Part shown: positions 1-64,000 of the stretch, piece after piece
Layout: every line of letters begins with the position of its first letter
Numbering within the stretch: the stretch's first letter is position 1
NCBI RefSeq assembly: GCF_002428305.1
Contig: NZ_DIVJ01000023.1
Coordinates: 108,489 to 172,488 of the forward strand
Length of the DNA stretch: 64,000 nucleotides
Direction: 5' to 3'
DNA from: Flavobacterium sp. UBA6135
GTDB taxonomy: Bacteria > Bacteroidota > Bacteroidia > Flavobacteriales > Flavobacteriaceae
Notes under the pieces: generated by a model
Seen by the model: the letters and a program-made list of their open reading frames with translations, nothing else
The model's database searches: none
Told to the model about the DNA's origin: nothing
Translations under genes and position numbers: made by a program

Positions 1-612
1 AGCGTTATATTGAGGCCCTGCTACACCAACTACATCATTTTCAGTATTAAATGGTGCTTTCCCAAACAAATCTAACATATGATAATAAGACAATGCTCTC
101 AAAGCACGTGCTTCATTTCGGTAATCCTCAATTTCCGCAAGCGTTTGTGCATTTGTAATGCCTCTAGCACTTAACTTTTCTGGAGTAGATTGTCTTAAGA
201 ATTCATTAGCCAATGCTACCTGAAACATTCCTCTACTGAACATTCCTCGAATAATAGGATTTGATGCATTCCAAATATTTCTTTGAAGTTCTCTTGTTCC
301 GGGGTCATTTTCATAACTCCAGATTACTTCGTCTGTTGACAAATTTTGCATGTACCAAAGCACACGTCCATACTGACTGGTTCCTGCATCAACCCCTCCA
401 ATGTTAGAATTATCAGGCCCAAGTGTTCCTGTTAAAGACAAGTTACCATAAACCCCAGCAATAGCTTGAGCATATGCACCGTCTTGAGCATAAAACTCAT
501 CAGCAGAAGCCTGATTAGGGTCTCTGGGCACAACATCTAAATCATCTTCACACGATTGCATTAAAAATGCAAAACACATAAAGAAAAAGACTTTAGTTTT
601 CATAGTTTTCAT
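1..612 (-). CDS. susD: RagB/SusD-family glycan-binding lipoprotein, 5' part only (runs off the window start)
   Basis: Manual translation from ATG 612 (alternative ATG 603): MKTMKTKVFFFMCFAFLMQSCEDDLDVVP...EARALRALSYYHMLDLFG. Lipobox MQSC; lies directly downstream of susC; not in the ORF track. Confidence 0.9.
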   Translation of the reverse strand, partial: MKTMKTKVFFFMCFAFLMQSCEDDLDVVPRDPNQASADEFYAQDGAYAQAIAGVYGNLSLTGTLGPDNSNIGGVDAGTSQYGRVLWYMQNLSTDEVIWSYENDPGTRELQRNIWNASNPIIRGMFSRGMFQVALANEFLRQSTPEKLSARGITNAQTLAEIEDYRNEARALRALSYYHMLDLFGKAPFNTENDVVGVAGPQYNA

Positions 613-623
613 AGTTTTTTATT

Positions 624-3581
624 TTAAAATTTTACGTTAGCCCCAAACAAAAATTGTCTCTGTCTTGGGTAGATAGTATTGTCAAAACCTCCTGTTACTT
701 CGGGGTCTAAACCACCATATTTTGTGATTACAAATGCATTTTGAACACCTGTAAATAGGCGTAAAGAAGCTTTTCCTTCTAACCATTTAGGAAAAGTATA
801 ACCTAAAGTTACATAATCCATTCTTAAAAAAGAGGCATTTTCAACATACATGTCTGATAAAACATTTTCTCCATTTTGTTCTACAAAATTTGTATTTAAA
901 ACATTTGTTGAAATGTTTTCCAATACACCATTCTGAATCAAAGCATAATAAGAACGGGTAGATTCTACAGCATTTAAAACTCTATTTCCTATACTTGCTC
1001 TAAGGTTAAATGCAAAATCAAAGTTTTTATAATTCATAGTAGAATTAAAACCTAATAATAAATCAGGATCAGGATTTTTATAAATGTACCTGTCGTCACC
1101 ATTAATTAAACCATCACCATTTAAATCTGCAAAGGCTCCTTCAATTGCAGCACCACTAGGGTCATACAATTGTTTGTAAACGAAAAAGGAGAAAGGCGTA
1201 TATCCTTCTTGCAAGATTTGAGAAGTTCCTCCCGTTCCTGCACCTGATTGACCGGTAAATAAAGGTGAGCCTAATGCTATTTTCTCAATTCTTCTTTCAA
1301 ATTTTGTAGCATTAAACCCAACATTCCAATTGAAGTTTTCTGAATTAAAAAGATCATAATTGATAGAAAATTCTATACCTTTTGAACTCATGTCCCCAAC
1401 ATTCTGTGGCCCTTGGTTTGAGAAGTTACTTCCATCTGCGAATGGTCCAATCTGAAAAAGATCATTAGAAAGTTTATAAAACACATCTAAAGACCCATTC
1501 AATCTATTGTTCATAAATCCATAATCTAACCCCGCATTATAGGTTGTTGTTTCTTCCCATTTCAATGGTCCAAAAGCACTAGGAACGCCAACATTTATAG
1601 GTTGTCCGCCAATAATATATTGAGAGTTTGCATCACCTAAATTATAAATTGATTGATAAAAAGACGCCTGATCAATTGACTGTTGACCAGTAATACCCCA
1701 ACCTAGACGTAACTTTAAATCAGACAATACAGTAGAATCTTTGAAAAAATCTTCTTTAATTTTCCAACCTAAAGCTGCAGCAGGGAAATTGCCCCATCTG
1801 TTATCAGGACCAAAACGTGATGTACCGTCTCTTCTGTAAGACAATGTTAATAGATACTTGTCTTTTAAATTAAAATTTGCTCTTCCAAAATATCCTAAAA
1901 GAACAACATCTGTATCAACATAATATCTTAGTTGGTCTGTTGGATCGGTTGCTTCAAAACCTGCTTGGCCAGAGTTTTCAAACTTTTGATACGAATAACC
2001 AGCTGTACCTTCAAAACTTAAGTCGCCAAACTCTTTGTTGTAGATAAAATAGAAATCTAATAATTTATTAATTCTTTGGTTAGCTTCATTAAATTTTGTT
2101 CCTAAAGATATGTTATTGTTTTGAAAACCTGATCTAGCGGAAGTAGATCTAGTTCTAGATCTTTCCCCATCATTATTATCATACCCCAAGTTTAAAACCG
2201 CTCTTAATTCTGGTAAAAAATGAAACTTATAATCTACTTCAAAGTTTCCAAAAAATCTATTATTTGTTCCTCTGTCATTAGTTTGCAGTAATTGTGCAAC
2301 CGGATTTGGAGTTGATGGATTTAAGAATGGATTACCCGGTAAATTTGGGTTGTAATATTCAAAGAAACCATCATAAGGTGAATTTACATCGTAAATAGGT
2401 TGTGTTGGGTCAAATCGAATTGCTGCCCCTTCTACTCCATCTGCAAACCTATTTCGTTGATTTGTGTAATTCGCAGAAACTCTAAATTTCAAATGATTTT
2501 CAAATAAAGAAGGAGACAAATTTAAAGAAACTGAATTTCTTGTAAACTCATTTGTCAATCGAAGACCTTCCTGATACGTGTTTCCAATTGATAATCTTGT
2601 TGGAATTGATCCAAATAAATTTCCTTTAAGTGATAAATTATTGTCAACAAAATCTGTTCTTCTGTAAATTGCCTTTTGCCAATTTGTATTAGCATCTCCC
2701 AGCATAGCTACCTGTCCTGGTGTTCCAATACCCGGTGTAAGCTGCACACCATTTCCATCAAATGTTCCGGCTACTAAAGCTCTAAACTCATCACCGGTGA
2801 ACACATCTATTTCTCCAACATTTTTTCCAGAACCATATTGAAAATTATATTCAACCTGAAGTGTTTTAGCTCCTCTTTTGGTAGTGATAATGATAACGCC
2901 ATTAGAAGCTCTAGATCCATAAATAGCTGTAGCAGAAGCATCTTTCAAAATAGTAAATGACTCAATATCATTTGGATTTATCGAAGATAAAATCGATGTT
3001 GCTCCTGCTGCACCTTGATTATCAATTGGCAACCCATCAATCACAATCAAGGGATCATTCGAGGCCAACAAAGAAGAACCTCCACGAATTCTGATTTCAG
3101 AACCAGATCCCGGTGCTCCACTTGTATTAATTGTTAAACCGGCTACTTTACCGTTCAGTAAATTCTCCGCAGTAACATTTGCACCCTTGTTAAAATCTTC
3201 AGAAGTAATTTGAGTTACAGAGCCGGTTGCATCTTTTTTCTTAACCGTTCCATAACCAATAAGCACTACCTCATCAAGTTGTGCCGTATCTTCTTCTAGT
3301 GAGACTTGAAGATTTCTTTGATTACTAAATGTAACATCGATTGTTTTGAATCCTACAAAGGACAATTCAATAACATCTCCGCTTTTTAGATTTGACAGTG
3401 TAAAATTTCCGTCAAAATCAGTAATGGTACCATTTGTAGTACCTTTTACAATTACGCTAACTCCTGGCAATGGCAGATTTGTTGCCTTCTCTGTGACATT
3501 TCCAGTTAAAGTATTCTGTGCCAATAGTGTAAGTGGCATCAGAAGCAACGCAATGAACAACTTTTTGTAAATTGTTTTCAT
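624..3581 (-). CDS. susC: SusC/RagA TonB-dependent outer-membrane transporter
   Basis: Signal peptide, N-terminal carboxypeptidase-regulatory-like domain, plug motif ILKDASATAIYGSRASNGVIIITTK, C-terminal YP...GANVKF. Confidence 0.97.
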   Translation of the reverse strand: MKTIYKKLFIALLLMPLTLLAQNTLTGNVTEKATNLPLPGVSVIVKGTTNGTITDFDGNFTLSNLKSGDVIELSFVGFKTIDVTFSNQRNLQVSLEEDTAQLDEVVLIGYGTVKKKDATGSVTQITSEDFNKGANVTAENLLNGKVAGLTINTSGAPGSGSEIRIRGGSSLLASNDPLIVIDGLPIDNQGAAGATSILSSINPNDIESFTILKDASATAIYGSRASNGVIIITTKRGAKTLQVEYNFQYGSGKNVGEIDVFTGDEFRALVAGTFDGNGVQLTPGIGTPGQVAMLGDANTNWQKAIYRRTDFVDNNLSLKGNLFGSIPTRLSIGNTYQEGLRLTNEFTRNSVSLNLSPSLFENHLKFRVSANYTNQRNRFADGVEGAAIRFDPTQPIYDVNSPYDGFFEYYNPNLPGNPFLNPSTPNPVAQLLQTNDRGTNNRFFGNFEVDYKFHFLPELRAVLNLGYDNNDGERSRTRSTSARSGFQNNNISLGTKFNEANQRINKLLDFYFIYNKEFGDLSFEGTAGYSYQKFENSGQAGFEATDPTDQLRYYVDTDVVLLGYFGRANFNLKDKYLLTLSYRRDGTSRFGPDNRWGNFPAAALGWKIKEDFFKDSTVLSDLKLRLGWGITGQQSIDQASFYQSIYNLGDANSQYIIGGQPINVGVPSAFGPLKWEETTTYNAGLDYGFMNNRLNGSLDVFYKLSNDLFQIGPFADGSNFSNQGPQNVGDMSSKGIEFSINYDLFNSENFNWNVGFNATKFERRIEKIALGSPLFTGQSGAGTGGTSQILQEGYTPFSFFVYKQLYDPSGAAIEGAFADLNGDGLINGDDRYIYKNPDPDLLLGFNSTMNYKNFDFAFNLRASIGNRVLNAVESTRSYYALIQNGVLENISTNVLNTNFVEQNGENVLSDMYVENASFLRMDYVTLGYTFPKWLEGKASLRLFTGVQNAFVITKYGGLDPEVTGGFDNTIYPRQRQFLFGANVKF

Positions 3582-3691
3582 ACAGTTTGTTTAGATTAAA
3601 ATTGTGTTTTTTGTGTGCTTGTATTTTACTTCGAATGTTAAATTTACGTAAAAATCTAAACAATTTTTGTGAACAGCTGTTAAAAGTGTTG

Positions 3692-3705
3692 CGAAAACGT
3701 TTTCG
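3692..3705. promoter_or_regulatory. Candidate LacI-family operator
   Basis: Perfect 14-bp palindrome CGAAAACGTTTTCG with central CG, between divergent susC and the LacI gene. Confidence 0.75.
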
Positions 3706-3808
3706 TGTTGAAAAGTTTTAATAATTCATAGTTTTTTACCCCCAAAATTCCGATTACAGAAAATTAAATTTATCTTTATTCAAAATTTACTATTTACCAC
3801 ACCCTAAA

Positions 3809-4828
3809 ATGAAAAGAAAAGTTACCCTAAAACAGATTGCAAAAGAACTTGATGTATCAATTTCAACCGTTTCAAAATCATTAAAAGACAGTACAGAAAT
3901 CAGTGAAGATACTCGCTTAAAGGTACAAGCTTTTGCTAAACTTTATAACTACAAACCAAACAACATTGCTTTAAGTTTAAAGAATAAAAAAACCAAAACA
4001 ATTGGTGTTATTATTCCGGAGATTGTACATCATTTTTTTGCAACAGTTATCAGTGGCATTGAACATCTTGCTAATGAAAACGGATACAACGTTATTGTCT
4101 GTTTGTCTGACGAATCTTTTGATAAAGAGGTTATCAATATGGAAATGTTGGCAAATGGAAGTATTGACGGATTCATCATGTCTTTGTCAAAAGAAACGCA
4201 ACAAAAAAGAGATTTTCATCACATCACAGAAATTATAAATCAAGGAATGCCGGTTGTAATGTTTGACAGGGTTTCAAACGATATTTTATGCGACAAGGTA
4301 ATTATTGATGATAATCTAGCTGCTTTCAACGCTGTTCAAACCTTGATTGAAAAAGGAATGAAGAAAATAGCATTAATCACAACTGTTGATTACGTTAGCG
4401 TTGGGAAACTGAGAACTGACGGCTACATTAAAGCATTAAAAACTAACGATTTAAAAGTAAATAACGAACTAATATTAAAAATTGAAGACATTGACAACTG
4501 TGAAAATCTAATTGAGGATTTAATTAAAAACAATAAAATTGATGCTGTTTTTGCGGTTAATGAACTATTTGCAGTAACTGCAATTAAAGCAGCTTCAAAA
4601 CACAATATTAAAGTTCCAGAGGAAATCTCGGTCATTGGATTTACCGATGGCATTATCTCCAAATATGCTTCACCAAGCATCACTACTGTTAGTCAAAACG
4701 GAATTAAAATGGGAGAAAAAGCAGCTAAAATGTTAATCGAAAGATTAGAGAGTGATGAATGGGATGACGAACACTTCAAAACTGAAGTTATTGAAACACA
4801 TCTGGTGGAAAGAGAATCCACAAAATAA
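3809..4828 (+). CDS. LacI-family transcriptional regulator of the maltose/starch locus
   Basis: HTH VTLKQIAKELDVSISTVSKSL, hinge YKPN, periplasmic-binding-protein-like effector domain. Confidence 0.95.
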   Translation: MKRKVTLKQIAKELDVSISTVSKSLKDSTEISEDTRLKVQAFAKLYNYKPNNIALSLKNKKTKTIGVIIPEIVHHFFATVISGIEHLANENGYNVIVCLSDESFDKEVINMEMLANGSIDGFIMSLSKETQQKRDFHHITEIINQGMPVVMFDRVSNDILCDKVIIDDNLAAFNAVQTLIEKGMKKIALITTVDYVSVGKLRTDGYIKALKTNDLKVNNELILKIEDIDNCENLIEDLIKNNKIDAVFAVNELFAVTAIKAASKHNIKVPEEISVIGFTDGIISKYASPSITTVSQNGIKMGEKAAKMLIERLESDEWDDEHFKTEVIETHLVERESTK

Positions 4829-4880
4829 ATTTTCTATTAAAATATTTAAGCCTAATAAATTTTTCGAATAGAAAAAAATA

Positions 4881-4888
4881 TATATTTG
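4881..4888 (+). promoter_or_regulatory. Bacteroidetes -7 promoter element for the MFS-pgmB-GH operon
   Basis: TATATTTG matches TAnnTTTG, about 95 nt upstream of the ATG. Confidence 0.65.
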
Positions 4889-4900
4889 TAATCAGTATTA

Positions 4901-4966
4901 ATCAAAACTTGTATTTTACTTCGAACCCACAAGTTTTGATAAGCCTTAAACGCTTATCGTTTTATT
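4901..4966 (+). ncRNA. Structured 5' leader or candidate sRNA with two overlapping hairpins
   Basis: 12-bp perfect stem ATCAAAACTTGT/ACAAGTTTTGAT (4901-4940); 7-bp stem GATAAGC/GCTTATC (4938-4958) followed by GTTTTATT. Confidence 0.5.
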
Positions 4967-4984
4967 AACCAATAAATTACGATA

Positions 4985-6331
4985 ATGGAAAAGCGTAAGT
5001 TAAGTTTCTGGGAAATTTGGAACATGAGTTTCGGTTTCTTGGGGATACAAATGGGTTTTGCCCTCCAAAATGCAAATGCCAGTAGAATTCTTCAAAAGTT
5101 TGGTGCCGATGTTCATGAACTTTCGTGGTTTTGGATTATTGCTCCACTCACAGGATTAATTGTTCAACCCATTATTGGTCACTACAGTGATAATACTTGG
5201 GGTCGCTTTGGAAGAAGAAAACCTTTTTTCTTACTTGGTGCTGTTCTTGCCTCTGTCGGGTTAATTTTAATGCCGCAATCTGAAATTTTCATTGCCTTTT
5301 TACCTGCTCTTTGGGTTGGTGCCGGAATGCTTATGATTATGGATGTTTCATTTAACATTGCTATGGAACCTTTTCGTGCTTTGGTTGGAGACAATCTTCG
5401 AACGGATCAAAGAACATTGGGTTTTAGTGTGCAAACTGCTTTAATTGGAATGGGAGCTGTTGTTGGTTCAATTCTACCTTCTTTTTTAAGATGGGTTGGT
5501 GTTACAGGTGAAACCGAAAGCGGAATTCCCAATGATTTAATTTGGTCTTTTATTATTGGTGCAGCTATTTTAATAATTACCATTTTAGTTACTGTAATTA
5601 CTACGCATGAATATTCGCCACAAGAATTAGAAAATTTTACAGACGAAAAAGCTCATAAAGATGCCATTGGTGATGAAAAACCTTCACGGTTGTTAGACAT
5701 TTTTGAAGATTTTGCTAAAATGCCAACCACTATGCGTCAATTAAGTATGGTTCAATTCTTTTCTTGGTTTGGTCTTTTCGGAATGTGGGTGTTTACAACT
5801 CCTGCCATTGCTCAACACATTTATGGTTTGGCATCAGATGATGTGAAAAATCCATTATTTGATGACGCTGGAAATTGGGTTGGTGTTCTTTTTGGCGTTT
5901 ACAATTTCGTTTCGATGATTTTTGCGTTCACACTTCCTTACATTGCCAAACAAATTGGACGAAAAAAAACACACGCAACTTCTCTAATTATTGGAGGAAT
6001 CGGATTAATTTCTATCTATTTTATGCCAAATAAAGATGCTCTGATTTTTTCTATGATTTGTATAGGAATTGCTTGGGCGAGTATTTTATCAATGCCTTAT
6101 GCCATTCTTGCCGGATCTATTCAACCCAAGAAAATGGGAGTTTACATGGGAATTTTTAATTTCTTTATCGTAATTCCACAAATTATTAATGCCCTCATTG
6201 GAGGATTACTTGTTAAATATTTATATAATGATCATGCCATTTTTGCTTTGGTAACTAGTGGTGTCAGTTTTTTAATTGCTGCAGCCTTAGTTTACAAAGT
6301 AAAAGATGTTGATGATGTAGTACAAAACTAA
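4985..6331 (+). CDS. MFS maltose/maltodextrin transporter (SLC45/GPH-like)
   Basis: About 12 hydrophobic segments, QPIIGHYSDNTWGRFGRRKPF motif, position in the maltose locus. Confidence 0.9.
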   Translation: MEKRKLSFWEIWNMSFGFLGIQMGFALQNANASRILQKFGADVHELSWFWIIAPLTGLIVQPIIGHYSDNTWGRFGRRKPFFLLGAVLASVGLILMPQSEIFIAFLPALWVGAGMLMIMDVSFNIAMEPFRALVGDNLRTDQRTLGFSVQTALIGMGAVVGSILPSFLRWVGVTGETESGIPNDLIWSFIIGAAILIITILVTVITTHEYSPQELENFTDEKAHKDAIGDEKPSRLLDIFEDFAKMPTTMRQLSMVQFFSWFGLFGMWVFTTPAIAQHIYGLASDDVKNPLFDDAGNWVGVLFGVYNFVSMIFAFTLPYIAKQIGRKKTHATSLIIGGIGLISIYFMPNKDALIFSMICIGIAWASILSMPYAILAGSIQPKKMGVYMGIFNFFIVIPQIINALIGGLLVKYLYNDHAIFALVTSGVSFLIAAALVYKVKDVDDVVQN

Positions 6332-6987
6332 TGAATCAAAGATGTTTCATATTCGACCTCGATGGCGTAATCGTTGACACGGCTAAATATCACTTTTTAG
6401 CTTGGCAAAAAATTGCGAACCAGTTAGGTATTGAATTTACGCCCGAACACAACGAAGAACTCAAAGGTGTAAGCCGTGTTCGATCACTGGACCTTATTTT
6501 AGCCTTAGGAAATCTAGAAGCTTCGCAAGAAGACAAAAACAAATGGCTCGTTCAAAAAAACGAAGACTATCTTTCCTATTTGGTGGATATGGACGAAAGT
6601 GAAATCTTACCGGGAGTTTTACCGGTTCTCATTTATCTTAAAGAAAATAACCAAAAAATCGTATTGGGTTCTGCCAGTAAAAACGCAAAACCAATTTTAG
6701 AAAAAGCAAAAATTATCGATTATTTTGACGCCATTGTGGATGGAAACGATGTGTCTAATGCAAAACCAGACCCGGAAGTTTTTATTCAAGGAGCCAAAAA
6801 AGTAAATTTTTCAAACGAAAAATGTATCGTTTTTGAAGATTCTGTAGCTGGAGTTCAAGCTGCAAATAGTGCCGGGATGACGAGTGTTGGAATCGGCGAA
6901 GAAAGTATTTTACATGAAGCTCAATTCGTATTTCCTGATTTCACACACATCGATTTGAATTTTATACAAAACCTAATAAATAAATAG
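6331..6987 (+). CDS. pgmB: Beta-phosphoglucomutase
   Basis: HAD motifs FDLDGVIVDT, SASKN, KPDPEVF, FEDS; adjacent to GH65. Confidence 0.93.
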   Translation: MNQRCFIFDLDGVIVDTAKYHFLAWQKIANQLGIEFTPEHNEELKGVSRVRSLDLILALGNLEASQEDKNKWLVQKNEDYLSYLVDMDESEILPGVLPVLIYLKENNQKIVLGSASKNAKPILEKAKIIDYFDAIVDGNDVSNAKPDPEVFIQGAKKVNFSNEKCIVFEDSVAGVQAANSAGMTSVGIGEESILHEAQFVFPDFTHIDLNFIQNLINK

Positions 6988-7015
6988 TAAAATTTTAATG
7001 ATTTCGAATTTTAAA

Positions 7016-7047
7016 AACTTGAAACGTTAAACTTGAAACTTTTAAAC
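7016..7047 (+). repeat. Degenerate heptamer array (TTGAAAC-type) before the GH65 start
   Basis: ttgaaac gttaaac ttgaaac ttttaaac. Confidence 0.7.
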
Positions 7048-7055
7048 TAAAATTA

Positions 7056-9359
7056 ATGAACCAAGATTATATCATACCAGATAACTGGTCGATTATTGAA
7101 GAAGGATTTGAACAAGACCTGGTTAAGTCTTCCGAAAGTTTGTTCAGCATTGGAAACGGTGCGATGGGACAACGTGCAAATTTTGAAGAATATTATTCCG
7201 GAAAAACCTTCCAAGGAAGTTATATTGCCGGAATTTATTATCCAGATAAAACAAAAGTGGGTTGGTGGAAAAACGGTTATCCCGAATATTTTGCCAAAGT
7301 GCTTAATGCTCCAAATTGGATTGGTATTAACATCGAAATTAACGGTGAAAATTTGGATTTAGCCAATTGTGCAGCAGTGAAAATTTTCCGTAGAGAGTTG
7401 AATATGAAAGAGGGTTGGTATCATCGTTCTTTTACAGCAACCCTTCAAAACGGAACTGAAATTGAAGTACAAGTGCGTCGTTTTCTTTCATTGGATTTAG
7501 ATGAAGTGGGTGTAATTAATTATCAAATTACCGCTTTAAATCAGGATGCGAAAATTGTTTTCAAACCGTATATTGATGCTGGTGTTCACAACGAAGATGC
7601 CAACTGGGAAGAAAAATTTTGGGAACCATTACATGTAAAAAATAATGGAAACGAAGCTTTTGTAACAGCAAGAACTTTCAAAACGCATTTTACCGCAACT
7701 ACATTCATGCACAATACGATTTTGGTGGGTGGAAAAAATGTAAATGTTTCTCCATCGAATGTTGTCGCACCACATGATAAAATTGAATTTTCGTATGAAG
7801 TTTCAGTTGCCCAAAATCAATCGGCTACCATTCAAAAAATAGGTGGTTACACCGTTTCAATGAACCATGAAAATACGGAAGAAGCGGCTAAAAAAGTTGT
7901 ATCTGAAGCAATTTCCATCGGTTACAACCAATTATTAGAAGACCAAATCAAGGCTTGGGCAAAAATTTGGGAAATGAGTGATATAACCATAGATGGTGAT
8001 GTGAAAGCTCAACAAGGAATTCGTTTCAATATTTTTCAATTAAACCAAACGTATTTAGGAAAAGATTCTCGTTTAAATATTGGTCCGAAAGGATTTACCG
8101 GAGAAAAATACGGCGGATCAACCTATTGGGATACAGAAGCGTATTGTATTCCTTTCTATATGGCCACCAAAGATCAACAAGTTGCTAGAAATCTATTGAC
8201 GTATCGTTACAATCAATTGGACAAAGCAATTGAAAATGCCGAAAAGTTAGGTTTTAAAAACGGTGCGGCTTTGTATCCGATGGTGACGATGAACGGTGAA
8301 GAATGTCACAATGAATGGGAAATTACGTTTGAAGAAATTCACCGTAACGGAGCCATTGCTTTTGCTATATTTAATTATTACCGATTCACAGGAGATTACA
8401 GCTATATTCCTGAAAAAGGTTTGGAAGTTTTAATCGGAATTGCTCGTTTTTGGCACCAAAGAGCCACCTACTCTACCTATCGAAATCAGTATGTAATTTT
8501 AGGTGTAACAGGTCCAAATGAATATGAAAATAACGTAAACAATAATTTTTACACCAATTATATTGCCAAGTGGTGTATTGATTATACGGTAGAACAAATT
8601 CAAAAAATTGAAAAAGAATATTCTTCAGATTATACTAGAATTTTAAATAAAGTAAAACTTTCTGTAGCTGAAATTAACCATTGGAAAGAAGTTGCCGATA
8701 ATATGTATTTTCCTTTTTCGGAAGAACACGACGTTTATTTGCAGCAAGATGGTTTCTTAGATAAAGAATTAGTAAAAGTTTCTGATTTAGATAAAAGTCA
8801 GCGACCGATTAATCAAAAATGGTCATGGGATCGAATTTTACGTTCGCCTTACATCAAACAAGCTGATACGTTACAAGGGTTTTATTTCTTTGAAGATCAT
8901 TTCAGTAAAGAACAATTAGAGAAACATTTCGATTTTTATGAACCATTTACCGTTCACGAAAGTTCACTTTCGCCTTGCGTTCACTCGATTCAAGCGGCTG
9001 TTTTGGATAGAATGGAACAAGCTTATACTTTCTATCTTCGAACTTCCCGTTTGGATTTAGATGATTATAACAAAGAAGTACACGAAGGTTTACACATCAC
9101 GTCGATGGCCGGAACTTGGATGAGTATTGTAGAAGGTTTTGGTGGAATGCGAGTGAAAAATGAAACCTTACATTTTGAACCAAAAATTCCAACACAATGG
9201 AAAGGCTATTCGTTTAAAATTAATTTCAGAAATCAAATTTTAAAAGTTTCTGTTCAATCTAATGAAACGAAGTTTTCTCTGGAAGGAAATAAACCAATTA
9301 CTGTTTTTGTAAAAGGAAAAGAAATCTTGGTGGAACCGAATAGTTTGGTTACCGTTTAA
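7056..9359 (+). CDS. GH65 maltose phosphorylase
   Basis: KGFTGEKYGGSTYWDTE, GPNEYE, KQAD and HESSLS motifs; coupled to pgmB. Confidence 0.92.
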   Translation: MNQDYIIPDNWSIIEEGFEQDLVKSSESLFSIGNGAMGQRANFEEYYSGKTFQGSYIAGIYYPDKTKVGWWKNGYPEYFAKVLNAPNWIGINIEINGENLDLANCAAVKIFRRELNMKEGWYHRSFTATLQNGTEIEVQVRRFLSLDLDEVGVINYQITALNQDAKIVFKPYIDAGVHNEDANWEEKFWEPLHVKNNGNEAFVTARTFKTHFTATTFMHNTILVGGKNVNVSPSNVVAPHDKIEFSYEVSVAQNQSATIQKIGGYTVSMNHENTEEAAKKVVSEAISIGYNQLLEDQIKAWAKIWEMSDITIDGDVKAQQGIRFNIFQLNQTYLGKDSRLNIGPKGFTGEKYGGSTYWDTEAYCIPFYMATKDQQVARNLLTYRYNQLDKAIENAEKLGFKNGAALYPMVTMNGEECHNEWEITFEEIHRNGAIAFAIFNYYRFTGDYSYIPEKGLEVLIGIARFWHQRATYSTYRNQYVILGVTGPNEYENNVNNNFYTNYIAKWCIDYTVEQIQKIEKEYSSDYTRILNKVKLSVAEINHWKEVADNMYFPFSEEHDVYLQQDGFLDKELVKVSDLDKSQRPINQKWSWDRILRSPYIKQADTLQGFYFFEDHFSKEQLEKHFDFYEPFTVHESSLSPCVHSIQAAVLDRMEQAYTFYLRTSRLDLDDYNKEVHEGLHITSMAGTWMSIVEGFGGMRVKNETLHFEPKIPTQWKGYSFKINFRNQILKVSVQSNETKFSLEGNKPITVFVKGKEILVEPNSLVTV

Positions 9360-9365
9360 TAAATT

Positions 9366-9420
9366 CTCGCAAAGACGCTAAGTCGCAAAGATTTACTTAG
9401 CGTCTCTGCGACTTTGCGAG
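9366..9420. repeat. Nested inverted-repeat intergenic element
   Basis: ctcgcaaag...ctttgcgag, acgctaagt/acttagcgt and agtcgca/tgcgact. Confidence 0.8.
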
Positions 9421-9435
9421 ATAAAACAATCAATT

Positions 9436-11298
9436 ATGAAAAAAATTTCATTACTACTGTTTTGTCTCGCATTTTCATTTTTATCCGCTCAAGTCAATCG
9501 AATTGAACCCACAAACTGGTGGACAGGATTCAAAAATGAAAATCTGCAATTGCTCGTGCATCATCCAAACATCGGAAATGCCACTCCAAAAATTTCCTAC
9601 GATGGTGTTTCAATTATCAAAGTTCACAAAGCTAAAAGTCTGAACTACTTATTTATCGATTTAAAAATTGATAAATCCACTAAACCCGGAAAATTCAATA
9701 TCATTTTTGAATCGGAAAAAGGAAAAAAAATCACACAATCGTACGAATTAAAACCGAAATCTAAACCTTCAGTAGATTTTATCGGTTTCAATAGTTCTGA
9801 TGCCATTTACCTCATCACGCCAGACCGTTTTGCCAACGGAAATGAAGCGAATGATGTTGTGAAAACTATGCAAGAAACTACATTAGACAGAACCCACGAT
9901 TACAAACGTCACGGTGGTGATATTCAAGGAATTACAAATCATATTGATTATATTAAAAATTTAGGATTTACTGCTATTTGGCCAACTCCGGTTTTGACGA
10001 ATGATATGAAAAGTGGTTCGTACCACGGCTATGCAATGACCGATTTTTATCAAGTAGATCCTCGATTCGGAACCTTAGCGGATTACAAAAATCTATCCAA
10101 AAAATTGCATCAAAATGGTATGAAACTCATTATGGATCAAGTTGCGAATCATTGCGGTAGCGAACATTGGTGGATGAAAGATTTACCATTTGGCGATTGG
10201 GTTAATTATCAGGAATTATTTGAAAAAGAAAAAAAATACGTCACTTCCAATCACCGAAGAACAAGCAATCAAGATTTGTATGCTTCCGAAAAAGACAAAA
10301 AAGAAATGGCCGATGGTTGGTTTGTTCCAACCATGCCCGATTTGAATCAACGCAATCCTTTTTTAGCAAAATACATCATTCAAAACAGCATTTGGTGGAT
10401 TGAAACCTTGCATTTAGGAGGAATTCGTCAAGACACTTATCCTTACCCTGACAAAGTTTTTATGTCAAATTGGGCTGGCGAAATCATGAATGAATATCCC
10501 AATTTTAATATTGTTGGCGAAGAATGGAGTTCGAATCCGTTGCTGATTGGTTATTGGCAAAAAGGTGCAAATAATAAAGACGGTTATGAATCGAACTTGC
10601 GTTCGACGATGGATTTTGCCATGCAAACCCTCATTCCGCAAGCCATCAAAGAAACAGAAAGTTGGGACAAAGGTTTGGCGAAAATTTACGATGGTTTAGC
10701 CAACGATTTTCATTATGCTTCGCCAAAAGACATTATGATTTTTCCGGATAATCACGATATGGATCGCATTTTTACACAAATGGAGGAAAATGTTGAAAAT
10801 ACTAAAATGGCTTTGGCAACCTATTTGGTTTTACCAAGAATTCCACAGTTGTATTATGGAACAGAAATCCTAATGCAAAACACTGCCAAACCAGGTGATC
10901 ACGGCTTAATTAGAACTGATTTTCCCGGTGGATGGAAAGGTGATAAAGTAAATGCTTTTATAGGCGAAGGACTTTCTGCTGAACAAAAAGATATGCAAAG
11001 CTATTTGACTAAAATTTTAAATTACCGAAAAGACAGCAAAGCCATACACGACGGTAAAACCATTCATTTTGCTCCGAATAATGGCGTTTATACCTTATTT
11101 AGAATGTTGAATGATGAAATTGTTATTTTAATTTTAAATAAAAACGAATCCACAAAAGTTGATCTTTCCACCTATAAAGAATTAGGTTTTGAAGGTAAAA
11201 AAATGAAGAACATTGTAACCGGAGAAGAAATTATTTGGGATAAAGAATTGACTTTAAACAAAAAAGGAGCCTATCTTTTTACGACAAAAATGAATTAA
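9436..11298 (+). CDS. GH13 cyclomaltodextrinase/neopullulanase (SusA-like)
   Basis: Signal peptide; catalytic motifs GIRQDTY, VGEEW, DNHD. Confidence 0.9.
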   Translation: MKKISLLLFCLAFSFLSAQVNRIEPTNWWTGFKNENLQLLVHHPNIGNATPKISYDGVSIIKVHKAKSLNYLFIDLKIDKSTKPGKFNIIFESEKGKKITQSYELKPKSKPSVDFIGFNSSDAIYLITPDRFANGNEANDVVKTMQETTLDRTHDYKRHGGDIQGITNHIDYIKNLGFTAIWPTPVLTNDMKSGSYHGYAMTDFYQVDPRFGTLADYKNLSKKLHQNGMKLIMDQVANHCGSEHWWMKDLPFGDWVNYQELFEKEKKYVTSNHRRTSNQDLYASEKDKKEMADGWFVPTMPDLNQRNPFLAKYIIQNSIWWIETLHLGGIRQDTYPYPDKVFMSNWAGEIMNEYPNFNIVGEEWSSNPLLIGYWQKGANNKDGYESNLRSTMDFAMQTLIPQAIKETESWDKGLAKIYDGLANDFHYASPKDIMIFPDNHDMDRIFTQMEENVENTKMALATYLVLPRIPQLYYGTEILMQNTAKPGDHGLIRTDFPGGWKGDKVNAFIGEGLSAEQKDMQSYLTKILNYRKDSKAIHDGKTIHFAPNNGVYTLFRMLNDEIVILILNKNESTKVDLSTYKELGFEGKKMKNIVTGEEIIWDKELTLNKKGAYLFTTKMN

Positions 11299-11301
11299 AG
11301 A

Positions 11302-13701
11302 ATGAAAAAACTCTTTTTACTATTATTTCTTTCAACTATTGGATTTGCTCAAAATGCAAATCGGAAATACATTTCGCATCAATTAAATGAAAACGTTTTG
11401 GAAGTAAAAACTTCCGATGGCACGTATTTCATTCAATCTTATACTGATAAAATCATTGAAACTTCTTTCGTTCCAAACGGAGAAAAATTCAATCCAAATT
11501 CGCACGCTGTTGTTTTAAAACCAAATAGTAATGGTTTTGAATTTAAACAATCAACGGACTATTTAGAAATTAAAACCAATGATTTAGAAGTTCAAATTGT
11601 AAAATCACCTTTTAAAATTTCGTATTACAAAAAAGGTGAATTACTACTTTCTGAAAAATTAGGTTACTTCAAACGCAAACACGAACCCCTTGAAAAAGTG
11701 AAAGGAAATATCGTTTATGATTCCACTGAAGTAATTCAATTCAATATCAATTCAACCGAAAAACTATATGGTGGTGGAGCAAGAGTTTTAGGGATGAACC
11801 GTCGCGGCAACCGTCTAGCACTTTACAACAGAGCCGATTATGGTTATGAAACTCGTTCAGAATTGATGAATTTTACCATTCCAATAGTCATTTCTTCGCA
11901 AAAATATATGGTTCATTTTGACAATGCTCCCATAGGTTATTTGGATTTGGATAGTAAAAAAGAAAATGTTTTAGAATACGAAACCATTTCCGGCAGAAAA
12001 ACCTATCAAGTGATTGCGGGCGATTCGTGGGAAGATTTAATTTATAATTACACCGAATTAACCGGAAGACAACCGTTACCTCCTCGTTGGGCTTTGGGTA
12101 ATTTCTCCTCACGTTTTGGCTATCATTCTGAAGCGGAAGCCAGAAGAACTATCAAGAAATTTCAAGATGAAAATATTCCGGTAGATGCAATTATTTTAGA
12201 TTTGTATTGGTTTGGAAAAGAATTGCAAGGTACAATGGGGAATTTAGAAATATATCGCGACAGTTTCCCTACGTTTGAAAAAATGGTGGCAGACTTCAAT
12301 AAAATGGGTATCAAAACCATTCCGATTACAGAACCTTTTATTTTAACAACTTCCAAAAAATGGCAAGAAGCTGTGGATAAAAAAATCTTAGCTACCGACA
12401 CGAAAGGAAATCCTTTTACGTATGATTTTTATTTTGGAAACACCGGTATCATTGACATTTTTAAACCATCCGGTAAAAAATGGTTTTGGAACATTTACCA
12501 AGAACTAGCCAACAAAGGTGTGAGTGGTGTTTGGGGAGATTTAGGTGAACCCGAAGTTTTTCCGGCCGCTGCACAAACCTTTGGAGGAACTGCAGATGAA
12601 GTGCATAATATTTACGGACACAATTGGGCAAAATTGGTTTTTGAAGGTTATCGCAACGATTTTCCAACGCAAAGACCTTTTATTTTGATGCGTTCCGGCT
12701 ATTCGGGTTCGCAACGATATGGCATGATTCCGTGGAGTGGCGATGTGAATCGAACTTGGGGAGGATTATCAGGTCAAGTGGAGATTTCATTACAAATGGG
12801 AATGCAAGGTTTGGCCTATATGCATTCTGATTTAGGCGGATTTGCAGGAGCGAATTTAGATGACGAATTATATGTTCGTTGGCTTCAATATGGTGTTTTC
12901 AATCCGATATTTCGTCCGCACGCACAATCGGATGTGGCTTCGGAGCCGATTTTTAGAAGTGATTGGGCGAAAAATTTAGCGAAACAAGCGATTGAATTAC
13001 GTTATTCAATGCTTCCATACAATTATAGTTTGGCTTTTGAAAATTCGCAAACCGGTATTCCATTGATGCGTCCGCTGTTTTTTGAAGAACCGGAAAATGA
13101 AACACTATTGACTAAATCAGACGGTTATTTGTGGGGAAAAGATTATCTGGTTTATCCGATTATGGAAGCAAATCAGCAATCAAAAGAAGTATATTTTCCT
13201 AAAAATAGTAATTGGACGGAAACTAATTCCACAAAAAAATATAGTGGCGGTTCAACAGAAAAAATAAATGTTGTTACGTCTCACATTCCAACATTTGTAC
13301 GAAACGGTGTTTTGATTCCATGGACAAAAACAGTTCAAACCACTCAAAATTATGACAATTCCAACTTAAATTTTCAACTTTATTTTGATGAAAAAGTAAC
13401 ATCAAGCGAACGTCAATTCTATTTTGATGAAGGAAATAATTCATCTGAAAATAATCCAGAATTGCTTACTTGCGAAACAGAAATTTCCAAAGAAGTACTT
13501 TTGATTTCGATGGAAAGTAATTCATCAAAATCAAGTTCTAAATCTGGTTCCTATTTAATTTATCATATTAACAGCAAACCAAAATCTGTAAAAATAAATG
13601 ATAAAAAAATAAAATTTATTTACAATAAAGAGTATGATATCTTATTGTTTAATTATACCCATAACAGTAACAAAACAACTATAAAAATTAAATTAAAATG
13701 A
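11302..13701 (+). CDS. GH31 alpha-glucosidase
   Basis: WGDLGEPE nucleophile motif, WSGDV, HSDLGGF; signal peptide. Confidence 0.9.
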   Translation: MKKLFLLLFLSTIGFAQNANRKYISHQLNENVLEVKTSDGTYFIQSYTDKIIETSFVPNGEKFNPNSHAVVLKPNSNGFEFKQSTDYLEIKTNDLEVQIVKSPFKISYYKKGELLLSEKLGYFKRKHEPLEKVKGNIVYDSTEVIQFNINSTEKLYGGGARVLGMNRRGNRLALYNRADYGYETRSELMNFTIPIVISSQKYMVHFDNAPIGYLDLDSKKENVLEYETISGRKTYQVIAGDSWEDLIYNYTELTGRQPLPPRWALGNFSSRFGYHSEAEARRTIKKFQDENIPVDAIILDLYWFGKELQGTMGNLEIYRDSFPTFEKMVADFNKMGIKTIPITEPFILTTSKKWQEAVDKKILATDTKGNPFTYDFYFGNTGIIDIFKPSGKKWFWNIYQELANKGVSGVWGDLGEPEVFPAAAQTFGGTADEVHNIYGHNWAKLVFEGYRNDFPTQRPFILMRSGYSGSQRYGMIPWSGDVNRTWGGLSGQVEISLQMGMQGLAYMHSDLGGFAGANLDDELYVRWLQYGVFNPIFRPHAQSDVASEPIFRSDWAKNLAKQAIELRYSMLPYNYSLAFENSQTGIPLMRPLFFEEPENETLLTKSDGYLWGKDYLVYPIMEANQQSKEVYFPKNSNWTETNSTKKYSGGSTEKINVVTSHIPTFVRNGVLIPWTKTVQTTQNYDNSNLNFQLYFDEKVTSSERQFYFDEGNNSSENNPELLTCETEISKEVLLISMESNSSKSSSKSGSYLIYHINSKPKSVKINDKKIKFIYNKEYDILLFNYTHNSNKTTIKIKLK

Positions 13702-15347
13702 AACAATTCTTTTCCACATTAATCTTATGTTGTATGATTGTAGGATGTTCACCAAAAAAAGAAACCGTTCAAGTAGAAACACCTTTTGTTTGGGAAGGTG
13801 CCAATTTGTACTTCCTACTTATAGACCGATTTAACAACGGAAATCCTGAAAATGACTCAATCATTCGAAGAGATAAAGAAACCGGCGTTCTCCGTAATTT
13901 TATGGGTGGCGATATCAAAGGAGTTACGCAAAAAATTGAAGAAGGTTATTTTACCGATTTGGGAATTAATGCCATTTGGATGACACCTGTCGTAGAACAA
14001 ATTCACGGATCAGTGGATGAAGGAACCGGAAATTCGTATGGTTTCCACGGTTATTGGACCAAAGATTGGACAGCGATCGACCCAAGTTTTGGATCAAAAG
14101 ATGACTTGAAAGAATTAGTTGAAAAAGCTCACGCCAAAGGAATCAGAATTGTATTGGATGCAGTAATTAATCATACTGGACCAGTTACTGAATTAGATCC
14201 CGTTTGGCCGGAAAGTTGGGTGCGAACCGGTCCAAAATGTTCGTATGATACCTATAAAAATTACATTGATTGTACGTTGGTAGAAAACCTTCCGGACATT
14301 AAAACTGAAAGCAATGAAGATGTCGAATTGCCACCGGCTTTGATAGAAAAATGGAAAAAAGAAGGCCGTTACGATCAAGAAGTAGCCGAGTTAGATGAAT
14401 TTTTCAAAAGAACAGGTTATCCAAGAGCACCGAAATACTACATTATGAAATGGTTGTCCGATTACATCACCGATTATGGAATTGATGGTTATCGGGTAGA
14501 TACCGTGAAACATACCACCGAAGATGTTTGGGCTGATTTTGAAAAAGTGTGTAAAGACGCTTTTGCACAATACAAAAAAAACAATCCTGATAAGGTTTTA
14601 GATGATAATGATTTTTACCTACTTGGTGAAGTCTATGGTTATGGATTAAACGGCAAACGCAACTATGATTTTGGCGACAAAAAAGTAGATTATTTTGCTC
14701 ACGGATTTGACAACCTCATCAATTTTGATTTTAAAGGTGATGCCAATAAAAGGTATGAAGAAATTTTTTCAAACTATTCAAACGCCTTACAATCTGATTT
14801 AAAAGGAGTAAGCATCACTAATTATGTAAGTTCTCACGACGACGGTTGGCCGTTTGATAAAAAAAGAGAAAAAGCCTTTGATGCAGGAACTAAATTATTA
14901 TTAACACCCGGAATTTCGCAAGTGTATTATGGTGATGAAACCGCTCGTTCATTAGAAATTGAAGGAACCGAAGGCGATGCAACCTTACGTTCGTTTATGA
15001 ACTGGGAAGACATCAAAACCAATGCAAACACTAAAAACGTATTGACGCATTTTCAAAAAATAGGTCAGTTTAGAAAAAACCATCCTGCGGTTGGAGCGGG
15101 AGTTCATGAAGAAATTTCGAAAGCACCTTTTTATACATTTAGCAGAACTTTTACCAAAGGTGAATTTACCGATAAAGTGGTGATTGGTTTGGAATTACCG
15201 TTTGGTAAAAAAGAAATCAATGTCTCAACCATTTTTGAAGATGGCACAGAAGTTCACGATGCTTTTTCCGGTATTTCAACTAATGTAAAAGATGGAAAAG
15301 TGATAATTGATAGTCAGATGGGAATTGTTTTGTTGGAGAAGAAATAA
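13698..15347 (+). CDS. GH13 alpha-amylase lipoprotein
   Basis: Lipobox IVGC; GYRVDTVKH, LGEVY, SSHDD motifs. Confidence 0.9.
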   Translation: MKQFFSTLILCCMIVGCSPKKETVQVETPFVWEGANLYFLLIDRFNNGNPENDSIIRRDKETGVLRNFMGGDIKGVTQKIEEGYFTDLGINAIWMTPVVEQIHGSVDEGTGNSYGFHGYWTKDWTAIDPSFGSKDDLKELVEKAHAKGIRIVLDAVINHTGPVTELDPVWPESWVRTGPKCSYDTYKNYIDCTLVENLPDIKTESNEDVELPPALIEKWKKEGRYDQEVAELDEFFKRTGYPRAPKYYIMKWLSDYITDYGIDGYRVDTVKHTTEDVWADFEKVCKDAFAQYKKNNPDKVLDDNDFYLLGEVYGYGLNGKRNYDFGDKKVDYFAHGFDNLINFDFKGDANKRYEEIFSNYSNALQSDLKGVSITNYVSSHDDGWPFDKKREKAFDAGTKLLLTPGISQVYYGDETARSLEIEGTEGDATLRSFMNWEDIKTNANTKNVLTHFQKIGQFRKNHPAVGAGVHEEISKAPFYTFSRTFTKGEFTDKVVIGLELPFGKKEINVSTIFEDGTEVHDAFSGISTNVKDGKVIIDSQMGIVLLEKK

Positions 15348-15370
15348 GAGTTGATTAAATTATAAATAAT

Positions 15371-15398
15371 AAAGCCTATCAAAAAAATGATAGGCTTT
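15371..15398. terminator. Bidirectional intrinsic terminator
   Basis: AAAGCCTATCA-loop-TGATAGGCTTT between convergent genes. Confidence 0.8.
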
Positions 15399-15402
15399 AC
15401 TT

Positions 15403-15702
15403 TTATAAAAATGTTAATCCAATTCTTCTATTGAGACCGACTTCAAAAATTCGGATTAAAGTAGAAAGTTGAATATTGCCTCTACCATTTTCCAATCTTG
15501 AAATATAACTTTTTTTTGTTCCAGTTTTTTCTGCTAATTGTTCTTGAGTAAGATTTGCATCTTTTCTTGCTTCTTTAAGCATTTCACTAATGATAAACAT
15601 CTGTGAATTTTCTTCATATTGGTTTCTGGTTTCAGTTCCAATTTTTCCGTGTTCTGCTTCAATTAGTTCATCGAAAGATTTTATGTTTTCGTACTTTTTC
15701 AT
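15403..15702 (-). CDS. XRE/HTH antitoxin (HigA-like)
   Basis: LTQEQLAEKTGTKKSYISRLENG HTH; downstream of a RelE-like gene. Confidence 0.85.
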   Translation of the reverse strand: MKKYENIKSFDELIEAEHGKIGTETRNQYEENSQMFIISEMLKEARKDANLTQEQLAEKTGTKKSYISRLENGRGNIQLSTLIRIFEVGLNRRIGLTFL

Positions 15703-15704
15703 TT

Positions 15705-16043
15705 TTATTCTTTTTTCTGTTGAAAATATTCGTTCATTAATTTCAATGCCTTTTCAATTTCTCCTTTTGGTGTCTTTTGATCTTTTTTCTGAAAACCGTT
15801 GAATAAAATTACCAACTTACCTTCATCAAAACAACAAAATATCCTGTAAATGTTAGACTGATATTCTATTCTAATTTCATAAAGACCATCTGTTCCGGTT
15901 AAATGTTTTAAGAATTTTTCTGGAACTCTTTCCACTTGCTTAACTAATTCAAGTACATATTGTATTTTAACTTTTACCTTTTCATCTTGCTGTTGGTAAA
16001 AGTCAATAAAATGGTGTTTATGAAAGATAATTTTTCTTTGCAT
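15705..16043 (-). CDS. RelE/ParE-family toxin (HigB/Gp49-like); ATG 16043 preferred to GTG 16046
   Basis: GLYEIRI...YRIFCCF...LFNGFQKK..KTP; toxin-first gene order. Confidence 0.85.
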   Translation of the reverse strand: MQRKIIFHKHHFIDFYQQQDEKVKVKIQYVLELVKQVERVPEKFLKHLTGTDGLYEIRIEYQSNIYRIFCCFDEGKLVILFNGFQKKDQKTPKGEIEKALKLMNEYFQQKKE

Positions 16044-16047
16044 CACG

Positions 16048-16069
16048 CAAAGTTATCTTAAAAGTTAAC
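16048..16069 (-). promoter_or_regulatory. -7 promoter overlapped by an imperfect palindromic operator (toxin-antitoxin autoregulation)
   Basis: TAACTTTG at 16048-16055 (minus strand); GTTATCTTAAAAGTTAAC at 16052-16069 is 14/18 palindromic. Confidence 0.6.
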
Positions 16070-16233
16070 ATATTACAAATTTATTTTAATTTTTATTGGA
16101 AAGCAAATAGAATCAATGTTTCCACAAATTTTATTATTTTAGTCAAGTTTATATCCCGCAAAATCGGAAACGTTTGCATAAAATTTTTCAGTTAATAAAA
16201 ATTTAAATAGAATCAGGAATTAAAAAAATAATT

Positions 16234-16788
16234 ATGAAAAATTTAATGATGTATTTATATTTTTTCTTTCTATTGGGATGCGGTGGTTCCGATATAGATA
16301 AAAAGACAAATGAAAACATTAATAATATAGTTGAAAACGAAAGGGTCATCATGACTTTTGAGATTTATAAAAATGACATGAAATTCATGAGTGAAAAGTA
16401 TAACATTGAATATAATAAAACAGAGATTGAAGATGTTACAAAAATTAAGCTTTTTTATGAAATGTGTGTAAATGACATTCATTTAGAACTAAAAAACAGT
16501 TTAATTTTAAAAGAAAGAGAAAAGGTTTTGTCAAAATGGATAGATAATAGAAATTATAACCCCAAGTTCCATTTTGTATTTGAAAACGAAAAAGAAATTT
16601 TTCCTAGTTTAAGTTTTTTTAAAGCAATGGATTTTTATAAAAGTGATGATTTAAGGATTTACTTAAATGCATTTAAAAAAGAAATTATTAAAATGTATGA
16701 ATCAGGACAAAATCCTTCTATTATTCCTTGCTTAGAAAATGAAGGTTATTCAAATTGGAAAATTTGGGAAACAGATTCTTTTAGATGA
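16234..16788 (+). CDS. Hypothetical lipoprotein
   Basis: Lipobox LLGC; very AT-rich; family not recognised. Confidence 0.7.
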   Translation: MKNLMMYLYFFFLLGCGGSDIDKKTNENINNIVENERVIMTFEIYKNDMKFMSEKYNIEYNKTEIEDVTKIKLFYEMCVNDIHLELKNSLILKEREKVLSKWIDNRNYNPKFHFVFENEKEIFPSLSFFKAMDFYKSDDLRIYLNAFKKEIIKMYESGQNPSIIPCLENEGYSNWKIWETDSFR

Positions 16789-16835
16789 GATTCGAATAAA
16801 GTGATGTTGAATAGATATATTGCAGAGAAAATTAC

Positions 16836-17219
16836 ATGAAAAAAAAATTATTTTTACTAACAATGTTTCTTTTATTTAGTTGTAATCAAAAAAAAATGAA
16901 TCCAACCAATAAACGGTTATTGACTTTTAAATCAAGCTATTTGGCAGAAAGTGATGGTGAAAAATATGATTCAATTTTAAAGAAAAAAAAACTAAATAAA
17001 CTTGAAATCAACTATCTCAATGATATCATTTATGCGAGTTATATAACAGAAGTAAATGCATGTAGCGGTAGTAATGGAAATATCGAAATAAAAAATGATA
17101 CTATTATTTTAAAAACATTTTCAAATTCTAATGAAGTTTGTACTTCAACTATCTTGGTCAGGAATACCTATATAATCAACAACTTTAAAGAAGAAAAATA
17201 TATCATCATTTTAGAATAA
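16836..17219 (+). CDS. Hypothetical lipoprotein
   Basis: MKKK...LFSC lipobox; two further Cys residues. Confidence 0.7.
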   Translation: MKKKLFLLTMFLLFSCNQKKMNPTNKRLLTFKSSYLAESDGEKYDSILKKKKLNKLEINYLNDIIYASYITEVNACSGSNGNIEIKNDTIILKTFSNSNEVCTSTILVRNTYIINNFKEEKYIIILE

Positions 17220-17237
17220 ATACTTTTTTAAACCTTT

Positions 17238-17274
17238 CAAGCGTTTATGAACATATAAAGTTTATAAACGCTTG
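17238..17274 (+). terminator. Intrinsic terminator-like hairpin
   Basis: CAAGCGTTTATGAAC/GTTTATAAACGCTTG 15-bp stem followed by TTTATTT. Confidence 0.7.
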
Positions 17275-17341
17275 TTTATTTGTACATGAATCAAACGGCA
17301 TTATTCCTATATTTGAAAACCTCAAAAAAAGATTTCACTTC

Positions 17342-20300
17342 ATGAAAGTAATACAAAATAAAATGACTTCAAGAACGGTTAGGCAGTTCATTCTATTTTT
17401 ACTTTTCGTTGGTTTGATTACAAGTTGCACCAGTTACAAAACCCAAATGGGAAGCCAAGCAACCTCTTTTTTTAATAACCAATCACTTGACACCACTTCC
17501 ATTGTATATTCCGTTTTTCTGACCGGGAATGCAGCAAATACATTAAACGATGGAGCCAGTCCGATGCTTACTAATTTTAAAAAAAGGTTGGAAGCCGCTT
17601 CAACAAAGAGTAGTCTTCTTTTTTTAGGAGATAACATTTTTCCGCTAGATGGTTTTGGTGAAAATCGTAGGTTAGCTGAAGAAAAAATCACCAAACAACT
17701 CGATTTAACCGAAAAATTTAAAGGAAATGTGTACTTCATTCCCGGTGAAAAAGATTGGGGAAATGGCGTGGTGAATTTAACTGCTCAAGAAAATTTTATA
17801 AATAATTACAAGAAAAAAACCAGTCAACTTATCCCAAAAAACGCATGTGGTATTGCTTTTATATCATTAAGTAATGACGTTGAATTAGTGGCCATCAACT
17901 CCCAATGGTTTATGGAAGATTGGGACAAACACACCGAAATCAACAGCGGTTGCCCCATCAAAACCAGAGAGCAATTTTTTGAAGAATTGGATGATTTTTT
18001 ACAACAAAATCCACAAAAAACCATTCTTTTAGCCACACACCATCCGTTAATGAGTAACGGCATTTATGGTGGTCATTATTCTTTACAGCAACAAATTTTT
18101 CCACTAGAAAAAAACATTCCGTTGCCTGTTGTTGGAAGTTTTTACAACCTTTTTAGAAAAGCCAGTGGTACCAATCCGCAAGATTTACAAAACATAAACT
18201 ACAAAGAAATGAATGACCGAATGAAATCGATTGTTCAAAAATATCAAAATGTAATAGTAGTTTCGGGACACGAGCAAAATTTACAATACATCAATAAAGA
18301 TGGTATTCAGCAAATAATTAGCGGTTCCGGTGCTCATTTTACCGAAGCGAGAGCGGTTAATCCAAAAGATTTTAGTTACGGCGGAAATGGTTATGCTGTT
18401 GTTGACATTTATGCTAACGGAGCTTCAACAGTTTCTTATTACACCACTTCCAATCGAAAAGAAGTGTTGCTTTTCAAACAAAAAATCAGCGAACCCGAAT
18501 CGGAGGAACAACATCGCAATTATCCTAAACAATTTGACAGTGAAATCAAGCGATCTGTTTTTGGAAAATCGGTCAGCAGAAAAAGTGATGTCTATCAATT
18601 TCTTTGGGGAAAACATTATAAAAAGTATTACAAACAAAACATTGCTATTCAAACCGCTACACTAGACACGTTGTTTGGCGGATTAAAACCTCTAGGGTTG
18701 GACACAGAACATGCCACAAATTCTCTTTTGCTTGTTGATAAAAACGGTAAAGAATTTGTCATGACACCACTTGAAAAAGATGCCAATTCCTTTTTTAAAT
18801 CCATCGCCTATAAAAATGACACTTCAAAAAATCAAGCAACAAATGCCTTATCCGAAGATTTTTTGAGAGATTATTTCACCACTATTCATCCGTTTACACC
18901 CTTGGTAATTCCAACCTTGTCTAAAGCTATTCAAGTAAGTGCTTCGCAACCCGGTTTGTATTATATTCCGAATCAAAACCTCCTTGGAAAATACAATACG
19001 GATTTTGGAGGAGCATTGTATTATGTTTCACCCAAAACAAATGCCACCCAAAAAAGTAACCCGAACTTTGGCAAACCAACTTCAATTATTGATACCGACG
19101 AAATGTTGCATTTGATTCGAACCAACAAAAATCACAAGCTGGATAAGGAAAATTATATCAGAGCCCGACTTTTAGACATGCTTATTGGCGATTGGGACAG
19201 ACAAGCTAAAAACTGGCGTTGGGGTGTTTATCAAGAAAACAACAACGTGATATACCGCCCAATTCCAATCAATCGTGATCAGGCTTTTGCCAAATATGAC
19301 GGAGCGTTTATACGATTATTAAAAACTATTCCGGCTATGGGACAGATGCATTCGTATTCCTACAATCATTCCAATCCAAAAAAATTTAACGAACAAGCCT
19401 ATGCGTTAGATTTGGCTTTGCTTTCGTCTGTAGATGAGAAATTATGGGTGGAACAGGCCAAATTTATACAAGAAAACTTGACCAATAACATCATCAACAA
19501 AGCCTTTTTGAAATTGCCCTATGAATTGCAGGATGAAACCACTACCAAATTAAAGCTCAACTTGCGAAACCGAATAAAAAAATTGCCGCAAACCGCTCAA
19601 CACTATCAGAAGATTTTAGATAAAAAAGTGTTGGTTGTGGGAACGATGGAAAATGATGTATTTGTCATCAACCGATTATCGGGCGGAAGAACCACTGTTG
19701 TGGTGTATAACGGAAAAAAAATACCTGCCAATATTATTTTTGAACGCACGTTTTATAAAAATCAAACCAAAGAAATTTGGCTTTTTGGTTTAGAAGGCAA
19801 AGATGAATTTAGCATGGAAGGAAACGAATCTAAAGCCATAAAAATAAGATTGATAGGCGGATTAAGTCAGGATTCTTATTTGGTTGAAGACGGCAAGAAA
19901 GTCAAAATTCACGATTTTACTTCTAATGCTTCTACAATTTTAGCAGATGGCAAAACAACTGTTTTACTTTCAAACAATTACGAAACAAACACCTATAACT
20001 ACAAACGTCCAAAATTCAACACTTTTTCGGTGGTGCCTTTACTTGGTTTCAATCCGGATGATGGCATTAGAACAGGTTTGGGATTTGACTTTACACAAAA
20101 AGGGTTTTTGGGCAACCCCTATTCCCAAAAACACCGCTTGCAAACCAATTACTATTTTGCCACACAAGGTTATGATTTAGCATATAGTGGATTGGTTAAA
20201 AAAGCTTTTGGCGACTATGATTTTGTGATAGATGCTTCAGCAACAAGTTCTAATTTTGTTATGAATTTCTTTGGCTTTGGAAACGAAACAAGTAATGATA

Positions 20301-21055
20301 ACAACAATGATTTTGACTATAATCGTGTTCGAATTGCTTCGTATAAAGTCAATCCCGGTTTGGTTTGGACAAAAAGCAAAGCAACCACTCTTACCGCGAA
20401 AGCTCATTTTGAAGCGTATCAAGTAGAAAATACTGCAGACCGTTTTATATCTGAAACTCCTATAAATTCAAGAGTTTTTAACTTTCAATCTTTTGCAGGA
20501 GCCGGATTGACCTATCAGTTTAAAAATTATGACAATGCTTTCGTTCCGTCTTTAGGAATGGGATTTAATGCCAATGGGAAATGGATTATGAATATTTCTG
20601 ATTTTTCCCGACATGTTCCAACGGTTGAAGCAGCCTTAAATTTGGTTTACAAATTAACCCCCAACAAAGAATGGATTTTTGAAACCACATTAAAAGGAAA
20701 ATCTATTTTTAGTGATGATTTTGAATTTTATCAAGCCGCTTCTTTGGGTGGTGATGAAGATTTACGCGGATTTAGAGACAATCGTTTTTCAGGTAAATCG
20801 GCCTTTTTTCAAAGTTCTGATTTGCGGTATTTTATTGGTCAAATAAAAAATCCGTTTGCACCTATAAATTATGGAGCTTTTATTGGTTTTGATTACGGAA
20901 GAGTTTGGTTTCCTGCTGAAAACTCAGATAAGTGGCATCAATCTTCCGGTTTCGGTTTGTGGTTGAATAGTAGTAATGTTGTGGCTGCAAAGTTATCTTA
21001 TTTTCATGCTACAGATGGAGGTCGGATTGCGTTTGGGATGAAGTTTAATTTTTAG
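17342..21055 (+). CDS. Lipoprotein with degenerate metallophosphoesterase domain, kinase-like middle region and C-terminal Omp85/BamA-type barrel
   Basis: Lipobox ITSC; LGDNIF, THHP, SGHEQ; LDMLIGDWDRQAKNW; LRGFRDNRFSG barrel loop-6 motif; terminal Phe. Confidence 0.8.
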   Translation: MKVIQNKMTSRTVRQFILFLLFVGLITSCTSYKTQMGSQATSFFNNQSLDTTSIVYSVFLTGNAANTLNDGASPMLTNFKKRLEAASTKSSLLFLGDNIFPLDGFGENRRLAEEKITKQLDLTEKFKGNVYFIPGEKDWGNGVVNLTAQENFINNYKKKTSQLIPKNACGIAFISLSNDVELVAINSQWFMEDWDKHTEINSGCPIKTREQFFEELDDFLQQNPQKTILLATHHPLMSNGIYGGHYSLQQQIFPLEKNIPLPVVGSFYNLFRKASGTNPQDLQNINYKEMNDRMKSIVQKYQNVIVVSGHEQNLQYINKDGIQQIISGSGAHFTEARAVNPKDFSYGGNGYAVVDIYANGASTVSYYTTSNRKEVLLFKQKISEPESEEQHRNYPKQFDSEIKRSVFGKSVSRKSDVYQFLWGKHYKKYYKQNIAIQTATLDTLFGGLKPLGLDTEHATNSLLLVDKNGKEFVMTPLEKDANSFFKSIAYKNDTSKNQATNALSEDFLRDYFTTIHPFTPLVIPTLSKAIQVSASQPGLYYIPNQNLLGKYNTDFGGALYYVSPKTNATQKSNPNFGKPTSIIDTDEMLHLIRTNKNHKLDKENYIRARLLDMLIGDWDRQAKNWRWGVYQENNNVIYRPIPINRDQAFAKYDGAFIRLLKTIPAMGQMHSYSYNHSNPKKFNEQAYALDLALLSSVDEKLWVEQAKFIQENLTNNIINKAFLKLPYELQDETTTKLKLNLRNRIKKLPQTAQHYQKILDKKVLVVGTMENDVFVINRLSGGRTTVVVYNGKKIPANIIFERTFYKNQTKEIWLFGLEGKDEFSMEGNESKAIKIRLIGGLSQDSYLVEDGKKVKIHDFTSNASTILADGKTTVLLSNNYETNTYNYKRPKFNTFSVVPLLGFNPDDGIRTGLGFDFTQKGFLGNPYSQKHRLQTNYYFATQGYDLAYSGLVKKAFGDYDFVIDASATSSNFVMNFFGFGNETSNDNNNDFDYNRVRIASYKVNPGLVWTKSKATTLTAKAHFEAYQVENTADRFISETPINSRVFNFQSFAGAGLTYQFKNYDNAFVPSLGMGFNANGKWIMNISDFSRHVPTVEAALNLVYKLTPNKEWIFETTLKGKSIFSDDFEFYQAASLGGDEDLRGFRDNRFSGKSAFFQSSDLRYFIGQIKNPFAPINYGAFIGFDYGRVWFPAENSDKWHQSSGFGLWLNSSNVVAAKLSYFHATDGGRIAFGMKFNF

Positions 21056-21252
21056 GTTTTAATTTTACAACATCTGAATTTAAATTAAAAAAGAACACCG
21101 ATTGTTATAATTGGAGAAATTGAAATAATCAGTTTTTAATTTTTAAAATTTCTTGAATTTCCTAAATCTGTGTTCAAAAAATTAATATTCCCTTCATAAT
21201 CAAAAATGCTTTCTTTAAAATTGATTTTCCATCTTTGTAAAAATCCTTTCCC

Positions 21253-21999
21253 ATGAAACCAAATTGTTATTTGTTACTTATCTTAGCTTTGACATTCATC
21301 AATTGTTCTAAAATGAAAAAACCACTTAACATTGGTCATAGAGGTGCATTGGGACACGAAACCGAAAACACAATTGCTTCCATTAAAAAAGCATTGGAGT
21401 TGCATGTGGATATGATTGAAATTGATGTTTTTTTGATTAAAAGTGGCGAGTTGGTTGTTTTTCATGATGAAATTTTAGACAGTTTAACCAATACTCCCGG
21501 GAGAATAGAAGATTTTACTTTTGAAGAATTACAAAAAGTGATTGTGAAAGGAAATCATCACATTCCAACGTTAGAAGAAGTAATTGAAACGATTGACAGG
21601 AAAGTACAGCTTAACATTGAATTGAAAGGAAAAAACACAGTCCAACCGACTTTTGAATTATTGAAAAAATGCTATCAAAAAGGATGGAAAAAAGATGATT
21701 TCGTTATCTCTAGTTTTTTGTGGGAGGAATTGGAAACCTTCAGAAAATTGGACGATAAAATTTCCATCGCCATTCTTACTGAAGAAAATCCGATAGCTGC
21801 GATTTCCATTGGGAAAAAATTAAAAGCCGTTGCCATCAATCCGTGGTGGAAAACCTTGACCAAAGAAAACGTGCATCAAATTCATAACGAAGGATTTAAA
21901 ATTTTTACGTACACCGTGAACGAACCATCCGACATTAAATTTGTAACCGAATTGGGTGTGGATGGAATTTTTTGTAATTTCCCCGAAAGATTACACTAA
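21253..21999 (+). CDS. Glycerophosphodiester phosphodiesterase
   Basis: IGHRGA..ENT, EIDV, HD, NIELK, YTVN, DGIFCNFP. Confidence 0.92.
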   Translation: MKPNCYLLLILALTFINCSKMKKPLNIGHRGALGHETENTIASIKKALELHVDMIEIDVFLIKSGELVVFHDEILDSLTNTPGRIEDFTFEELQKVIVKGNHHIPTLEEVIETIDRKVQLNIELKGKNTVQPTFELLKKCYQKGWKKDDFVISSFLWEELETFRKLDDKISIAILTEENPIAAISIGKKLKAVAINPWWKTLTKENVHQIHNEGFKIFTYTVNEPSDIKFVTELGVDGIFCNFPERLH

Positions 22000-23207
22000 T
22001 GTATGATGTCCTGATTGTGGGTGGTGGAGCAGCCGGTTTTTTTACTGCTATTAACCTTGCCGAAAAAAATCCTAATTATAAAATAGCTATTCTCGAACGC
22101 GGAAAAGATGTGCTCACAAAAGTGCGTGTTTCGGGTGGCGGAAGATGCAACGTGACGCATGCGTGTTTTGTTCCGAATGATTTAGTAAAATTTTATCCGC
22201 GTGGCGAAAAAGAATTGCGTGGTCCGTTTCATCAATTTTGTTCCGGGGATACAATTGAGTGGTTTGAAAAACACGGCGTCGAATTAAAAATCGAAGAAGA
22301 TGGACGCATGTTTCCCGTTTCCGATTCTTCGCAAACAATTATTGACTGTTTTTTGAATGCCACTAAAAAACACAAAATTGAAATCCTAACCGGACAAAGT
22401 GTGCAGTCTATTTTTCGTTCAGAAGATCATTGGAAAGTGGAAACCAATCAGCAAACTTTTCGTTGTGAAAATTTAGTAATGACAACCGGAAGCAACCCGA
22501 AAATTTGGGAAATGTTGGAGAAATTAGGCCATACCATTGTTCCACCTGTCCCTTCCCTATTTACTTTCAACATCAAAGACAAACGAATTAAAGATTTAAT
22601 GGGTGTTTCTGCTTTTGCAACGGTGAAAGTCCAAAACTCTAAACTTGAAGCTTCGGGCCCACTTTTGATTACGCATTGGGGAATGAGCGGACCCGGTATT
22701 TTGCGACTTTCTGCATGGGGGGCACGAGAATTATTTGATAAAAATTACCAATTTGTTTTAGAAGTCAATTGGCTCAACGATGCCACTTTAGAAGCAACCG
22801 AAAACCAGTTGAAAGATTTAAAATTGGAACATGCCAAAAAAGTAGTCGTCAAAAAATCACATTTTGATTTCCCGAATCGCTTATGGGAAAGTTTGGTTGT
22901 TGCTTCAGAGATTTCTCCAGAAACAAAATGGGCGGATTTATCTAAAAAACAACTTCAAAATTTGGCTTTGCAATTAACGAATGGAAAATTTCAAGTAAAC
23001 GGAAAAAGCACTTTTAAAGAAGAATTTGTCACCGCCGGAGGAATCGATTTAAAAGAAATTAATTTTAAAACTATGGAAAGTAAATTACTTCCAAAAGTAT
23101 ATTTTGCCGGTGAAATTGTAAATATCGATGCGATAACTGGTGGATTTAATTTTCAAAATGCGTGGACAAGTGGGTTTATTGTGAGTGAGAGTATTAATAA
23201 TGACTAG
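21999..23207 (+). CDS. HI0933/YhiN(BaiN)-family flavoprotein
   Basis: GGGAAG, SGGGRCNVT, THWGMSGP, VTAGG, GGFNFQNAW. Confidence 0.92.
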   Translation: MYDVLIVGGGAAGFFTAINLAEKNPNYKIAILERGKDVLTKVRVSGGGRCNVTHACFVPNDLVKFYPRGEKELRGPFHQFCSGDTIEWFEKHGVELKIEEDGRMFPVSDSSQTIIDCFLNATKKHKIEILTGQSVQSIFRSEDHWKVETNQQTFRCENLVMTTGSNPKIWEMLEKLGHTIVPPVPSLFTFNIKDKRIKDLMGVSAFATVKVQNSKLEASGPLLITHWGMSGPGILRLSAWGARELFDKNYQFVLEVNWLNDATLEATENQLKDLKLEHAKKVVVKKSHFDFPNRLWESLVVASEISPETKWADLSKKQLQNLALQLTNGKFQVNGKSTFKEEFVTAGGIDLKEINFKTMESKLLPKVYFAGEIVNIDAITGGFNFQNAWTSGFIVSESINND

Positions 23208-23255
23208 ATTAAGTCCTTTTTATTTTATATATTTGATTATCCTAAACGATAAACT

Positions 23256-25526
23256 ATGAAAAAAATTTACCTCCTATTATTATTATCTTTTTCTGTTTTA
23301 CAAGCTCAAACCACTTTAGACAACATCAATATATGTAGTAATAATTCACCTGTTAGTGTAAATTTGACTACAAAAAATGCTGAAATTTTAGGAGCAAATT
23401 CACCAAATGATTATACTATATCTTTTCATTTGAGTAATGTAGATGCTTTAGCTAATTTGAGTCCGATTAACAATCCTACATCTTTTATAGTTTCCTTTGG
23501 TTCAACAACTATTTTTGCCAGAAGTTCAAATAATACAAATAGCACTTTTTATATTGAAAGTTTTACCGTTTTTGCTGGTGCAAATCCTATCATTAACAAT
23601 GCTACTTTAATATGGTGTGACCCGACCGCACTCCCTATATTTAATTTGGAAGACGCTAGTCAACAAATCACAAATGGGATCTCAAATTTAATTGTAACGT
23701 TTCATGAAACCGAGTCAGATGCAATAATGGGTGTAAATCAAATCACTTCATCTTTTTATTCACCTGTTGTACCGCTGACTCAAATTTTAAGTGTTCGGGT
23801 TACTGACCCAAATACGGATTGTTTTAGTATCACAACTTTAACATTGACCACTAACAATTGCGATACATCCTGTACAGCTCCTGACCAATTAACTGCTGCT
23901 AATATAAGTGATACCAGTGTTCAATTGAATTGGAGTTTAACAACTAACTCTTCATTTATTTATCATGAAATATTGATTCAATCATTAGAAAACAACATGA
24001 CCTCTACTTTTGTTGTTCAAGGAAATACATCTTTTATCTTAACCGGCTTGATTCCAAATTCTTGCTATACAACTTCAGTAAAAACAGTATGTGATGTTGG
24101 CTTTTCAAGCACTTGGTCTGAACCTTTTTCTTTTTGTTTAATGGATTGTACGAATAATGCTCAATGTGCTGAACAAATTATCTTAAATGCATTTTTGGAC
24201 ACCAATGCTAACGGAGTTAAGGATTCTGGAGAACCAAATTTCATTCATGGTTCTTTCACGTATCAAGTTAATTCAGGAGATGTCATTTCTGCAAATGGTT
24301 CAAGTGGTACTCATAGTATTTTAGTTCCGGATGTAACAAACAGCTATACTTTAAATTTTCAAATCAATCCTGAATACTCGTCCTATTTTTCTACTTCAAC
24401 AAGTTATACAAACATCAGTGTAGCAGCTGGAAGTGGATCCACCACGTATTATTTCCCAGTTACTTCTCAACAAAATTTTTCAGACGTACAAGTGAATGTT
24501 ATTGGGAACAATCAACCAAGACCAGGATTTACCTATAGCAACACCATTATTTACAAAAACAACAGTTATCAAAGTGTCCCTTCAGGTACAATCACTTTTA
24601 CAAAAGACCCCGCTGTAACCATTACCAATATCTCTCAAAGCGGAGCTACACCTACGGCTAGTGGATTTACCTTTGATTATACCAATTTAGCTCCATTTGA
24701 AACCAGACAGATTTTAGTAACAATGCAAGTTCCGGTGATTCCAACTGTAAATTTAGGTGATATTTTAACCAACAGTGTTACGATTACGCCAAGTCCCGAC
24801 ACCATTCCTTCAAATAATGAGTCAAGTGTTTCGCAAGTGGTGGTGGGCTCTTATGACCCGAATGATAAAATGGAATCAAGAGGCCCTGAAATTGACATTG
24901 ATACTTTTACAACTAATGATTATTTATATTATACCATTCGATTTGAAAATACAGGTACCGCTTCAGCAGAATTTATAAGAATTGAGGATACGCTTCATGC
25001 TGATTTGAATCCGGCAACTTTTGAAATGATTCATGCCAGTCATACGTACAATGTTACTCGTAATGGCAATGAATTGGTTTGGCACTTTTTTGATATTGAT
25101 TTGCCTCCCACCATTGAAGATCCAATTTTAAGCCAAGGCTATGTTCATTTCAGAATAAAACCAAATTCCGGTTTTGCTGTTGGAGATATTATTCCAAATA
25201 CTGCGGAGATTTATTTTGATTACAATCCTGCGATTATTACTAATACTTTTGAAACAGAGTTTGTGGAGACATTAAGTATATCTGACTATGTGGTTTCCGA
25301 TTTATTAATTTATCCAAATCCCGCATCTGATATTTTGTATTTCAATTCAAACAATACAATAAAAGATATTACAGTTTACGATCTGTTGGGAAATGAAATT
25401 TTGCTTAAAAAAGTAAATAAAAATCAAATGGATTTAGATGTTGCAAACTTAAGTAAGGGAATATATATTATTAAAATTATAAATCCTGACAATACAGAAC
25501 ATATCCGAAAATTTATTAAAAAGTAG
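23256..25526 (+). CDS. T9SS type-A cargo protein (fn3-like region, conserved 'SYDPNDK' C-terminal module, CTD)
   Basis: Signal peptide; SYDPNDKM, YTIRFENTG, NTAEIYFDYN; CTD IYPNPA...YIIKI. Confidence 0.88.
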   Translation: MKKIYLLLLLSFSVLQAQTTLDNINICSNNSPVSVNLTTKNAEILGANSPNDYTISFHLSNVDALANLSPINNPTSFIVSFGSTTIFARSSNNTNSTFYIESFTVFAGANPIINNATLIWCDPTALPIFNLEDASQQITNGISNLIVTFHETESDAIMGVNQITSSFYSPVVPLTQILSVRVTDPNTDCFSITTLTLTTNNCDTSCTAPDQLTAANISDTSVQLNWSLTTNSSFIYHEILIQSLENNMTSTFVVQGNTSFILTGLIPNSCYTTSVKTVCDVGFSSTWSEPFSFCLMDCTNNAQCAEQIILNAFLDTNANGVKDSGEPNFIHGSFTYQVNSGDVISANGSSGTHSILVPDVTNSYTLNFQINPEYSSYFSTSTSYTNISVAAGSGSTTYYFPVTSQQNFSDVQVNVIGNNQPRPGFTYSNTIIYKNNSYQSVPSGTITFTKDPAVTITNISQSGATPTASGFTFDYTNLAPFETRQILVTMQVPVIPTVNLGDILTNSVTITPSPDTIPSNNESSVSQVVVGSYDPNDKMESRGPEIDIDTFTTNDYLYYTIRFENTGTASAEFIRIEDTLHADLNPATFEMIHASHTYNVTRNGNELVWHFFDIDLPPTIEDPILSQGYVHFRIKPNSGFAVGDIIPNTAEIYFDYNPAIITNTFETEFVETLSISDYVVSDLLIYPNPASDILYFNSNNTIKDITVYDLLGNEILLKKVNKNQMDLDVANLSKGIYIIKIINPDNTEHIRKFIKK

Positions 25527-25676
25527 CCCAAAAAAGGAACAATCAGCAAACCCAAAAAATATAACTTTTTTGGGTTTTTTTGTTTATTAATACTCATTTG
25601 TCATTTATACTGCAATCTTTTTAGGCAATCTTTGAGAAAAAATCATTATTTTTGATACAACCTACATAACCAAACT

Positions 25677-27629
25677 ATGAAAAAAACACTACTCTTTTTG
25701 CTTTTACTAGCAACTACATTTCAAGGATTTTCCCAATTTTATGAAGGCTTTGAAGGTGTCACCTTTCCGCCTCCGGGTTGGTTGATAGCTGATAATGGAA
25801 TTGGCACTTCATATTCTTGGGAAAGGACAAGCATCATAACATCACCACCCTCCGTATTTGAGGGCAATTTTGCTGCCTATATGACACGTGATCAAAATGG
25901 TTTAGGAAACACCTCAGAAGATTGGTTAATTATGCCTCAAATGCTCGTAAATAATATTAGTTCGCTTTCTTTTCAATCAAGAAGCACATTATCCGGGAAT
26001 CAAGGAACATTATATCAAATTAGGGTTTCAACAAATTCTGAACAATCAAACTTAGGAGCCTATACTATTTTAGAACAATTCACAGAGAATGAATTAAGTA
26101 GTGTTTATAATATTTATGAAGAAAAAATCATTTCATTAAGTGCCTTTGAAAATCAATCTGTCTTCATTGCTTTTGTGATGGTATTTACTCAACCCTCTAG
26201 TGCTCTTGGAGGAGACAGATGGCTTTTAGATGCCGTTTCTGTTTCATCTACTACTACTATTGATTTTATAACTTTAGTTTCATTTTTAGACTTAAATAAC
26301 AACGGAGTTCAAGATAACAACGAACCAAATTTTAGTTATGGAACTTTTCAATCACAACTAAATTCTGAAAATCCAACTTATGGTAACTCCTCATCAGGAA
26401 CTTACTTAGTCTTTTTTCCTACAACAACTTTTGTTTATTCATTCAGCTATGTTATACCATCGTATTTAAACGCTTATTATGCTTCAAATGCAACATTCAC
26501 GGGTACAATAAATCCAAACGACTCTTCTTCTTTTGTGTTGTATTTTCCCATAACTATTTTGCAAAACTATAATGATGTAAGTATTTCATTCATTAGTAAT
26601 TCAAACCCAAGGCCTAATTTACCCTATATTAATACACTAACATATAAAAACACAGGACAATTTGTACAAGAAACAGGAACTATAACTTTTACAAAAGATC
26701 CTGCTGTAACAATAACAAATATTAGTGTTGATGGTACAATTTTAACGCCAACTGGATTTACTTTTGATTACATTAATTTACAAATAAATGAAACAAGAAG
26801 TATTACTGTAACTATGCAAGTTCCAAATTTACCCATTGTCTCAATTGGAGATATACTAACCAACAGTGTCTCAATATCACCATTTACTGATGTTATTCCA
26901 GCTAATAATCTAGCTTCAATTTCTCAAGTAATAACAGCGGCTTATGACCCGAACGATAAAATGGAAAACCATGGGCCAACAATTAATATTGACGAATTTG
27001 GTGCAGATGATTATTTATTTTACACCATTCGATTTGAAAATATTGGTACTGCTTCAGCTGAATTAGTTAGAATTGAAGACGCATTAAATTCTAGCTTAAA
27101 TACATCAACTTTTGAGATGATTCATGCTAGTCATGACTATAATGTCACCCGAAACGGCAATCAATTAACTTGGAATTTTTATGATATTGATTTACCCCCA
27201 ACAAGCCAAAATCCAGATTTAAGTCAAGGATTTGTACATTTTAAAATCAAACCAAACCCTGGTTTTGCAGTTGGAGATATTATTCCGAATACCGCAGAAA
27301 TTTATTTTGATTACAATCCAGCGATTATAACAAATACCTTTGAAACGGAGTTTATCTCTGTTTTAAGCGTTACTGATAAAGAGCCTTTTTCTGTTGCAAT
27401 TTATCCAAATCCATCAAATCAATTCGTTTATATAAAACTTGACCGTACAACAGACGCCCTTAAATCAATTGTCGTCTTCGATGTTTTAGGAAAGCAAATT
27501 GTTTCAAAAGAATCTTTACATACATTTGAATCAACCCTTGATATTGGTCATTTAAATGCCGGAACATACATTCTTGAAATAGTAACACATTCCAATTTAA
27601 AAACAACAAAAAAACTAGTAATAAAATAA
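25677..27629 (+). CDS. T9SS type-A cargo protein with cleaved-adhesin-like N-terminus; paralogue of 23256..25526
   Basis: EGFEG.TFPP.GW and DWLIMP motifs; same C-terminal module; CTD IYPNPS. Confidence 0.88.
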   Translation: MKKTLLFLLLLATTFQGFSQFYEGFEGVTFPPPGWLIADNGIGTSYSWERTSIITSPPSVFEGNFAAYMTRDQNGLGNTSEDWLIMPQMLVNNISSLSFQSRSTLSGNQGTLYQIRVSTNSEQSNLGAYTILEQFTENELSSVYNIYEEKIISLSAFENQSVFIAFVMVFTQPSSALGGDRWLLDAVSVSSTTTIDFITLVSFLDLNNNGVQDNNEPNFSYGTFQSQLNSENPTYGNSSSGTYLVFFPTTTFVYSFSYVIPSYLNAYYASNATFTGTINPNDSSSFVLYFPITILQNYNDVSISFISNSNPRPNLPYINTLTYKNTGQFVQETGTITFTKDPAVTITNISVDGTILTPTGFTFDYINLQINETRSITVTMQVPNLPIVSIGDILTNSVSISPFTDVIPANNLASISQVITAAYDPNDKMENHGPTINIDEFGADDYLFYTIRFENIGTASAELVRIEDALNSSLNTSTFEMIHASHDYNVTRNGNQLTWNFYDIDLPPTSQNPDLSQGFVHFKIKPNPGFAVGDIIPNTAEIYFDYNPAIITNTFETEFISVLSVTDKEPFSVAIYPNPSNQFVYIKLDRTTDALKSIVVFDVLGKQIVSKESLHTFESTLDIGHLNAGTYILEIVTHSNLKTTKKLVIK

Positions 27630-27638
27630 ATAGAACTT

Positions 27639-27669
27639 AGGGATTAAAAAAAATTTAATCCCTTTTTTT
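27639..27669. terminator. Bidirectional terminator
   Basis: AGGGATTAAA/TTTAATCCCT stem followed by a T-tract. Confidence 0.7.
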
Positions 27670-28171
27670 ATGAAAAGAAAGCACCTCGATATTCCCAAAA
27701 CTTCACCAAAAATATTCCTAAAAAAATCACCGAAATCACAAATTTCATAAACGTTGAGGCCAAGAAACCCATAAAAGAACCGGTTGCTGCTTTAAAAGCT
27801 TTTTTCGAATCTTTAGAATCATTCAACAGTTCCCCAACAAAAGCACCCACAAACGGTCCGATGATAAAGCCAAAAGGAATTGGAGCCAAAATACCAATCA
27901 CTAAACCAATATTGGTTCCCCATATTCCGTATTTGCTTCCGCCAAAACGTTTGGTTCCTTTAGCTGGAATAACGTAATCGAGAATACCGACAACAAGTGC
28001 AATGGCTAAAGTTACGCCCAAAACAGTGTAATTCATTGGAACGGCTTTGGTCAAATATAAAAGCAACAAACCTACCCAACTGATGGGAGGTCCGGGTAAA
28101 ACCGGTAAAATACTACCAAGAATACCAACTATCATTAATATGAAAGCAATGAGTAAAAGTGCGTAATCCAT
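27668..28171 (-). CDS. DUF456-family membrane protein
   Basis: LPVLPGPP, GGSKYG, GPFVGAFVGE motifs. Confidence 0.85.
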   Translation of the reverse strand: MDYALLLIAFILMIVGILGSILPVLPGPPISWVGLLLLYLTKAVPMNYTVLGVTLAIALVVGILDYVIPAKGTKRFGGSKYGIWGTNIGLVIGILAPIPFGFIIGPFVGAFVGELLNDSKDSKKAFKAATGSFMGFLASTFMKFVISVIFLGIFLVKFWEYRGAFFS

Positions 28172-28230
28172 TAATAATTTTATTACTTTTGATATATCAA
28201 AAATACGTGTTGTTTTATTACAAACGAAAA

Positions 28231-28707
28231 ATGAACAAATTTCTTTTTTATTCTTTTTTTTTCCTCTTGGCCTCCTGCCAATACTTTGAAAAGCGTGTGC
28301 CTTCCGAAGAAGAATTGCTTCAGGAACGCTTAAAACAAATTGATTGGAAAGAAGTTACTGATTATCCCTCTGTAAATGCTTGTGATAGTTTACTGGATAA
28401 AGAGCAAAAAAAGGCGTGTTTCTTTCAATTTTTGACTGAACTAATTCAACAGAAAATCGCAACAGATTCAACAGAAAATAGTGCTGAGATCTTTGACACC
28501 TTAAATGTTTTGGTCACTGTTTTTCCGGATGCCAACATTACATTTGAACCTCAATTCCCGTCAGATAGCACCAATTACAATAAAGCTAAAGTTGATAGCA
28601 TTCTTAAAAACAGACTCACAGATTTCCCTAAAATCGAACCCGCTCAGAAAGAAGGAATTCCAGTAAAAACACAATTTATTTTACCTATTCTTTTAAAAGC
28701 GGATTAA
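28231..28707 (+). CDS. Conserved hypothetical lipoprotein (TonB-C-terminal-like tail); ATG 28231 preferred to 28159
   Basis: Lipobox LASC; C-terminal PAQKEGIPVKTQFILPI. Confidence 0.75.
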   Translation: MNKFLFYSFFFLLASCQYFEKRVPSEEELLQERLKQIDWKEVTDYPSVNACDSLLDKEQKKACFFQFLTELIQQKIATDSTENSAEIFDTLNVLVTVFPDANITFEPQFPSDSTNYNKAKVDSILKNRLTDFPKIEPAQKEGIPVKTQFILPILLKAD

Positions 28708-29795
28708 GAATTGAATGTTCTCCCCTTCCACTCATAGGTTCCAAACAAAGAATACAATGCAACGGCTGAACTGAAAAACGGATAAACTAAAGCCGTCAAT
28801 AAAGTATTCTTCATTTTTATTTTATAAAATCGTGCGGTTTGATTGGCTACTAGTAAATCAGAAATGACTTTTAAAAGAAGTAAAATTATCATTTCATAAA
28901 ACCCAAAGAAAAGTAGAAATAAGGAAATGATAAAAGCTAAATTTCCTAAAAAAACTGTCAACGCCACAAATTTTCCGAAACCGGATGAATACGCTTTTGA
29001 TTTTCCGGCCCAACGAATGCGTTGCTGAAAAAGTTCTGTCCAACTTTCTGCCGAATTGGTTGTAACATGAAAATCTTTTTTGAGTAAAAATCCAACTTCA
29101 TCCGGAAAATTTTTAACAGCTTTTTGCAATAAAAACACATCGTCACCACTAGCAATTTTGTCATTTCCATCAAAAGCATTAAGTTGTTTATACAGATTTT
29201 TGGAATACCCAAAATTAGCTCCATTGCACATGAAAGCTAGATTAAAATCAAAACTACCTATAGTAACGGCTTGCAAACTAATCATTTCAATTTGCTGAAA
29301 GTCATTGAGAAAATTAGATTTACTTTTAAAAAAAACCGGTCCGCAAACCATTTGTTTTTTCGTGTTATGAATGTAATAATTCAAATCCAAAAGCCAGTTT
29401 TCAGGAACTATACAATCAGCATCGGTGGTGATAATCCAATCAAATTTTGAATGCTGAATTGCAGTTTGAATCGCATCTTTTTTTGGTGAGTTAGAAATTC
29501 TTTGATTCACAATCATTTGAACTTGAAACTTGAAACTTGAAACTTGAAACTTTTCCATCGACTCATCATCAACTAAAATCACCTCAAAATTTTCAACCGG
29601 ATAATTTAATTTTTCAATCGATTTTAAAAGAAATGGAAGATTTACAGCTTCATTTCGAAATGGAACAACAATGGAGTATGATAACTTTTCAGCGGATGAA
29701 TCTTCATTGGATTTTGGCACTTTTTTAAATCCCATCCAAAAGAAGAGCATCAAAAAAACATAAACCGAAATCGCTAAAATTAGTAAATACATCAT
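28704..29795 (-). CDS. GT2 glycosyltransferase, membrane-anchored
   Basis: VPFRNE, VDDES, TTDAD, NGAN, SGDD, QRIRW motifs. Confidence 0.92.
   Translation of the reverse strand: MMYLLILAISVYVFLMLFFWMGFKKVPKSNEDSSAEKLSYSIVVPFRNEAVNLPFLLKSIEKLNYPVENFEVILVDDESMEKFQVSSFKFQVQMIVNQRISNSPKKDAIQTAIQHSKFDWIITTDADCIVPENWLLDLNYYIHNTKKQMVCGPVFFKSKSNFLNDFQQIEMISLQAVTIGSFDFNLAFMCNGANFGYSKNLYKQLNAFDGNDKIASGDDVFLLQKAVKNFPDEVGFLLKKDFHVTTNSAESWTELFQQRIRWAGKSKAYSSGFGKFVALTVFLGNLAFIISLFLLFFGFYEMIILLLLKVISDLLVANQTARFYKIKMKNTLLTALVYPFFSSAVALYSLFGTYEWKGRTFNS
29517..29550 (-). repeat. Heptamer tandem repeat (GTTTCAA)x4 plus one degenerate unit, inside the GT2 CDS
   Basis: Encodes FQVSSFKFQVQ in frame. Confidence 0.95.
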
Positions 29796-30724
29796 AGCTC
29801 TAATTTTGGTTTAAATTTCAGTACAAAAAGGCTTCCAATCAAAACCGGAATAACCAAATTCAAAAGCCACATTAATGTTGTTATAGAAACAATTGTCCAT
29901 TGATTAACCCCTAATTTTCCGAACAAAACAACGGCGAAACTTCCTTTTATCGCCACATCCATCAAATGAATATTCGGAACAATGGAGGCTAAAAAATACA
30001 TTGAAAAAATAGTTGCCAAAGCTAAAGAATACGTAATTTCAACACCAAAAATCAACAATAAAAAATAGCATTGATGGGAGAAAATCAGAAATCGAATAAC
30101 CGATAATTGTATAGTTGTTTTGAGCGAATTTCTTGGAAAGGTTCTAATTTTCTGAATTAAGTTTTCAACTGAAAAACCATAAATGGAAATCTTTTTTCTA
30201 AAAATTAAAAAGACGAAAAAAATCAAAAAAATCAGAATTAAAACAAAGCTGATTTTATAACTGAAATAATCATAAAACAACCCTGTAATAAACAATCCAA
30301 AAACGCCAAAAAATGAAGTTGCAGCCATTTGAGAACTGTTTCCGATAAAATTCAAAAGAATAATTTTTTTGGTTTCTGATTTTGGAAAATATAACATTTT
30401 GGCTCCGTATTCCCCCATTCGATTAGGTGTAAAAACCGAAGCAGTTAATGACCCTAACGACTGAACCGCAGCTTCTTTAAACGAAATCTTATAAAAAGTA
30501 TTCACTAAGTTTTGCCATTTCAAAATCTCAAAAAACCAGTTTAAAACGCTTAAAAATACAATTCCTACTAAACTGAAAAATGTAAATTTAGTCGAGACAA
30601 GTTGCCAGTCGTTCAAATCTTTTTTGTTCAATTCAACATACAAATAATAAAAAGCAAAGCCCACAATCAAAAGTTTGACGAGAACCAGCAGGAATTGTTT
30701 AGCTTTGTAAGGAATTGAATTCAT
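29792..30724 (-). CDS. Lysylphosphatidylglycerol-synthase TM / flippase-like membrane protein
   Basis: NWFFEILKW, FTPNRMGEYG motifs; hydrophobic; ATG 30724 (track uses TTG 30730). Confidence 0.8.
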   Translation of the reverse strand: MNSIPYKAKQFLLVLVKLLIVGFAFYYLYVELNKKDLNDWQLVSTKFTFFSLVGIVFLSVLNWFFEILKWQNLVNTFYKISFKEAAVQSLGSLTASVFTPNRMGEYGAKMLYFPKSETKKIILLNFIGNSSQMAATSFFGVFGLFITGLFYDYFSYKISFVLILIFLIFFVFLIFRKKISIYGFSVENLIQKIRTFPRNSLKTTIQLSVIRFLIFSHQCYFLLLIFGVEITYSLALATIFSMYFLASIVPNIHLMDVAIKGSFAVVLFGKLGVNQWTIVSITTLMWLLNLVIPVLIGSLFVLKFKPKLEL

Positions 30725-30742
30725 CAACACAAATAAACAAAC

Positions 30743-30770
30743 TTTAAACCTGAAACTTTAAACTTTAAAC
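30743..30770 (+). repeat. Heptamer array before the ruvC start
   Basis: tttaaac ctgaaac tttaaac tttaaac. Confidence 0.85.
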
Positions 30771-30778
30771 AAAAAAGA

Positions 30779-31333
30779 TTGGCAAACGAACGCATCATCT
30801 TAGGCATCGACCCCGGAACCACCATCATGGGATTTGGTTTAATTAAAGTCGTGAACAAAAAAATGGAATTCATTCAGTTGAACGAATTGATTTTGAGTAA
30901 ATACGACGACCATTATACCAAGTTAAAGGTCATTTTTGAACGTACCATCGAGTTGATTGAAACCCATCATCCGGACGAAATTGCGATTGAAGCTCCATTC
31001 TTTGGTAAAAACGTCCAATCGATGCTCAAACTCGGACGAGCTCAAGGCGTGGCAATGGCAGCAGGATTATCGCGACAAATTCCGATTACCGAATACGAAC
31101 CTAAAAAGATAAAAATGGCTATCACCGGAAACGGAAACGCCAGTAAAGAGCAAGTGGCTAAAATGTTGCAACAATTGTTAGGCTTGAAAGAATTACCTAA
31201 AAATTTAGATTCTACCGATGGTTTGGCGGCGGCAGTTTGTCATTTTTTTAATTCAGGGAAAGTTGTTGGTACTACTAGCTATTCCGGATGGGATGCATTT
31301 GTAAAACAGAATGAAACTAGAGTTAAGAAATAG
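30779..31333 (+). CDS. ruvC: Holliday junction resolvase RuvC
   Basis: ILGIDPG, IAIE, D.TDGLA motifs; TTG start. Confidence 0.97.
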   Translation: MANERIILGIDPGTTIMGFGLIKVVNKKMEFIQLNELILSKYDDHYTKLKVIFERTIELIETHHPDEIAIEAPFFGKNVQSMLKLGRAQGVAMAAGLSRQIPITEYEPKKIKMAITGNGNASKEQVAKMLQQLLGLKELPKNLDSTDGLAAAVCHFFNSGKVVGTTSYSGWDAFVKQNETRVKK

Positions 31334-31360
31334 TGGTCAGTGGTCAGTTTTTAGTGATCA
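31320..31360 (+). repeat. 41-bp imperfect direct repeat, left copy (contains the ruvC stop)
   Basis: 34/41 identical to 31778-31818. Confidence 0.85.
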
Positions 31361-31422
31361 GTGAATCCAAGCATCATTATACTTTTATAAGAACTTTATA
31401 ATTTATTAACCATTCATAATAT

Positions 31423-31791
31423 ATGAAATTTCAAGATTTATTAGCCTATAAAAAATCATTTTCTTTAGCAATGAACATTTTTGAATTATCAAAATCATTT
31501 CCAAAAGAAGAGATTTATTCTTTGACCGATCAAATCAGGCGAAGCTCAAGAAGTGTTTCAATAACAATTGCGGAAGCTTATAGAAAAAGAGAATATCCGA
31601 AACACTTCCATAGCAAATTAACAGATGCCGATGCAGAAAACTCTGAAACACAAGGATGGCTAGAGTTTTGTTTTGCTTGTAAATACATTTCTGAAGAAAA
31701 ATTCATTGAATTGACAAACTTTAGTTTAGAAGTTGGAAAGTTGATAAACTATATGATGCTAAATCCTGAAAAATTTGGAGTTAAAAAATAG
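31423..31791 (+). CDS. Four-helix-bundle protein (23S rRNA-IVP / TIGR02436-like family)
   Basis: FQDLLAYKKS...FPKEE.YSLTDQIRRSSRSV..IAE.Y...ENSETQ.WL pattern. Confidence 0.92.
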   Translation: MKFQDLLAYKKSFSLAMNIFELSKSFPKEEIYSLTDQIRRSSRSVSITIAEAYRKREYPKHFHSKLTDADAENSETQGWLEFCFACKYISEEKFIELTNFSLEVGKLINYMMLNPEKFGVKK

Positions 31792-31818
31792 TGGGCAGTA
31801 ACCAGCTTTTAGTGGTCA
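31778..31818 (+). repeat. 41-bp imperfect direct repeat, right copy (contains the four-helix-bundle stop)
   Basis: Stop TAG at the same offset as in the left copy. Confidence 0.85.
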
Positions 31819-31824
31819 ATAATA

Positions 31825-31895
31825 ACTGAATACTAAAATACTGAAATCTGAACACTGAATACTGAATACTAAAAACTGAACACTGAACACTAAAA
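31825..31895 (+). repeat. Array of about 10 ACTGAA(C/T)-type heptamers abutting the hemW ATG
   Basis: actgaat actaaaat actgaaa tctgaac actgaat actgaat actaaaa actgaac actgaac actaaaa ATG. Confidence 0.92.
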
Positions 31896-33029
31896 ATGTC
31901 CGGCATCTACATCCACATACCTTTTTGCAAGCAAGCTTGTCATTACTGTGATTTTCACTTTTCAACTTCAATGAAGAAAAAAGACGAAATGGTTTTGGCT
32001 TTAGCAAAAGAAATTCAGTTGCGAAAAGAAGAATTCAAAAATGATATAGTTGAAACCATTTATTTTGGTGGCGGAACACCATCAGTATTAGCGATTGAAG
32101 ATTTGAGATTGTTGATTGATGAAGTTTATACAAACTACAACGTCATTGAAAACCCAGAGATTACTATAGAAGCGAATCCTGACGACTTATCGAATAACCG
32201 AATAATCGAACTATCCAACAATCGAATTAACCGCCTCTCCATCGGCATTCAATCTTTTTTTGAAGAAGATTTGAAAATGATGAATCGTGCTCATAATGCG
32301 GAAGAAGCTAAAAAATGTTTGGAAGAAGCAACTCAACATTTTGATAACATTTCCCTCGATTTGATTTATGGAATTCCGGGAATGAGTAACGAAAAATGGA
32401 TTCAAAATATTGAAACTGCTTTATCGTTTGGCATTCCGCATATTTCGAGTTATGCATTGACCGTTGAGCCGAAAACCGCTTTACATTCGTTTATTCAAAA
32501 AGGAATAATTCTACCACCAGAAGATGAAGTTGCCCAAGAACATTTTGAAATTTTAGTAGAAAAACTGGAAGAAGCCGGATTTATTCATTATGAATTGTCC
32601 AATTTTGGTAAGGAAAACTATTTCTCTAAAAACAATTCGAGTTATTGGTTGGGAAAAAAATACATTGGTATTGGTCCGTCAGCACATAGTTATGATGGCG
32701 AAAAACGAGGTTGGAATGTATCGAATAACACGTTGTATATCAAATCCATTCAAGATGGAAAATTGCCGTTTGAAACCGAAATTTTATCAAAAACCGATCG
32801 ATATAACGAATATGTGATGACGGGATTACGAACGATTTGGGGAATTTCGTTAGATAGAATTCAAACCGAATTTGGACAAACCTATTTAGATTACCTCAAC
32901 CAACAAGCCGCCAAATACATAGAAGATCATTTGCTTTTTGTAGATGAAAACATTCTGCGAACCACACGGAATGGAAAGTTTTTGAGTGATGGGATTGCAT
33001 CAGACTTATTTTTATTAAATTTGGAGTAA
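31896..33029 (+). CDS. hemW: Radical SAM heme chaperone HemW
   Basis: YIHIPFCKQACHYCDF, YFGGGTPS, YELSNF. Confidence 0.92.
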   Translation: MSGIYIHIPFCKQACHYCDFHFSTSMKKKDEMVLALAKEIQLRKEEFKNDIVETIYFGGGTPSVLAIEDLRLLIDEVYTNYNVIENPEITIEANPDDLSNNRIIELSNNRINRLSIGIQSFFEEDLKMMNRAHNAEEAKKCLEEATQHFDNISLDLIYGIPGMSNEKWIQNIETALSFGIPHISSYALTVEPKTALHSFIQKGIILPPEDEVAQEHFEILVEKLEEAGFIHYELSNFGKENYFSKNNSSYWLGKKYIGIGPSAHSYDGEKRGWNVSNNTLYIKSIQDGKLPFETEILSKTDRYNEYVMTGLRTIWGISLDRIQTEFGQTYLDYLNQQAAKYIEDHLLFVDENILRTTRNGKFLSDGIASDLFLLNLE

Positions 33030-33030
33030 A

Positions 33031-33113
33031 ATGGAACGCTGATTTTACGGATGCTAGCAACGCTGATTAATTCGTAAATATCCGCGTTAGAATATCCAGT
33101 AAACCCGCGTTCA
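33031..33113. repeat. Degenerate inverted-repeat intergenic element
   Basis: aacgctgatt x2 and ccgcgtt x2; ends tggaacgc/gcgttcaa. Confidence 0.65.
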
Positions 33114-33116
33114 ACT

Positions 33117-33881
33117 ATGCTAGCAACAATAACCCACCAAAATAAAACCTTCCAAGTAGATTTATCAAAACCCATTGATATTTCGCTTCCATTATCCAAT
33201 ACTGAAAACAATCCGATTGCGTGGTACATTGAAAAACCACAAATTGAACCCGTTCGTTTTGGTTCGTGGGTAGGAAGTGTAAAAGGTGGAGCTACAACTA
33301 ATTTTAACAACATTTTTTTCAATCCTCACGGACACGGGACGCACACGGAATGCTTGGGACATATTACGAAAGAATTTTTCAGCATCAATCAAGCACTGAA
33401 AACATTTTTCTTTACAGCAGAATTGATTTCCATCCAACCCGAAAAACAAGGTGATGATTTTGTGATTACGAAAAATCAAGTTGAAAAAGTGTTAGGTAAT
33501 GAAATTCCGGCAGCAATTATCATTCGAACATTACCTAATTTATCAGAAAAAAAATCTAAAAATTATTCGCATACCAATCCGCCTTATTTGCATGAAGAAG
33601 CGGCAGTTTTCATTCGTGAAAAAGGCATTCAACATTTGCTTATCGATTTACCAAGTGTTGACAAAGAAAAAGACGAAGGCAAATTATTAGCTCATAAAGC
33701 CTTTTGGAATGTGAAAGATGTGAATAATTTGAATGAAGATGCACGAAAAAATGCTACGATAACGGAGTTGATTTTTGTTGATGATGTTGTGAAAGATGGT
33801 TCTTATTTGTTGAACTTGCAGATTGCTTCGTTTGAAAATGATGCTTCACCTTCGAAACCAATCCTTTTTCAAATTTTATAA
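33117..33881 (+). CDS. Cyclase-family metal hydrolase (kynurenine-formamidase-like)
   Basis: HGHGTHTE and IDLPSVD motifs. Confidence 0.85.
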   Translation: MLATITHQNKTFQVDLSKPIDISLPLSNTENNPIAWYIEKPQIEPVRFGSWVGSVKGGATTNFNNIFFNPHGHGTHTECLGHITKEFFSINQALKTFFFTAELISIQPEKQGDDFVITKNQVEKVLGNEIPAAIIIRTLPNLSEKKSKNYSHTNPPYLHEEAAVFIREKGIQHLLIDLPSVDKEKDEGKLLAHKAFWNVKDVNNLNEDARKNATITELIFVDDVVKDGSYLLNLQIASFENDASPSKPILFQIL

Positions 33882-33887
33882 ATTTAG

Positions 33888-34250
33888 ATGATGAATATTG
33901 AGCAACTCTACGAATTCTGCCAATCCAAAAAAGGCGTCACCGAACATTTTCCCTTTGATGAAGATACTTTAGTTTTTAAAGTTGGTGGGAAAATGTTTTG
34001 TTTGACTTCTTTAAAAGAATGGGAAAACGGAACTCCTTCTTTAAATTTAAAATGTGATCCTGAAAAAGCATTAGAACTTCGAACGGAATTTGATGCAATT
34101 AATCCCGGTTATCATATGAGTAAAATTCATTGGAACACGGTTGCTTTTCACAGCGATGTGGGTGACAAAATGATGCGTGAATTGATTAACCATTCGTATG
34201 AATTGGTTTTTAAGAGCTTGACTAAGAAGGTGCAAAATGAAATTGGTTAA
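33888..34250 (+). CDS. MmcQ/YjbR-family protein
   Basis: FPFDEDTLVFKVGGKMF, LKCDP, PGYHMSKIHWN. Confidence 0.9.
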   Translation: MMNIEQLYEFCQSKKGVTEHFPFDEDTLVFKVGGKMFCLTSLKEWENGTPSLNLKCDPEKALELRTEFDAINPGYHMSKIHWNTVAFHSDVGDKMMRELINHSYELVFKSLTKKVQNEIG

Positions 34251-34284
34251 AACCCTTCCAGAGTTTGAAACTCTGGAAGGGTTT
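34250..34284. repeat. Perfect 17+1+17 palindrome (REP-like or bidirectional terminator)
   Basis: AAACCCTTCCAGAGTTT-G-AAACTCTGGAAGGGTTT between two convergent stop codons. Confidence 0.9.
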
Positions 34285-35383
34285 AAAGCGATTTCTTCTG
34301 CTTTTCCACAAAACCATCGGCTTGTAATTCTAACAATTCGATGGCTCGTTTTTTCTTATAATCGTATAAGCCTTTGTCTTCTCGAATATCGGCATACACT
34401 TTATCGTAGATGGAAGCATCGGTTTGTTTTTGCAAATCGCTTTGGTATTTGTTTTGAGATAAAACATTTTTAACAGCCAATTCGCCTTCTTCTTGTTTGA
34501 AATCATATTCGCCTTTGGGCGATACTAATTTGGCAATAATGGGTGAAGTTTCAATGGCTAAGAAAAGTAGCATAATAAAAAAGGATGGCAACCACGGTAA
34601 GTCTCCCAACGCATTGATGCGAGCCATTAAACCATCAAAACCATCGATAATAGGTTGGGTTTCGGCAATTTTTTTATCTAAATTGGTTTGAAGTAGTTTT
34701 CCTTTTTCTTCTAATTCAGCAATTTTTGTTTGATTAGTTGTTTTTAGAGTGGCTAATTCTTGTAAAGCAGCATCGTGTTTTTCACGCTTTTCTTTGTAAA
34801 CCGGACCTTTTCCTAGCTTTCTTGTTCCGGCAGTTCCTTCGGCTTCGGTGATGAAAACGGTATATAAATCATTGACTTCTTTTTCTTTTTTAAGAACATC
34901 AGATTTTAAACTGTCAATTTGAGCTTTATTTTGATCTAAGTCGGATTGAAAATAATTGGCAACTTGTTTTTTATTATTCATTGCCATTTCATTTTTTTCT
35001 TTCAACAAAACGGTATTGATTTCTTTTTCAAAAATTTTGATTTCCAATGGTTTTGAAATAACGATGGCAATGATGATGGCCAACACAATTCGGGGTGAAG
35101 CCTGAATCAATTCATCCAGAAAACTGTCTCTTTTTTTTATCGTAGAAACAATAAATCGGTCGAGGTTGAAAATGAGTAAACCCCAAACGATTCCAAAAAA
35201 AACAGCGGTGTAAACGTTATCAAAAACGGTGTAAAGAGCGTAACTTCCGGCAATAAAAGCCATGACTGCCGTAAAGAAAACCGTCGCACCAATTCCGGCA
35301 TATTTGTTTTGTTCGCCGTTAGAACAACTTTCGATGATTTCTTTGTCGGCACCCGAACAAAGCATGAAGAATTTTTTGAGCAT
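34283..35383 (-). CDS. DUF4407-type membrane/coiled-coil protein
   Basis: N-terminal TM segments (LIFNLDRFIV), long coiled coil, EAEGT.GT...GKGP.Y, C-terminal TM segment. Confidence 0.8.
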   Translation of the reverse strand: MLKKFFMLCSGADKEIIESCSNGEQNKYAGIGATVFFTAVMAFIAGSYALYTVFDNVYTAVFFGIVWGLLIFNLDRFIVSTIKKRDSFLDELIQASPRIVLAIIIAIVISKPLEIKIFEKEINTVLLKEKNEMAMNNKKQVANYFQSDLDQNKAQIDSLKSDVLKKEKEVNDLYTVFITEAEGTAGTRKLGKGPVYKEKREKHDAALQELATLKTTNQTKIAELEEKGKLLQTNLDKKIAETQPIIDGFDGLMARINALGDLPWLPSFFIMLLFLAIETSPIIAKLVSPKGEYDFKQEEGELAVKNVLSQNKYQSDLQKQTDASIYDKVYADIREDKGLYDYKKKRAIELLELQADGFVEKQKKSL

Positions 35384-35555
35384 AATGATTGATGATTTAA
35401 TTACTGAAACGAGTACAGCAAAATTGATGATTGATTAGTCTTGCTTCAACGTAAAATGTTTCAAATTGTTATAAATAGTTGAAAAATTGATGGTTAAATA
35501 GAGTTGCTGATTCGCTGATTTACTATTCATTTTTTTGTAGAATATTAATCGAAAT

Positions 35556-35588
35556 AAAAAAACCGCTTACTCAGATGAATAAACGGTT
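35556..35588 (-). terminator. Intrinsic terminator of the M20 dipeptidase gene
   Basis: Minus-strand AACCGUUUAUUC/GAGUAAGCGGUU stem followed by a U-tract. Confidence 0.65.
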
Positions 35589-35614
35589 ATACAATTTGCG
35601 AATCTGCGGTTGAA

Positions 35615-37003
35615 TTATTTACTCAACTCCACAAAGTATTTATAAAACAACGGAATGGTTTCGATTCCTTTCAGATAATTAAAAATCCCGAAATGTTCGT
35701 TGGGTGAATGTATGGCATCGCTGTCAAGACCAAATCCCATTAATATGGTTTTTGAATTCAATTCTTTTTCGAACAGAGCCACAATTGGAATACTTCCGCC
35801 GGAACGAACCGGAATGGCAGGCACTCCAAACGTTTCGGTGTAGGCTTTGTTGGCCGCTTGATAGCCGATGCTGTCGATTGGCGTCACATAACCCTGACCG
35901 CCGTGATGTGGTGTAACTTTTACTTTTACGGATTTTGGAGCGATGCTTTCAAAGTGATTTTTAAACAATTCGGTGATTTCTTGCCAATCTTGATTAGGAA
36001 CCAATCGCATTGAAATTTTAGCAAAAGCTTTGCTGGCGATTACTGTTTTGGCACCTTCGCCGGTGTATCCGCCCCAAATTCCGTTGACGTCTAACGTAGG
36101 TCGGATGGAGTTGCGTTCGTTTGTGGTATATCCTGCTTCGCCATGAATATCATTGATATCTATTGATTTTTTATAGTCGTCGAGTGAGAACGGTGCTTTG
36201 GCCATTTCTGCTCTTTCCTCCAGCGATAATTCTTCTACTTTGTCATAAAAACCGGGAATGGTGATGTGATTATTTTCATCGTGAAGCGACGCTATCATTT
36301 TGGTCAAAACATTAATTGGATTAGCAACCGCACCGCCGTAAAGTCCGGAATGCAAGTCGCGGTTAGGTCCGGTCACTTCCACTTCCACATAACTTAACCC
36401 TCGAAGACCTGTAGTAATTGATGGTTGTTGATTGGAAATCATTCCGGTATCGGAAATTAGAATCACGTCGTTGGCCAATTTTTCTTGATTGCGTTCTACG
36501 AACCAGCTTAGACTTTTTGAACCCACTTCCTCCTCGCCTTCAATCATGAATTTGACGTTGCAAGGCAAGCAATTGTTGGCAATCATATATTCAAATGCTT
36601 TCACGTGCATGTACATTTGACCTTTGTCATCACACGAACCACGTGCGAAAATGGCACCTTCCGGGTGAATTTCGATAGTTTTGATGACCGGTTCAAACGG
36701 TGGCGAAGTCCACAAATCCATTGGATCGGGCGGTTGCACGTCGTAATGACCGTACACCAAAACGGTTGGCAAATTCTTGTCGATGATTTTTTCTCCGTAA
36801 ACAATTGGGTATCCCGGTGTTTCGCAAAGTTCTACGAAATCGCAACCGGCTTTTTCGAGACTTGTTTTTACAGCTTCGGCTGTATCAATAACATCTTGTG
36901 AATAAGCAGAATCGGCACTTACAGAAGGTATTTTTAGTAATTCGATTAATTCGTCGATGAATCTTTCTTTGTTTTGTTGAACGTAGTTTTTTATGTTGTT
37001 CAT
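35615..37003 (-). CDS. M20-family dipeptidase
   Basis: YGHYDVQP, RGSCDDKG, EGEEE, IHSPNE. Confidence 0.92.
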   Translation of the reverse strand: MNNIKNYVQQNKERFIDELIELLKIPSVSADSAYSQDVIDTAEAVKTSLEKAGCDFVELCETPGYPIVYGEKIIDKNLPTVLVYGHYDVQPPDPMDLWTSPPFEPVIKTIEIHPEGAIFARGSCDDKGQMYMHVKAFEYMIANNCLPCNVKFMIEGEEEVGSKSLSWFVERNQEKLANDVILISDTGMISNQQPSITTGLRGLSYVEVEVTGPNRDLHSGLYGGAVANPINVLTKMIASLHDENNHITIPGFYDKVEELSLEERAEMAKAPFSLDDYKKSIDINDIHGEAGYTTNERNSIRPTLDVNGIWGGYTGEGAKTVIASKAFAKISMRLVPNQDWQEITELFKNHFESIAPKSVKVKVTPHHGGQGYVTPIDSIGYQAANKAYTETFGVPAIPVRSGGSIPIVALFEKELNSKTILMGFGLDSDAIHSPNEHFGIFNYLKGIETIPLFYKYFVELSK

Positions 37004-37095
37004 AGTAAAAAGTAAAAAATGATAAAGTTCAAAATTACAAAAAATAAAGGGCTAAAAAAATTCATCATTCATAATTTAAAGTTCAAAATAATTTC

Positions 37096-37103
37096 TATAT
37101 TTG
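37096..37103 (+). promoter_or_regulatory. -7 promoter element of tRNA-Leu
   Basis: TATATTTG followed by CAC. Confidence 0.7.
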
Positions 37104-37141
37104 CACCCACTTATTGAAACAGCTACTGTTTTTATTCGCCC

Positions 37142-37223
37142 GCGGGTATGGTGAAATTGGTAGACACGCCAGACTTAGGATCTGGTGCCGCAAGGTGTGA
37201 AGGTTCGAGTCCTTTTACCCGCA
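37142..37223 (+). tRNA. tRNA-Leu, anticodon TAG
   Basis: Acceptor GCGGGTA/TACCCGC, anticodon arm CCAGA-CTTAGGA-TCTGG, long variable arm, GGTTCGAGTCC; no encoded CCA. Confidence 0.97.
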
Positions 37224-37224
37224 C

Positions 37225-37255
37225 AAAGCTCAAACGAAAGTTTGGGCTTTTTTTT
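37225..37255 (+). terminator. tRNA-Leu terminator
   Basis: AAAGCTCAAAC-GAAA-GTTTGGGCTTT followed by a T-tract. Confidence 0.85.
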
Positions 37256-37341
37256 GTGTCATTCAGTCATAAAATAACGTTAATTTGAAAGACTGATTTT
37301 TAAATTTAAATTAAATTAGCCATTCTATAAAAATATGAATA

Positions 37342-39468
37342 ATGAATAAAAAATATCTTTTAGTACTTATTATGGGATTAATTGCAAGTCAAACACAAGC
37401 ACAAGAATTAGACAAAAAATTTGCCAGTAATCCGTTTTTTTCCTCCTATAATACACCTTATAATGTTCCTCCATTTGATTTAATAAAAAACGAACATTTT
37501 AAGCCTGCTTTTCAAGAAGCTATTAAAAGACATCAAGCTGAAATTAATGCTATTGTCAATAATAAAAGTAAACCAACTTTTCAAAATACTATTGTGGCTT
37601 TAGAAAATTCAGGTGATTTATTAAGCAATGTTTCAACTGTATTTTACAATTTGAATTCTGCTAATACTAACGAAGAAATTCAAAAAATTGCGAGAGAAAT
37701 TGCTCCGGAAACTTCTGCTCATAATGATAATATTGTATTAAATGACAAACTATTTGCTAAAGTAAAATCGGTTTGGAATGAAAAGGACAAATTAAAACTA
37801 TCTACAGAAGAATCCAAACTTTTAGAAAATGCCTACAAGCGTTTCGTGAGAAGTGGTGCTAATTTAAACGAAAAAGACAAAGAGAGATTGAGAGCAATTA
37901 ACAGTGAGCTTTCCCTTTTGACATTAAAATTTGGTCAAAATATTTTGGCTGAAACTAATAAATATGAATTAGTCATCGAAAAAAAAGAAGACCTTTCCGG
38001 TTTGTCTGACGAATTAATTGCAGCTGCAGCAGAAACTGCAAAAGCGAAAGGAAAAGAAGGCAAATGGGTCTTTACGCTTTCTAACTCCAGTGTAATGCCT
38101 TTTTTACAATACAGCTCCAACAGAAAACTTCGTGAAATTATTTGGACTGCTTATAAAAACAGAGCAAATAATGGTGGTGAGACTGACAATAACATTAATG
38201 GAATTCAATTGGCTAATTTGAGAGCTGAAAAAGCCAAACTATTAGGTTATGAATCTCATGCTCATTATGTTTTAGAGGAAAGCATGGCAAAAACACCAAC
38301 CAAAGTAATGGATTTTTTGAATCAATTATGGACACCTGCCTTGGAAAAAGCCAAAGTTGAAGAAGCAGAAATTGCGACAATGATGAAAAAAGAAGGAATA
38401 TCAGGAAATGTTCAACCTTATGATTGGAGATATTATAGTGAAAAAATCAGAAAAGAAAAATTTGATTTAGACGAACAAGAATTAAAACCTTACTTTAGTC
38501 TAGACAATGTAACAGAAGGTGTTTTTATGGTATGTGATAAATTATTTGGATTGCAATTCAAACAACTAAAAAACGTTCCAACCTATCATCCTGAAGCAAC
38601 AACTTGGGAAGTAACCGAAAAAGACGGAACCGTTTTAGGATTGCTATACATGGATTTCTTTCCTAGAGATTCAAAAAGAGGTGGTGCTTGGATGACCTCT
38701 TATCGACCACAAAAAACAGAAAACGGAAAACGAATTCCTCCGGTAATTTCCATTGTTTGTAATTTTTCAAAACCAACCGGAAATGCTCCCGCACTATTTA
38801 CATTTGATGAAGTTACAACTTATTTCCATGAGTTTGGACATGCTTTACACGGATTGCTTTCGGATGTAAAATACAAAAGTTTAGCAGGAACTAGTGTTCC
38901 AAGAGATTTTGTAGAATTACCATCTCAAATTATGGAAAATTGGGCTGCTGATTCTGAAGTATTAAAAATGTATGCAAAACATTATCAAACCGGAGAAGTT
39001 ATTCCGGATGAATTAATTGCTAAATTGGAAAAATCAGGCACTTTTGGTCAAGGATTTTCTACTGTTGAATATTTATCATCATCATTTTTAGACATGGAAT
39101 TTCACACAGCAACTTTACCAATTTCGGGAACGGCAGAAGAATTTGAAAAAGCGGCAATGAAAAAAATAGGTTTGCCGGAATCAATTATTCCAAGACATAG
39201 AGCCAATTATTTCAGTCATATTTTTGCTGGTGGTTACTCTGCTGGATATTATAGTTATATCTGGTCAGGGGTATTAGATACAGATGCTTTTGATCAATTC
39301 AAAAAAACATCTTTATTCAATCAAGAAAAGGCAAAATTATTCAGAAGAAGTATATTAGAAAGAGGAGGCACGGAAGAACCGATGGATTTATACAAAAGAT
39401 TTAGAGGAAGCGAACCAAGTATTGAACCTTTATTAAGAAAAAGAGGTTTGGATACGCAAACAAAATAA
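37342..39468 (+). CDS. M3-family metallopeptidase (peptidyl-dipeptidase Dcp-like)
   Basis: HEFGHALH, DFVELPSQIMENW, YSAGYYSYIW; signal peptide. Confidence 0.93.
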   Translation: MNKKYLLVLIMGLIASQTQAQELDKKFASNPFFSSYNTPYNVPPFDLIKNEHFKPAFQEAIKRHQAEINAIVNNKSKPTFQNTIVALENSGDLLSNVSTVFYNLNSANTNEEIQKIAREIAPETSAHNDNIVLNDKLFAKVKSVWNEKDKLKLSTEESKLLENAYKRFVRSGANLNEKDKERLRAINSELSLLTLKFGQNILAETNKYELVIEKKEDLSGLSDELIAAAAETAKAKGKEGKWVFTLSNSSVMPFLQYSSNRKLREIIWTAYKNRANNGGETDNNINGIQLANLRAEKAKLLGYESHAHYVLEESMAKTPTKVMDFLNQLWTPALEKAKVEEAEIATMMKKEGISGNVQPYDWRYYSEKIRKEKFDLDEQELKPYFSLDNVTEGVFMVCDKLFGLQFKQLKNVPTYHPEATTWEVTEKDGTVLGLLYMDFFPRDSKRGGAWMTSYRPQKTENGKRIPPVISIVCNFSKPTGNAPALFTFDEVTTYFHEFGHALHGLLSDVKYKSLAGTSVPRDFVELPSQIMENWAADSEVLKMYAKHYQTGEVIPDELIAKLEKSGTFGQGFSTVEYLSSSFLDMEFHTATLPISGTAEEFEKAAMKKIGLPESIIPRHRANYFSHIFAGGYSAGYYSYIWSGVLDTDAFDQFKKTSLFNQEKAKLFRRSILERGGTEEPMDLYKRFRGSEPSIEPLLRKRGLDTQTK

Positions 39469-39492
39469 TATAGTAGGTTGTTATTAATTCGG

Positions 39493-39529
39493 AAAAGTCC
39501 CGTTTGATTAAATTCGAACGGGACTTTTT
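39493..39529. terminator. Bidirectional terminator
   Basis: AAAAGTCCCGTT/AACGGGACTTTT. Confidence 0.8.
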
Positions 39530-39531
39530 AG

Positions 39532-39894
39532 TTAGCCATGATATACTCGTGAAGCTATGATTTTATTTTCTCGAATTTCGAGTACTTCGGCAATCATCAT
39601 ATCGTTTTCATTTTCAACGGAACGAACATATTCCATAAAAACCCTATCGGCATTAGCTGTAAGCGAAGTAACCTTGTAATGTAACGTTGGGAGTCTGTCA
39701 AATGCCTCTTGCCACCAATCTCTTAATTCTAGCTTACCAACCACCAATCCGTTTGTTTCCGGTTTTCTGATTTTTAACTTTGGACTAAAATGTTCCGCAT
39801 TATCATCATAAAGCGACAACAATTGATCGATGTCTTTTTTATTAAAAGCATCAAACCATTTATAAGCAATAGACAAACAATTTTCGGAATTCAT
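39532..39894 (-). CDS. NTF2/SnoaL-like protein
   Basis: WFDAFN.KDID.LL.LY..NA...SP pattern. Confidence 0.8.
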   Translation of the reverse strand: MNSENCLSIAYKWFDAFNKKDIDQLLSLYDDNAEHFSPKLKIRKPETNGLVVGKLELRDWWQEAFDRLPTLHYKVTSLTANADRVFMEYVRSVENENDMMIAEVLEIRENKIIASRVYHG

Positions 39895-40770
39895 TTAAAA
39901 ATTTTTCAAATTGATGATTTCTTGCTCTGTTAAAAAACGCCAATTTCCTCTGGGAAGATTCTTTTTAGTTAAACCCGCAAATGAAACGCGATCCACTTTC
40001 AGTACATTATAACTAAACTTTTCAAAAATAGCACGAACTACTTTTACGTTTGGAGTCCGAAGTTTAATGCCAATTTCTGTTTTTGGTTGATCTTCGATAT
40101 AACTGATTTCATCCACATATAATTTATGTTCATCAAATGAAACACCACCAGCTATTTTTTCTAAATCTTCAAATTTCAAATTTTTGTCTAATGAAACCTG
40201 ATAAATTTTAGTTGATTTTTGATTGGGTAAACTGAATTTTCGAATCATATCGGTATCGTTGGTAAACAACAATAATCCGGTTGTGTTCATATCCATTCTT
40301 CCAATAGGCTGAATTTTTATTGGAGTTGCATTTTTAATCAATTCCATTACATTTCGCATATCGCGATCATCTTCAACCGAAGTGGTGAAGTTTTTTGGCT
40401 TATTAAGCAAAACATATTCTTTCTTTTCAGGAACAATAGTTGCTCCGTCAAAGTTAACCACATCACCGGGTTTTACTTGATAGCCCATTTCTGTAATCAC
40501 AACACCATTAACTTTAACGTTACCTGACTGAATGTAAATATCAGCATCACGACGTGAACAAGCTCCTGAATTGGCAATGTATTTATTCAAACGAATATTG
40601 TCTGATTTTACTTTTGGTTTTGCTACAGGAGGTTTTTCATCTGTAGAAACTTTTTTAGGTTTTTGTGAACGCTTAGCCATGGCTGGTTTTGGCTTACTAA
40701 AACCACCCGGTTTACCTTTTGTATTTTTGTTGGAAGTTGATTTTCTGCTGCTTCCGTCTTTTTTATTCAT
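39895..40770 (-). CDS. S4-domain pseudouridine synthase (RsuA/RluB family)
   Basis: RLNKYIANSG.CSRR.AD, LLNKP, GRMDMNTTGLLL. Confidence 0.9.
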   Translation of the reverse strand: MNKKDGSSRKSTSNKNTKGKPGGFSKPKPAMAKRSQKPKKVSTDEKPPVAKPKVKSDNIRLNKYIANSGACSRRDADIYIQSGNVKVNGVVITEMGYQVKPGDVVNFDGATIVPEKKEYVLLNKPKNFTTSVEDDRDMRNVMELIKNATPIKIQPIGRMDMNTTGLLLFTNDTDMIRKFSLPNQKSTKIYQVSLDKNLKFEDLEKIAGGVSFDEHKLYVDEISYIEDQPKTEIGIKLRTPNVKVVRAIFEKFSYNVLKVDRVSFAGLTKKNLPRGNWRFLTEQEIINLKNF

Positions 40771-40826
40771 CTTTAAAATTTTTGCAAAGATACGGAATTG
40801 GAAATTGGTATAGGAAAGTGTTTTCT

Positions 40827-41780
40827 TTAAATGTCTAACACCTCTCTGCTGTGAAGAATTACGGATGGTTTAATCAAAACAATACTAAAAACCCCGGCTA
40901 CAATTATAAATTTCAGGACATTATGCAACAGCAAATAGTTTTCTCTTGAATCAGAATTCCACAATTTAATTAAGAAAAACAACAACACTATAAAACTAAG
41001 ATAAAAATAAATATCCATATAACCCACATCATAAACTTCAATGAGAATATAAACCGGAACAACAGTGCAAATCACTAATAATGTGATGATTTTTTTGGAA
41101 AAGTTTTCCCCCAAAATCACAGGAATCGTTCGATAGTTCTGTACCAAATCACCTTTAATATTTTCTAAATCCTTAATCATTTCACGAATCAAAATCAGTA
41201 AAAACAGAAAACTGGCATGAGCAAAAATGACATAATACTTATCATTGTTCAAATTTTGAAGTATTTCATTTATCTTTTGATAATACAACAAAATCGCAAA
41301 AAAGGGTAAAATTGCAAGCAATGCAGCTGTAACATTTCCAATTATGGGATATTTTTTAATTTTATGAGAATATAACCAAATCAAAAATATGTAAACAGAA
41401 AAGAAAAAAACGGCTCGCCATGACACCAATGTTGCTATAAGAAAAACAAAAAAGTTAAGCCCAAAATAAACCTGTAACTTCGTTTTCTGAGAAACTAATC
41501 TATCTAACATTGTTTTATTTGGCATATTTATTAAGTCTTTTGAGCTATCATAAAAACTATTAATAATGTAGCCTGAAGCAATAGTTAGTGAAGAAGCCAA
41601 TACAATAATAAATAAATTGAAATCTAGAATTACATCTAATGCTCTTTTTTCATCTGAAAGTATAAAAATGGCTGCCAGATATTGAGCCAAAACAATAACC
41701 GGAATATTATAGCCTCTTACCACCGAAAATAAACTGATTATTTTCATCAAAATCAATTTATTTTTTCTGGATAATGCCAT
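40827..41780 (-). CDS. UbiA-family prenyltransferase (DGGGP-synthase-like)
   Basis: GYIINSFYD..KD.IN.P and REMIKDLEN..GD motifs; multiple TM segments. Confidence 0.8.
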   Translation of the reverse strand: MALSRKNKLILMKIISLFSVVRGYNIPVIVLAQYLAAIFILSDEKRALDVILDFNLFIIVLASSLTIASGYIINSFYDSSKDLINMPNKTMLDRLVSQKTKLQVYFGLNFFVFLIATLVSWRAVFFFSVYIFLIWLYSHKIKKYPIIGNVTAALLAILPFFAILLYYQKINEILQNLNNDKYYVIFAHASFLFLLILIREMIKDLENIKGDLVQNYRTIPVILGENFSKKIITLLVICTVVPVYILIEVYDVGYMDIYFYLSFIVLLFFLIKLWNSDSRENYLLLHNVLKFIIVAGVFSIVLIKPSVILHSREVLDI

Positions 41781-41824
41781 AATAGAAGGAAAAAATCAAG
41801 ATAAACTCTTGATTCTAATACGTT

Positions 41825-42763
41825 TTAAAATTGATAAACCACTTCTAATTCATAGTCTTTTAGTGATGCTTTTGCTTTTTCCAAGTCTTGAGTAAAGCCA
41901 AGAATATAACCACCCCCTCCAGAACCACAAAGTTTTAAATAATAATCATTAGTATCGATTCCGTTTTGCCAAACATTGTGAAATTGTTCAGGAATCATTG
42001 GTTTAAAATGGTTCAACACCACTTTAGATAATTTTTTGGTGTTGGTGAAAAGTGATTTTATATCGCCTTGCAAAAAGTTTTCCACACAAGCATCGGTGTG
42101 TTTCACAAATTGATTTTTAAGCATGCTACGGAAACCCTTGTCTTTTAGATTTTCCATAAAAATAGTAACCATAGGTGCTGTTTCACCAACTATTCCTGAA
42201 TCTAATAAAAATACCGCTCCTTTTCCTTGCATACTTTGTGAAGGAATTCCGGTTGGTTCAATATTATCCTTAGAGTTAATAAGAATTGGCAAACTCAAAT
42301 AACTATTTAATGGGTCTAATCCTGAACTTTTCCCGTGGAAAAAGGATTCCATTTGCGAAAAAACGGCTTTTAATTGCAATAATTTTTCGCGTGTTAAATT
42401 CTCTAAAACGGTGATTTTGTTGTTGGCATATTTGTCATAAATCGCAGCGACTAAAGCACCGCTACTTCCAACACCATAACCTTGTGGGATAGATGAATCA
42501 AAATACATTCCTCTTTCAATGTCTTGATTAAGTAATTCTAAATTGAAAGTCACCAATTCTGAATTTTCTGCCTGTAAATTATCCAAATACGAAGCAAATT
42601 TACGTAAGCTTTCATTAGATTTGATTGCTTCAGGCGAAGGATTCTCGTCCACCTTTAACGCACCATTATAAAAATTATAAGGAATTGAAAGTCCTTTTGA
42701 ATCTTTAATGATTCCGTATTCTCCAAAAAGAAGAATTTTTGAGTAAAAAAGTGGTCCTTTCAT
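41825..42763 (-). CDS. mvk: Mevalonate kinase
   Basis: KILLFGEY, IPQGYGVGSSGA, SGLD, KLCGSGGGG. Confidence 0.9.
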   Translation of the reverse strand: MKGPLFYSKILLFGEYGIIKDSKGLSIPYNFYNGALKVDENPSPEAIKSNESLRKFASYLDNLQAENSELVTFNLELLNQDIERGMYFDSSIPQGYGVGSSGALVAAIYDKYANNKITVLENLTREKLLQLKAVFSQMESFFHGKSSGLDPLNSYLSLPILINSKDNIEPTGIPSQSMQGKGAVFLLDSGIVGETAPMVTIFMENLKDKGFRSMLKNQFVKHTDACVENFLQGDIKSLFTNTKKLSKVVLNHFKPMIPEQFHNVWQNGIDTNDYYLKLCGSGGGGYILGFTQDLEKAKASLKDYELEVVYQF

Positions 42764-42793
42764 AGTAACTGTTATGTTATCGTGTAAATGTAG

Positions 42794-43882
42794 TTAAAAT
42801 TTAGTGAATTCAATCGCTCCCACACCAATTTCGTCACAAATATACTGCTCGTTTTGACAATGCACAACTAATTCATTCTTAATAAACTGCAAAACTTCTT
42901 CTCTAACGTTTGCGGGATAAAGCACGTGTACATTGGCACCTGCATCTAAAGTAAAACAAACTGGAATGGAAGTTTGTTCTCTAAATTTCCAAATTTTGTT
43001 AATGATTTCCAACGTATTAGGTTTCATCAAAATAAAATACGGCAGGGATGTCATCATCATTGCATGTAACGTCAAAGCTTCGCTTTCCACTAATTTGACA
43101 AATTCATTTACATCCCCATTTGCCAAAATGGTTTTGATTTGCGACAAATTTTTGTGAGCTTGTTCAAATCTTCTTTCGGCAAACGAATGTCCGTTCATCA
43201 AATCGTGACCTAACGTACTCGATACTTGTTTTTCGCCTTTATCAACCAATAAAATCGTGTCTTGATAATTTTTAAAATTGTGATGAAGTTCAGAAAATTC
43301 AATCCCAAATAAATCAGAACTGTTTTCAGTTTGATTATGATTTCCCCAAATAACAACTTCTCCTTTTATACTTCTACAAGCACTTCCTGAACCTAAGCGA
43401 GCCAAAAAAGAAGCTTTTTGGTTAAAATATTCCTCTGTCATTTTAGGATTTAATCCCTTTTCCAAACTCATAAAATTCACCGCCAACGCAGCCATTCCGG
43501 AAGCTGAAGATGCAATTCCAGAACTATGGGGAAATGTATTTTGTGTATCAATCGTAAAATGATAGTCTTTTAAAAAAGGTAAATAAACGGCAACTCGTTC
43601 CAAAAATTTTTGAATTTTAGGTCGGAATGATTCTTTTGGTTTTCCTTCAAATAACAAATCAAATGAAAAATTATTAGTTCTTTCAATTTTAGAAAAAGAC
43701 AGTTTTGTGATTGTTTTACAATTTTTTAGCGTAAAACTGATGGACGGATTGGCCGGAATCTGATTTTCCTTTTTTCCCCAATATTTCACTAAGGCGATAT
43801 TGCTGGGAGCCGACCATTGAAAACTACCGTTTTCGATTGTTTTTGAATAATTTTTAGGAATAAAATCTGAAGAAGACAGCAT
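42794..43882 (-). CDS. mvaD: Diphosphomevalonate decarboxylase
   Basis: APSNIALVKYWGK, GIASSASG, RLGSGSACRS, FTLDAGAN. Confidence 0.92.
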   Translation of the reverse strand: MLSSSDFIPKNYSKTIENGSFQWSAPSNIALVKYWGKKENQIPANPSISFTLKNCKTITKLSFSKIERTNNFSFDLLFEGKPKESFRPKIQKFLERVAVYLPFLKDYHFTIDTQNTFPHSSGIASSASGMAALAVNFMSLEKGLNPKMTEEYFNQKASFLARLGSGSACRSIKGEVVIWGNHNQTENSSDLFGIEFSELHHNFKNYQDTILLVDKGEKQVSSTLGHDLMNGHSFAERRFEQAHKNLSQIKTILANGDVNEFVKLVESEALTLHAMMMTSLPYFILMKPNTLEIINKIWKFREQTSIPVCFTLDAGANVHVLYPANVREEVLQFIKNELVVHCQNEQYICDEIGVGAIEFTKF

Positions 43883-43966
43883 ATTTCTTTTTTTGGCAAA
43901 GATACATTTTTTGATGGAGTAGCTGTTTTTAGCAACTAGAATTGTTACTTTTGAAAAAAAAGAATT

Positions 43967-44443
43967 ATGTCAAAAACCATTAAAATTATAATCGCTGTAG
44001 TTGTTTGTCTTTCGGTTGGATATGCTTCGGGAATGGCAACACAATCATCTATTCAAACTTGGTATCCAACTTTGACAAAACCCTTTTTTAATCCGCCTAA
44101 TTGGATTTTTGCACCGGTTTGGACTGTTCTATACATAATGATGGGAATTAGTGCCGGATTGATTTGGTCAAAAAAAAGTCAATCGCCAGATTTGGTCAAA
44201 AATGCTTTACTGCTTTTTAGTATCCAATTAATTTTAAATGCCATTTGGAGTTTTTTATTTTTTGGATTAAACAACACTTTATTAGCCTTGATTGAAATTT
44301 TATTGTTGGGATTATTGATTTTAGAAACTATCAAAAAATTCAAACCCATTGATGCTCTAGCTGCAAAATTGATGATTCCGTATTTGCTTTGGGTTGTTTT
44401 TGCAACGATTTTGAATGGAAGCATTTGGTGGTTGAATAGGTAA
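43967..44443 (+). CDS. tspO: TspO/MBR-family membrane protein
   Basis: WYPTLTKPFFNPPNWIFAPVWT..Y, PYLLWV.FA. Confidence 0.93.
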   Translation: MSKTIKIIIAVVVCLSVGYASGMATQSSIQTWYPTLTKPFFNPPNWIFAPVWTVLYIMMGISAGLIWSKKSQSPDLVKNALLLFSIQLILNAIWSFLFFGLNNTLLALIEILLLGLLILETIKKFKPIDALAAKLMIPYLLWVVFATILNGSIWWLNR

Positions 44444-44510
44444 ATATTTAATATTTTTGAAAATTTACAGAATATTCCCTTTATCTAACAATAATTACAA
44501 TGAACAATCA

Positions 44511-45797
44511 ATGGAAAAATCAAAACATGATTTAACTAAAACTATAATAGATAAATTGACCATAAAGGAATTTGGAGTTCATCTGTCTACTTATGTCAGC
44601 CTTTTCACTCATCCTTATAAATCTTGGATGAAAGCCATAAATATTAGAAAATCTAGTTTTGATTTTATTATATTAAACATTATTTATTATGGAATTTTTT
44701 TATTTTATATAATTCAAGAACCACAAAAAACAATTCAGTTATTATTTTTAGACTTGTTAACTACAATTGTTCCTTTCATTTTATTTTACCCATCTTTTAA
44801 AATTTGCATTTTTTTATCTAAGAAGAGAATAAAAAGTAACAGACTTTTTAGATTATTTTTGATTTTTAAATTCCAAAGTACACCAATATTAATTCTCTTT
44901 TTGTTAATGACAAATTGGTTTGATTCAGAAAATTTATTTATTGTAATTGAAAATTTTATCGTTTTAGTTCTTATAGGTTATATGATTGTATACTTACTAG
45001 TTGCTAAAATGAAACTTTGGGTTAAAGTATTAAGCTTTTTTATAAATTATGTCATCTTTATTTCCGTTTTCTTAATTTTTTCAATTTTTGAAATTAGTTT
45101 TGAATTAAAAAATGCTGACGATTATTCGACTTTAAATACTCCAACTACGGAATTTAGAAATTTTTTCATAAATTCTTCTCATGCTGAAAGATTTATATTA
45201 GATGATAAATATTTTGTATTATTAGAAGTTGATGAATTAAATCAGCTAATTAATTTTAGTCCTCAATTTGTTAATCATCAACTATTAGGTGAATTTTATG
45301 AATTATCTAAAATTAAAAGTGAAAAAAAATTAATTGAATATGATTCTATTTTATTCTCGTTAAAAAAATCTCATATATCAAGTTTAAATTTAACCAAAAA
45401 TTCAAATACAAAAGCTCAATCAACAAAAATGAGGTTAGATTCACTTAAAAAATCTTTTACAAAAATTGTTGATACTGATATGAAAGTATCAGATTCTTTG
45501 AGACTGCATGCGAAATTTAATAGCAACAGGCAGTATTTTCAGGCATATTTCAAATATTTAGAAAAATATTATTCGACTTATGTTAATAATGATTCCATAT
45601 TAAAAATATTGACTAATAAAAAAACTCATCTTGAACCTTTAAAGATTAATGAAAATGAAATTATCACTATTTATGAAATTGACACACTTTACTACGAGCC
45701 TCAGAAGTCAAATCTAATTAAGCAAAAAAAATTAATTGACAAAAGAGATAAATCATCAGGCTTTCTGTTCAACATATTATTTTATCCTATATTATAA
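44511..45797 (+). CDS. Hypothetical AT-rich integral membrane protein (track start TTG 44457; first in-frame ATG 44511)
   Basis: About 6 N-terminal TM segments followed by a soluble C-terminal half; family not recognised. Confidence 0.65.
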   Translation: MEKSKHDLTKTIIDKLTIKEFGVHLSTYVSLFTHPYKSWMKAINIRKSSFDFIILNIIYYGIFLFYIIQEPQKTIQLLFLDLLTTIVPFILFYPSFKICIFLSKKRIKSNRLFRLFLIFKFQSTPILILFLLMTNWFDSENLFIVIENFIVLVLIGYMIVYLLVAKMKLWVKVLSFFINYVIFISVFLIFSIFEISFELKNADDYSTLNTPTTEFRNFFINSSHAERFILDDKYFVLLEVDELNQLINFSPQFVNHQLLGEFYELSKIKSEKKLIEYDSILFSLKKSHISSLNLTKNSNTKAQSTKMRLDSLKKSFTKIVDTDMKVSDSLRLHAKFNSNRQYFQAYFKYLEKYYSTYVNNDSILKILTNKKTHLEPLKINENEIITIYEIDTLYYEPQKSNLIKQKKLIDKRDKSSGFLFNILFYPIL

Positions 45798-45809
45798 TTC
45801 CAAAAAAAA

Positions 45810-46382
45810 TTAAACACCAAAAACACTTTCAATCTCCATAACTTCTCCCGATTGCAAATTATCTAAATGGAAGTTTCCAATTCGAACTCGAACCAATCGC
45901 AAAGTGGGGAAACCTACAGCAGAAGTCATTTTTCGCACTTGTCTAAACTTTCCTTCAGTAAGTGTAATGGAAACCCAAGAAGTGGGTCCGTGTCGTTCAT
46001 CACGAATTTTTTGGATACGCAATGGAAGATTTGGAGCGTCAATTAATTTAGCTTGACATTTTTTGGTTTTGTATTTGGTTCCTTTAAAACCAATTAAAAC
46101 ACCGTTTTGAAGTTGGTCAACGGCTTCTTGAGTGAAAATACCATCCACTTGAGCATAATATTCTTTTTCCACTTTTTTGCTTCGCACCAATTCGCTCATC
46201 ATGCCATCTGTGGTAAGAATGAGTAGGCCTTCTGAATCTTCGTCCAAACGACCAATTGCCATAGTTCCAGGAGGAAAATCGTATAATTCTCCCAATAACT
46301 TTTTGGTCCGCTTTAGCTCATAGATAAACTGACTAAGGTAGCCGTAGGGTTTGTGAATTAAGAAGTGACGGTGGTTTGTCAT
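45810..46382 (-). CDS. Pseudouridine synthase, RluE-like (start MTNHRHF; track extends to 46421)
   Basis: HKPYGYLSQF, GRLDEDSEGLL, EG.FRQVRKMT. Confidence 0.9.
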   Translation of the reverse strand: MTNHRHFLIHKPYGYLSQFIYELKRTKKLLGELYDFPPGTMAIGRLDEDSEGLLILTTDGMMSELVRSKKVEKEYYAQVDGIFTQEAVDQLQNGVLIGFKGTKYKTKKCQAKLIDAPNLPLRIQKIRDERHGPTSWVSITLTEGKFRQVRKMTSAVGFPTLRLVRVRIGNFHLDNLQSGEVMEIESVFGV

Positions 46383-46459
46383 GCTTTTATGAGTTGGCAT
46401 TCGCCATTTTTCAGTTTTCATTCACAGTTGGTAGATTTTGACATACAACTTTAAACTCC

Positions 46460-46660
46460 CAGATTTAGTTTCTAGACCCTTAATTCACTACTAAACAGGG
46501 ACTTCCTTAAATCAAAAAAGCCATTCACCAAAAGGTGAAAAGCTTTTCATTGGTCTAACTACTAAACCGAGACTTCCTTACGGTCGTCCAAAACAACACA
46601 ACTATTTTAAATGCCTCACTGAACTTTTATTTTAATGTGTGTTCGGCGAATGCATAGCAT
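46460..46660 (-). ncRNA. Candidate small RNA(s) with a tandem 23-nt motif and an internal terminator
   Basis: 46487-46509 and 46558-46580 are 21/23 identical; terminator-like hairpin at 46514-46547. Confidence 0.45.
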
Positions 46661-46674
46661 TTGCTTTTTTGGGC

Positions 46675-46704
46675 AAAAAAGCGATTCATTTCTGAATCGC
46701 TTTT
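46675..46704 (-). terminator. tRNA-Asp terminator
   Basis: GCGATTCA/TGAATCGC stem with A/T tracts on both sides. Confidence 0.8.
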
Positions 46705-46714
46705 CCCAATTTAG

Positions 46715-46788
46715 CGGTCTGGACGGGACTCGAACCCGCGACCCCATGCGTGACAGGCATGTATTCTAACCAACTGAACTACCAAACC
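46715..46788 (-). tRNA. tRNA-Asp, anticodon GTC
   Basis: Acceptor GGTTTGG/CCAGACC, anticodon arm CATGC-CTGTCAC-GCATG, GGTTCGAGTCC; TATATTTG promoter at 46807-46814 (minus strand). Confidence 0.97.
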
Positions 46789-46874
46789 ATCGCTTTATTG
46801 CGGTTGCAAATATACAACTGATTTCTATATCCGCAAGTATTTTTTTTACTTTTTTTTCTTCAAAAAACCCAATA

Positions 46875-47801
46875 CTATCCAAACAATTGTTTTTCAACCA
46901 AATATGTGGTTAGTATTTTTTCAAAATCTGCTCCAACATTCACCGGAACATATTTTATTTTATTTTGAGCACAAGTCATCGCTACTTTTTTGAAATAGAA
47001 ATCGACACTTTTTTCGTAAGCCTTTTTGATGTTTTCGGCAAACAAATTGACAGTTTCTCCAGTTTCAACATCAATAAATTTACGTGGAGCATTATCAAAA
47101 TCAAAATTTAACTCTCTTTTTTCGTCCACAACATGAAATAAAACCACTTTGTGTTTGTTGTGTTTCAAATGTTGAAGAGCATTAAAAAGCTTTTCTTCAT
47201 CGCCATTTTGAAACATATCGGTAAATAAAATAATCATGGAACGGCGTTGCATTTTTTCGGCAATTTGATGCAAAAATGTAACGGTTTCCGTTGGTTTTGA
47301 TTCTTTTGGTTTTTCCAGTAATTCTTCTAATTTATTTAAAACCATTCGATGATGGCGATCACTTCCTTTTTCGGGAGCATAGTATTCATACATATCTGAA
47401 TAAACACTTAAACCCACGGCATCGCGTTGTTTCTTTAACAAATTCATCAAAACCGCAGACGCTAAAACCGAAAATCCTATTTTACTTTCATAAAATGGTT
47501 CGTCATCTTTTAACTTCGGAAAATGCATCGAAGAAGAATTATCAATAATTAAATGACATCGAAGGTTGGTTTCCTCCTCATATTTTTTGGTGTATAAACG
47601 GTCTGTTTTAGCAAATAATTTCCAATCAATGTGTTTGGTGCTTTCGCCTTTGTTATAGACTTTATGCTCAGCAAATTCGGCAGAAAACCCATGGAAAGGT
47701 GATTTGTGCATACCGGAAATAAAGCCTTCTACTACTTGGTTGGCAAGTAATTCTAAGTGTTTAAATCCGGATATTATTTCTTTTTGAGATTCGATGTTCA
47801 T
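46875..47801 (-). CDS. DUF58-family (vWA-like) protein
   Basis: G.HKSPFHG.S.EFAEH, IDWK, YEEETN, DNSSSM. Confidence 0.9.
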   Translation of the reverse strand: MNIESQKEIISGFKHLELLANQVVEGFISGMHKSPFHGFSAEFAEHKVYNKGESTKHIDWKLFAKTDRLYTKKYEEETNLRCHLIIDNSSSMHFPKLKDDEPFYESKIGFSVLASAVLMNLLKKQRDAVGLSVYSDMYEYYAPEKGSDRHHRMVLNKLEELLEKPKESKPTETVTFLHQIAEKMQRRSMIILFTDMFQNGDEEKLFNALQHLKHNKHKVVLFHVVDEKRELNFDFDNAPRKFIDVETGETVNLFAENIKKAYEKSVDFYFKKVAMTCAQNKIKYVPVNVGADFEKILTTYLVEKQLFG

Positions 47802-47868
47802 CTTTCAAAGATATCAAATCCCATTTGAGCTACAAAAGAAAATCGAACAAGACTCCGCTAATTTTATG

Positions 47869-48663
47869 TTAAGATGGTTTAGGACCTTTTGCCATCATTT
47901 TTCTCATAACACCCGGAAACCAGCGTTGTATACCTATGAAAATTTTGCCATGGGCCGTAAAAATATAATTGCGTTTTCTTTGCCAAATGGCTGAAACCAT
48001 AACTTGTGCTGCTTTTTCTGTGGGCCACATCATTTTTTCAGGTCTGGGATCTTTGCGATCCGGATGCCAAACTCCTTCGTTATCAATTCGGGCTATTTCC
48101 GATTTAACAAAACCGGGGTGTAACGTGGTACAACTTACTCCGGTATCAAGTAATTCAACTTGATAAGTCAATCCAATGGAATTCACCGCAGCTTTTGAAG
48201 CTCCATAAGCTCCAACATAAGGATTTGGAAGATAAGCACCAACGCTTCCAACTAAAGCGAGTCTGCCCTTGGTTTGTTTTAAATGAGGTAATGCATATTT
48301 GGCCGTTAAAGCAAGTCCAATTACATTTCCTTGCAATTGGCGTTGCCATTCTTCTTGCGTCAAATCTTCCATTTTACCAAATACTCCAAAACCAGCATTG
48401 GCAACTGCTACGTCTAATTTACCAAATGTGTCAATTATTTGATTCACACAGTTTTTAATACTAACTTCATCCAAAATATCACAGAAAAATGCTTTTGCTT
48501 TACCGCCTGAACTTTCAATTTCTAAAACTAATTTATCTAATTCAACCATTCTTCGTGCGGAAACGGCAACAATAGCTCCGTTTTTGGAAAACGTTAATGC
48601 CATAGCTCTTCCAATTCCAGAAGAAGCACCGGTAATCCAAACGATTTGATCTTTAAAATTCAT
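47869..48663 (-). CDS. SDR-family oxidoreductase
   Basis: TGASSGIG, ANAG, YGASK. Confidence 0.92.
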   Translation of the reverse strand: MNFKDQIVWITGASSGIGRAMALTFSKNGAIVAVSARRMVELDKLVLEIESSGGKAKAFFCDILDEVSIKNCVNQIIDTFGKLDVAVANAGFGVFGKMEDLTQEEWQRQLQGNVIGLALTAKYALPHLKQTKGRLALVGSVGAYLPNPYVGAYGASKAAVNSIGLTYQVELLDTGVSCTTLHPGFVKSEIARIDNEGVWHPDRKDPRPEKMMWPTEKAAQVMVSAIWQRKRNYIFTAHGKIFIGIQRWFPGVMRKMMAKGPKPS

Positions 48664-48842
48664 TGATTAAGGTTTTAAATGAACAACATCTTTTTACATC
48701 GAAAGTAAATTAATTAAATTACAAAAATTGAAATTACAAAAAACAAATAGAATATCAGTAATAAATTCTGAAAATCAATCATTTAAAATAAAAAAAGCCC
48801 AACTTTCGTTGGACCTTTAATTTGTAAAATATAATTTTTAGA

Positions 48843-49160
48843 TTACAACAATGCATCAATTGCATCAGTATAATTTTTCTTTGGAGCTACGCCCACTTGT
48901 CTTCCTACCACTTCTCCATTTTGAAAAACAAGAACTGTTGGAATATTTCTAACGCCATATTTTGCTGCAAATTCTTGGTTTGCATCTACGTCAACTTTTC
49001 CAACTACCGCTTTCCCTTCATACTCTGTTGCGATTTCGTCGATAACCGGCCCTACCATTCTACAAGGTCCGCACCAAGCTGCCCAAAAATCTACTACTAC
49101 CGGCTTATCTGATTTTAAAACTACTTCATCAAAAGTAGCATCTGTTATTGCTAATGCCAT
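48843..49160 (-). CDS. trxA: Thioredoxin
   Basis: WCGPC active site. Confidence 0.97.
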   Translation of the reverse strand: MALAITDATFDEVVLKSDKPVVVDFWAAWCGPCRMVGPVIDEIATEYEGKAVVGKVDVDANQEFAAKYGVRNIPTVLVFQNGEVVGRQVGVAPKKNYTDAIDALL

Positions 49161-49277
49161 TTTATATTTTTTTAATTAATATTCATTTATTGATAATGCA
49201 AATTTAAAAATTTAAAACTTAATGAAGTGTTAATTGAAAATTAGTTTTGATTATGAAGGTATTTGTGGAATTGATGG

Positions 49278-52200
49278 TTAGTTCAACCTAAAGTCAACTT
49301 GTCTTTTTTCTAACTCATTTAATAATTCATTTGTAATTCGAACTTTCAGCTTTCTACTTGGCATCGTTAACTTTGTCACCAATTGGATATCATCTTTTGG
49401 AGCTTCGATTTCCATTTCAATATCTTCCAAATTTTCAATATCTAAATCTTCATCAGAAGCAATTACAACTGGTTTTATCTCAATTCCTTTTATCATTTTT
49501 TCCAATTCTAACACTTCAAAAGTTACCGAGTTATCACCTTGATAGGATTTAAAAATAGTACTTAACTCTGAAATAAGAGCACTATTTAAGTCTGCAATAT
49601 TCATCTGAATGATAAGCTTTTTGGCGAACTGTGGCAAAACATCTTGCAAATATTGAATCAATTGAAATGTAATTCTCGGATCGCCTTTTTTACCTGTTTC
49701 TTTGTTTGCCCATCCTTCACGCACCATCACTTTCATAAACGTAAAATTATTTTGGATGATAAAATGACGGAATTTTAAATATTCTTCTCCGTAGATTCTA
49801 AATTCATAACTTTCATCATATCCTTCCAATACAAAGGATGCCCAGCCTTTTCCGTTTTGAGCCACACGATGCTGCACATTGGTTATAATTCCGCCAAAAG
49901 TCAACGTCTTATTCACGTGTTGCTCTAAATTTTTAAGGTATTCTAATTTTGAATTACAGAAATATTTCATCTCAAATCGAAAATCATCTAACGGATGTCC
50001 GGAAATATAAATCCCGACTACTTCTTTTTCTTTAGCTAATTTTTCCATCGTACTCCATTCATCGCAAGGCGGAACTTGCGGCTCCGCAATTTGAACATCA
50101 CTTGCTTCACCAAACAAACTCACTTGAGCTGAATTTTCATTTTCCTGAAATTTTGCTCCGTAACGAATCGCTTTTTCCAAAAACGTGATATTATCACCGT
50201 CATGATGAAAATATTGTGCTCGATGCGTTGCCGAAAAACCATCAAATCCACCTGCTAAAGCTAAATTTTCAAAAGCTTTTTTGTTGGCTGCACGTAAATC
50301 AATTCGTTTTGCTAAATCAAAAATGGATTTATATTTTCCGTCTTTCAATCGGTTTTGCACGATGGTTTCTACCGCACCGGCTCCAACTCCTTTGATTGCC
50401 CCCATTCCAAAACGAATCGCACCATCATCATTTACGGTGAATTTATAAAACGATTCATTTACATCGGGACTCAATACTTTCATACCCATTCGCTTGCATT
50501 CTTCCATAAAAAACGAAACCTGTTTGATATCGTTCATGTTGTTAGAAAGCACCGCTGCCATATATTCTGCAGGATAATGAGCCTTAAGATAAGCCGTTTG
50601 ATAACCAATCCAAGCATAGCAAGTGGAATGCGATTTGTTGAAGGCATAACTCGCAAAAGCTTCCCAATCTGTCCAAATTTTATCCAACTTTTTAGCATCA
50701 TGACCTTTTTCAACAGCCTGATCAATGAACTTGGATTTCATTTTATCCAAAACATCTTTTTGCTTTTTACCCATCGCTTTACGAAGTACGTCGGCATCAC
50801 CTTTAGAGAAACCGGCTAATTTTTGCGAAAGTAACATTACCTGCTCTTGGTAAACTGTGATTCCATAGGTTTCTTTCAAAAATTCTTCGTTGGCTTCTAA
50901 ATCATATTCTATCGCTTCTTCGCCATTTTTTCTGCGAACGAAAGACGGAATATATTCTAATGGTCCAGGACGATACAAGGCATTCATCGCAATTAAATCA
51001 CCAAAAACAGTTGGTTTTAAATCACGAAGGTATTTTTGCATTCCAACCGATTCATATTGGAAAATTCCAACTGTTTCACCACGTTGAAATAACTCATAGG
51101 TTTTAACATCATCAATTGGAAAAGCATCCGGATCGAGTTCTTTTCCGGTTCGATATTTAATTAATTTAACTGTATCTTTTATTAACGTAAGGGTTTTTAA
51201 TCCTAAAAAGTCCATCTTCAACAAACCGGCACTTTCTACCACCGAGTTGTCAAATTGAGTGACATATAAATCCGAATCTTTTGCGGTTGCTACTGGAACG
51301 AAATTTGTAATGTCACTTGGCGTAATGATCACTCCGCAGGCGTGAATTCCGGTATTTCGCAACGAACCTTCCAATACTTTTGCTTGTTGAATGGTTTCTC
51401 CGGCTAATTCACCTTGATTGGCAATCGCAATTAATTCTTTTATGTTATCAAATTCATCAGAACGGACGGCTTTTTTTACTTCTTCGATTGAATCGGATAA
51501 AAATCGGGCTAAACTCCATTTTCCAGGCATCATTCCCGGAATTAATTTGGCTAATTTATCCGCTTCAAAAAGTGGTAAATCGAGCACACGAGCGGTATCT
51601 CTCAACGAGGATTTAGTAGCCATTTTACCATAGGTAATAATTTGAGCCACCTGATTTGAACCGTATTTATCAATCACATATTGCATCACGCGACCACGAC
51701 CTTCATCATCAAAATCGATATCAATATCGGGCATCGAAACCCTGTCAGGATTCAGGAAACGCTCAAAAAGCAAATCGTATTCTAATGGGTCAATGTTCGT
51801 AATCCATAAACAATACGCCACCACTGAACCGGCAGCCGAACCACGACCGGGTCCAACCGAAACATCCATTTCACGAGCGGCTCTAATAAAATCTTGAACA
51901 ATCAAAAAGTATCCGGGATAACCCGTGTTTTCAATTGTTTTTAATTCAAAATCAAGACGTTCTTCAATTTCCGGAGTGATGGTTCCGTAGCGTTTTTTAG
52001 CACCTTCATACGTGAGGTGTCTCAAATATAAATTCTCACCTCTTTTCCCACTATCTTCTTCATCTTCTGGAACTAAAAATTCTTCAGGAATATCAAACTT
52101 TGGAAGTAAAACTCCTCGAGCTAAATCGAAAATTTCAATTTTATCGACTACTTCGCTAATGTTTAAAATTGCTTCCGGTAAATCGGCAAAGAGTTTTTTC

Positions 52201-53792
52201 ATCTCGTCGCCCGACTTAAAATAATATTCCTGATTAGGCAAACCGTAACGATAACCACGACCTCTTCCTATCGGTGTGGCTTGTTTTTCACCATCGCGAA
52301 CACAAAGTAAAATGTCGTGAGCATTGGCATTTTCTTTATCTACATAAAAAACGTTGTTCGTAGCCACCATTTTTACGTCATGCTTTTTGGCTAATGAAAT
52401 CAACGATGTATTCACTCTGTTTTCATCTTCTTGATTGTGTCGCATCAATTCGATGTACAAATCATCACCAAATTCATTTTTCCACCAGAGCAAGGCTTCT
52501 TCGGCTTGATTTTCGCCAATATTTAAAAGTTTATTCGGAATTTCGCCGGACAAACTTCCCGACAAAACAATCAAATCTTCTTTATATTTTTGAATTACTT
52601 CTTTGTCAATTCGGGGAACATAATAAAATCCGTCCGTATAACCAATGGATGACATTTTGGCTAAATTGTGATAGCCTTTTTTATTCTTAGCCAGAAAAAC
52701 CACTTGATAGCCATTGTCTTTTCGGGTTTTATCTTTGTGATTATCGCAGACGAAAAATTCGCAACCTACAATGGGTTTGATAATTGTTTCTGTGGGATTT
52801 TCTCCGGCTTCAATTGCTGCTTTGTTTTTCGCTTCGGCAGATTTATTATGGTATAAAACATCTCGAACAAAATGAAAAGCTCCCATCATATTCCCGATAT
52901 CGGTCATAGCAACCGCCGGCATTTTATTTTTAACCGCCGCTTTCACCAAGTCAGCAACGGAAATTGTCGATTGTAAAACGGAAAATTGTGAATGATTATG
53001 CAAATGCACAAAATCAACATCGACTAATGTTTTTTGGTTTTCAACTAAGTCTTTTTTAGGAAGTTCTTTTGGTTGTTCTTTTTGAAATTGTTTCCGAATT
53101 ACTTCAGAAGCTTCTTTCAAATTAATATGTTTTAATCCGATTAGTTGAATTTCTTTCGGATTGTGTTCATTAAAATTTTTGAAATAATCTGCCGGAACAT
53201 CGAGTTCTTCTTTGGTGAAAATTTCTCTTTTGATTAATTCGAGAAAACATCGTGTTGTTGCTTCAACGTCGGCAGTTGCATTATGAGCTTCTGAAAAAGG
53301 AACGCCAAAAAGATATTGATGTAATTCGGTTAAGGTTGGTAATTTGAATTTCCCACCACGTCCGCCGGGAAGTTTCAACAGATTTGCAGTCACTTCGGTA
53401 CAAGTATCTAAAACCGGTTTAGAAGTCAGTAGAGAATTTACATTCATCCGATGAAATTCGCATCCCATAATATTCACATCAAATCCAACATTTTGACCAA
53501 CAATGAATTTGGCTTTACTTAAAGCGATGTTGAATTTTTTGAGTACTTCATTTAAAGAAATTCCGTTTTGCTGAGCCAATTCGGTTGAAATACCGTGAAT
53601 TCGTTCAGCGTCATATGGAATATTAAACCCGTCCGGTTGCACAAGATAATCTTGATTTTCGACCAAATTCCCCATTTCGTCATGCAATTGCCAAGCAATT
53701 TGAATGCAGCGGGGCCAATTGTCTGTATCGGTTAGTGGTGCATCCCATCGTTTGGGCAAGCCGGTGGTTTCAGTATCGAAGATTAAATACAT
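49278..53792 (-). CDS. dnaE: DNA polymerase III alpha subunit with N-terminal DEDDh exonuclease domain
   Basis: DTETTG...HNA.AD exonuclease motifs; PHP motif HLHNHSQFS; PDIDIDF polymerase motif. Confidence 0.97.
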   Translation of the reverse strand: MYLIFDTETTGLPKRWDAPLTDTDNWPRCIQIAWQLHDEMGNLVENQDYLVQPDGFNIPYDAERIHGISTELAQQNGISLNEVLKKFNIALSKAKFIVGQNVGFDVNIMGCEFHRMNVNSLLTSKPVLDTCTEVTANLLKLPGGRGGKFKLPTLTELHQYLFGVPFSEAHNATADVEATTRCFLELIKREIFTKEELDVPADYFKNFNEHNPKEIQLIGLKHINLKEASEVIRKQFQKEQPKELPKKDLVENQKTLVDVDFVHLHNHSQFSVLQSTISVADLVKAAVKNKMPAVAMTDIGNMMGAFHFVRDVLYHNKSAEAKNKAAIEAGENPTETIIKPIVGCEFFVCDNHKDKTRKDNGYQVVFLAKNKKGYHNLAKMSSIGYTDGFYYVPRIDKEVIQKYKEDLIVLSGSLSGEIPNKLLNIGENQAEEALLWWKNEFGDDLYIELMRHNQEDENRVNTSLISLAKKHDVKMVATNNVFYVDKENANAHDILLCVRDGEKQATPIGRGRGYRYGLPNQEYYFKSGDEMKKLFADLPEAILNISEVVDKIEIFDLARGVLLPKFDIPEEFLVPEDEEDSGKRGENLYLRHLTYEGAKKRYGTITPEIEERLDFELKTIENTGYPGYFLIVQDFIRAAREMDVSVGPGRGSAAGSVVAYCLWITNIDPLEYDLLFERFLNPDRVSMPDIDIDFDDEGRGRVMQYVIDKYGSNQVAQIITYGKMATKSSLRDTARVLDLPLFEADKLAKLIPGMMPGKWSLARFLSDSIEEVKKAVRSDEFDNIKELIAIANQGELAGETIQQAKVLEGSLRNTGIHACGVIITPSDITNFVPVATAKDSDLYVTQFDNSVVESAGLLKMDFLGLKTLTLIKDTVKLIKYRTGKELDPDAFPIDDVKTYELFQRGETVGIFQYESVGMQKYLRDLKPTVFGDLIAMNALYRPGPLEYIPSFVRRKNGEEAIEYDLEANEEFLKETYGITVYQEQVMLLSQKLAGFSKGDADVLRKAMGKKQKDVLDKMKSKFIDQAVEKGHDAKKLDKIWTDWEAFASYAFNKSHSTCYAWIGYQTAYLKAHYPAEYMAAVLSNNMNDIKQVSFFMEECKRMGMKVLSPDVNESFYKFTVNDDGAIRFGMGAIKGVGAGAVETIVQNRLKDGKYKSIFDLAKRIDLRAANKKAFENLALAGGFDGFSATHRAQYFHHDGDNITFLEKAIRYGAKFQENENSAQVSLFGEASDVQIAEPQVPPCDEWSTMEKLAKEKEVVGIYISGHPLDDFRFEMKYFCNSKLEYLKNLEQHVNKTLTFGGIITNVQHRVAQNGKGWASFVLEGYDESYEFRIYGEEYLKFRHFIIQNNFTFMKVMVREGWANKETGKKGDPRITFQLIQYLQDVLPQFAKKLIIQMNIADLNSALISELSTIFKSYQGDNSVTFEVLELEKMIKGIEIKPVVIASDEDLDIENLEDIEMEIEAPKDDIQLVTKLTMPSRKLKVRITNELLNELEKRQVDFRLN

Positions 53793-53900
53793 TTTAGAAG
53801 CGAATTAGGCAAAAGGCAATGGCCAAAAGCAGTAATTTGAATAGAAACAAAAATACATTTTAAGGGGGAAGAAATCAACTTTAGTTATTAACAAAAAGCA

Positions 53901-53930
53901 AAAAACCACTCACTTTAGTGAATGGTTTTT
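53901..53930 (-). terminator. Terminator of the RRM gene
   Basis: AAAAACCA.TCAC/GTGA.TGGTTTTT. Confidence 0.7.
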
Positions 53931-53952
53931 AATATCGTATAAAGAAAAATTC

Positions 53953-54327
53953 TTAGTATCTTCCTCCTCCGCCACCGCGACTGTTTCCACCTCCGCTGTA
54001 GCCACCGCCACCACGACTGTTTCCACCACCACCGTAACCACCACCGCCTGAACGGTTGCTGTTAAAGCTTTTTCTTTCACCTTCCGGTTTTGGCTCTGAT
54101 TTATTTACAACGATAGCACGTCCTTGAACAGTAGCTCCGTTTAATTCGTCAATTGCTTTCTGACCTTCTTCGTCATTTGGCATTTCAACAAAACCAAACC
54201 CTTTACTTCTTCCAGTAAATTTATCAGTTACAACTTTTACAGAATCAACTGCACCATAAGCCTCAAAAGACTCTCTTAAATCTGCTTCCTCAATACTCCA
54301 AGGAAGACTTCCAACAAAAATATTCAT
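53953..54327 (-). CDS. Single-RRM RNA-binding protein with Gly-rich tail
   Basis: RNP2 IFVGSL, RNP1 KGFGFVEM; TACCTTTG promoter at 54350-54357. Confidence 0.95.
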   Translation of the reverse strand: MNIFVGSLPWSIEEADLRESFEAYGAVDSVKVVTDKFTGRSKGFGFVEMPNDEEGQKAIDELNGATVQGRAIVVNKSEPKPEGERKSFNSNRSGGGGYGGGGNSRGGGGYSGGGNSRGGGGGRY

Positions 54328-54489
54328 AAATTGAAATTAAAATTCCCTACAAAGGTAATCTATTTTAGTATGCAACTGAATATTTTTGTCTTTATTTTGA
54401 ATTTCAAGCTATTAAACCCATCCTTACACATAAAAAAAGGCATTCATTTAAACATGAACGCCTTTGTATTATCTATACTCATAAAGAAT

Positions 54490-54969
54490 TTATTGAGCCG
54501 GAAACACAGGTACTTTATAAAAAACACCCTCTTGCATATTAAGCAATTCAGCCCCTAAAGGATTATTCTCAATATTTACGGCATTAAATCTAAATTCACC
54601 GGATACTGTATTATTAACTGCATCGTATTCATCAATTACAATTTGTCCGTCACCACCAATATTTGCACCAGTTGCATAAATCAATTGAGTGCCACTAAAA
54701 TTAGTTGTAAAAGAAGCACTTCTTGCACTATTTTCTCCTAAAATATATATGGCGGGGTTACGTGAAGGGGTTTTTAAAATTAATTCTTGATTGGAAGTAT
54801 ATGCATTTATAGTCAAAGCTCCATTTAAATCAACAAAAGCTTGAAAATCTATGGCTCTCCAAGTAGCATTATCCAATCTTCCTTGAACAGAAGGGTTATT
54901 GAATTTAACATTCTCTTCGCAGGAGCTTAAGAGTGTTATCATTACAAAAAAAGAAACTATTTTTTTCAT
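54490..54969 (-). CDS. Hypothetical lipoprotein (DUF6252-like); start ATG 54969 preferred
   Basis: MKKIVSFFVMITLLSSC lipobox; VSGEFRFNA...EGVFY.VP. Confidence 0.75.
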   Translation of the reverse strand: MKKIVSFFVMITLLSSCEENVKFNNPSVQGRLDNATWRAIDFQAFVDLNGALTINAYTSNQELILKTPSRNPAIYILGENSARSASFTTNFSGTQLIYATGANIGGDGQIVIDEYDAVNNTVSGEFRFNAVNIENNPLGAELLNMQEGVFYKVPVFPAQ

Positions 54970-55111
54970 TATTTCGGTAAATTTGAATTGCATTAGTGAT
55001 ACAAAAATAGTTTTTCTACTGAAATAGCCCTCAATATTTGTATAAAAATTTGAAAAACAGAACATTTTTTAATAAAAGACAGTTTAGAGTTGGGCACATT
55101 GAAAACTTTTG

Positions 55112-55168
55112 TATATTTGCACCCTTAATTAACAGAGGTCGAGAACCTCAAAATTTAATCACAAGATT
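55112..55168 (+). promoter_or_regulatory. rpsP promoter plus leader hairpin (candidate ribosomal-protein leader)
   Basis: TATATTTG at 55112-55119; GAGGT-CGAGA-ACCTC hairpin at 55135-55149. Confidence 0.6.
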
Positions 55169-55747
55169 ATGTCAGTAAAAATTAGATTACAAAGACACGG
55201 AAAAAAAGGAAAACCTTTTTTCTGGATCGTAGCAGCAGATGCTCGCTCAAAAAGAGATGGTAAATTTCTAGAAAAATTAGGAACTTACAATCCAAACACA
55301 AATCCTGCAACTATTGATTTGAACCTTGATGGTGCTGTTCAATGGTTACATAATGGTGCTCAACCAACAGATACAGCAAGAGCAATCCTTTCTTACAAGG
55401 GAGCGTTATTGAAACATCACTTGGATGGCGGCGTTAGAAAAGGAGCTTTAACTCAAGAACAAGCAGATGCTAAGTTAGCAGTTTGGATTGAAGAAAAAGC
55501 AAACAAAGTTACTTCTAAAAAAGAAGGTTTAAGCAAAGCACAAGAAAAAGCAAAAGCGGAAGCATTAAAAGCTGAAAAAGCGGCTAATGACAAACGTGCA
55601 AATGCTGCTGCAGAAGCTTTAAAAGCTGAAGAAGTAACTGAAGAGGTTGCTGAAGAAGTGACAGAAGAAGTAAGTGAAGTGGCTGCTGAGGTAGTTGCAG
55701 AAGAAACTCCTGCTGTTGAAGAATCAAATGAAGAAAAAGAAGCTTAA
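55169..55747 (+). CDS. rpsP: 30S ribosomal protein S16 with acidic C-terminal extension
   Basis: MSVKIRLQRHGKK...KLGTYNP; followed by rimM. Confidence 0.97.
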   Translation: MSVKIRLQRHGKKGKPFFWIVAADARSKRDGKFLEKLGTYNPNTNPATIDLNLDGAVQWLHNGAQPTDTARAILSYKGALLKHHLDGGVRKGALTQEQADAKLAVWIEEKANKVTSKKEGLSKAQEKAKAEALKAEKAANDKRANAAAEALKAEEVTEEVAEEVTEEVSEVAAEVVAEETPAVEESNEEKEA

Positions 55748-55759
55748 TAAATTGCGATA

Positions 55760-56284
55760 ATGCGTAAAGAAGAATGTTTCTATCTTGGCAAAATCGCTAA
55801 AAAATTTAGTTTCAAAGGGGAATTGTTAGTCTATTTAGACACTGACGAACCCGAGTTATATGAAAATATGGAATCAGTTTTTGTTGAATTAAACAAAAAC
55901 TTGGTTCCATTTTTTATTGAAAATAGTTCGCTACACAAAAATGATTTTCTCAGGGTTAAATTTGAAGATGTAGAAAATGAAGCTGATGCAGATGCAATTA
56001 TGGGTTGCGAGCTTTATTTGCCTCTCTCTTTTCTTCCAAAATTAGAAGGAAATCAATTTTATTATCACGAAGTAATTGGCTTCGAAATTGAAGACCAACG
56101 TCTTGGTGTTTTTGGAAAAATTGTTTCTATAAACGATTCAACCGCTCAGCCACTTTTTGAAGTTTTGAATGGTGCGGTGGAAATGCTTATTCCAATGATT
56201 GATCACTTTTTGGTTAAAATTGATCGTGAAAATAAAAAGGTAATCATGAATTTACCGGAAGGTTTGGTGGAGATGTATCTTTAG
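55760..56284 (+). CDS. rimM: Ribosome maturation factor RimM
   Basis: GKIAKKFSFKGE, FYYHEVIG; synteny with rpsP. Confidence 0.95.
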   Translation: MRKEECFYLGKIAKKFSFKGELLVYLDTDEPELYENMESVFVELNKNLVPFFIENSSLHKNDFLRVKFEDVENEADADAIMGCELYLPLSFLPKLEGNQFYYHEVIGFEIEDQRLGVFGKIVSINDSTAQPLFEVLNGAVEMLIPMIDHFLVKIDRENKKVIMNLPEGLVEMYL

Positions 56285-56287
56285 AAC

Positions 56288-56317
56288 GTTTCAGGTTTCA
56301 AGTTTCAAGTTTCAAGT
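56288..56317 (+). repeat. (GTTTCAA)-heptamer array directly after the rimM stop
   Basis: gtttcag gtttcaa gtttcaa gtttcaa gt. Confidence 0.9.
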
Positions 56318-56415
56318 ATTGAAATCAAAAATCTTCATTCAAAAATCGTTAATTTTGATTTTGTAATTCTTAAAAAATACCTGAAGCCCACTGGACTTCC
56401 TCCTTTTAATTTCAA

Positions 56416-57123
56416 ATGTTTCAATTCAAACAATTTTCTGTTCAACAAGACCGATGTGCCATGAAAGTGGGAACGGATGCCGTTTTATTGGGTGCTTGGT
56501 GTCCGATTGAAAACAACCCCATTTCAATTTTAGATATTGGAGCTGGCACAGGAATACTCGCTTTAATGCTGGCACAAAGAAGCAATGCAGAACAAATTGA
56601 TGCTCTGGAAATTGATGAAGAAGCATATGAACAGTGTGTTGAAAATTTTGAAAACTCTCCTTGGAGTGATCGTTTGTTTTGCTTTCATGCCGGCTTGGAT
56701 GAGTTTATTGATGAGCCCGAAGATGAATATGATTTAATCATTTCCAATCCTCCTTTCTATACTGAAAATTATAAAACTGAAAATTCGCAACGGGATTTAG
56801 CAAGATTTCAAGATGCGTTACCTTTTGACGAATTAATTGAAGCTGCAGATTTGTTACTTTCTGAAAACGGAATTTTTGCAGTAATACTTCCTTTTAAAGA
56901 AGAACAGAGATTTATTGATTTATGTGCTGAATTTGAATTGTTTCCCGTGAAAATTACAAGAGTAAGAGGCAATTCTTCAACTCCAATTGTCAGAAGTTTG
57001 TTGGCTTTTAAACGATACGAACTAAGCACTTTAGAAGCTGACGAAGTGATTATTGAAACAGCTCGGCATCAATATACAAATGACTACATTGATTTAACAA
57101 AAGACTTTTATTTAAAAATGTAA
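56416..57123 (+). CDS. tRNA1(Val) A37 N6-methyltransferase (TrmN6/YfiC family)
   Basis: MKVGTDAVLLGAW, LDIGAGTG, ISNPPFY. Confidence 0.9.
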   Translation: MFQFKQFSVQQDRCAMKVGTDAVLLGAWCPIENNPISILDIGAGTGILALMLAQRSNAEQIDALEIDEEAYEQCVENFENSPWSDRLFCFHAGLDEFIDEPEDEYDLIISNPPFYTENYKTENSQRDLARFQDALPFDELIEAADLLLSENGIFAVILPFKEEQRFIDLCAEFELFPVKITRVRGNSSTPIVRSLLAFKRYELSTLEADEVIIETARHQYTNDYIDLTKDFYLKM

Positions 57124-57263
57124 CTTCATTTTTATTGTCTGTTTTTGGAAATTATAACAATCGTTAATTGATTTGTTACATTTCTTTACTTACTTTTGCA
57201 AACGTTTTCGTTATCAATATTAACCAAGATGAGATTGCATTTTGCCTCATAAAAGCACAACTT

Positions 57264-58442
57264 ATGAAACCAGATTTATTTCAAGCTCCTGATTATTACT
57301 TACTAGATGATTTATTAACCGAGGAACACAAATTAGTGCGTGATTCTGCTAGAGCATGGGTGAAACGTGAAGTATCACCTATTATTGAAGATTATGCTCA
57401 ACGTGCTGAATTTCCAACTCAAATCATTAAAGGTTTAGGAGAAATTGGCGGTTTTGGTCCCTATATTCCTGAGGAATATGGCGGAGCAGGTTTAGATCAA
57501 ATATCTTATGGATTAATCATGCAAGAAATTGAAAGAGGAGACTCAGGAGTTCGTTCTACATCATCTGTTCAATCTTCGTTGGTTATGTATCCTATTTGGA
57601 AATATGGAAACGAAGAACAACGAATGAAATACCTACCCAAATTAGCCACAGGCGAAATGATGGGTTGTTTTGGATTAACTGAACCTGATCATGGTTCAAA
57701 TCCGGGCGGAATGACTACAAACTTTAAAGACAAAGGCGATCATTACTTATTGAATGGAGCTAAAATGTGGATATCAAATGCTCCGTTTGCAGACATTGCT
57801 ATTGTTTGGGCAAAAAATGAAGAAGGAAGAATTCACGGCTTGATTGTAGAACGAGGAATGGAAGGCTTTACAACACCTGAAACTCATAATAAATGGTCAC
57901 TTCGTGCTTCGGCAACAGGTGAATTAATTTTTGATAATGTAAAAGTTCCTAAAGAAAATTTATTACCCAATAAATCAGGATTAGGTGCTCCACTTGGCTG
58001 TTTAGACTCTGCAAGATACGGAATTGCTTGGGGTGCAATTGGAGCTGCAATGGATTGTTATGATACTGCATTACGCTATGCCAAAGAAAGAATTCAATTT
58101 GACAAACCAATTGGAGCAACACAATTGCAACAAAAAAAATTAGCTGAAATGATTACAGAAATCACAAAAGCCCAATTATTAACTTGGCGTTTAGGTGTTT
58201 TGCGTAATGAAGGAAAAGCAACAACTGCCCAAATTTCTATGGCAAAAAGAAACAATGTAAATATGGCAATTGAAATTGCACGAGAGGCAAGACAAATTTT
58301 AGGAGGGATGGGAATTACCGGTGAATATTCCATCATGAGACACATGATGAATTTGGAGTCAGTGATTACCTATGAAGGTACACACGACATTCATTTATTG
58401 ATTACGGGAGCTGATATAACTGGAATACAAGCGTTTAAATAA
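57264..58442 (+). CDS. Acyl-CoA dehydrogenase (glutaryl-CoA dehydrogenase-like); ATG 57264 preferred
   Basis: GCFGLTEPDHGSNP, KMWISN, TYEGTHDIH. Confidence 0.92.
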   Translation: MKPDLFQAPDYYLLDDLLTEEHKLVRDSARAWVKREVSPIIEDYAQRAEFPTQIIKGLGEIGGFGPYIPEEYGGAGLDQISYGLIMQEIERGDSGVRSTSSVQSSLVMYPIWKYGNEEQRMKYLPKLATGEMMGCFGLTEPDHGSNPGGMTTNFKDKGDHYLLNGAKMWISNAPFADIAIVWAKNEEGRIHGLIVERGMEGFTTPETHNKWSLRASATGELIFDNVKVPKENLLPNKSGLGAPLGCLDSARYGIAWGAIGAAMDCYDTALRYAKERIQFDKPIGATQLQQKKLAEMITEITKAQLLTWRLGVLRNEGKATTAQISMAKRNNVNMAIEIAREARQILGGMGITGEYSIMRHMMNLESVITYEGTHDIHLLITGADITGIQAFK

Positions 58443-58445
58443 TAT

Positions 58446-58478
58446 AAAAAGTCCTTCTAAACCTAGAAGGACTTTTTT
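58446..58478. terminator. Bidirectional terminator
   Basis: AAAAGTCCTTCTA-AACC-TAGAAGGACTTTT. Confidence 0.85.
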
Positions 58479-58491
58479 CTTTACAACCTAA

Positions 58492-60336
58492 TTATTTAAA
58501 AATTGGTATTTTTTGAGTATAAGCTTTTTTAGATTCATTTGTTGTAATTTGAAGGATGTGAATGCTATCACCTAACAAACTTGTATCAAATTCATAGTTA
58601 CTGTTGGATCCCATATTTTTAAAATGAAGTACTTTTTTTCCTGAAAGATCAAATAAATCAATAGTGTTTAATTCTAAATTTTTAGGGTTCTTAATAACCA
58701 ATAAATTATCTTTTAAATTGGAATACCCAAGTAGTTGGCTATCCAAAAGTTCAGGGACATTTAAAGTAGCGTTCAAAAAAGTAATTTCATAACGCGTGTT
58801 GTTTGTGCCGGCAGGTAATATTATTGTTTGTTCACTATTTTTTATATCATAGTACACCCCTGTAACTTTATCATGTAAATAAACATCTAAAAACCCGGAA
58901 ACGCCACACATTTCAACAACTCCAATTTTGAAAGTTGCCTCAGTGTTACATTTAAATCCTATTGGATACACATTTGTAACCGCAAAAGGCATTGTTGAAT
59001 GAACGTATTCTTGCTGATTTAAATAAAGATAAGAATCAAAAGGTAAATTGGTGCCATCGCCTGATTTTGAATCTGCATTATCCAAACCTTCTGTAGCATT
59101 AGAAAGAAAACAAATTGCATATTGTCTAATTGCTTGGTTGTTCAAAAGCGTATTTATTTTAATGTGAGGAGCCGGTTTTTTATTAATTTGTGTATAATCA
59201 ATACCTGCTAAATTTGGAATTTCTCCAAAGAAATCACTTTCATTATCTTCAGTAGGGTTACTAGTTGAAGCAGTGTTAGCATTACGTTCAAATTGTGATT
59301 GATTTGAAAAGCCTTCTTTTCTAAAGACTCTATGGGTATTTTTCATTTTAACCGTACCGTCTGCCAAACCTCTTATCATGAATCCTTGTCCTATGGGAGA
59401 AAAACGTCTTTCGTAACTATTCAATGGATTGCTGGCAACGGTGCCTTGATTTCCGCCAATATCATAATTATAAAAAGTAGCAGGCGTATAAACACTAGTT
59501 GAACCATTATAAACACCATAACCTCCGCGATAATTCGATACTACATGTGAATTCACCGTTTTGTCGTGTTCCCAAAATAAAGCAGTTCCGTCAATAAAAG
59601 GTGTGTTTTCAGAATCCGTTAAAAAAAGGTTTAAGTCAATCGCAGAAGGATATGGATTTCCGGTTAATGTGAATTTATTTGCTGCTACTTCAATAGAGAT
59701 TGTGCCTGAATTAGGTCTACCTCTAAAATCATAGCGTTGACTTGTCCCAGATGCATTGTTTGGAACTATCCCAGCATAAGGCTGTGTGGAATCAAAACCT
59801 GAACTGCCCTTCATTGTAAATCCTTGTCCAGTTACAATATTTATTGCAGCACCTGTATGCAACCACTGCGAATAAAATTCAGAAGATAAAAATCGATAAA
59901 TCCATTTTGAAGATATAGTTAAACTTGTATCTGTTGTTGATCCGTTATTTGAAGCAGTTGTTACAACAGGTAAACTTTGTGTTTTAGTTACCGGTCTTTG
60001 AAATAAAGTAATACCAAAAGGATTATTACCTAACGTAGAAGTACTACCCACTGGAGAACACCAATAATTATACTGAAAATTGTTTACCGTTCCTTCTTGA
60101 TAAACAGACAATTGCCCTAACCCCTCGTTTGTTGAAGCAACTTCTTTCTGTAATAATTGTCCGTTATTCCTCAGATAAACTGCTGCAGATGGTGCTAAGT
60201 TTAAATAACTACTAACAGTTATATATTGATTGTCTACATACAAAAACGAATTATTTTTTACATATAGCTGTCCTTTTACATAAAAAGGAAGAAATAGTAA
60301 AATATAGCATACTGCTTTTCTCATTTTTAATATCAT
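58492..60336 (-). CDS. Large secreted protein with a T9SS-like C-terminal domain
   Basis: Signal peptide; YWCSPV, GQGFTMKG, GNPYPSAIDL; CTD-like LFDLSGKKV tail. Confidence 0.8.
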   Translation of the reverse strand: MILKMRKAVCYILLFLPFYVKGQLYVKNNSFLYVDNQYITVSSYLNLAPSAAVYLRNNGQLLQKEVASTNEGLGQLSVYQEGTVNNFQYNYWCSPVGSTSTLGNNPFGITLFQRPVTKTQSLPVVTTASNNGSTTDTSLTISSKWIYRFLSSEFYSQWLHTGAAINIVTGQGFTMKGSSGFDSTQPYAGIVPNNASGTSQRYDFRGRPNSGTISIEVAANKFTLTGNPYPSAIDLNLFLTDSENTPFIDGTALFWEHDKTVNSHVVSNYRGGYGVYNGSTSVYTPATFYNYDIGGNQGTVASNPLNSYERRFSPIGQGFMIRGLADGTVKMKNTHRVFRKEGFSNQSQFERNANTASTSNPTEDNESDFFGEIPNLAGIDYTQINKKPAPHIKINTLLNNQAIRQYAICFLSNATEGLDNADSKSGDGTNLPFDSYLYLNQQEYVHSTMPFAVTNVYPIGFKCNTEATFKIGVVEMCGVSGFLDVYLHDKVTGVYYDIKNSEQTIILPAGTNNTRYEITFLNATLNVPELLDSQLLGYSNLKDNLLVIKNPKNLELNTIDLFDLSGKKVLHFKNMGSNSNYEFDTSLLGDSIHILQITTNESKKAYTQKIPIFK

Positions 60337-60758
60337 ATTAAATTATTTAAAATCTATCTTTTCAGTGTAAAGAATAAAAAGGCTTCGTTAAAACTAGATT
60401 ATATTAAATTTGAGGTAACCAAAAATAGTATATTAATCAAAATAATCATTATTTTAACAGTAATTAAGTTTGTTTATTATGATAATCGTAAATTTTAAAC
60501 TTTTTATTTAATTATTATTAATTTTTTATAAATATTTATGCAATCCATTACATATTTACTATTTCTTTAATTCATTAATTATATTAAAATTCTTAAAAAT
60601 TTGATTTTAATTACTAAAGAGGTTGATTTATATTCTCTATTTTGAAAAAAAGTGCTGGTGTTTCTTTTGATAAGTAAATCAAACCGGTGTATAATTAATT
60701 TCAATCATATAAATTTCGTAAAACCATGAAGCTTTTCTATTTTTGAAGTAAAAAAGCT

Positions 60759-61544
60759 ATGAACTTTAACAACATTAAGCAAACTATTGAGCCACTTCGT
60801 TTACAACTTTTAAATCATTCTTTATACAAAAACATAAAAACTGCAGACGATTTACATAGCTTTCTAGAAGGCCACGTTTATGCTGTTTGGGATTTTATGT
60901 CTCTTTTAAAGGCACTTCAATCAAAATTAACGTGCACTACAACACCTTGGATTCCCTATGGAAATCCAGAGATTAGGTATTTGATTAACGAGATTGTACT
61001 GGCAGAAGAAACAGATATTTCACTTGACGGAAAAAGACAAAGTCACTTTGAAATGTATTTAGACGCTATGAATACGTGTGATTCTAACACCCAAGAGGTT
61101 GCTAGATTTTTAGAAAACATTCAAGAAACTCAAAACATTTTTGTTTCGATTAAGCAAAGTAATTTAGACCCTAAAATAAAATCATTTTTAGATTTTACTT
61201 TTAGAATAATTGAAGAGGGAAAACCTCACAAAATCGCTGCTGCTTTTACATTTGGCAGAGAAGATTTAATTCCGGATATGTTTACTTCAATACTTAAAAA
61301 CTTCCAAGAAAACTTCCCTGAAACTAATTTAGCAAAACTTATCTACTATTTTGAAAGACATATTGAATTAGATGGCGACGAACATGGCCCGATGGCTATG
61401 AAGATGATAGCAGAATTATGTGGCGAAAATGAAACAAAATGGAAAGAAGTAGCAGAAGTCTCTGTTTTAGCGTTAGAAAAACGTATTGGCCTTTGGGATG
61501 CAATAGAGGAGAAAATTCTTCAAAAAGAAGTTTGTCATCCCTAG
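60759..61544 (+). CDS. DUF3050-family protein (heme-oxygenase-like helical fold)
   Basis: HVYAVWDFMSLLKALQ, INEIVLAEETD, SHFEMY, YFERHIELDGDEHG. Confidence 0.85.
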   Translation: MNFNNIKQTIEPLRLQLLNHSLYKNIKTADDLHSFLEGHVYAVWDFMSLLKALQSKLTCTTTPWIPYGNPEIRYLINEIVLAEETDISLDGKRQSHFEMYLDAMNTCDSNTQEVARFLENIQETQNIFVSIKQSNLDPKIKSFLDFTFRIIEEGKPHKIAAAFTFGREDLIPDMFTSILKNFQENFPETNLAKLIYYFERHIELDGDEHGPMAMKMIAELCGENETKWKEVAEVSVLALEKRIGLWDAIEEKILQKEVCHP

Positions 61545-61571
61545 TTATTTAAAAAGTAAAAGTTGTAATTC

Positions 61572-62285
61572 ATGAGAAAAGTTTTCGCTTGCCTATTTCT
61601 TACCATTCTAACATTATTAGGATGCTCTGACAATGAAAACCATTTGGAAACAGAAGAAATTCAAATTCAAAATGAATACCATTATCTAGCATTAGGGGAT
61701 AGTTATACCATCGGTCAAAGTGTTTGTGAGACTTGTCGGTTTCCTGAACAATTAAAAGACAGTTTGAAAAATCATTTAAATGCTTCAGACAAAATTACGG
61801 TAAAAGTAGTTGCTCAAACCGGCTGGACTACGAGCAATTTAAAAACAGCAATTACTAATGAAAATTTAATTTCAGAATATGATCTGGTAACATTATTAAT
61901 TGGCGTTAATAACCAATATCAAAACAAACCTTTTTTGTTGTACGAAACTGAATTTCCTGAGTTACTTCAGAAAGCAATTATTTTGGCAAAAGGAAATAAA
62001 AATCGTGTAATTGTAATTTCTATTCCGGATTATGCTTTTACTCCTTTTGGACAATCAAGCTCAAATCCGCAATCAATTTCAAATGAATTGGACAATTATA
62101 ATTTGTTTGCTAAAAATTATGCGGAATCTCAAGGAATAATTTTTATAAACATTACCGATATTACACGAAATGGACTGAATAATCCAGATTTGGTTGCTTC
62201 AGATAATTTACATCCGTCAAAATTAGCTTATTCAAAATTTGTTGAAAGGATATTACCTGATGCGAAAAATATTTTGGGGATTTAA
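61572..62285 (+). CDS. SGNH/GDSL hydrolase lipoprotein
   Basis: Lipobox LLGC; LGDSYT, IGVNN, DNLHP. Confidence 0.92.
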   Translation: MRKVFACLFLTILTLLGCSDNENHLETEEIQIQNEYHYLALGDSYTIGQSVCETCRFPEQLKDSLKNHLNASDKITVKVVAQTGWTTSNLKTAITNENLISEYDLVTLLIGVNNQYQNKPFLLYETEFPELLQKAIILAKGNKNRVIVISIPDYAFTPFGQSSSNPQSISNELDNYNLFAKNYAESQGIIFINITDITRNGLNNPDLVASDNLHPSKLAYSKFVERILPDAKNILGI

Positions 62286-62618
62286 CTATTGTTCTGGTGC
62301 TATTTGAACTTCTAAACCTTCTATTTCTTGATTAATATGAATTTGGCATCCTAATCTACTGTTTTCTTGAACATGATAAGCCTCCCAGAGCATTGCCTCT
62401 TCATCAGGAGATTTTTCCGGCAAGGGTACTTCATTTAAAACATAACATTGACAAGAAGCACACATTGCCATCCCCCCACATATTCCTATCGTTCCTTCCT
62501 CTGCCAATTCAAAAGCACGAATCACTTCCATAAGATTCATGTTCATGTCTGTTGGAGCTTGCACTTCGTGTTGAACTCCATTTCGGTCTGTAATTTTAAT
62601 AGTGATGTCTTTTGACAT
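62286..62618 (-). CDS. 2Fe-2S ferredoxin (start MSKDIT; track extends to 62681)
   Basis: CGG.AMCASC...SRLGCQI. Confidence 0.92.
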   Translation of the reverse strand: MSKDITIKITDRNGVQHEVQAPTDMNMNLMEVIRAFELAEEGTIGICGGMAMCASCQCYVLNEVPLPEKSPDEEAMLWEAYHVQENSRLGCQIHINQEIEGLEVQIAPEQ

Positions 62619-62622
62619 ATTT

Positions 62623-63681
62623 TTATTCAATCGATTTAACAACTGCTTTTTCAGCTTCTTTTCGTGTCCCATCAAAACCATCTACACCGGAAACCGTTGT
62701 ATATTTTAAAACATATTTTTTACCGGGGTTTAATCTGCTGTAAACACTTTGACACATTAAAGTGGCTTCGTGAAACCCACATAAAATCAGTTTTAGTTTT
62801 CCGGGATAGGTATTAACATCACCAATAGCATAAATTCCTTCAATATTGGTTTGATAATCTAGAGCATTATTCACTTTAATGGCGTTTTTCTCGATTTCTA
62901 AACCCCAATTTGCAATGGCACCCAACTTTGGCGTGAGTCCGAATAAGGGGATAAAATAATCTGTTTCCACATTCATTCGAGCTCCGTTAATTTCTATATC
63001 AACGGATTCAATTCGTTCTGATCCTTTGAAACCAACTACTTCTGCCGGTGTAATTAATTTTATTTTCCCTTCGTTTTTTAATTCTTGTACTTTTTCAACG
63101 GAATCTAAAGCTCCTCTAAATTCATTTCTTCTGTGAACCAAAGTTACTTCTGAAGCAACGTCAGAAAGAAAGATGCTCCAGTCTAATGCAGAATCACCCC
63201 CTCCTGAAATTACAATTTTTTTATTCCTGAAAAGTTCCGGGTCTTTAACAAAATATTCAATTCCACGACCTTCTTTCTCATAAAACTCTACATCTTTCAA
63301 CAAAGGTTTTCTAGGTTCAAAAGTTCCTAATCCTCCGGCAATAGCAATCGCTTTTGCATGATGTTGCGTTCCTTTGTTTGTGGTAACAATAAAACTTCCA
63401 TCTTCTAATTTATCGATTGTTTCAGCAGTTTCTCCCAAAGTAAATCCGGGTTGGAATTGTTTAATTTGTTCCATTAAGTTGGTTACTAAATCACCTGCTA
63501 AAACTTCGGGATAACCAGGAATATCATAAATAGGTTTTTTGGGATAAAGTTCTGCCAACTGACCTCCGGGTTGCGGAAGAGCATCAATTAAATGGCATTT
63601 TAATTTTAAAAGTCCTGCTTCAAAAACAGTAAAAAGCCCTGTCGGGCCAGCACCAATAATGAGTATATCAGTTTGTATCAT
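62623..63681 (-). CDS. Ferredoxin-NADP+ reductase (TrxB-like, YumC type)
   Basis: IIGAGPTG, GGGDSALDW, YAIGD; no CxxC motif. Confidence 0.88.
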   Translation of the reverse strand: MIQTDILIIGAGPTGLFTVFEAGLLKLKCHLIDALPQPGGQLAELYPKKPIYDIPGYPEVLAGDLVTNLMEQIKQFQPGFTLGETAETIDKLEDGSFIVTTNKGTQHHAKAIAIAGGLGTFEPRKPLLKDVEFYEKEGRGIEYFVKDPELFRNKKIVISGGGDSALDWSIFLSDVASEVTLVHRRNEFRGALDSVEKVQELKNEGKIKLITPAEVVGFKGSERIESVDIEINGARMNVETDYFIPLFGLTPKLGAIANWGLEIEKNAIKVNNALDYQTNIEGIYAIGDVNTYPGKLKLILCGFHEATLMCQSVYSRLNPGKKYVLKYTTVSGVDGFDGTRKEAEKAVVKSIE

Positions 63682-63692
63682 TCTATTTTAAG

Positions 63693-63748
63693 TTGCTAAG
63701 ATTCTGAGTTACTGAGATTCTGAGTTACTGAGAAGCTGAGTTGCTGAG
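63693..63748 (-). repeat. Array of seven octamers (nnnCTGAG on the + strand) before the FNR start
   Basis: ttgctaag attctgag ttactgag attctgag ttactgag aagctgag ttgctgag. Confidence 0.92.
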
Positions 63749-63883
63749 TTCTTTTTAGGTTTACTTGGCGAAAGTAGTTTTTCTTTTTTCTTTTGTATAT
63801 GACATTTATCAGTTGGCACAAATTGCGTAAGTGATTGTTGCGGAAAGCCCAAAGCTACGAAGGAACTTGCAGAATTGAAGCAA

Positions 63884-63901
63884 TCCCGATAACTATCGGG
63901 A
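63884..63901. repeat. Short REP-like palindrome
   Basis: TCCCGAT-AACT-ATCGGGA. Confidence 0.65.
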
Positions 63902-63942
63902 CGTAGTGGATAGTCCACCCCTTATAGTTACATCAAAAAAAT

Positions 63943-64000
63943 TTAGGCTACGTTTTCAACGGTTTCAATTTGTGGTACATATTTTTTTATTGTTGTTTCA
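63943..64000 (-). CDS. 3' end of a NifU-family protein (partial)
   Basis: Translates ...ETTIKKYVPQIETVENVA*; upstream of FNR and ferredoxin. Confidence 0.6.
   Translation of the reverse strand, partial: ETTIKKYVPQIETVENVA

Follow-up and report, generated by a model that had tools for sequence, protein, structure and literature searches.

Polysaccharide utilization loci (PULs) are the defining nutritional machinery of the Bacteroidota, and the coordination of a SusC/D operon with a separate inner-membrane or cytoplasmic operon is poorly understood, especially in the Flavobacteria. In the anti-antisense activation of rpoS by DsrA and RprA, and in four-segment attenuators, a cis-acting helix hides the start and the alternative helices are mutually exclusive. 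DonS-type cis-antisense sRNAs were reportedly described by Cao et al. in 2016 (cited in PMC9723704) at susC homologues of Bacteroides fragilis; such an RNA represses its PUL, is transcribed opposite its target and is perfectly complementary to it by construction. In Bacteroides thetaiotaomicron, the trans-encoded sRNAs FopS and GibS (PMC11697453; PMC7366714) act post-transcriptionally by base pairing on the first, susC-like mRNA of a PUL, with the seed in an exposed 5' region of the regulator. The FopS sRNAs are encoded by free-standing multicopy genes, pair next to the susC start codon and block translation, an effect countered by RbpB. Direct interaction between two mRNAs has been shown experimentally for hly and prsA2 of Listeria monocytogenes (PMC8722363), where the mRNAs of coupled genes pair and so couple expression with no dedicated sRNA gene. 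In Flavobacteria and relatives, transcription from susCD promoters can be guided by RNA through the dCas12f-sigmaE system (PMC13472631). The literature searched yielded no base-pairing regulator of a PUL in Flavobacteria.

In the window (the whole 64-kb stretch of Flavobacterium DNA that was analysed), the 18-mer CTTGTATTTTACTTCGAA occurs exactly twice, both times on the + strand, at 3618-3635 (copy 1, c1) and 4908-4925 (copy 2, c2), confirming a match reported in an earlier note on this DNA. That note had placed c1 37-54 nt upstream of the ATG of a minus-strand susC gene and c2 in the leader of an MFS gene, over most of the loop and some of the 5' arm of a 12-bp hairpin. Both geometries proved correct, c2 taking up 5 nt of the arm and 13 of 16 loop nucleotides. 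The genes of the locus are as follows.

624..3581, - strand: susC-like TonB-dependent transporter gene (ORF; Pfam Plug, CarboxypepD_reg and TonB beta-barrel)
3809..4828, + strand: LacI-family regulator gene, between c1 and c2 (Pfam LacI HTH and periplasmic-binding-protein-like domains)
4985..6331, + strand: MFS sugar transporter gene, ATG at 4985, first in its operon (ORF; Pfam)
6331-6987, + strand: HAD/beta-phosphoglucomutase-like gene, MFS operon (Pfam)
7056-9359, + strand: GH65 gene, MFS operon (Pfam)
9436-11298, + strand: GH13 gene, MFS operon (Pfam)
11302-13701, + strand: GH31 gene, MFS operon (Pfam)
13698-15347, + strand: second GH13 gene, end of the MFS operon (Pfam)

The Pfam identities make susC and the MFS/GH65/GH13/GH31 operon functionally linked genes. 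The MFS-led operon is that of cytoplasmic maltose/maltodextrin catabolism, and the LacI-family protein is the only regulator encoded inside the starch locus (susC to the last GH13 gene, 624-15347) by Pfam. With up to 3 mismatches allowed, CTTGTATTTTACTTCGAA has only the same two matches in the 64 kb; the expectation for this search in shuffled sequence is 0.28, and two or more matches were obtained in none of 100 shuffles. The c1/c2 pair is also the sole exact repeat of at least 18 nt in the window outside paralogous or tandem DNA, the others being a paralogous gene pair at 24.9/27.0 kb, a heptamer tandem array at 29.5/56.3 kb and a 16-nt-spaced repeat at 63.7 kb. The pair is not a product of chance.

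A block of ~20 nt, GCTTATAC-TTTT-ACTTCGAA, is present at both places in ~150 related Flavobacterium loci, and the two copies proved to be co-conserved and to co-vary in more than 100 Flavobacterium genomes, as judged by the matching of copies within a genome and by the variants that they have in common. A homologue search with the LacI protein gave relatives of at least 84% identity among the matches listed, with no reach to other genera; more distant loci were sought by a leader-pattern scan of metagenomes, and the set of 149 loci used below includes loci found by a c2-independent pattern. The predicted c1:c2 duplex energy averages -23.4 kcal/mol when both copies come from one genome versus -17.9 kcal/mol across genomes (permutation p < 1e-4), with the own-genome partner ranking at a median of 3rd of 75. 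Local-alignment scores over the 149 loci behave likewise (15.7 within a genome versus 11.9 across genomes), a value as high being reached in 0 of 20000 permutations. At least 16 lineage-specific variants, substitutions or indels, are common to both copies; these include ACTTCTAA, ACTTCAAA, ACTTTCAA and TCCACTTC as well as ACTTCTC, CGTATAC, CACACT and a shortened T-run. When the cores were identified independently, the same deviation was present in both copies in 20 loci, a deviation in one copy only in 11, and different deviations in 8. Where the core has its G, 11 sequences have U:A in place of the G:C pair, seven have A:U and two have C:G; in two the position is unpaired. Complementarity is, by this record of matched changes, maintained by compensatory evolution, with the caveat that the differences between the copies lack a G·U bias. 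The match also survives rearrangement, as 15-18 nt are still identical in a relative in which four inserted genes set the copies 5.3 kb apart (L086) and in two in which they lie 2.1-2.2 kb apart (L120 and L140), and the relation between c1 and c2 therefore acts in trans. Most genomes have 1-3 mismatches or bulges between their copies, perfect matches being rare (3 of 75 loci; 5 of 112 distinct pairs).

The elements on the susC side of the intergenic region are listed here.

3618..3635, - strand: copy 1 (c1), minus-strand reading TTCGAAGTAAAATACAAG (exact match; kept in relatives; co-varies with c2)
3639..3646, - strand: susC sigma-A -7 box TAAATTTA, consensus TAnnTTTG (predicted from the motif)
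3693..3720, no strand assigned: conserved block with the perfect LacI-type palindrome CGAAAACGTTTTCG at 3693-3706 (column conservation)

Promoters were searched for as TAnnTTTG boxes, since these are of the Bacteroidota type, and not as sigma-70 promoters; a sigma-70 scan returned 8 matches versus 8.2 expected, with no signal above expectation. A block homologous to c1 occurs in ~140 related loci at a fixed distance of 3 nt from the susC -7 box, and in 130 of 141 loci a TAnnTTTn box on the minus strand is spaced from the c1 core by exactly 3 nt. The non-palindromic box variants TAATTTTG and TATGTTTG set the orientation of the box, which is toward susC. The -7 box of Flavobacterium psychrophilum occupies -12..-5 (PMC9723704); this spacing goes with a predicted susC start site at ~3634, so that c1 would be transcribed, as nt ~+1/+2 to +18 of the susC mRNA (its first ~18-20 nt). 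At precisely the predicted susC start, the c1-c2 identity drops from 0.88 to 0.08, as expected if transcribed bases alone matter. The 5' UTR of susC is unstructured by predicted folding.

The block at 3693..3720 shows at least 95% column conservation over 80 aligned loci. Its palindrome has a form typical of LacI operators, and it is likely the operator of the local LacI/MalR-like regulator. The LacI HTH (VTLKQIA.ELDVSISTVSKSL) is invariant in 81 loci, clades with altered c1 and c2 included. Binding of LacI to c1 and c2 themselves was considered and rejected: the copies are not palindromic apart from TTCGAA, and they show neither the ~14-20 bp palindrome with a central CG expected of a LacI operator nor co-evolution with the DNA-reading head, while a separate palindrome is conserved and the HTH is invariant.

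On the other side of lacI, c2 is embedded in a leader with three candidate helices.

4881..4888, + strand: predicted -7 box of the MFS operon, TATATTTG, a perfect TAnnTTTG match (kept in the alignment of relatives)
4908..4925, + strand: copy 2 (c2), the last 5 nt of the P1 5' arm and 13 of 16 loop nt (exact match; folding)
4901..4940, + strand: hairpin P1, arms 4901-4912 and 4929-4940 with a 16-nt loop (in the minimum-free-energy fold)
4938..4958, + strand: hairpin P2, GATAAGC 4938-4944 with GCTTATC 4952-4958, terminator-like (alignment)
4950..4996, + strand: helix P3, core TTATCGT 4954-4960 with ACGATAA 4979-4985 (minimum-free-energy fold)

The start site of the MFS operon is predicted at ~4893-4894, and 10-16 nt separate the end of the MFS -7 box from the shared block in most loci. 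Across 73 distinct leaders, 86.7% of cells in P1 are paired, and P1 contains G·U pairs that are possible in + strand RNA only. The earlier note had seen a seed exposed in the loop, and this is borne out by folding and alignment, in which the nearly invariant ACUUCGAA sits in the P1 loop. P2 is 100% paired in the same number of distinct leaders with a loop of variable length, and has one compensatory C-G to U-A change in 3 sequences, all three single changes being wobbles. The core of P3 pairs the A of the MFS ATG and an outer helix joins ACGC 4950-4953 to GCGT 4993-4996, so that P3 sequesters the MFS translation start in the predicted fold; it is present in the minimum-free-energy fold of every leader examined. 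The P3 core is 99.4% paired yet nearly invariant and yields no covariation evidence, and as P3 and most of P2 are invariant there is little covariation support for either helix. P1 and P2 share 4938-4940, and P2 and P3 share 4954-4958, making the helices mutually exclusive. The helix arms are kept in the alignment while loop lengths vary. In relatives the element, ~90 nt long, always adjoins the MFS start codon, and a covariance model of it finds exactly one copy per locus, always before the MFS gene. With its G·U pairs, its paired arms and its variable loops, the MFS leader behaves as a + strand RNA structure. Neither a gathering-threshold Rfam scan of the whole window nor a permissive one (3400-5200, E <= 10) returned a plausible family for the leader or c1. 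P2 is followed in the window by GTTTTATT, a U-rich tail; this U-tract is not conserved among relatives, and P2 was not adopted as a conserved intrinsic terminator that would end a leader-derived sRNA.

The reading that we favour, with slightly better than even confidence, is that c1 and c2 mark the two strands of an intermolecular RNA helix, one from the 5' end of the susC mRNA and the other from the MFS leader. Such a trans RNA-RNA relation had been proposed in the earlier note; in silico it is upheld by the co-variation, the positions of the copies, the exposed loop and the separate operator and invariant HTH of the local LacI regulator. The analogy with DonS that came with it is loose. The repeat, its conservation and co-variation, its fixed place beside the susC -7 box and the leader helices are seen in the sequence comparison; we infer both start sites, by a promoter-motif rule, as well as formation of the duplex in vivo, the regulated partner and the sign of the effect. 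The first ~18-20 nt of the susC mRNA (5'-UUCGAAGUAAAAUACAAG...) would pair with nt ~+15 to +32 of the MFS-operon leader, a stretch that takes in the P1 loop and some of the 5' arm of this 5'-proximal hairpin. The leader would then be a conserved four-segment switch, in which segment 1 (with c2) and segment 2 form P1, segment 2 alternatively pairs with segment 3 to form P2, and segment 3 alternatively pairs with segment 4 to form P3, covering the MFS start codon. Pairing would begin at the loop-exposed seed and spread into the P1 arm, and the duplex would strip segment 1 from segment 2 and shift the balance between P2 and P3. The likely outcome would be translation of the cytoplasmic-side operon when the outer-membrane operon is transcribed; stabilisation of the susC mRNA, or RNase-mediated co-degradation, would be equally possible. 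The architecture of the leader suggests that regulation may fall on the leader at least as much as on susC. The pairing would most likely serve to coordinate outer-membrane uptake with the inner-membrane/cytoplasmic half of the pathway.

By folding energetics, the 18-bp heteroduplex beats P1 by a net -12.7 kcal/mol, and with segment 1 blocked P2 and P3 are nearly iso-energetic (0.6 +/- 1.6 kcal/mol over 173 leaders). In equilibrium cofolding of the window's leader, P3 stays intact after duplex formation and the unpaired probability of the start goes from 0.47 to 0.50, so that any activation must be kinetic, occurring during transcription; equilibrium cofolding as a proof that the duplex frees the start codon was set aside, as it fails in the window. 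A relay model draws on the near iso-energetic P2 and P3 states together with kinetic folding. In this model, which we put forward tentatively and hold to be on balance doubtful, the susC 5' end would be a trans-acting riboregulator that enters the P1 hairpin and flips a relay from P1 to P2 to release of P3, and the MFS operon would be translated only during transcription of susC, a device conserved genus-wide and acting alongside the LacI repressor.

Set against FopS and GibS, the locus belongs to the same phylum, and a seed exposed in the 5' region of the putative regulator corresponds to ACUUCGAA in the P1 loop. The differences from FopS are that the complementary RNA here is the single-copy leader of the partner operon's mRNA, that the site on the Flavobacterium susC mRNA would be its extreme 5' end, ~35 nt upstream of the AUG, and that the MFS leader has a switch-like fold itself. 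Of the features of a free-standing sRNA gene, a -7 box precedes the leader, and the U-rich tail after P2 is the unconserved one of the window. The likeness to hly-prsA2 is that two mRNAs of coupled genes would pair directly; the phylum and the genes differ, as may the mRNA parts involved, and the basis here is co-variation alone. With the attenuators and the DsrA/RprA-rpoS system the MFS leader has in common exclusive conserved helices, one of them over the start codon, and sequestering an upstream segment would redirect folding. The proposed trigger, unlike DsrA or RprA, would pair with segment 1 and not with the start-codon arm, so that a relay through P2 is needed, and unlike classical attenuators the leader has no leader peptide and no conserved U-tract after P2, and equilibrium folding in the window predicts no opening.

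If true, the susC-MFS pairing would be a rare direct mRNA-mRNA coupling in bacteria, the first found for the phylum in the literature searched. The MFS leader, for which neither an Rfam match nor a description in that literature was found, would then be defined as a conserved RNA structure, and the pair would be a compact part of natural origin with which two operons could be linked in expression. The co-variation seen in nature in more than 100 genomes amounts to a ready list of compensatory mutants.

Among the other explanations, the one with most in its favour is that c1 and c2 are DNA operators of a single protein, encoded elsewhere, that recognises a non-palindromic site and represses both operons, which we regard as rather unlikely; the corollary that this protein sits on or just downstream of both start sites is given the same low weight. 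The positions are repressor-like (about +1..+20 of susC and about +8..+32 of the MFS operon), the block resembles three hexamers, TTATAC TTTTAC TTCGAA, and a relation in trans would hold for operators at any distance. Across the genus, both copies keep the ACTTC core nearly unchanged, which resembles sequence-specific recognition more than pure pairing. Differences between the copies also lack a G·U bias (45 wobble-compatible versus 50 incompatible transitions in 112 distinct pairs; 27 versus 19 in a smaller comparison of 75 loci), and this counts against selection for RNA pairing alone, which would favour wobble-compatible changes. The earlier note had kept a shared protein site of this kind as its alternative, and it is weakened by several of the results above. 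At least 16 lineages have the same changes in c1 as in c2, at sites that are free to vary within the genus, so that a protein and its two sites would have had to co-evolve repeatedly. One-nucleotide indels, and hence spacer differences, are frequent between the two copies of one genome, which fits a bulged RNA helix and fits a rigid bipartite protein site poorly. The similarity stops exactly at the predicted susC start, there are only two copies in 64 kb, and the locus encodes a single regulator, the LacI protein, whose HTH is invariant and which has its own palindrome. Use of c1 on the + strand is much less probable, whether as a DonS-like cis-antisense RNA to susC or as part of a long lacI 5' UTR, and we hold it equally improbable that c1 and c2 are identical RNA sites for a common sRNA or RNA-binding protein. 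Both copies do share their strand with lacI and the MFS gene, and in some species a perfect + strand TAnnTTTG box stands just upstream of c1, but this box is found in only 29 of 141 loci, at variable spacing, and no conserved antisense promoter was found at c1. The box that adjoins c1 faces susC where it is non-palindromic, a conserved lacI -7 box (3771-3778) lies ~140 nt downstream of c1, and no P1-like partner sequence was found downstream of c1. The locus resembles DonS in that it encodes, within the PUL itself, an RNA that can pair with the transcript of the susC homologue, but opposite-strand, overlapping transcription of the DonS type is not seen at c1; the complementary copy is separate, at a distance of 1.3 kb (in relatives up to 5.3 kb), and would have to be kept by selection, and the target would be the extreme 5' end of the mRNA and not the start-codon region.

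It is similarly improbable that the c2 RNA guides a protein to the susC promoter by pairing with the c1 DNA there, in the manner of dCas12f-sigmaE. That system also occurs in Flavobacteria and relatives, with a short RNA-encoded sequence matching a site beside susC; in Flavobacterium and its relatives, guides match their targets over ~14 nt ahead of susCD operons (PMC13472631), and a guide and its target would be expected to co-vary, as is seen here over ~20 nt for a site that encodes RNA and a DNA site close to a promoter. The dCas12f system depends on dCas12f with a sigma factor of its own, on a gRNA with a long scaffold and on a DNA target upstream of the gene, none of which is seen here: no Cas12f-like or ECF sigma gene is present among the ORFs scanned up to ~30.7 kb, c2 has no long 5' scaffold and lies at the 5' end of a ~90-nt mRNA leader, and c1 lies downstream of the -7 box and so within the predicted transcript, whereas a recruited sigma factor needs an upstream target. 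The covariance model, moreover, places its single leader per locus before the MFS gene, and with neither a supporting gene in the ORFs scanned nor the geometry the dCas12f link was rejected. Least probable of all is an origin of the pair by chance or by neutral homogenisation (gene conversion between short direct repeats) with no function, which we consider very unlikely. AT-rich intergenic DNA does yield many short matches, the window holding 13 direct repeats of at least 16 nt, but the shuffles described above gave no second match. Efficient homologous recombination needs more than 20 nt, which counts against conversion, and the copies are usually non-identical, contrary to ongoing conversion. 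The pair is kept at the same two functional positions in ~150 loci of many species.

The 18-mer CTTGTATTTTACTTCGAA occurs on the + strand at 3618–3635 (copy 1) and again at 4908–4925 (copy 2), an exact identity that the search of the window confirmed. With up to three mismatches allowed, these copies are the sole matches on both strands of the 64-kb window, against an expectation of 0.28 matches, and 0 of 100 dinucleotide-preserving shuffles gave two. Among exact maximal repeats of ≥18 nt, a census counted six direct and two inverted; apart from the 18-mer, all stem from a paralogous gene pair (~24.9/27.0 kb), from heptamers arrayed in tandem with an inverted counterpart (29.5/56.3 kb), or from repeated DNA local to 63.7 kb. 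Because shuffling fails to reproduce it and the other long repeats are paralogous, tandem or local DNA, the repeat is real and unusual. The geometry proposed in the earlier note, with copy 1 just upstream of susC and copy 2 in a hairpin of the MFS leader, is also correct; of the 18 nt of copy 2, 5 fall in the 5' arm and 13 in the 16-nt loop. The features of the region are as follows.

Features around the two copies
624–3581, − strand: susC-like TonB receptor gene
3618–3635: copy 1, 37–54 nt upstream of the susC ATG
3809–4828, + strand: LacI-family regulator gene
4881–4888, + strand: conserved predicted −7 box of the MFS operon, TATATTTG, predicting a start site near 4893
4908–4925, + strand: copy 2, within a 12-bp hairpin (arms 4901–4912 and 4929–4940, 16-nt loop)
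4985–6331, + strand: MFS transporter gene
Downstream of the MFS gene: HAD/beta-phosphoglucomutase-like, GH65, GH13, GH31 and second GH13 genes

A LacI protein search recovered 80 Flavobacterium loci (protein identity 77–88%), with F. orientale the closest named relative (98% in LacI). Most of the 80 carry the 8-nt core ACTTCGAA twice on the + strand, once per intergenic region: ~181 nt before the lacI ATG, and ~110–160 nt past the lacI stop. The block common to the copies is ~20 nt, GCTTATAC-TTTT-ACTTCGAA, and the two copies of a genome differ on average by 1.8 positions. For a choice of loci independent of the motif, metagenome contigs were scanned with the downstream leader helices alone (TTGATAAGC...GCTTATCG...ACGATAA), and the 60 nt upstream of this pattern were locally aligned to the DNA 0.9–2.2 kb further upstream. 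This unbiased alignment again recovered copy 1, adjoining the susC promoter, in nearly all pattern-found loci with enough sequence.

The two copies also co-vary. Across 149 loci the local-alignment score is 15.7 within a genome vs 11.9 across genomes, with 0 of 20,000 permutations as high. The predicted duplex between copy 1 on the susC-sense strand and copy 2 averages −23.4 kcal/mol within a genome vs −17.9 between genomes (0 of 10,000 permutations as low), a genome's own partner ranking a median 3rd of 75. When loci are ordered by lacI similarity, derived states common to both copies appear in at least 16 lineages, among them ACTTCTAA, ACTTCAAA, ACTTTCAA, ACTTCTC, TCCACTTC, TTCACTTC, CACACT(A)CACTTCAAA, CGTATAC, CTTGTAT, TAACTT, TT(A/G)ACT, a T-run shortened in both copies, and TTG in both. 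With each core identified against the genus consensus and without reference to its partner, both cores match the consensus in 97 loci, carry the same deviation in 20 and deviate differently in 8; copy 1 alone deviates in 6 loci and copy 2 alone in 5. If the copies are treated as the strands of an intermolecular helix, Watson-Crick or G·U pairs make up 86.6% of cells vs 82.3 ± 0.5% (maximum 83.9%) for shuffled partners. At the core G, the G:C pair has given way to U:A in 11 sequences, A:U in 7 and C:G in 2, and only 2 sequences are unpaired there. Two sites evolving independently toward one consensus would not be expected to co-vary in this way; the copies therefore either pair with one another or share a partner that co-evolves with them.

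The sigma-A −7 box of F. psychrophilum, TAnnTTTG, spans −12 to −5 (PMC9723704). On the susC strand, 130 of 141 loci have a TAnnTTTn box at a distance of exactly 3 nt from the copy 1 core; in 7 further loci the distance is 4 nt. In the window this box is the palindromic TAAATTTA (3646 down to 3639); other lineages have TAATTTTG, TAATTTTA or TATGTTTG instead, which form a box solely when read toward susC. This spacing and the −12 to −5 rule predict a susC start site at ~3634, so that copy 1 is predicted to form the first ~18–20 nt of the susC mRNA. Identity between the copies is 0.88–1.00 per position across the core and 0.08 at the next base toward the susC box, while at the other end of the block it drops from 0.75 to ~0.2 past the leading G. 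If pairing involves the transcript, similarity would be expected to stop at the predicted susC start site, as it does. A + strand box upstream of copy 1 is found in only 29 of 141 loci, and a conserved cis-antisense promoter there is therefore unlikely. The common block starts 10–16 nt past the MFS −7 box in most loci and 19 nt past it in the window; the start sites of both susC and the MFS operon are those we infer from sequence.

An alignment of 77 MFS leaders revealed four conserved segments separated by variable-length spacers.

Segments of the MFS leader
Segment 1: ATCAAAGCTTATAC...ACTTCGAA, contains copy 2
Segment 2: AAGTTTTGATAAGC
Segment 3: GCGCTTATCGT
Segment 4: ACGATAATGG, contains the MFS ATG

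Helix P1 (segments 1:2) is 86.7% paired, its dominant G·U and other wobbles being possible on the + strand RNA only. P2 (segments 2:3) is 100% paired over 73 distinct sequences, with one compensatory C-G to U-A change (three sequences) and all three single changes being wobbles, and P3 (segments 3:4) is 99.4% paired and nearly invariant. P1 and P2 have bases in common, as do P2 and P3. Free leaders are predicted to fold as P1 plus P3, with the start codon sequestered; when segment 1 is unavailable, the predicted P2 and P3 states differ by 0.6 ± 1.6 kcal/mol over 173 distinct leaders. No Rfam family matches the MFS leader, and a covariance model built from the alignment detected a single copy in the window; over 50 larger loci (508 kb in total) it likewise detected one per locus, and every copy precedes the MFS gene. 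The leader thus appears to be a conserved structured RNA.

The relation between the copies acts in trans. The metagenome locus L086 has an insertion of four extra genes (307, 340, 346 and 203 aa) that separates lacI from the MFS leader and places the copies 5.3 kb apart; the copies are still identical at 15/15 positions with a lineage-specific CTTCTC core, and copy 1 is still ~36–51 nt upstream of susC. In loci L120 and L140 the copies are 2.1–2.2 kb apart with matches of 16–18 nt.

The best explanation is the trans RNA-RNA pairing suggested in the earlier note, here placed between the susC mRNA 5' end and segment 1 plus the loop of the MFS leader. Its standing differs by part: the copies as a co-evolving pair are well supported, and an RNA-RNA interaction between them is moderately supported. 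The susC 5' UTR is predicted to be unstructured, and in cofolding the 18-bp heteroduplex beats P1 by a net −12.7 kcal/mol. The four-segment architecture suggests the MFS leader as the regulated partner: the susC 5' end would sequester segment 1, freeing segment 2 for P2, which would then compete with P3 over the MFS start codon. Cofolding of the window leader keeps P3 at equilibrium after duplex formation, and therefore any switch would have to be kinetic. A switch through P2 and P3 is what we infer from these predicted folds; regulation could equally well work through the stability of the susC mRNA.

The RNA reading is weakened by copy differences without a G·U bias (45 compatible vs 50 incompatible), by frequent mismatches and bulges between the copies, and by an almost invariant ACTTC core that looks like sequence-specific recognition. 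For these reasons the main rival is still that the copies are DNA operators of a trans-acting protein encoded elsewhere, which we consider rather improbable given the many lineage-specific changes common to both copies, the 1-nt spacer differences between copies in one genome, the similarity boundary at the predicted susC start site, and the presence of two copies only in 64 kb. RNA-guided DNA binding of the dCas12f-sigmaE kind was also considered, as there too short RNA sequences are matched to sites at susC genes in Flavobacteria (PMC13472631), but the required genes did not turn up among the ORFs scanned, up to ~30.7 kb, and the scaffold and target geometry are absent here. In Bacteroides thetaiotaomicron, the sRNAs FopS and GibS repress susC-like mRNAs, pairing with them at the start codon (PMC11697453), and DonS-type RNAs are cis-antisense as cited in PMC9723704; membership of the DonS or FopS families is not supported by the features tested. 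Among the systems compared, trans pairing of the two leaders would work most like Listeria hly-prsA2, a direct mRNA-mRNA interaction coupling two functionally linked genes (PMC8722363), but in a PUL, and would join a leader resembling an attenuator to a target site at the very 5' terminus of the partner mRNA. A literature search found no description of this system.

A perfect LacI-type palindrome, CGAAAACGTTTTCG, lies at 3693–3706 between the divergent susC and lacI promoters, and the block around it (3693–3720, ...CGTGTTGAAAAGTTTT) is ≥95% conserved. The predicted starts of susC and lacI lie ~65 and ~85 nt, respectively, downstream of the centre of the palindrome, which is an unusual location for the site of a simple repressor. 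LacI itself was rejected as the co-varying partner of the copies because its helix-turn-helix is invariant in 81/81 loci, including clades in which the copies have changed. In many relatives a second LacI-type palindrome (e.g., TCTACGnCAACGTTGTAGTT) overlaps the lacI stop codon upstream of the MFS promoter, ~1000–1030 nt past the lacI start (loci L007, L044, L060, L072, L078 and L080); it is absent from the window (~4815–4830) and from the relatives closest to the window, which share with it a LacI of 339 aa instead of 341 aa.

Elsewhere in the window, a tandem heptamer (AACTTGA)n at 29520–29553 has an inverted copy at 56285–56329 (94% complementary over 33 nt), and a shorter related stretch (7015–7041) occupies the spacer between the HAD/beta-PGM-like and GH65 genes. 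The products of two tandem paralogous genes, at 23256–25526 and 25677–27629, are secreted proteins that contain DUF7619 and a C-terminal sorting domain for type IX secretion; the two genes share a 300-nt stretch of 74% identity at a spacing of 2091 nt. Three copies of a AATACTGAAATCTG-like 14-nt tandem repeat (31331–31362) and their inverted partner (31837–31892, 88% complementary) flank a small ORF at 31423–31791. Between convergent ORFs at 33888–34250 (+) and 34283–35383 (−), an inverted repeat of 28 nt around a 1-nt spacer (34239–34295, 89% complementary) is probably a bidirectional terminator. Rfam detected two tRNA genes, at 37142–37223 (+) and 46715–46788 (−), and an S16-Flavobacteria ribosomal-protein leader at 55128–55159 (+), whose 39.1 bits slightly exceed the gathering score of 35.7. 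Two tandem 36-nt units (53966–54037, 83% identical, CCACC/CCGCC-rich) lie in a small minus-strand ORF, 53953–54327, which would encode a glycine-rich repeat.

Follow-up and report, generated by a model that had tools for sequence, protein, structure and literature searches.

Polarised arrays of 7- and 8-nt tandem repeats at gene junctions of a Flavobacterium genome and their association with four-helix-bundle genes

Tandem arrays of the heptamer TAACTGA have been described from intergenic regions of Beggiatoaceae, cyanobacteria and a few Bacteroidetes (MacGregor 2015, PMC4679880). Most sets are 'forward' and lie a few nucleotides from a start codon without a Shine-Dalgarno site, and one set of Flexibacter litoralis is reversed and located right after a stop codon. 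The repeats show indels in steps of 7 nt. Binding of S1, Csp or CsrA was proposed for them, as was horizontal transfer, with no vehicle named (PMC4679880). Heptamers also form the cyanobacterial short tandemly repeated repetitive sequences, STRR (Mazel et al. 1990, as cited in PMC4679880), and slippage was proposed to favour units of 7–8 nt (Mrazek 2007, as summarised in PMC4679880). The searched literature on STRR and simple repeats reports neither a link between orientation and the adjacent stop or start codon, nor arms that pair, nor any cargo genes.

The window analysed here is a stretch of 64,000 nucleotides from Flavobacterium sp. UBA6135 (contig NZ_DIVJ01000023.1). Gene names in the window were checked against NCBIfam, and the whole 3.0-Mb genome was scanned using a tandem-repeat table obtained with TRF. 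An array was considered strong if it had 3 or more copies and scored at least 40. Genome-wide, 77 strong arrays have a period of 7 and 57 a period of 8, compared to 13 with period 6 and 20 with period 9, so that periods 7 or 8 are 4–6 times commoner than periods 6 or 9. Period-7 or -8 arrays total about 170 in this genome and are mostly intergenic, as is the case for STRR. They comprise about 4.5 units (about 33 nt) and belong to a dozen or more mutually unrelated unit families.

The initial annotation had claimed a polarity rule for such arrays in the window, with one type of unit after stop codons and its reverse-complement type before start codons. The rule is borne out genome-wide. Of the arrays with a start codon but no stop codon inside 20 nt, 40 are A/C-rich as read on the coding strand, 3 are G/T-rich and 5 neutral (binomial p = 3e-9). 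Those within 20 nt of a stop codon only are G/T-rich in 27 cases, A/C-rich in 7 and neutral in 1 (p = 8e-4). The orientation is clearly non-random (Fisher odds ratio 51, p = 5e-11), is the same for genes on either DNA strand and was found again in genome samples of the same genus. Spacer-filling arrays that touch both codons are A/C-rich in 10 cases and G/T-rich in 1. Flanks without arrays show a mild skew only (upstream 48% vs 23%, downstream 39% vs 29%), which is far too weak to explain a polarity of 40:3 by background composition. G/T-rich arrays begin at a median of 4.5 nt past the stop codon, i.e. inside the ribosome footprint. A/C-rich arrays end at a median of 8 nt short of the ATG, with a gap consisting of 66% A, and thus have the forward pre-start orientation of the TAACTGA class.

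Most arrays named in the initial annotation were recovered. A solo A/C-rich array of TTGAAAC/TTAAAC units (7015..7048, plus strand) lies 8 nt ahead of the GH65 start at 7056 and is unstructured as RNA (z -0.8). Another A/C-rich array (30739..30770, plus strand), annotated as TTTAAAC/CTGAAAC at 30743 and read here as AAACTTT/AAACCTG, occupies a 48-nt divergent spacer 8 nt ahead of the ruvC start codon TTG (30779) and has an MFE of -0.3 kcal/mol. The CTCAG octamers reported before FNR at 63693 correspond to an A/C-rich array of octamers (63691..63752; AACTCAGN when read on the minus strand), which is located 9 nt ahead of a reductase gene (62623–63681, minus strand) and is likewise unstructured (z 0.1). 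After rimM, a solo G/T-type array, (GTTTCAA)x4.3 with 95% matches (56288..56317, plus strand), begins 4 nt past the stop codon. A perfect (AACTTGA)x4.7 array (29520..29552, minus strand) is positioned in frame within the glycosyltransferase ORF 28704–29795 (minus strand). Two claims failed: the TTGCCTT-like array before dnaE (about 53793..53835, minus strand) consists of 2–3 loose copies only, is absent from the TRF table and would be G/T-rich before a start, and the junction at 21093, described as nested arrays, is not made of tandem units. The nested inverted repeat at 9366 stood in part. It is a strong octamer-unit hairpin, TCGCAAAG ... CTTTGCGA (9365..9421, plus strand; -29 kcal/mol, z -6.3), filling the spacer that runs from the GH65 stop (9359) to the next ATG (9436), but its A-rich arm comes first, which is the reverse of the usual arm order and opposite to the rule.

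Complementary arms forming hairpins were found at 39 of 99 array-bearing junctions (about 40%), and the hairpin anatomy was visible in about 78 spacers inspected. Such complementarity would allow the RNA pairing of 3' and 5' UTRs suggested in the initial annotation. Intergenic inverted repeats with a score of at least 36 number 257, compared to 30 in shuffles. G outnumbers C in the first arm of 27 hairpins vs 11 (71%), hence arm order among the hairpins of this genome is a bias and not a law. The order of G/T-rich arm followed by A/C-rich arm is identical when read from either strand. For this reason, one fixed arm order places G/T-rich arrays after stops and A/C-rich arrays before starts at every junction type, i.e. 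in co-directional, convergent and divergent spacers. Loops differ among hairpins of one unit family, giving no sign of recent copy-and-paste. Intrinsic (Rho-independent) terminators were considered and rejected: the stems have about 30% G + C and are followed by an A-run and ATG, with no U-tract, and the terminator-type inverted repeats of the genome carry the opposite arm composition (68:219, vs 15:4 for periodic hairpins).

Pre-start arrays contain 44% A and 9% G, the same as native regions from -20 to -1. The MFE of the region from -40 to +10 averages -1.1 kcal/mol with a pre-start array vs -3.6 kcal/mol (p = 7e-11). Both observations are consistent with the earlier suggestion that these arrays supply an A-rich context in place of a Shine-Dalgarno sequence. 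Alternatively, the arrays could be RNA elements serving the host. The A/C array would be a structure-free landing pad, with one S1 OB fold or one cold-shock protein per unit, for ribosomes that work without a Shine-Dalgarno sequence, and the G/T array past the upstream stop would be its anti-leader. A terminating ribosome would open the intercistronic hairpin formed by the two (translational coupling), or RNase III would cleave it as it does at intergenic sites of phage T7. The distances to the codons and the array size fit this explanation, as do the missing U-tracts, the observation that solo pre-start arrays are unstructured and paired ones sequestered, and the persistence of hairpins at one junction across many species despite changes of the unit. 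Four-helix-bundle genes of the family PF05635, known from 23S rRNA stems as the family name states, would merely exploit the stems here as they do there. The binding proposed for TAACTGA (PMC4679880) points in the same direction. However, the sense strand shows no surplus of G-U mismatches relative to A-C ones (31 vs 38), 60 of the 99 array junctions have no hairpin, and G/T-rich arrays trail stops even at convergent junctions, which have no gene downstream. Moreover, some relatives have a spacer-free ruvC–hemW junction (TAGCATG), indicating that the hairpin is dispensable. We therefore regard a host-serving role as RNA elements as unlikely.

The junction of ruvC and hemW contains the most complete arrangement in the window. 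A left G/T-rich arm, (NNTCAGT)n (31331..31363, plus strand), opens with the ruvC stop codon TAG; it is the TCAGT-type array of the initial annotation, detected as a GGTCAGT type at 31332–31363 overlapping this codon. The cargo is a four-helix-bundle gene of 122 aa (31423..31791, plus strand), which was assigned to PF05635 and TIGR02436 with 103 bits (cut-off 33.8) and 93 bits (cut-off 24), respectively. Its PDB relatives, 2RLD and 2GSC, have five chains per entry. Directly past the cargo stop codon lies a decayed direct copy of the left arm (31789..31822, plus strand), whose pairing with the right arm yields -20.9 kcal/mol (z -4). This copy matches the upstream arm exactly over its first 26 nt in the closest relative (L122), and such copies are present at some cassette loci only. 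The right A/C-rich arm, (ACTGAAY / ACTAAAA)n with about 10 units (31823..31895, plus strand), reaches the hemW ATG at 31896. It contains the ACTGAAC array annotated before hemW, which was detected as ACTGAAY with 7.4 copies at 31837–31896.

All seven four-helix-bundle genes of the genome are enclosed by a split array hairpin (bracket score at least 32), compared to 10 of 2544 other genes (0.4%) with a bracket score of at least 30. In other genomes, 19 of 26 four-helix-bundle genes proved to be bracketed too. One of the seven cassettes, C11, has the arm order opposite to the usual one. The bracketing strongly supports the proposal that the arrays are footprints or landing pads of small-ORF cassettes. 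On the array side, most arrays are not beside a four-helix-bundle gene, with 7 cassettes vs about 170 arrays in this genome. The arrays may thus come first, with the gene as a lodger only. A diversity-generating retroelement was also considered for the gene in the window and was rejected, since the Avd model yields 24 bits, below the cut-off of 80, and the neighbours are ruvC and hemW.

Comparison with relatives shows how variable these junctions are. The ruvC–hemW cassette is present in 4 of 24 genomes of the genus, and at the same junction other genomes have an ORF-less hairpin of the CAGT/ACTG unit. The rimM–trmN junction, which bears a solo array here, varies among 30 relatives and holds a four-helix-bundle ORF in five of them. 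Both junctions are thus filled in some species, empty in others and re-occupied by different unit families in yet others, and inserted small ORFs do occur as the initial annotation had anticipated. Among the best 80 homologues of the window's gene, 46 are located at ruvC–hemW and 34 elsewhere, at no fewer than 8 distinct sites in several genera. Most of these 34 keep NNTCAGT...ACTGANN arms abutting the neighbouring stop and start codons. Gene clades correspond to unit families, although sister lineages sometimes carry different units. Since gene lineage and unit family travel together, arms plus gene behave as a transposase-free cassette.

A purely mutational origin was weighed against these data. 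In that case replication slippage would favour 7–8-nt units, inverted arms would arise via template switching, the arrays would originate at any place within spacers and drift, and polarity would reflect the composition of the sequence from which they were seeded. Among long simple repeats, heptamers are indeed the most frequent type in many bacteria (Mrazek 2007, as cited in PMC4679880), units turn over so fast that they differ between species with 95% identical proteins, and the mismatch counts provide no strand-specific RNA signal. Such a by-product is already strained by the nesting of all seven genes and by the retention of a unit at different sites, and the background skew is too weak for 40:3. 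In addition, array density differs sharply between related families of similar G + C content, with 0 per 100 kb in two genomes (G037 and G029) vs 4–10 in the genus. We consider this explanation very improbable.

Another explanation is recognition of the repeats by the protein, each four-helix-bundle paralogue, with its pentameric, Avd-like, nucleic-acid-binding fold, binding its own 7/8-nt unit. The scattered arrays would then be candidate sites of a regulon, a defence or a partition device, and the gene would be autoregulated. The correspondence of gene clades and unit families agrees with this, as do the weak similarity to Avd of diversity-generating retroelements, the five-chain structures and the rough coincidence of gene and array presence across families. 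The seven paralogues have seven different unit families, several of them among the commonest genome-wide. On the other hand, this genome has no cognate gene for GTTTCAA, the commonest family, or for AGTGATT, another major one, and sister proteins can carry different units. Furthermore, one genome (G039) encodes three four-helix-bundle genes but has no arrays in a 100-kb sample, and 119 of 120 TAACTGA loci in several phyla have no such gene nearby. We regard such a recognition system as highly doubtful.

Taken together, we consider it moderately probable that the arrays are arms of fast-evolving intergenic elements, cassette- or MITE-like, whose orientation is filtered by translation initiation. 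Each arm would be a tandem run, prone to slippage, of units 7 or 8 bases long. A full element would comprise, in this order, the stop codon, n copies of a T-rich unit that contains G, a loop or cargo, n copies of the reverse-complement unit, which is A/C-rich and G-poor, then an A-run and finally the ATG. Some elements carry a promoter-less PF05635 gene, always co-directional with its neighbours, and each lineage of this gene is accompanied by a unit family of its own. The hairpins and solo arrays that lack an ORF may be derivatives of the cassette, produced for example when the left arm recombines with the copy often present past the cargo. Neither a transposase or integrase nor a target-site duplication was detected, and no neighbour at the seven cassette loci resembled an integrase, so that we infer movement of the elements and its mechanism from their distribution only. 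Arm order would be held mainly by selection at the start codon, where the adjacent arm must resemble a native leader of a lineage without Shine-Dalgarno sites, i.e. be A-rich, G-poor and unstructured. Arrays touching both codons would obey the same start-codon rule.

Beyond the genus, exact (TAACTGA)4 arrays at the 120 loci have a polarity of 44:1 before starts and 36:1 after stops. In 37 of 39 paired arrays TCAGTTA precedes TAACTGA, and a four-helix-bundle gene is nearby at 1 of the 120 loci. Cyanobacteria and Beggiatoaceae show equally strict polarity, though they use some Shine-Dalgarno sites, indicating that the argument from start-codon selection may be incomplete. TAACTGA is a rotation of ACTGATA. 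The units of the hemW array, ACTGAAT/ACTGAAC/ACTAAAA, are 1–2 bases off this sequence, and the ACTGAAY arm may belong to its family; units of the remaining arrays in the window are unrelated to TAACTGA.

A bolder proposal, which we advance tentatively and consider rather less than probable, is that PF05635 genes and chiral array hairpins constitute an unrecognised class of transposase-free mobile cassettes. The arms would be the ends, the Avd-related protein would recognise its own unit, and ORF-less copies would be the origin of STRR and TAACTGA repeats. If true, this would explain the puzzling joint distribution of these repeats in Bacteroidota, Cyanobacteria and Beggiatoaceae.

Compared to described systems, the array hairpins resemble REP/REPIN sequences with RAYT transposases and MITEs (PMC3116915) in being short, non-autonomous, hairpin-forming inverted repeats that are confined to spacers, occur in many copies and are polymorphic in presence or absence between relatives. 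They differ in that the arms are tandem arrays of a dozen or more unit families with no conserved element sequence, and that the cargo is a helical-bundle protein of 120 aa instead of a cognate transposase. A REPIN/RAYT system was rejected, as no palindromic unit is shared and the only RAYT-like ORF (C16, 897–1358) is flanked by another type of REP, a CGGATTTCAATCCG hairpin. Like MITEs the elements have inverted arms, with no consistent target-site duplication seen. The parent of a MITE bears a transposase, whereas the full-length form here carries the four-helix-bundle gene.

Intervening sequences of 23S rRNA with a PF05635 ORF, which RNase III removes, are known from Leptospira, Coxiella and others. 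They share with the cassettes an ORF of this family in the loop of a long stem, which is dispensable and patchily distributed. Here the stem consists of tandem repeats between protein-coding genes instead of an rRNA helix; all seven copies lie between such genes, and Rfam models detected no rRNA in the window. Integron gene cassettes are small promoter-less, co-directional ORFs bounded by foldable imperfect inverted repeats. They are likewise present or absent at a fixed site, but have a single attC at one end, whereas two repeat arms flank the ORF here and neither attI nor cassette arrays were observed.

STRR and other long simple repeats are similar in their many intergenic heptamer arrays, several unit families and proposed origin by slippage. 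The description of TAACTGA (PMC4679880) covers one unit and includes neither a reverse-complement partner arm nor a strand-symmetric arm order, the many unit families or a link to four-helix-bundle genes. With their orientation rule, their hairpin arms and the enclosure of all seven four-helix-bundle genes, the arrays resemble the termini of a gene cassette that has no transposase.

The draft genome, in which the window covers C37:108489-172488, is 3.0 Mb in length, has a G + C content of 34% and, with genes called genome-wide as long non-overlapping ORFs, carries 2596 genes at 88% coding. Tandem Repeats Finder was run over the whole genome, and arrays within the window were additionally checked by direct reading. 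Strong arrays (at least three copies, score of at least 40) have mostly periods of 7 (77 arrays) or 8 (57 arrays), compared to 13 and 20 arrays with periods of 6 and 9. For arrays located within 20 nt of a start or stop codon, orientation was scored from base composition (G+T versus A+C), read along the coding strand of the neighbouring gene. Next to a start codon only, 40 arrays were found to be A/C-rich, 3 G/T-rich and 5 neutral, while next to a stop codon only the numbers were 7, 27 and 1, respectively (Fisher odds ratio 51, p = 5e-11). Spacer-filling arrays that touch both codons obey the rule of the start codon (10 A/C-rich, 1 G/T-rich, 1 neutral). The polarity that the initial annotation had proposed for the window, with GTTTCAA-type units after stops and the reverse complement before starts, is thus borne out by the whole-genome scan and can be generalised. 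An artefact of the replication strand is excluded, since genes on both strands give the same polarity. Flanks without arrays are only mildly skewed. Keto/amino content (G+T versus A+C) and G-C skew were the informative measures of orientation; with the lexicographic canonical unit or A-T skew the signal was weak or absent. Genomes of the same genus contain 1-10 arrays per 100-kb sample with the same polarity. Outside the genus, we observed 6 arrays per 100 kb in one other family (G028), 2 in a 20-kb sample of G027, and zero or nearly zero in the sampled genomes of several families of similar G + C content.

The polarity rule is a fixed arm order viewed from the genes. When about 78 short array-bearing spacers were printed, a recurrent plan was seen: stop codon, several G/T-rich units, a short loop, several A/C-rich units of the reverse complement, an A-run and the ATG, e.g. 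TAAATT GTTTCAA GTTTCAG GTTTCAA ... TTGAAAC CTGAAAC TTGAAAC TTGAAAC AAAAAAAGCTATG. This plan is common to at least a dozen unit families. Arrays comprise about 4.5 units (about 33 nt), with a median distance of 4.5 nt from the stop codon to the G/T-rich array and of 8 nt from the A/C-rich array to the ATG, the latter gap being 66% A and 4% G. An element that reads G/T-rich and then A/C-rich is the same on both strands. In spacers of any type (co-directional, convergent, divergent), each stop is therefore followed by a G/T arm and each start is preceded by an A/C arm. Compared with shuffles, intergenic DNA shows an 8-fold excess of inverted repeats, and a hairpin is present in 39 of 99 array junctions, with G exceeding C in the first arm in 27 cases versus 11. 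Terminators are ruled out as an explanation, because the periodic hairpins lack a U-tract and have an arm composition opposite to that of inverted repeats of terminator type elsewhere in this genome. Comparison of G-U and A-C mismatches on the sense strand, meant to separate an RNA-level from a DNA-level hairpin, revealed no asymmetry (31 versus 38), so that arm complementarity may be maintained in the DNA itself or via templated repair. Hairpins of the same family have differing loops; hence, recent copy-and-paste is not visible.

The genes named in the initial annotation were correctly assigned, namely the GH65 gene (7056-9359), ruvC (30779-31333), the four-helix-bundle gene (31423-31791), hemW (31896-33029) and rimM (55760-56284). 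Arrays named there are real at 7015-7048, 30739-30770, 31332-31363, 31837-31896, 56288-56317 and 63691-63752, based on both Tandem Repeats Finder and reading, while the array claimed before dnaE amounts to merely 2-3 loose copies. Among the junctions described there as nested inverted repeats, the one at 21093 is not built from tandem units, and the one at 9365-9421 does form a hairpin (-29 kcal/mol, z -6.3), but with the A-rich arm first instead of in the expected order. Solo arrays in the window are no more stably folded than their shuffled versions. The 48-nt spacer (30731-30778) between the divergent genes 29792-30730(-) and ruvC is nearly all array, so that two ordinary promoters would not fit. 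At 29520-29552, a perfect (AACTTGA)x4.7 array, a member of the most frequent intergenic family, occurs in frame within a glycosyltransferase ORF (28704-29795(-)); adding or losing one or two units there would cause a frameshift. Imperfect inverted repeats of the AACGCTGAT / ATCCGCGTT type follow hemW (33030-33116) and a GxxExxY gene on another contig (C17:6299-6384), and may constitute a further unit family. At the Rfam gathering threshold, the window yielded two tRNAs and an S16 leader only, and no array fits a known RNA family. This S16-Flavobacteria ribosomal-protein leader (RF03138, 39.1 bits) is located at 55128-55159, upstream of the rpsP-like gene preceding rimM.

The arm order agrees with selection exerted by Shine-Dalgarno-independent initiation, which in Bacteroidota is reportedly A-rich and G-poor (Baez et al. 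2019). Such selection would favour the A-rich, G-poor arm before the ATG. Pre-start arrays contain 44% A and 9% G, as do native leaders, with C in place of the leaders' T, and render the -40..+10 region almost unstructured (mean -1.1 versus -3.6 kcal/mol, p = 7e-11). These values and the behaviour of arrays touching both codons are consistent with initiation-based selection and with the earlier suggestion that pre-start arrays supply an A-rich leader context. A second reason could be that, with this order, neither strand would ever have a U-rich arm and U-tract on its 3' side, from which we infer that array hairpins should not terminate transcription.

The initial annotation had further read the arrays as footprints or landing pads of small-ORF cassettes or, alternatively, as RNA elements that may pair 3' and 5' UTRs. 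From the side of the four-helix-bundle gene (TIGR02436 / PF05635) the cassette reading is strongly supported: all seven such genes of the genome lie within a split hairpin. Their bracket scores range from 32 to 82, while a value of at least 30 is found for just 10 of the 2544 other genes. Each locus consists of the upstream stop, a left arm, 30-90 nt, the gene, its stop and a right arm up to the next ATG, the right arm sometimes being preceded by a copy of the left one. All seven genes are co-directional with both neighbours, and the unit family differs at each. In 24 other genomes, a significant bracket was found for 19 of 26 four-helix-bundle genes, with G exceeding C in the left arm of 14 of the 19. 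The 80 best homologues of the window gene (72-93% identity) comprise 46 at ruvC-hemW and 34 elsewhere, the latter at eight or more sites in Flavobacterium, Winogradskyella, Aequorivita, Flavivirga, Mesonia and Algibacter; most of these 34 retain NNTCAGT...ACTGANN arms abutting the adjacent stop and start. Clades of the protein tree match the unit families, albeit imperfectly. No neighbouring gene at the 7 loci inspected looked like a transposase or an integrase, and duplication of the target was not seen consistently.

GxxExxY genes were also considered as array-flanked cargo and rejected, as no tandem arrays lie beside them in this genome. A plain 17-bp inverted bracket occurs at one of three: the gene at C44:46545-46919 (TIGR04256), on another contig, has a perfect repeat, GCCACGAATTCACAAAT / ATTTGTGAATTCGTGGC, on either side, and is a second small ORF in a long-range stem loop, with tandem units absent. 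On a further contig, a RAYT-like ORF (C16:897-1358; IS200/IS605 Y1 transposase-like, recognised by eye only) has CGGATTTCAATCCG hairpins on either side, an arrangement resembling a distinct REP system of the classical type.

Orthologous junctions, which the initial annotation had proposed to check, do carry inserted small ORFs. Among 24 same-genus genomes, ruvC-hemW holds the cassette in 4, an ORF-less hairpin of the CAGT/ACTG unit in 5, a hairpin of another unit (TGTCAAT/ATTGACA) in 3 and almost no spacer in 3 (e.g. TAGCATG); the rest have other short spacers or a different gene downstream of ruvC. At rimM-trmN, which here has a solo GTTTCAA array, arrays of six or more unit families directly follow the rimM stop in almost all of 30 genomes, and a four-helix-bundle ORF is present in 5 of the 30 (E about 1e-16). 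In at least five genomes (loci L325, L327, L335, L341 and L349), a Flavo-1 motif (RF01705, 57-70 bits) is nested between the arms of this junction, always antisense to rimM; a near-identical insert is present at a sixth locus, L326. This placement agrees with a published remark that Flavo-1 hits are found in either orientation or outside transcripts (PMC9723704), as expected of a DNA-level repeat. Within the genome studied here, arrays do not systematically flank the copies of Flavo-1. Two Flavobacterium-like contigs, one with ruvC-cassette-hemW and a RuvC of 92% identity (L125), the other with a four-helix-bundle gene 75% identical to that of the window (L166), stem from MAGs labelled Limnohabitans and Rhizobium and are probably binning errors.

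For Beggiatoaceae, cyanobacteria and five Bacteroidetes, TAACTGA repeats have been described that precede start codons in 'forward' orientation (MacGregor 2015, PMC4679880). TAACTGA is a rotation of ACTGATA, from which the units of the window's ACTGAAY array differ by 1-2 bases. A scan for exact (TAACTGA)4 resulted in 120 loci, distributed over cyanobacteria, Parabeggiatoa, Bacteroidota and other phyla. Where a gene end lies no more than 40 nt away, the repeat is forward before starts (44:1) and reverse after stops (36:1). About one quarter of the loci have an inverted partner at most 700 nt away, with TCAGTTA left and TAACTGA right in 37 of 39 paired arrays. MAGs with the exact repeat include ones labelled Poribacteria, Verrucomicrobia, Pyrinomonadaceae, Victivallaceae, Desulfobacula and Planctomycetaceae (L215, L230, L243, L244, L250, L259), a spread that exceeds the published one. 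Contrary to expectation, a four-helix-bundle gene stands beside only 1 of the 120 loci. This weakens a derivation of the arrays from cassettes; the arrays are more widespread than the gene, which is cargo in a minority of them.

Taken together, the strand-symmetric arm order explains array orientation at all junction types, other phyla included, and the arrays are now concretely tied to one gene family. Testable hypotheses are that Shine-Dalgarno-independent translation selects the orientation, that the cassettes are mobile, and that the proteins are specific for their repeats. Since the arrays form many Flavobacterium 5' leaders and operon spacers, they are relevant to annotation, expression engineering in Bacteroidota, assembly breaks and strain typing. 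In the open-access papers searched, neither the hairpin nor the cassette architecture had been described before. Knowledge of heptamer arrays between genes goes back to 1990 (cyanobacterial STRR) and that of the PF05635 family to the 1990s, to our knowledge neither with a known function. STRR and TAACTGA are already-known intergenic heptamer repeats of the same kind as the arrays studied here, and what is new beyond them is the structural rule and the association with a gene.

Follow-up and report, generated by a model that had tools for sequence, protein, structure and literature searches.

Results

Organization of the ruvC–hemW locus

In the window (the whole stretch of Flavobacterium DNA that was analysed, 64 kb long), a gene encoding a four-helix-bundle protein, hereafter 4HB, lies between ruvC and hemW, all three genes being on the forward strand. 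ruvC (30779–31333, 184 aa, C-terminus ETRVKK*; PF02075, 1.7e-41; TIGR00228 above cutoff) ends with a TAG stop codon that is also the opening triplet of a left heptamer array, L1 (31331–31362). The NNN(C/T)AGT units of L1 read TAGTGGT CAGTGGT CAGTTTT TAGTGAT CAGT and were called by TRF with a period of 7 (AGTGGTC ×4.6 at 31332–31363); three distant lineages, L089, L101 and L066, share a 29-mer of this array (L followed by a number of this kind designates a compared locus). An AT-rich spacer (31363–31422) separates L1 from the 4HB ORF (31423–31791), which encodes an Avd-like PF05635/TIGR02436 protein of 122 aa ending in NPEKFGVKK*. Downstream come a second left-type array, L2 (31789–31818), which is degenerate and lineage-specific and reads TAGTGGGCAGTAACCAGCTTTTAGTGGTCA, and then the right array, R (31823–31895), made of about ten ACTGAAC/ACTGAAT/ACTAAAA units and ending 1 nt before the hemW ATG at 31896. 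hemW itself (31896–33029, 377 aa; TIGR00539, 3.5e-85, above cutoff) is the downstream anchor gene. The identities of the three genes, the TCAGT-type heptamers on the left and the array of some ten ACTGAAC/T units reaching the hemW start codon had all been proposed in the original prediction, and they hold.

A scan with a sigma-70 model, which is not of the Bacteroidota type, found neither a sigma-70-like promoter nor an intrinsic terminator between ruvC and hemW. No known RNA family, rRNA included, was matched in Rfam over positions 30500–33500 at E≤1. The ruvC–hemW 4HB unit contains no recombinase, in agreement with its description as transposase-free, and searches of the window plus about 600 kb of Flavobacterium loci with tblastn and the family HMM gave no further 4HB copies outside ruvC–hemW.

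Family and fold of the 4HB protein

The 4HB protein is a member of PF05635 (9.5e-30; 103.4 bits for a cutoff of 33.8) and of TIGR02436 (9.9e-27; 93.3 bits for a cutoff of 24). Its AlphaFold2 model (pLDDT 98), with helices at residues 7–23, 28–54, 59–85 and 91–113, shows the up-down four-helix bundle fold of 2RLD and 2GSC. These two structures are the top Foldseek matches of the model (TM 0.8–0.9), followed by Avd (4DWL) and the DGR RNP (8UBE), and 2RLD is also retrieved by phmmer (2.9e-9). Among intact ruvC-locus orthologs dN/dS is about 0.11, with dS>1 between species. In our search the PF05635/TIGR02436 family comprised 5,932 clusters at 50% identity, scattered across unrelated loci. PADLOC gave no defence-system match, and viral contigs searched with a 30-sequence alignment of the family held no 4HB relatives; a phage or defence-island reading was rejected on these grounds.

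Predicted hairpin of the heptamer arrays around the ORF

The outer arrays are inverted relative to each other, the NNNCAGT array starting at the ruvC stop codon and the reverse-complement ACTGNNN array ending at the hemW start codon. The inverted repeat that they form (I1, 31331–31362 versus 31861–31892, 32 nt, 88% complementary) brackets the entire 4HB ORF. In the MFE fold of 31325–31900 (dG −133 kcal/mol, z −5.0), L1 serves as the outer 5′ arm of the stem and pairs with the distal part of R around the ORF, and the proximal R units pair with L2 (inverted repeats I2/I12/I13). The predicted L:R stem is about 30 bp long, with the 4HB ORF in its loop. In the window this outer stem is imperfect, because each pair of GGTCAGT (L1) and ACTGAAC (R) units carries one G-A mismatch. 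Slippage is indicated by the R array, whose unit number is not constant within the near-identical contig pairs L089/L090 and L091/L092. Within the 64-kb window, CAGT-type arrays of at least three units are found solely at the 4HB gene.

Composition of the 41-nt direct repeat

The segments 31320–31360 and 31778–31818 are direct repeats, 34/41 identical and 458 nt apart, as had been noticed before. The first copy is composed of the final 11 coding nucleotides of ruvC, its TAG stop codon and most of L1; the second, of the final 11 coding nucleotides of the 4HB gene, its TAG stop codon and L2. The stop codons fall at equal offset in both copies (31331–31333 and 31789–31791), and both proteins end in VKK (…ETRVKK* for RuvC and …KFGVKK* for 4HB), again as first described. 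The repeat is unique in the window, where the next-best 41-mer match on either strand reaches 26–28/41, over a background of 11.1 ± 2.8.

These observations had been read as an in-frame copy of the ruvC 3′ end, and the comparison with other loci does not support this reading. FGVK(K) belongs to the 4HB family itself as its C-terminal motif, and paralogs located away from ruvC retain it. The ancestral 4HB tail at ruvC–hemW is GVKKE*, one codon longer (52/120 homologs), and RuvC ends in R(V/I)KK* at empty sites too. The VKK tail of the 4HB protein is not copied from ruvC, and its resemblance to the RVKK of RuvC is a coincidence. Nor is the flanking direct repeat a hallmark of the unit: L2-like arrays are present in L089/L100, L088 and L063, but L2 is missing from most filled loci (e.g. 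L101, L046, L066 and L040), and the L1-like/L2-like repeat of L088 and L063 excludes the coding ends. L2 is probably secondary, a later local array duplication, since L101 combines an L1 identical to that of the window with a GVKKE* tail and no L2. The direct repeat has three components, namely the FGVKK tail of the 4HB family, by chance similar to the RVKK of RuvC, the loss of the ancestral terminal Glu codon, and an L2 of secondary origin in the window's lineage, probably copied from the stop codon and L1. The 41-nt direct repeat is not an insertion footprint. L1 and L2 could mediate deletion.

Filled and empty ruvC–hemW sites

We compared the ruvC–hemW site in 75 Flavobacterium species, each with one representative. 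It is filled by 4HB in 12 species, empty in 50, and occupied by other inserts in 13; both filled and empty alleles thus exist, as anticipated. Five of the 12 filled copies in these representatives are disrupted (pseudogenes), and the RuvC+HemW host tree shows filled species interspersed with empty ones. Every close 4HB homolog looked up sits at ruvC–hemW, the copies at this locus form one clade in the gene tree, and 4HB distances correlate with host-gene distances (Mantel r=0.53, p=2e-4). The frequent movement implied by the original prediction is at odds with this monophyly, with the Mantel correlation and with the saturation of dS; the descent of 4HB at ruvC–hemW looks mostly vertical and under purifying selection.

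Some lateral exchange occurs. L028 groups with L081 in the 4HB gene tree, and the window differs from L089 by 3.8% in 4HB and 13.2% in hemW, with one tract inside the 4HB gene, about 150 nt long, at 100% identity. In a sliding comparison of the two, the segment at 98–100% identity is internal, spans about 150–250 nt and is not bounded by L1/L2. This points to local conversion and not to cassette transfer, and a recent whole-cassette transfer between the window and L089 was rejected for this reason.

In most species without 4HB, both arrays fold as a compact hairpin that fills the whole ruvC–hemW spacer. Among the spacers of 40–170 nt at empty sites, 24/38 fold with z < −3, often from the stop codon onwards, and the empty-site hairpin of L003 reaches −40 kcal/mol. 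The arms of the empty spacers are complementary across several unit types (CAGT/ACTG, TTTGAAA/TTTCAAA and TTAGCGA/TCGCTAA). CAGT arms are found on both sides in 15/17 filled and 15/47 empty sites (Fisher p=1e-4, uncorrected for phylogeny). The larger inserts at ruvC–hemW (a KAP-like NTPase, lipoproteins, a cupin-like protein) lack both CAGT arms, with 0/10 carrying them.

The closest empty relative of the window, L035, is not an L1×L2 product, because its arrays are unrelated. L053, the empty sister of the filled L054, differs from it in array type, and simple deletion therefore does not explain every empty hairpin. When metagenome contigs were scanned for exact copies of the predicted 104-nt L1×L2 junction, 0 matches were obtained; this negative weighs little, because the collection holds only two contigs of the lineage, which a further scan anchored on a degenerate ruvC 3′ sequence recovered, and both are filled.

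Other 4HB contexts and other arrays

Seven non-ruvC 4HB contexts, chosen by sequence similarity, were retrieved (L094, L099, L093, L102, L103, L104 and L105). Inverted arrays are present in 8/8 independent 4HB contexts, and in all eight the order is left array, 4HB and right array, adjoining the stop and start codons of the neighbours. In the contexts retrieved, family members thus occupy many unrelated intergenic sites, always beside arrays adjacent to stop and start codons, in support of the original prediction. The complementarity score between the upstream and downstream flanks is at least 15 in 6/8 of them, whereas its maximum among 49 control genes from the window is 12. One paralog, 74% identical and located at an X-folD locus, has CAGT-type arms. 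A duplication of the upstream gene's 3′ end, which had also been expected at other family members, was seen in 0/7 contexts. Duplications that take in an ORF 3′ end together with its stop codon and an array are found at L074, with the final 16 nt of ruvC in tandem, and at L104, with a segment of about 55 nt in three copies.

A second small family shows a similar arrangement: in about 17 loci PF13366 genes lie between hemW and a cyclase gene, and inverted CGCAAAG arrays adjoin the stop and start codons. The window also contains heptamer arrays of the AAACTTG/GTTTCAA type without a 4HB gene, non-CAGT arrays lacking such a gene lie at 7015, 30739 and 56288, and in several phyla TAACTGA-type arrays are described as a widespread feature of the region preceding start codons (MacGregor 2015, PMC4679880). 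The association of 4HB with arrays could therefore partly reflect the siting of arrays in any spacer. In the open-access literature we found no paper connecting PF05635/TIGR02436 with heptamer arrays.

Discussion

On balance, the 4HB gene is probably the ORF of an IVS-like hairpin element located between ruvC and hemW, rarely gained and often lost. The element would have entered this site once, in the ancestor of the main Flavobacterium clade, and would afterwards have been inherited mostly vertically under purifying selection. Repeated inactivation and deletion would have left hairpins devoid of the ORF, or arrays of other types in place of such hairpins. The 4HB unit may be co-transcribed with ruvC and hemW, and the long L:R duplex could then be a dsRNA processing site, by analogy with the 23S rRNA IVS cut by RNase III; such a cleavage would split the ruvC, 4HB and hemW messages. 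The protein would be an Avd-like nucleic-acid-binding bundle and would most likely bind its own flanking heptamer arrays. Co-transcription, cleavage of the L:R stem by RNase III and binding of the protein to the arrays are all putative.

Three other explanations have to be weighed against this one. The original prediction saw in the locus a 458-bp transposase-free unit that recombines via a 'VKK-TAG-left array' at the 3′ end of a host gene, duplicates this end in frame and excises as a circle via L1/L2. The part of this interpretation that concerns empty and filled sites and an array-flanked family stands, whereas the copying of 3′ ends, the direct repeat as a hallmark and frequent movement do not. 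The direct repeat is real and has no equal in the window, the gene is bordered by L1-like/L2-like repeats in L089/L100, L088 and L063 as well, filled and empty alleles exist, and duplications of an ORF 3′ end with its stop codon and array are met elsewhere (L074 and L104). However, the VKK tail belongs to the family itself, with GVKKE* as its ancestral form, most filled loci lack L2, the repeats of L088 and L063 leave out the coding ends, and none of the seven other contexts has a copy of the upstream 3′ end. Moreover, the copies at ruvC–hemW are monophyletic and mostly vertical in descent, with saturated synonymous sites, L035 as the closest empty relative has unrelated arrays, and the predicted junction is absent from the metagenome contigs, of which two, both filled, belong to the lineage. 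Integration and excision of a circular cassette appear very improbable to us.

An active or recently active mobile element would account for the same arrays as terminal inverted repeats and for the ORF-less hairpins as MITE-like derivatives, moving by array homology or with the help of a trans-acting enzyme, which could be a hairpin-specific transposase, a PD-(D/E)XK nuclease or an RT together with the Avd-like protein. The arm type does track the ORF family (CAGT with 4HB, CGCAAAG with PF13366), as in the X-folD paralog with its CAGT-type arms; solo hairpins of like type exist at ruvC–hemW, there are local signs of lateral exchange, and a passage of PMC4990558 records an older hypothesis in which IVS ORFs serve mobility. 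But neither a transposase nor an RT lies within the unit or beside it, target-site duplications are not apparent, the viral contigs hold no relatives, and no recent insertion was caught among the loci compared. Given the monophyly of the ruvC-locus copies and their saturated dS, movement would be rare at best, and we regard an active or recently active element as rather unlikely. At the other extreme, 4HB could be an ordinary lineage-specific accessory gene and the arrays a generic, slippage-driven feature of intergenic spacers in these genomes, regulatory in kind and close to start codons, that would flank any gene placed there. Vertical inheritance and purifying selection fit this explanation, as do the arrays of other types without 4HB at three places in the window and those found upstream of many unrelated genes (MacGregor 2015, PMC4679880). 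It is harder to reconcile with inverted arrays on both sides in each of the eight 4HB contexts and in none of the 49 control genes, with CAGT-type arrays that occur in the window only at the 4HB gene, with the distinct arm type of the PF13366 family, with the larger inserts devoid of both CAGT arms at the very same site, and with the spread of the 5,932 family clusters over unrelated loci. We therefore consider a gene without any element-like character unlikely, and retain the rarely gained, often lost hairpin element as our working explanation.

The significance of this element lies in the link that it makes. PF05635/TIGR02436 is a very large family without known function, known mainly from the 23S IVS and from its fold likeness to Avd; heptamer arrays adjacent to start and stop codons have been described separately and likewise have no known function. 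Here both are linked: in every context retrieved the 4HB gene sits in the loop of an array-armed hairpin, related species retain the hairpin without the gene, and an unrelated small family has a like layout with different arms. If this link held genome-wide, it would provide a testable function for both the protein family and the repeat class, the options being that protein and repeat act as partners, that RNA is processed at operon junctions, or that a new kind of small element is involved; the IVS elements would then also be explained as one case within a broader class. At ruvC–hemW itself, in-frame 3′-end duplication and circle excision give way to rare gain, mostly vertical descent and frequent decay.

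A broader proposal, which we put forward tentatively and hold as possible without expecting it, is that PF05635 and PF13366/PDDEXK_3 genes are the ORFs of unrecognised minimal elements whose terminal inverted repeats are tandem heptamer arrays sited from stop to start codon. The NNNCAGT, TAACTGA and STRR arrays of Bacteroidota, Cyanobacteria and Beggiatoaceae would then be ORF-less remnants or targets of such elements, the 23S IVS would be the special case of one that landed in an rRNA hairpin loop, and the Avd-like protein would recognise its cognate array. The cyanobacterial STRR heptamers are CCCCAGT and CAACAGT.

Several known systems share part of this organization. Like integron cassettes, the unit is a small promoter-less ORF with an imperfect inverted repeat, in the orientation of its neighbours; unlike them, it has no integrase and no attI/attC and is solitary between core housekeeping genes. 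REP/REPIN sequences and MITEs are likewise short intergenic repeats that form hairpins, and here the ORF-less hairpins occupy sites that bear the ORF in relatives. However, no RAYT or transposase is linked to them, their arms are tandem arrays instead of a unique palindrome, and no target-site duplication was seen.

The likeness to the DGR protein Avd is one of fold, with Foldseek matches to 4DWL (TM 0.78/0.88) and also to 8UBE, and of weak profile matches (PF22296, 1e-7; NF033474, 3.8e-5; PHROG 3206, 6e-11), which remain below the Avd cutoffs for NF033474 (24 bits versus 80) and PF22296 (32.8 bits versus 40). Unlike Avd, 4HB adjoins neither an RT nor a template/variable repeat pair, its neighbours being ruvC and hemW at every ruvC–hemW locus examined, and it has no relatives in the viral contigs.

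The arrays themselves resemble the TAACTGA arrays of Beggiatoaceae, Cyanobacteria and Bacteroidetes (MacGregor 2015, PMC4679880), which are tandem 7-mers with an ACTGA/TCAGT core, vary by indels in 7-nt steps and have no known function. In both cases the forward type stops short of a start codon by 1 to a few nt and the reverse type follows a stop codon; here R ends 1 nt before the hemW ATG and L1 begins with the ruvC TAG. In that study the arrays are treated as direct repeats and translational signals, whereas their pairing as inverted hairpins and the link to PF05635 are unreported there.

The IVS of 23S rRNA (Coxiella, Leptospira and others) shares its protein family, PF05635/S23p, with the ruvC–hemW element. 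That of Coxiella measures 428–444 nt and has a 28-bp terminal inverted-repeat stem, with the S23p ORF in the loop; its stem is cut by RNase III (PMC4990558). The ruvC–hemW element is of similar size (about 460–560 nt versus 428–444 nt) but lies between protein-coding genes, without an rRNA match in Rfam, instead of in helix 25 or 45 of the 23S rRNA. Its arms are tandem heptamer arrays running from stop codon to start codon, and the processing of its stem is only predicted, unlike the RNase III cleavage of the Coxiella IVS. The two nevertheless have in common terminal inverted repeats that form a stem of about 28–32 bp with the ORF in its loop, as I1 and the MFE fold indicate for the window, together with a patchy distribution and the decay of the ORF.

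Results

Three co-oriented genes, in window DNA of low GC content (33.8%), make up the region: ruvC (30779-31333), a gene for a 122-aa four-helix-bundle (4HB) protein of PF05635/TIGR02436 (31423-31791), and hemW (31896-33029). The nearest matches to this RuvC come without exception from Flavobacterium. The repeats on which the original prediction was built are present. Segments 31320-31360 and 31778-31818 are direct repeats, 34/41 identical and offset by 458 nt; both copies hold a TAG at the same offset, VKK ends both ORFs, NNN(C/T)AGT heptamers continue both left copies, and about 10 units of ACTGAAC, ACTGAAT or ACTAAAA run up to the hemW ATG. Elsewhere in the window, on both strands, the best match to the 41-mer does not exceed 28/41. 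An inverted repeat nevertheless matters more than this direct repeat: the left array that begins with the ruvC stop codon (L1, 31331-31362) is 88% complementary over 32 nt to the distal right array (31861-31892), and the pair encloses the ORF. In the MFE fold of 31325-31900 (dG -133 kcal/mol, z -5.0), L1 and the distal right array are predicted to form a stem around the ORF, and the proximal right-array units to pair with L2, the second left-type array, which starts at the 4HB stop.

We compared seven non-orthologous 4HB contexts, and in all those retrieved an array begins from or near the upstream stop while its reverse complement extends to or near the next start codon. The paired units are ACAGT/ACTGT in an X-4HB-folD context (loci L094/L097), CAGTAAA/TGTCTAT on an 800-bp contig (L093), GGCAGTA/CTGCCTA in L102, TAGGCAG/CTGCCTA in L103, 9x TTGCGAG/CTCGCAA-type units in an rluA-like-4HB-ffh context (L099) and the 8-mers CTCACCGA/TCGGTGAG in L104; L105, a ruvC-hemW site from a taxon whose RuvC is 80% identical, has at least 15 NNNCAGT units. 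The complementarity score between upstream and downstream flanks is at least 15 in six of the eight 4HB contexts, against a maximum of 12 among 49 other window genes.

CAGT-type arrays of three or more units occur in the window at the 4HB gene only, and its remaining heptamer arrays consist of AAACTTG/GTTTCAA-type units, with no 4HB gene near any of the four sites. These lie in forward orientation just 5′ of start codons at 7015-7048 and 30739-30770 (before ruvC), reversed directly behind a TAG stop at 56288-56317, and, as a perfect 4.7-unit array, within a minus-strand glycosyltransferase coding frame at 29520-29552. Near the window end (63691-63752), 3.9 copies of an array of 8/16-nt period, AGTTACTGAGATTCTG, contain ACTGAG/CTGAGTT and resemble the right-arm type.

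The layout is also found around a gene unrelated to 4HB. In about 17 loci (4608-5114 in L089; also, for example, L046, L004, L018, L002 and L037), hemW and a cyclase gene are separated by a PF13366 gene (PDDEXK_3, 125 aa), whose flanks are inverted CGCAAAG-type arrays abutting stop and start codons, with TTAACCGCAAAGGTCGCAAAGG... directly behind the hemW stop and ...CTTTGCGAACTTTGCGGTTAA directly before the cyclase ATG. The corresponding window site (33030-33116) has no PF13366 gene and a weaker hairpin of another type (dG -23, z -2.1).

The original prediction took the shared VKK ending as an in-frame duplication of the ruvC 3′ end, and this did not hold. RuvC also ends in R(V/I)KK* at sites without the 4HB gene. 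The 120 closest 4HB homologs carry the tails EKFGVKKE (52), PEKFGVKK (18), EKFGVKKQ (10) and others, and representatives at 45-74% identity end in NPEKFGVKTGN, FGVKIAK, FGVKIN or FGVKKWANS; two FGVK-tailed representatives sit elsewhere, in X-4HB-folD and pseudouridine synthase-4HB-ffh contexts. FGVK is therefore an intrinsic C-terminal motif of the 4HB family, and the ancestral 4HB tail at ruvC-hemW exceeds that of RuvC by one codon. A third lineage, L101, has an identical 29-nt L1, a GVKKE* tail and no L2; the aligned TAG and L2 are thus secondary in the lineage of the window and L089. L2 is wholly absent from most filled loci (those with the 4HB gene), and where L2-like arrays do follow the gene (L088, L063) the repeat excludes the coding ends (GVRKE* TGA and GVKKE* TGA). 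The likeliest origin of L2 is that the stop plus L1 was copied to behind the A-run of Lys codons. Nor is the 3′ end of the upstream gene copied at other family members, in any of the seven contexts compared above.

Tandem duplications spanning last codons, stop and array were seen at two loci: in L074 (3540-3600) a tandem repeat of the final 16 nt of ruvC (GAAAATCCGCAAATGA) merges into the array, and in L104 (570-720) the 4HB 3′ end plus array, about 55 nt, is present in three copies behind the gene. It seems that arrays can expand out of, or across, the 3′ ends of genes.

The predicted filled/empty polymorphism is real. A RuvC scan with one genome per species gave 80 Flavobacterium-type loci, 75 of which have both ruvC and hemW. 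The spacer carries the 4HB gene in 12 of these (broken in five: L004, L045, L048, L057, L068), is empty (0-150 nt) in 50 and holds other inserts in 13. It is a general variable spot, where unrelated inserts of 0.4-2.2 kb replace the 4HB gene in 13/75 species: a KAP-like NTPase of about 700 aa (L001, L026, L071), a lipoprotein of about 290 aa (L013, L017, L031, L041, L047, L059, L062, L076) or a cupin-like protein (L034, L047). In L071 and L001 the NTPase gene is still preceded by CAGT left-array remnants.

The majority of empty spacers form one hairpin whose arms are both tandem heptamer arrays, the stem often starting at the ruvC stop codon and ending a few nt short of the hemW ATG. Folds with z < -3 were obtained for 24 of the 38 spacers of 40-170 nt (-40 kcal/mol in L003). 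The unit varies by species and arm complementarity is kept (CAGT/ACTG, TTTGAAA/TTTCAAA, AATTAGA/TCTAATT, TTAGCGA/TCGCTAA).

Discussion

How did these alleles arise? The proposed in-frame 3′-end duplication with excision of a circle is not supported as a mechanism. On the RuvC+HemW tree, filled and empty sites alternate within almost all subclades of the main clade, and basal lineages have neither 4HB gene nor hairpin. CAGT arms on both sides mark 15/17 filled vs 15/47 empty sites (Fisher p=1e-4, phylogeny ignored). Not all empty hairpins can be simple deletion products, because array types are unrelated in the empty loci L035, which the host tree places between the window and L089, and L053, sister of the filled L054.

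All close 4HB homologs on retrievable contigs lie between ruvC and hemW. These copies form one clade in the 4HB tree, with a folD-locus paralog (74% identical) just outside; their pairwise nucleotide distances correlate with the hemW distances (Mantel r=0.53, p=2e-4), and dN/dS is about 0.11 among the intact copies, for which dS between species exceeds 1. Taken together, this fits a single old insertion followed by mostly vertical descent under purifying selection, with many independent losses. This pattern has exceptions. Between the window and L089, identity is 98-100% over about 31406-31655, within the 4HB gene, and only 85-93% in ruvC and hemW; L1 and L2 are not the borders of this tract, which points to exchange between lineages by local recombination or conversion, or to nucleotide-level constraint. 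L028 and L081 likewise group in the 4HB tree and stand apart in the host tree.

In the same window/L089 comparison, divergence rises sharply around the promoter of ruvC: upstream of this gene (28700-30700), the two minus-strand genes, which encode a membrane protein resembling LPG synthase and a glycosyltransferase, share only 55-70% DNA identity. In the right array before hemW, the number of whole ACTGAAC/ACTTAAA units varies between near-identical metagenome contigs (L089/L090 vs L091/L092), which shows ongoing slippage at the population level.

The best-supported reading is that the unit is a hairpin element resembling the 23S rRNA intervening sequence (IVS), located outside rRNA, rarely gained, selectively kept where present and often lost. 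By its anatomy and by IVS and Avd precedents, it would be co-transcribed with ruvC and hemW, its stem may be cleaved, and the 4HB protein could bind the arrays. Genes of the 4HB and PF13366 types, with their heptamer arrays, may form one class of minimal elements.

The arrays flanking the 4HB gene match the TAACTGA-type tandem heptamers known from Beggiatoaceae, Cyanobacteria and Bacteroidetes, which end just 5′ of start codons and are sometimes reversed behind stops (MacGregor 2015, PMC4679880). That study does not mention the 4HB protein family, and we found no literature link between the two. The protein is modelled with confidence as a four-helix bundle (pLDDT 98), structurally closest to 2RLD ('S23 ribosomal protein family') and 2GSC, then to Avd (4DWL) and a DGR ribonucleoprotein (8UBE); however, the protein falls below the Avd family cutoffs and no reverse transcriptase adjoins its gene. 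The closest known system is the 23S rRNA IVS. In Coxiella it measures 428-444 nt, and its S23p ORF occupies the loop of a 28-bp terminal inverted-repeat stem, which RNase III cleaves (PMC4990558). The ruvC-hemW unit matches it in size, in stem-loop layout and in encoding the same protein family; it differs in its position, between protein-coding genes, and in its arms, which are heptamer arrays.
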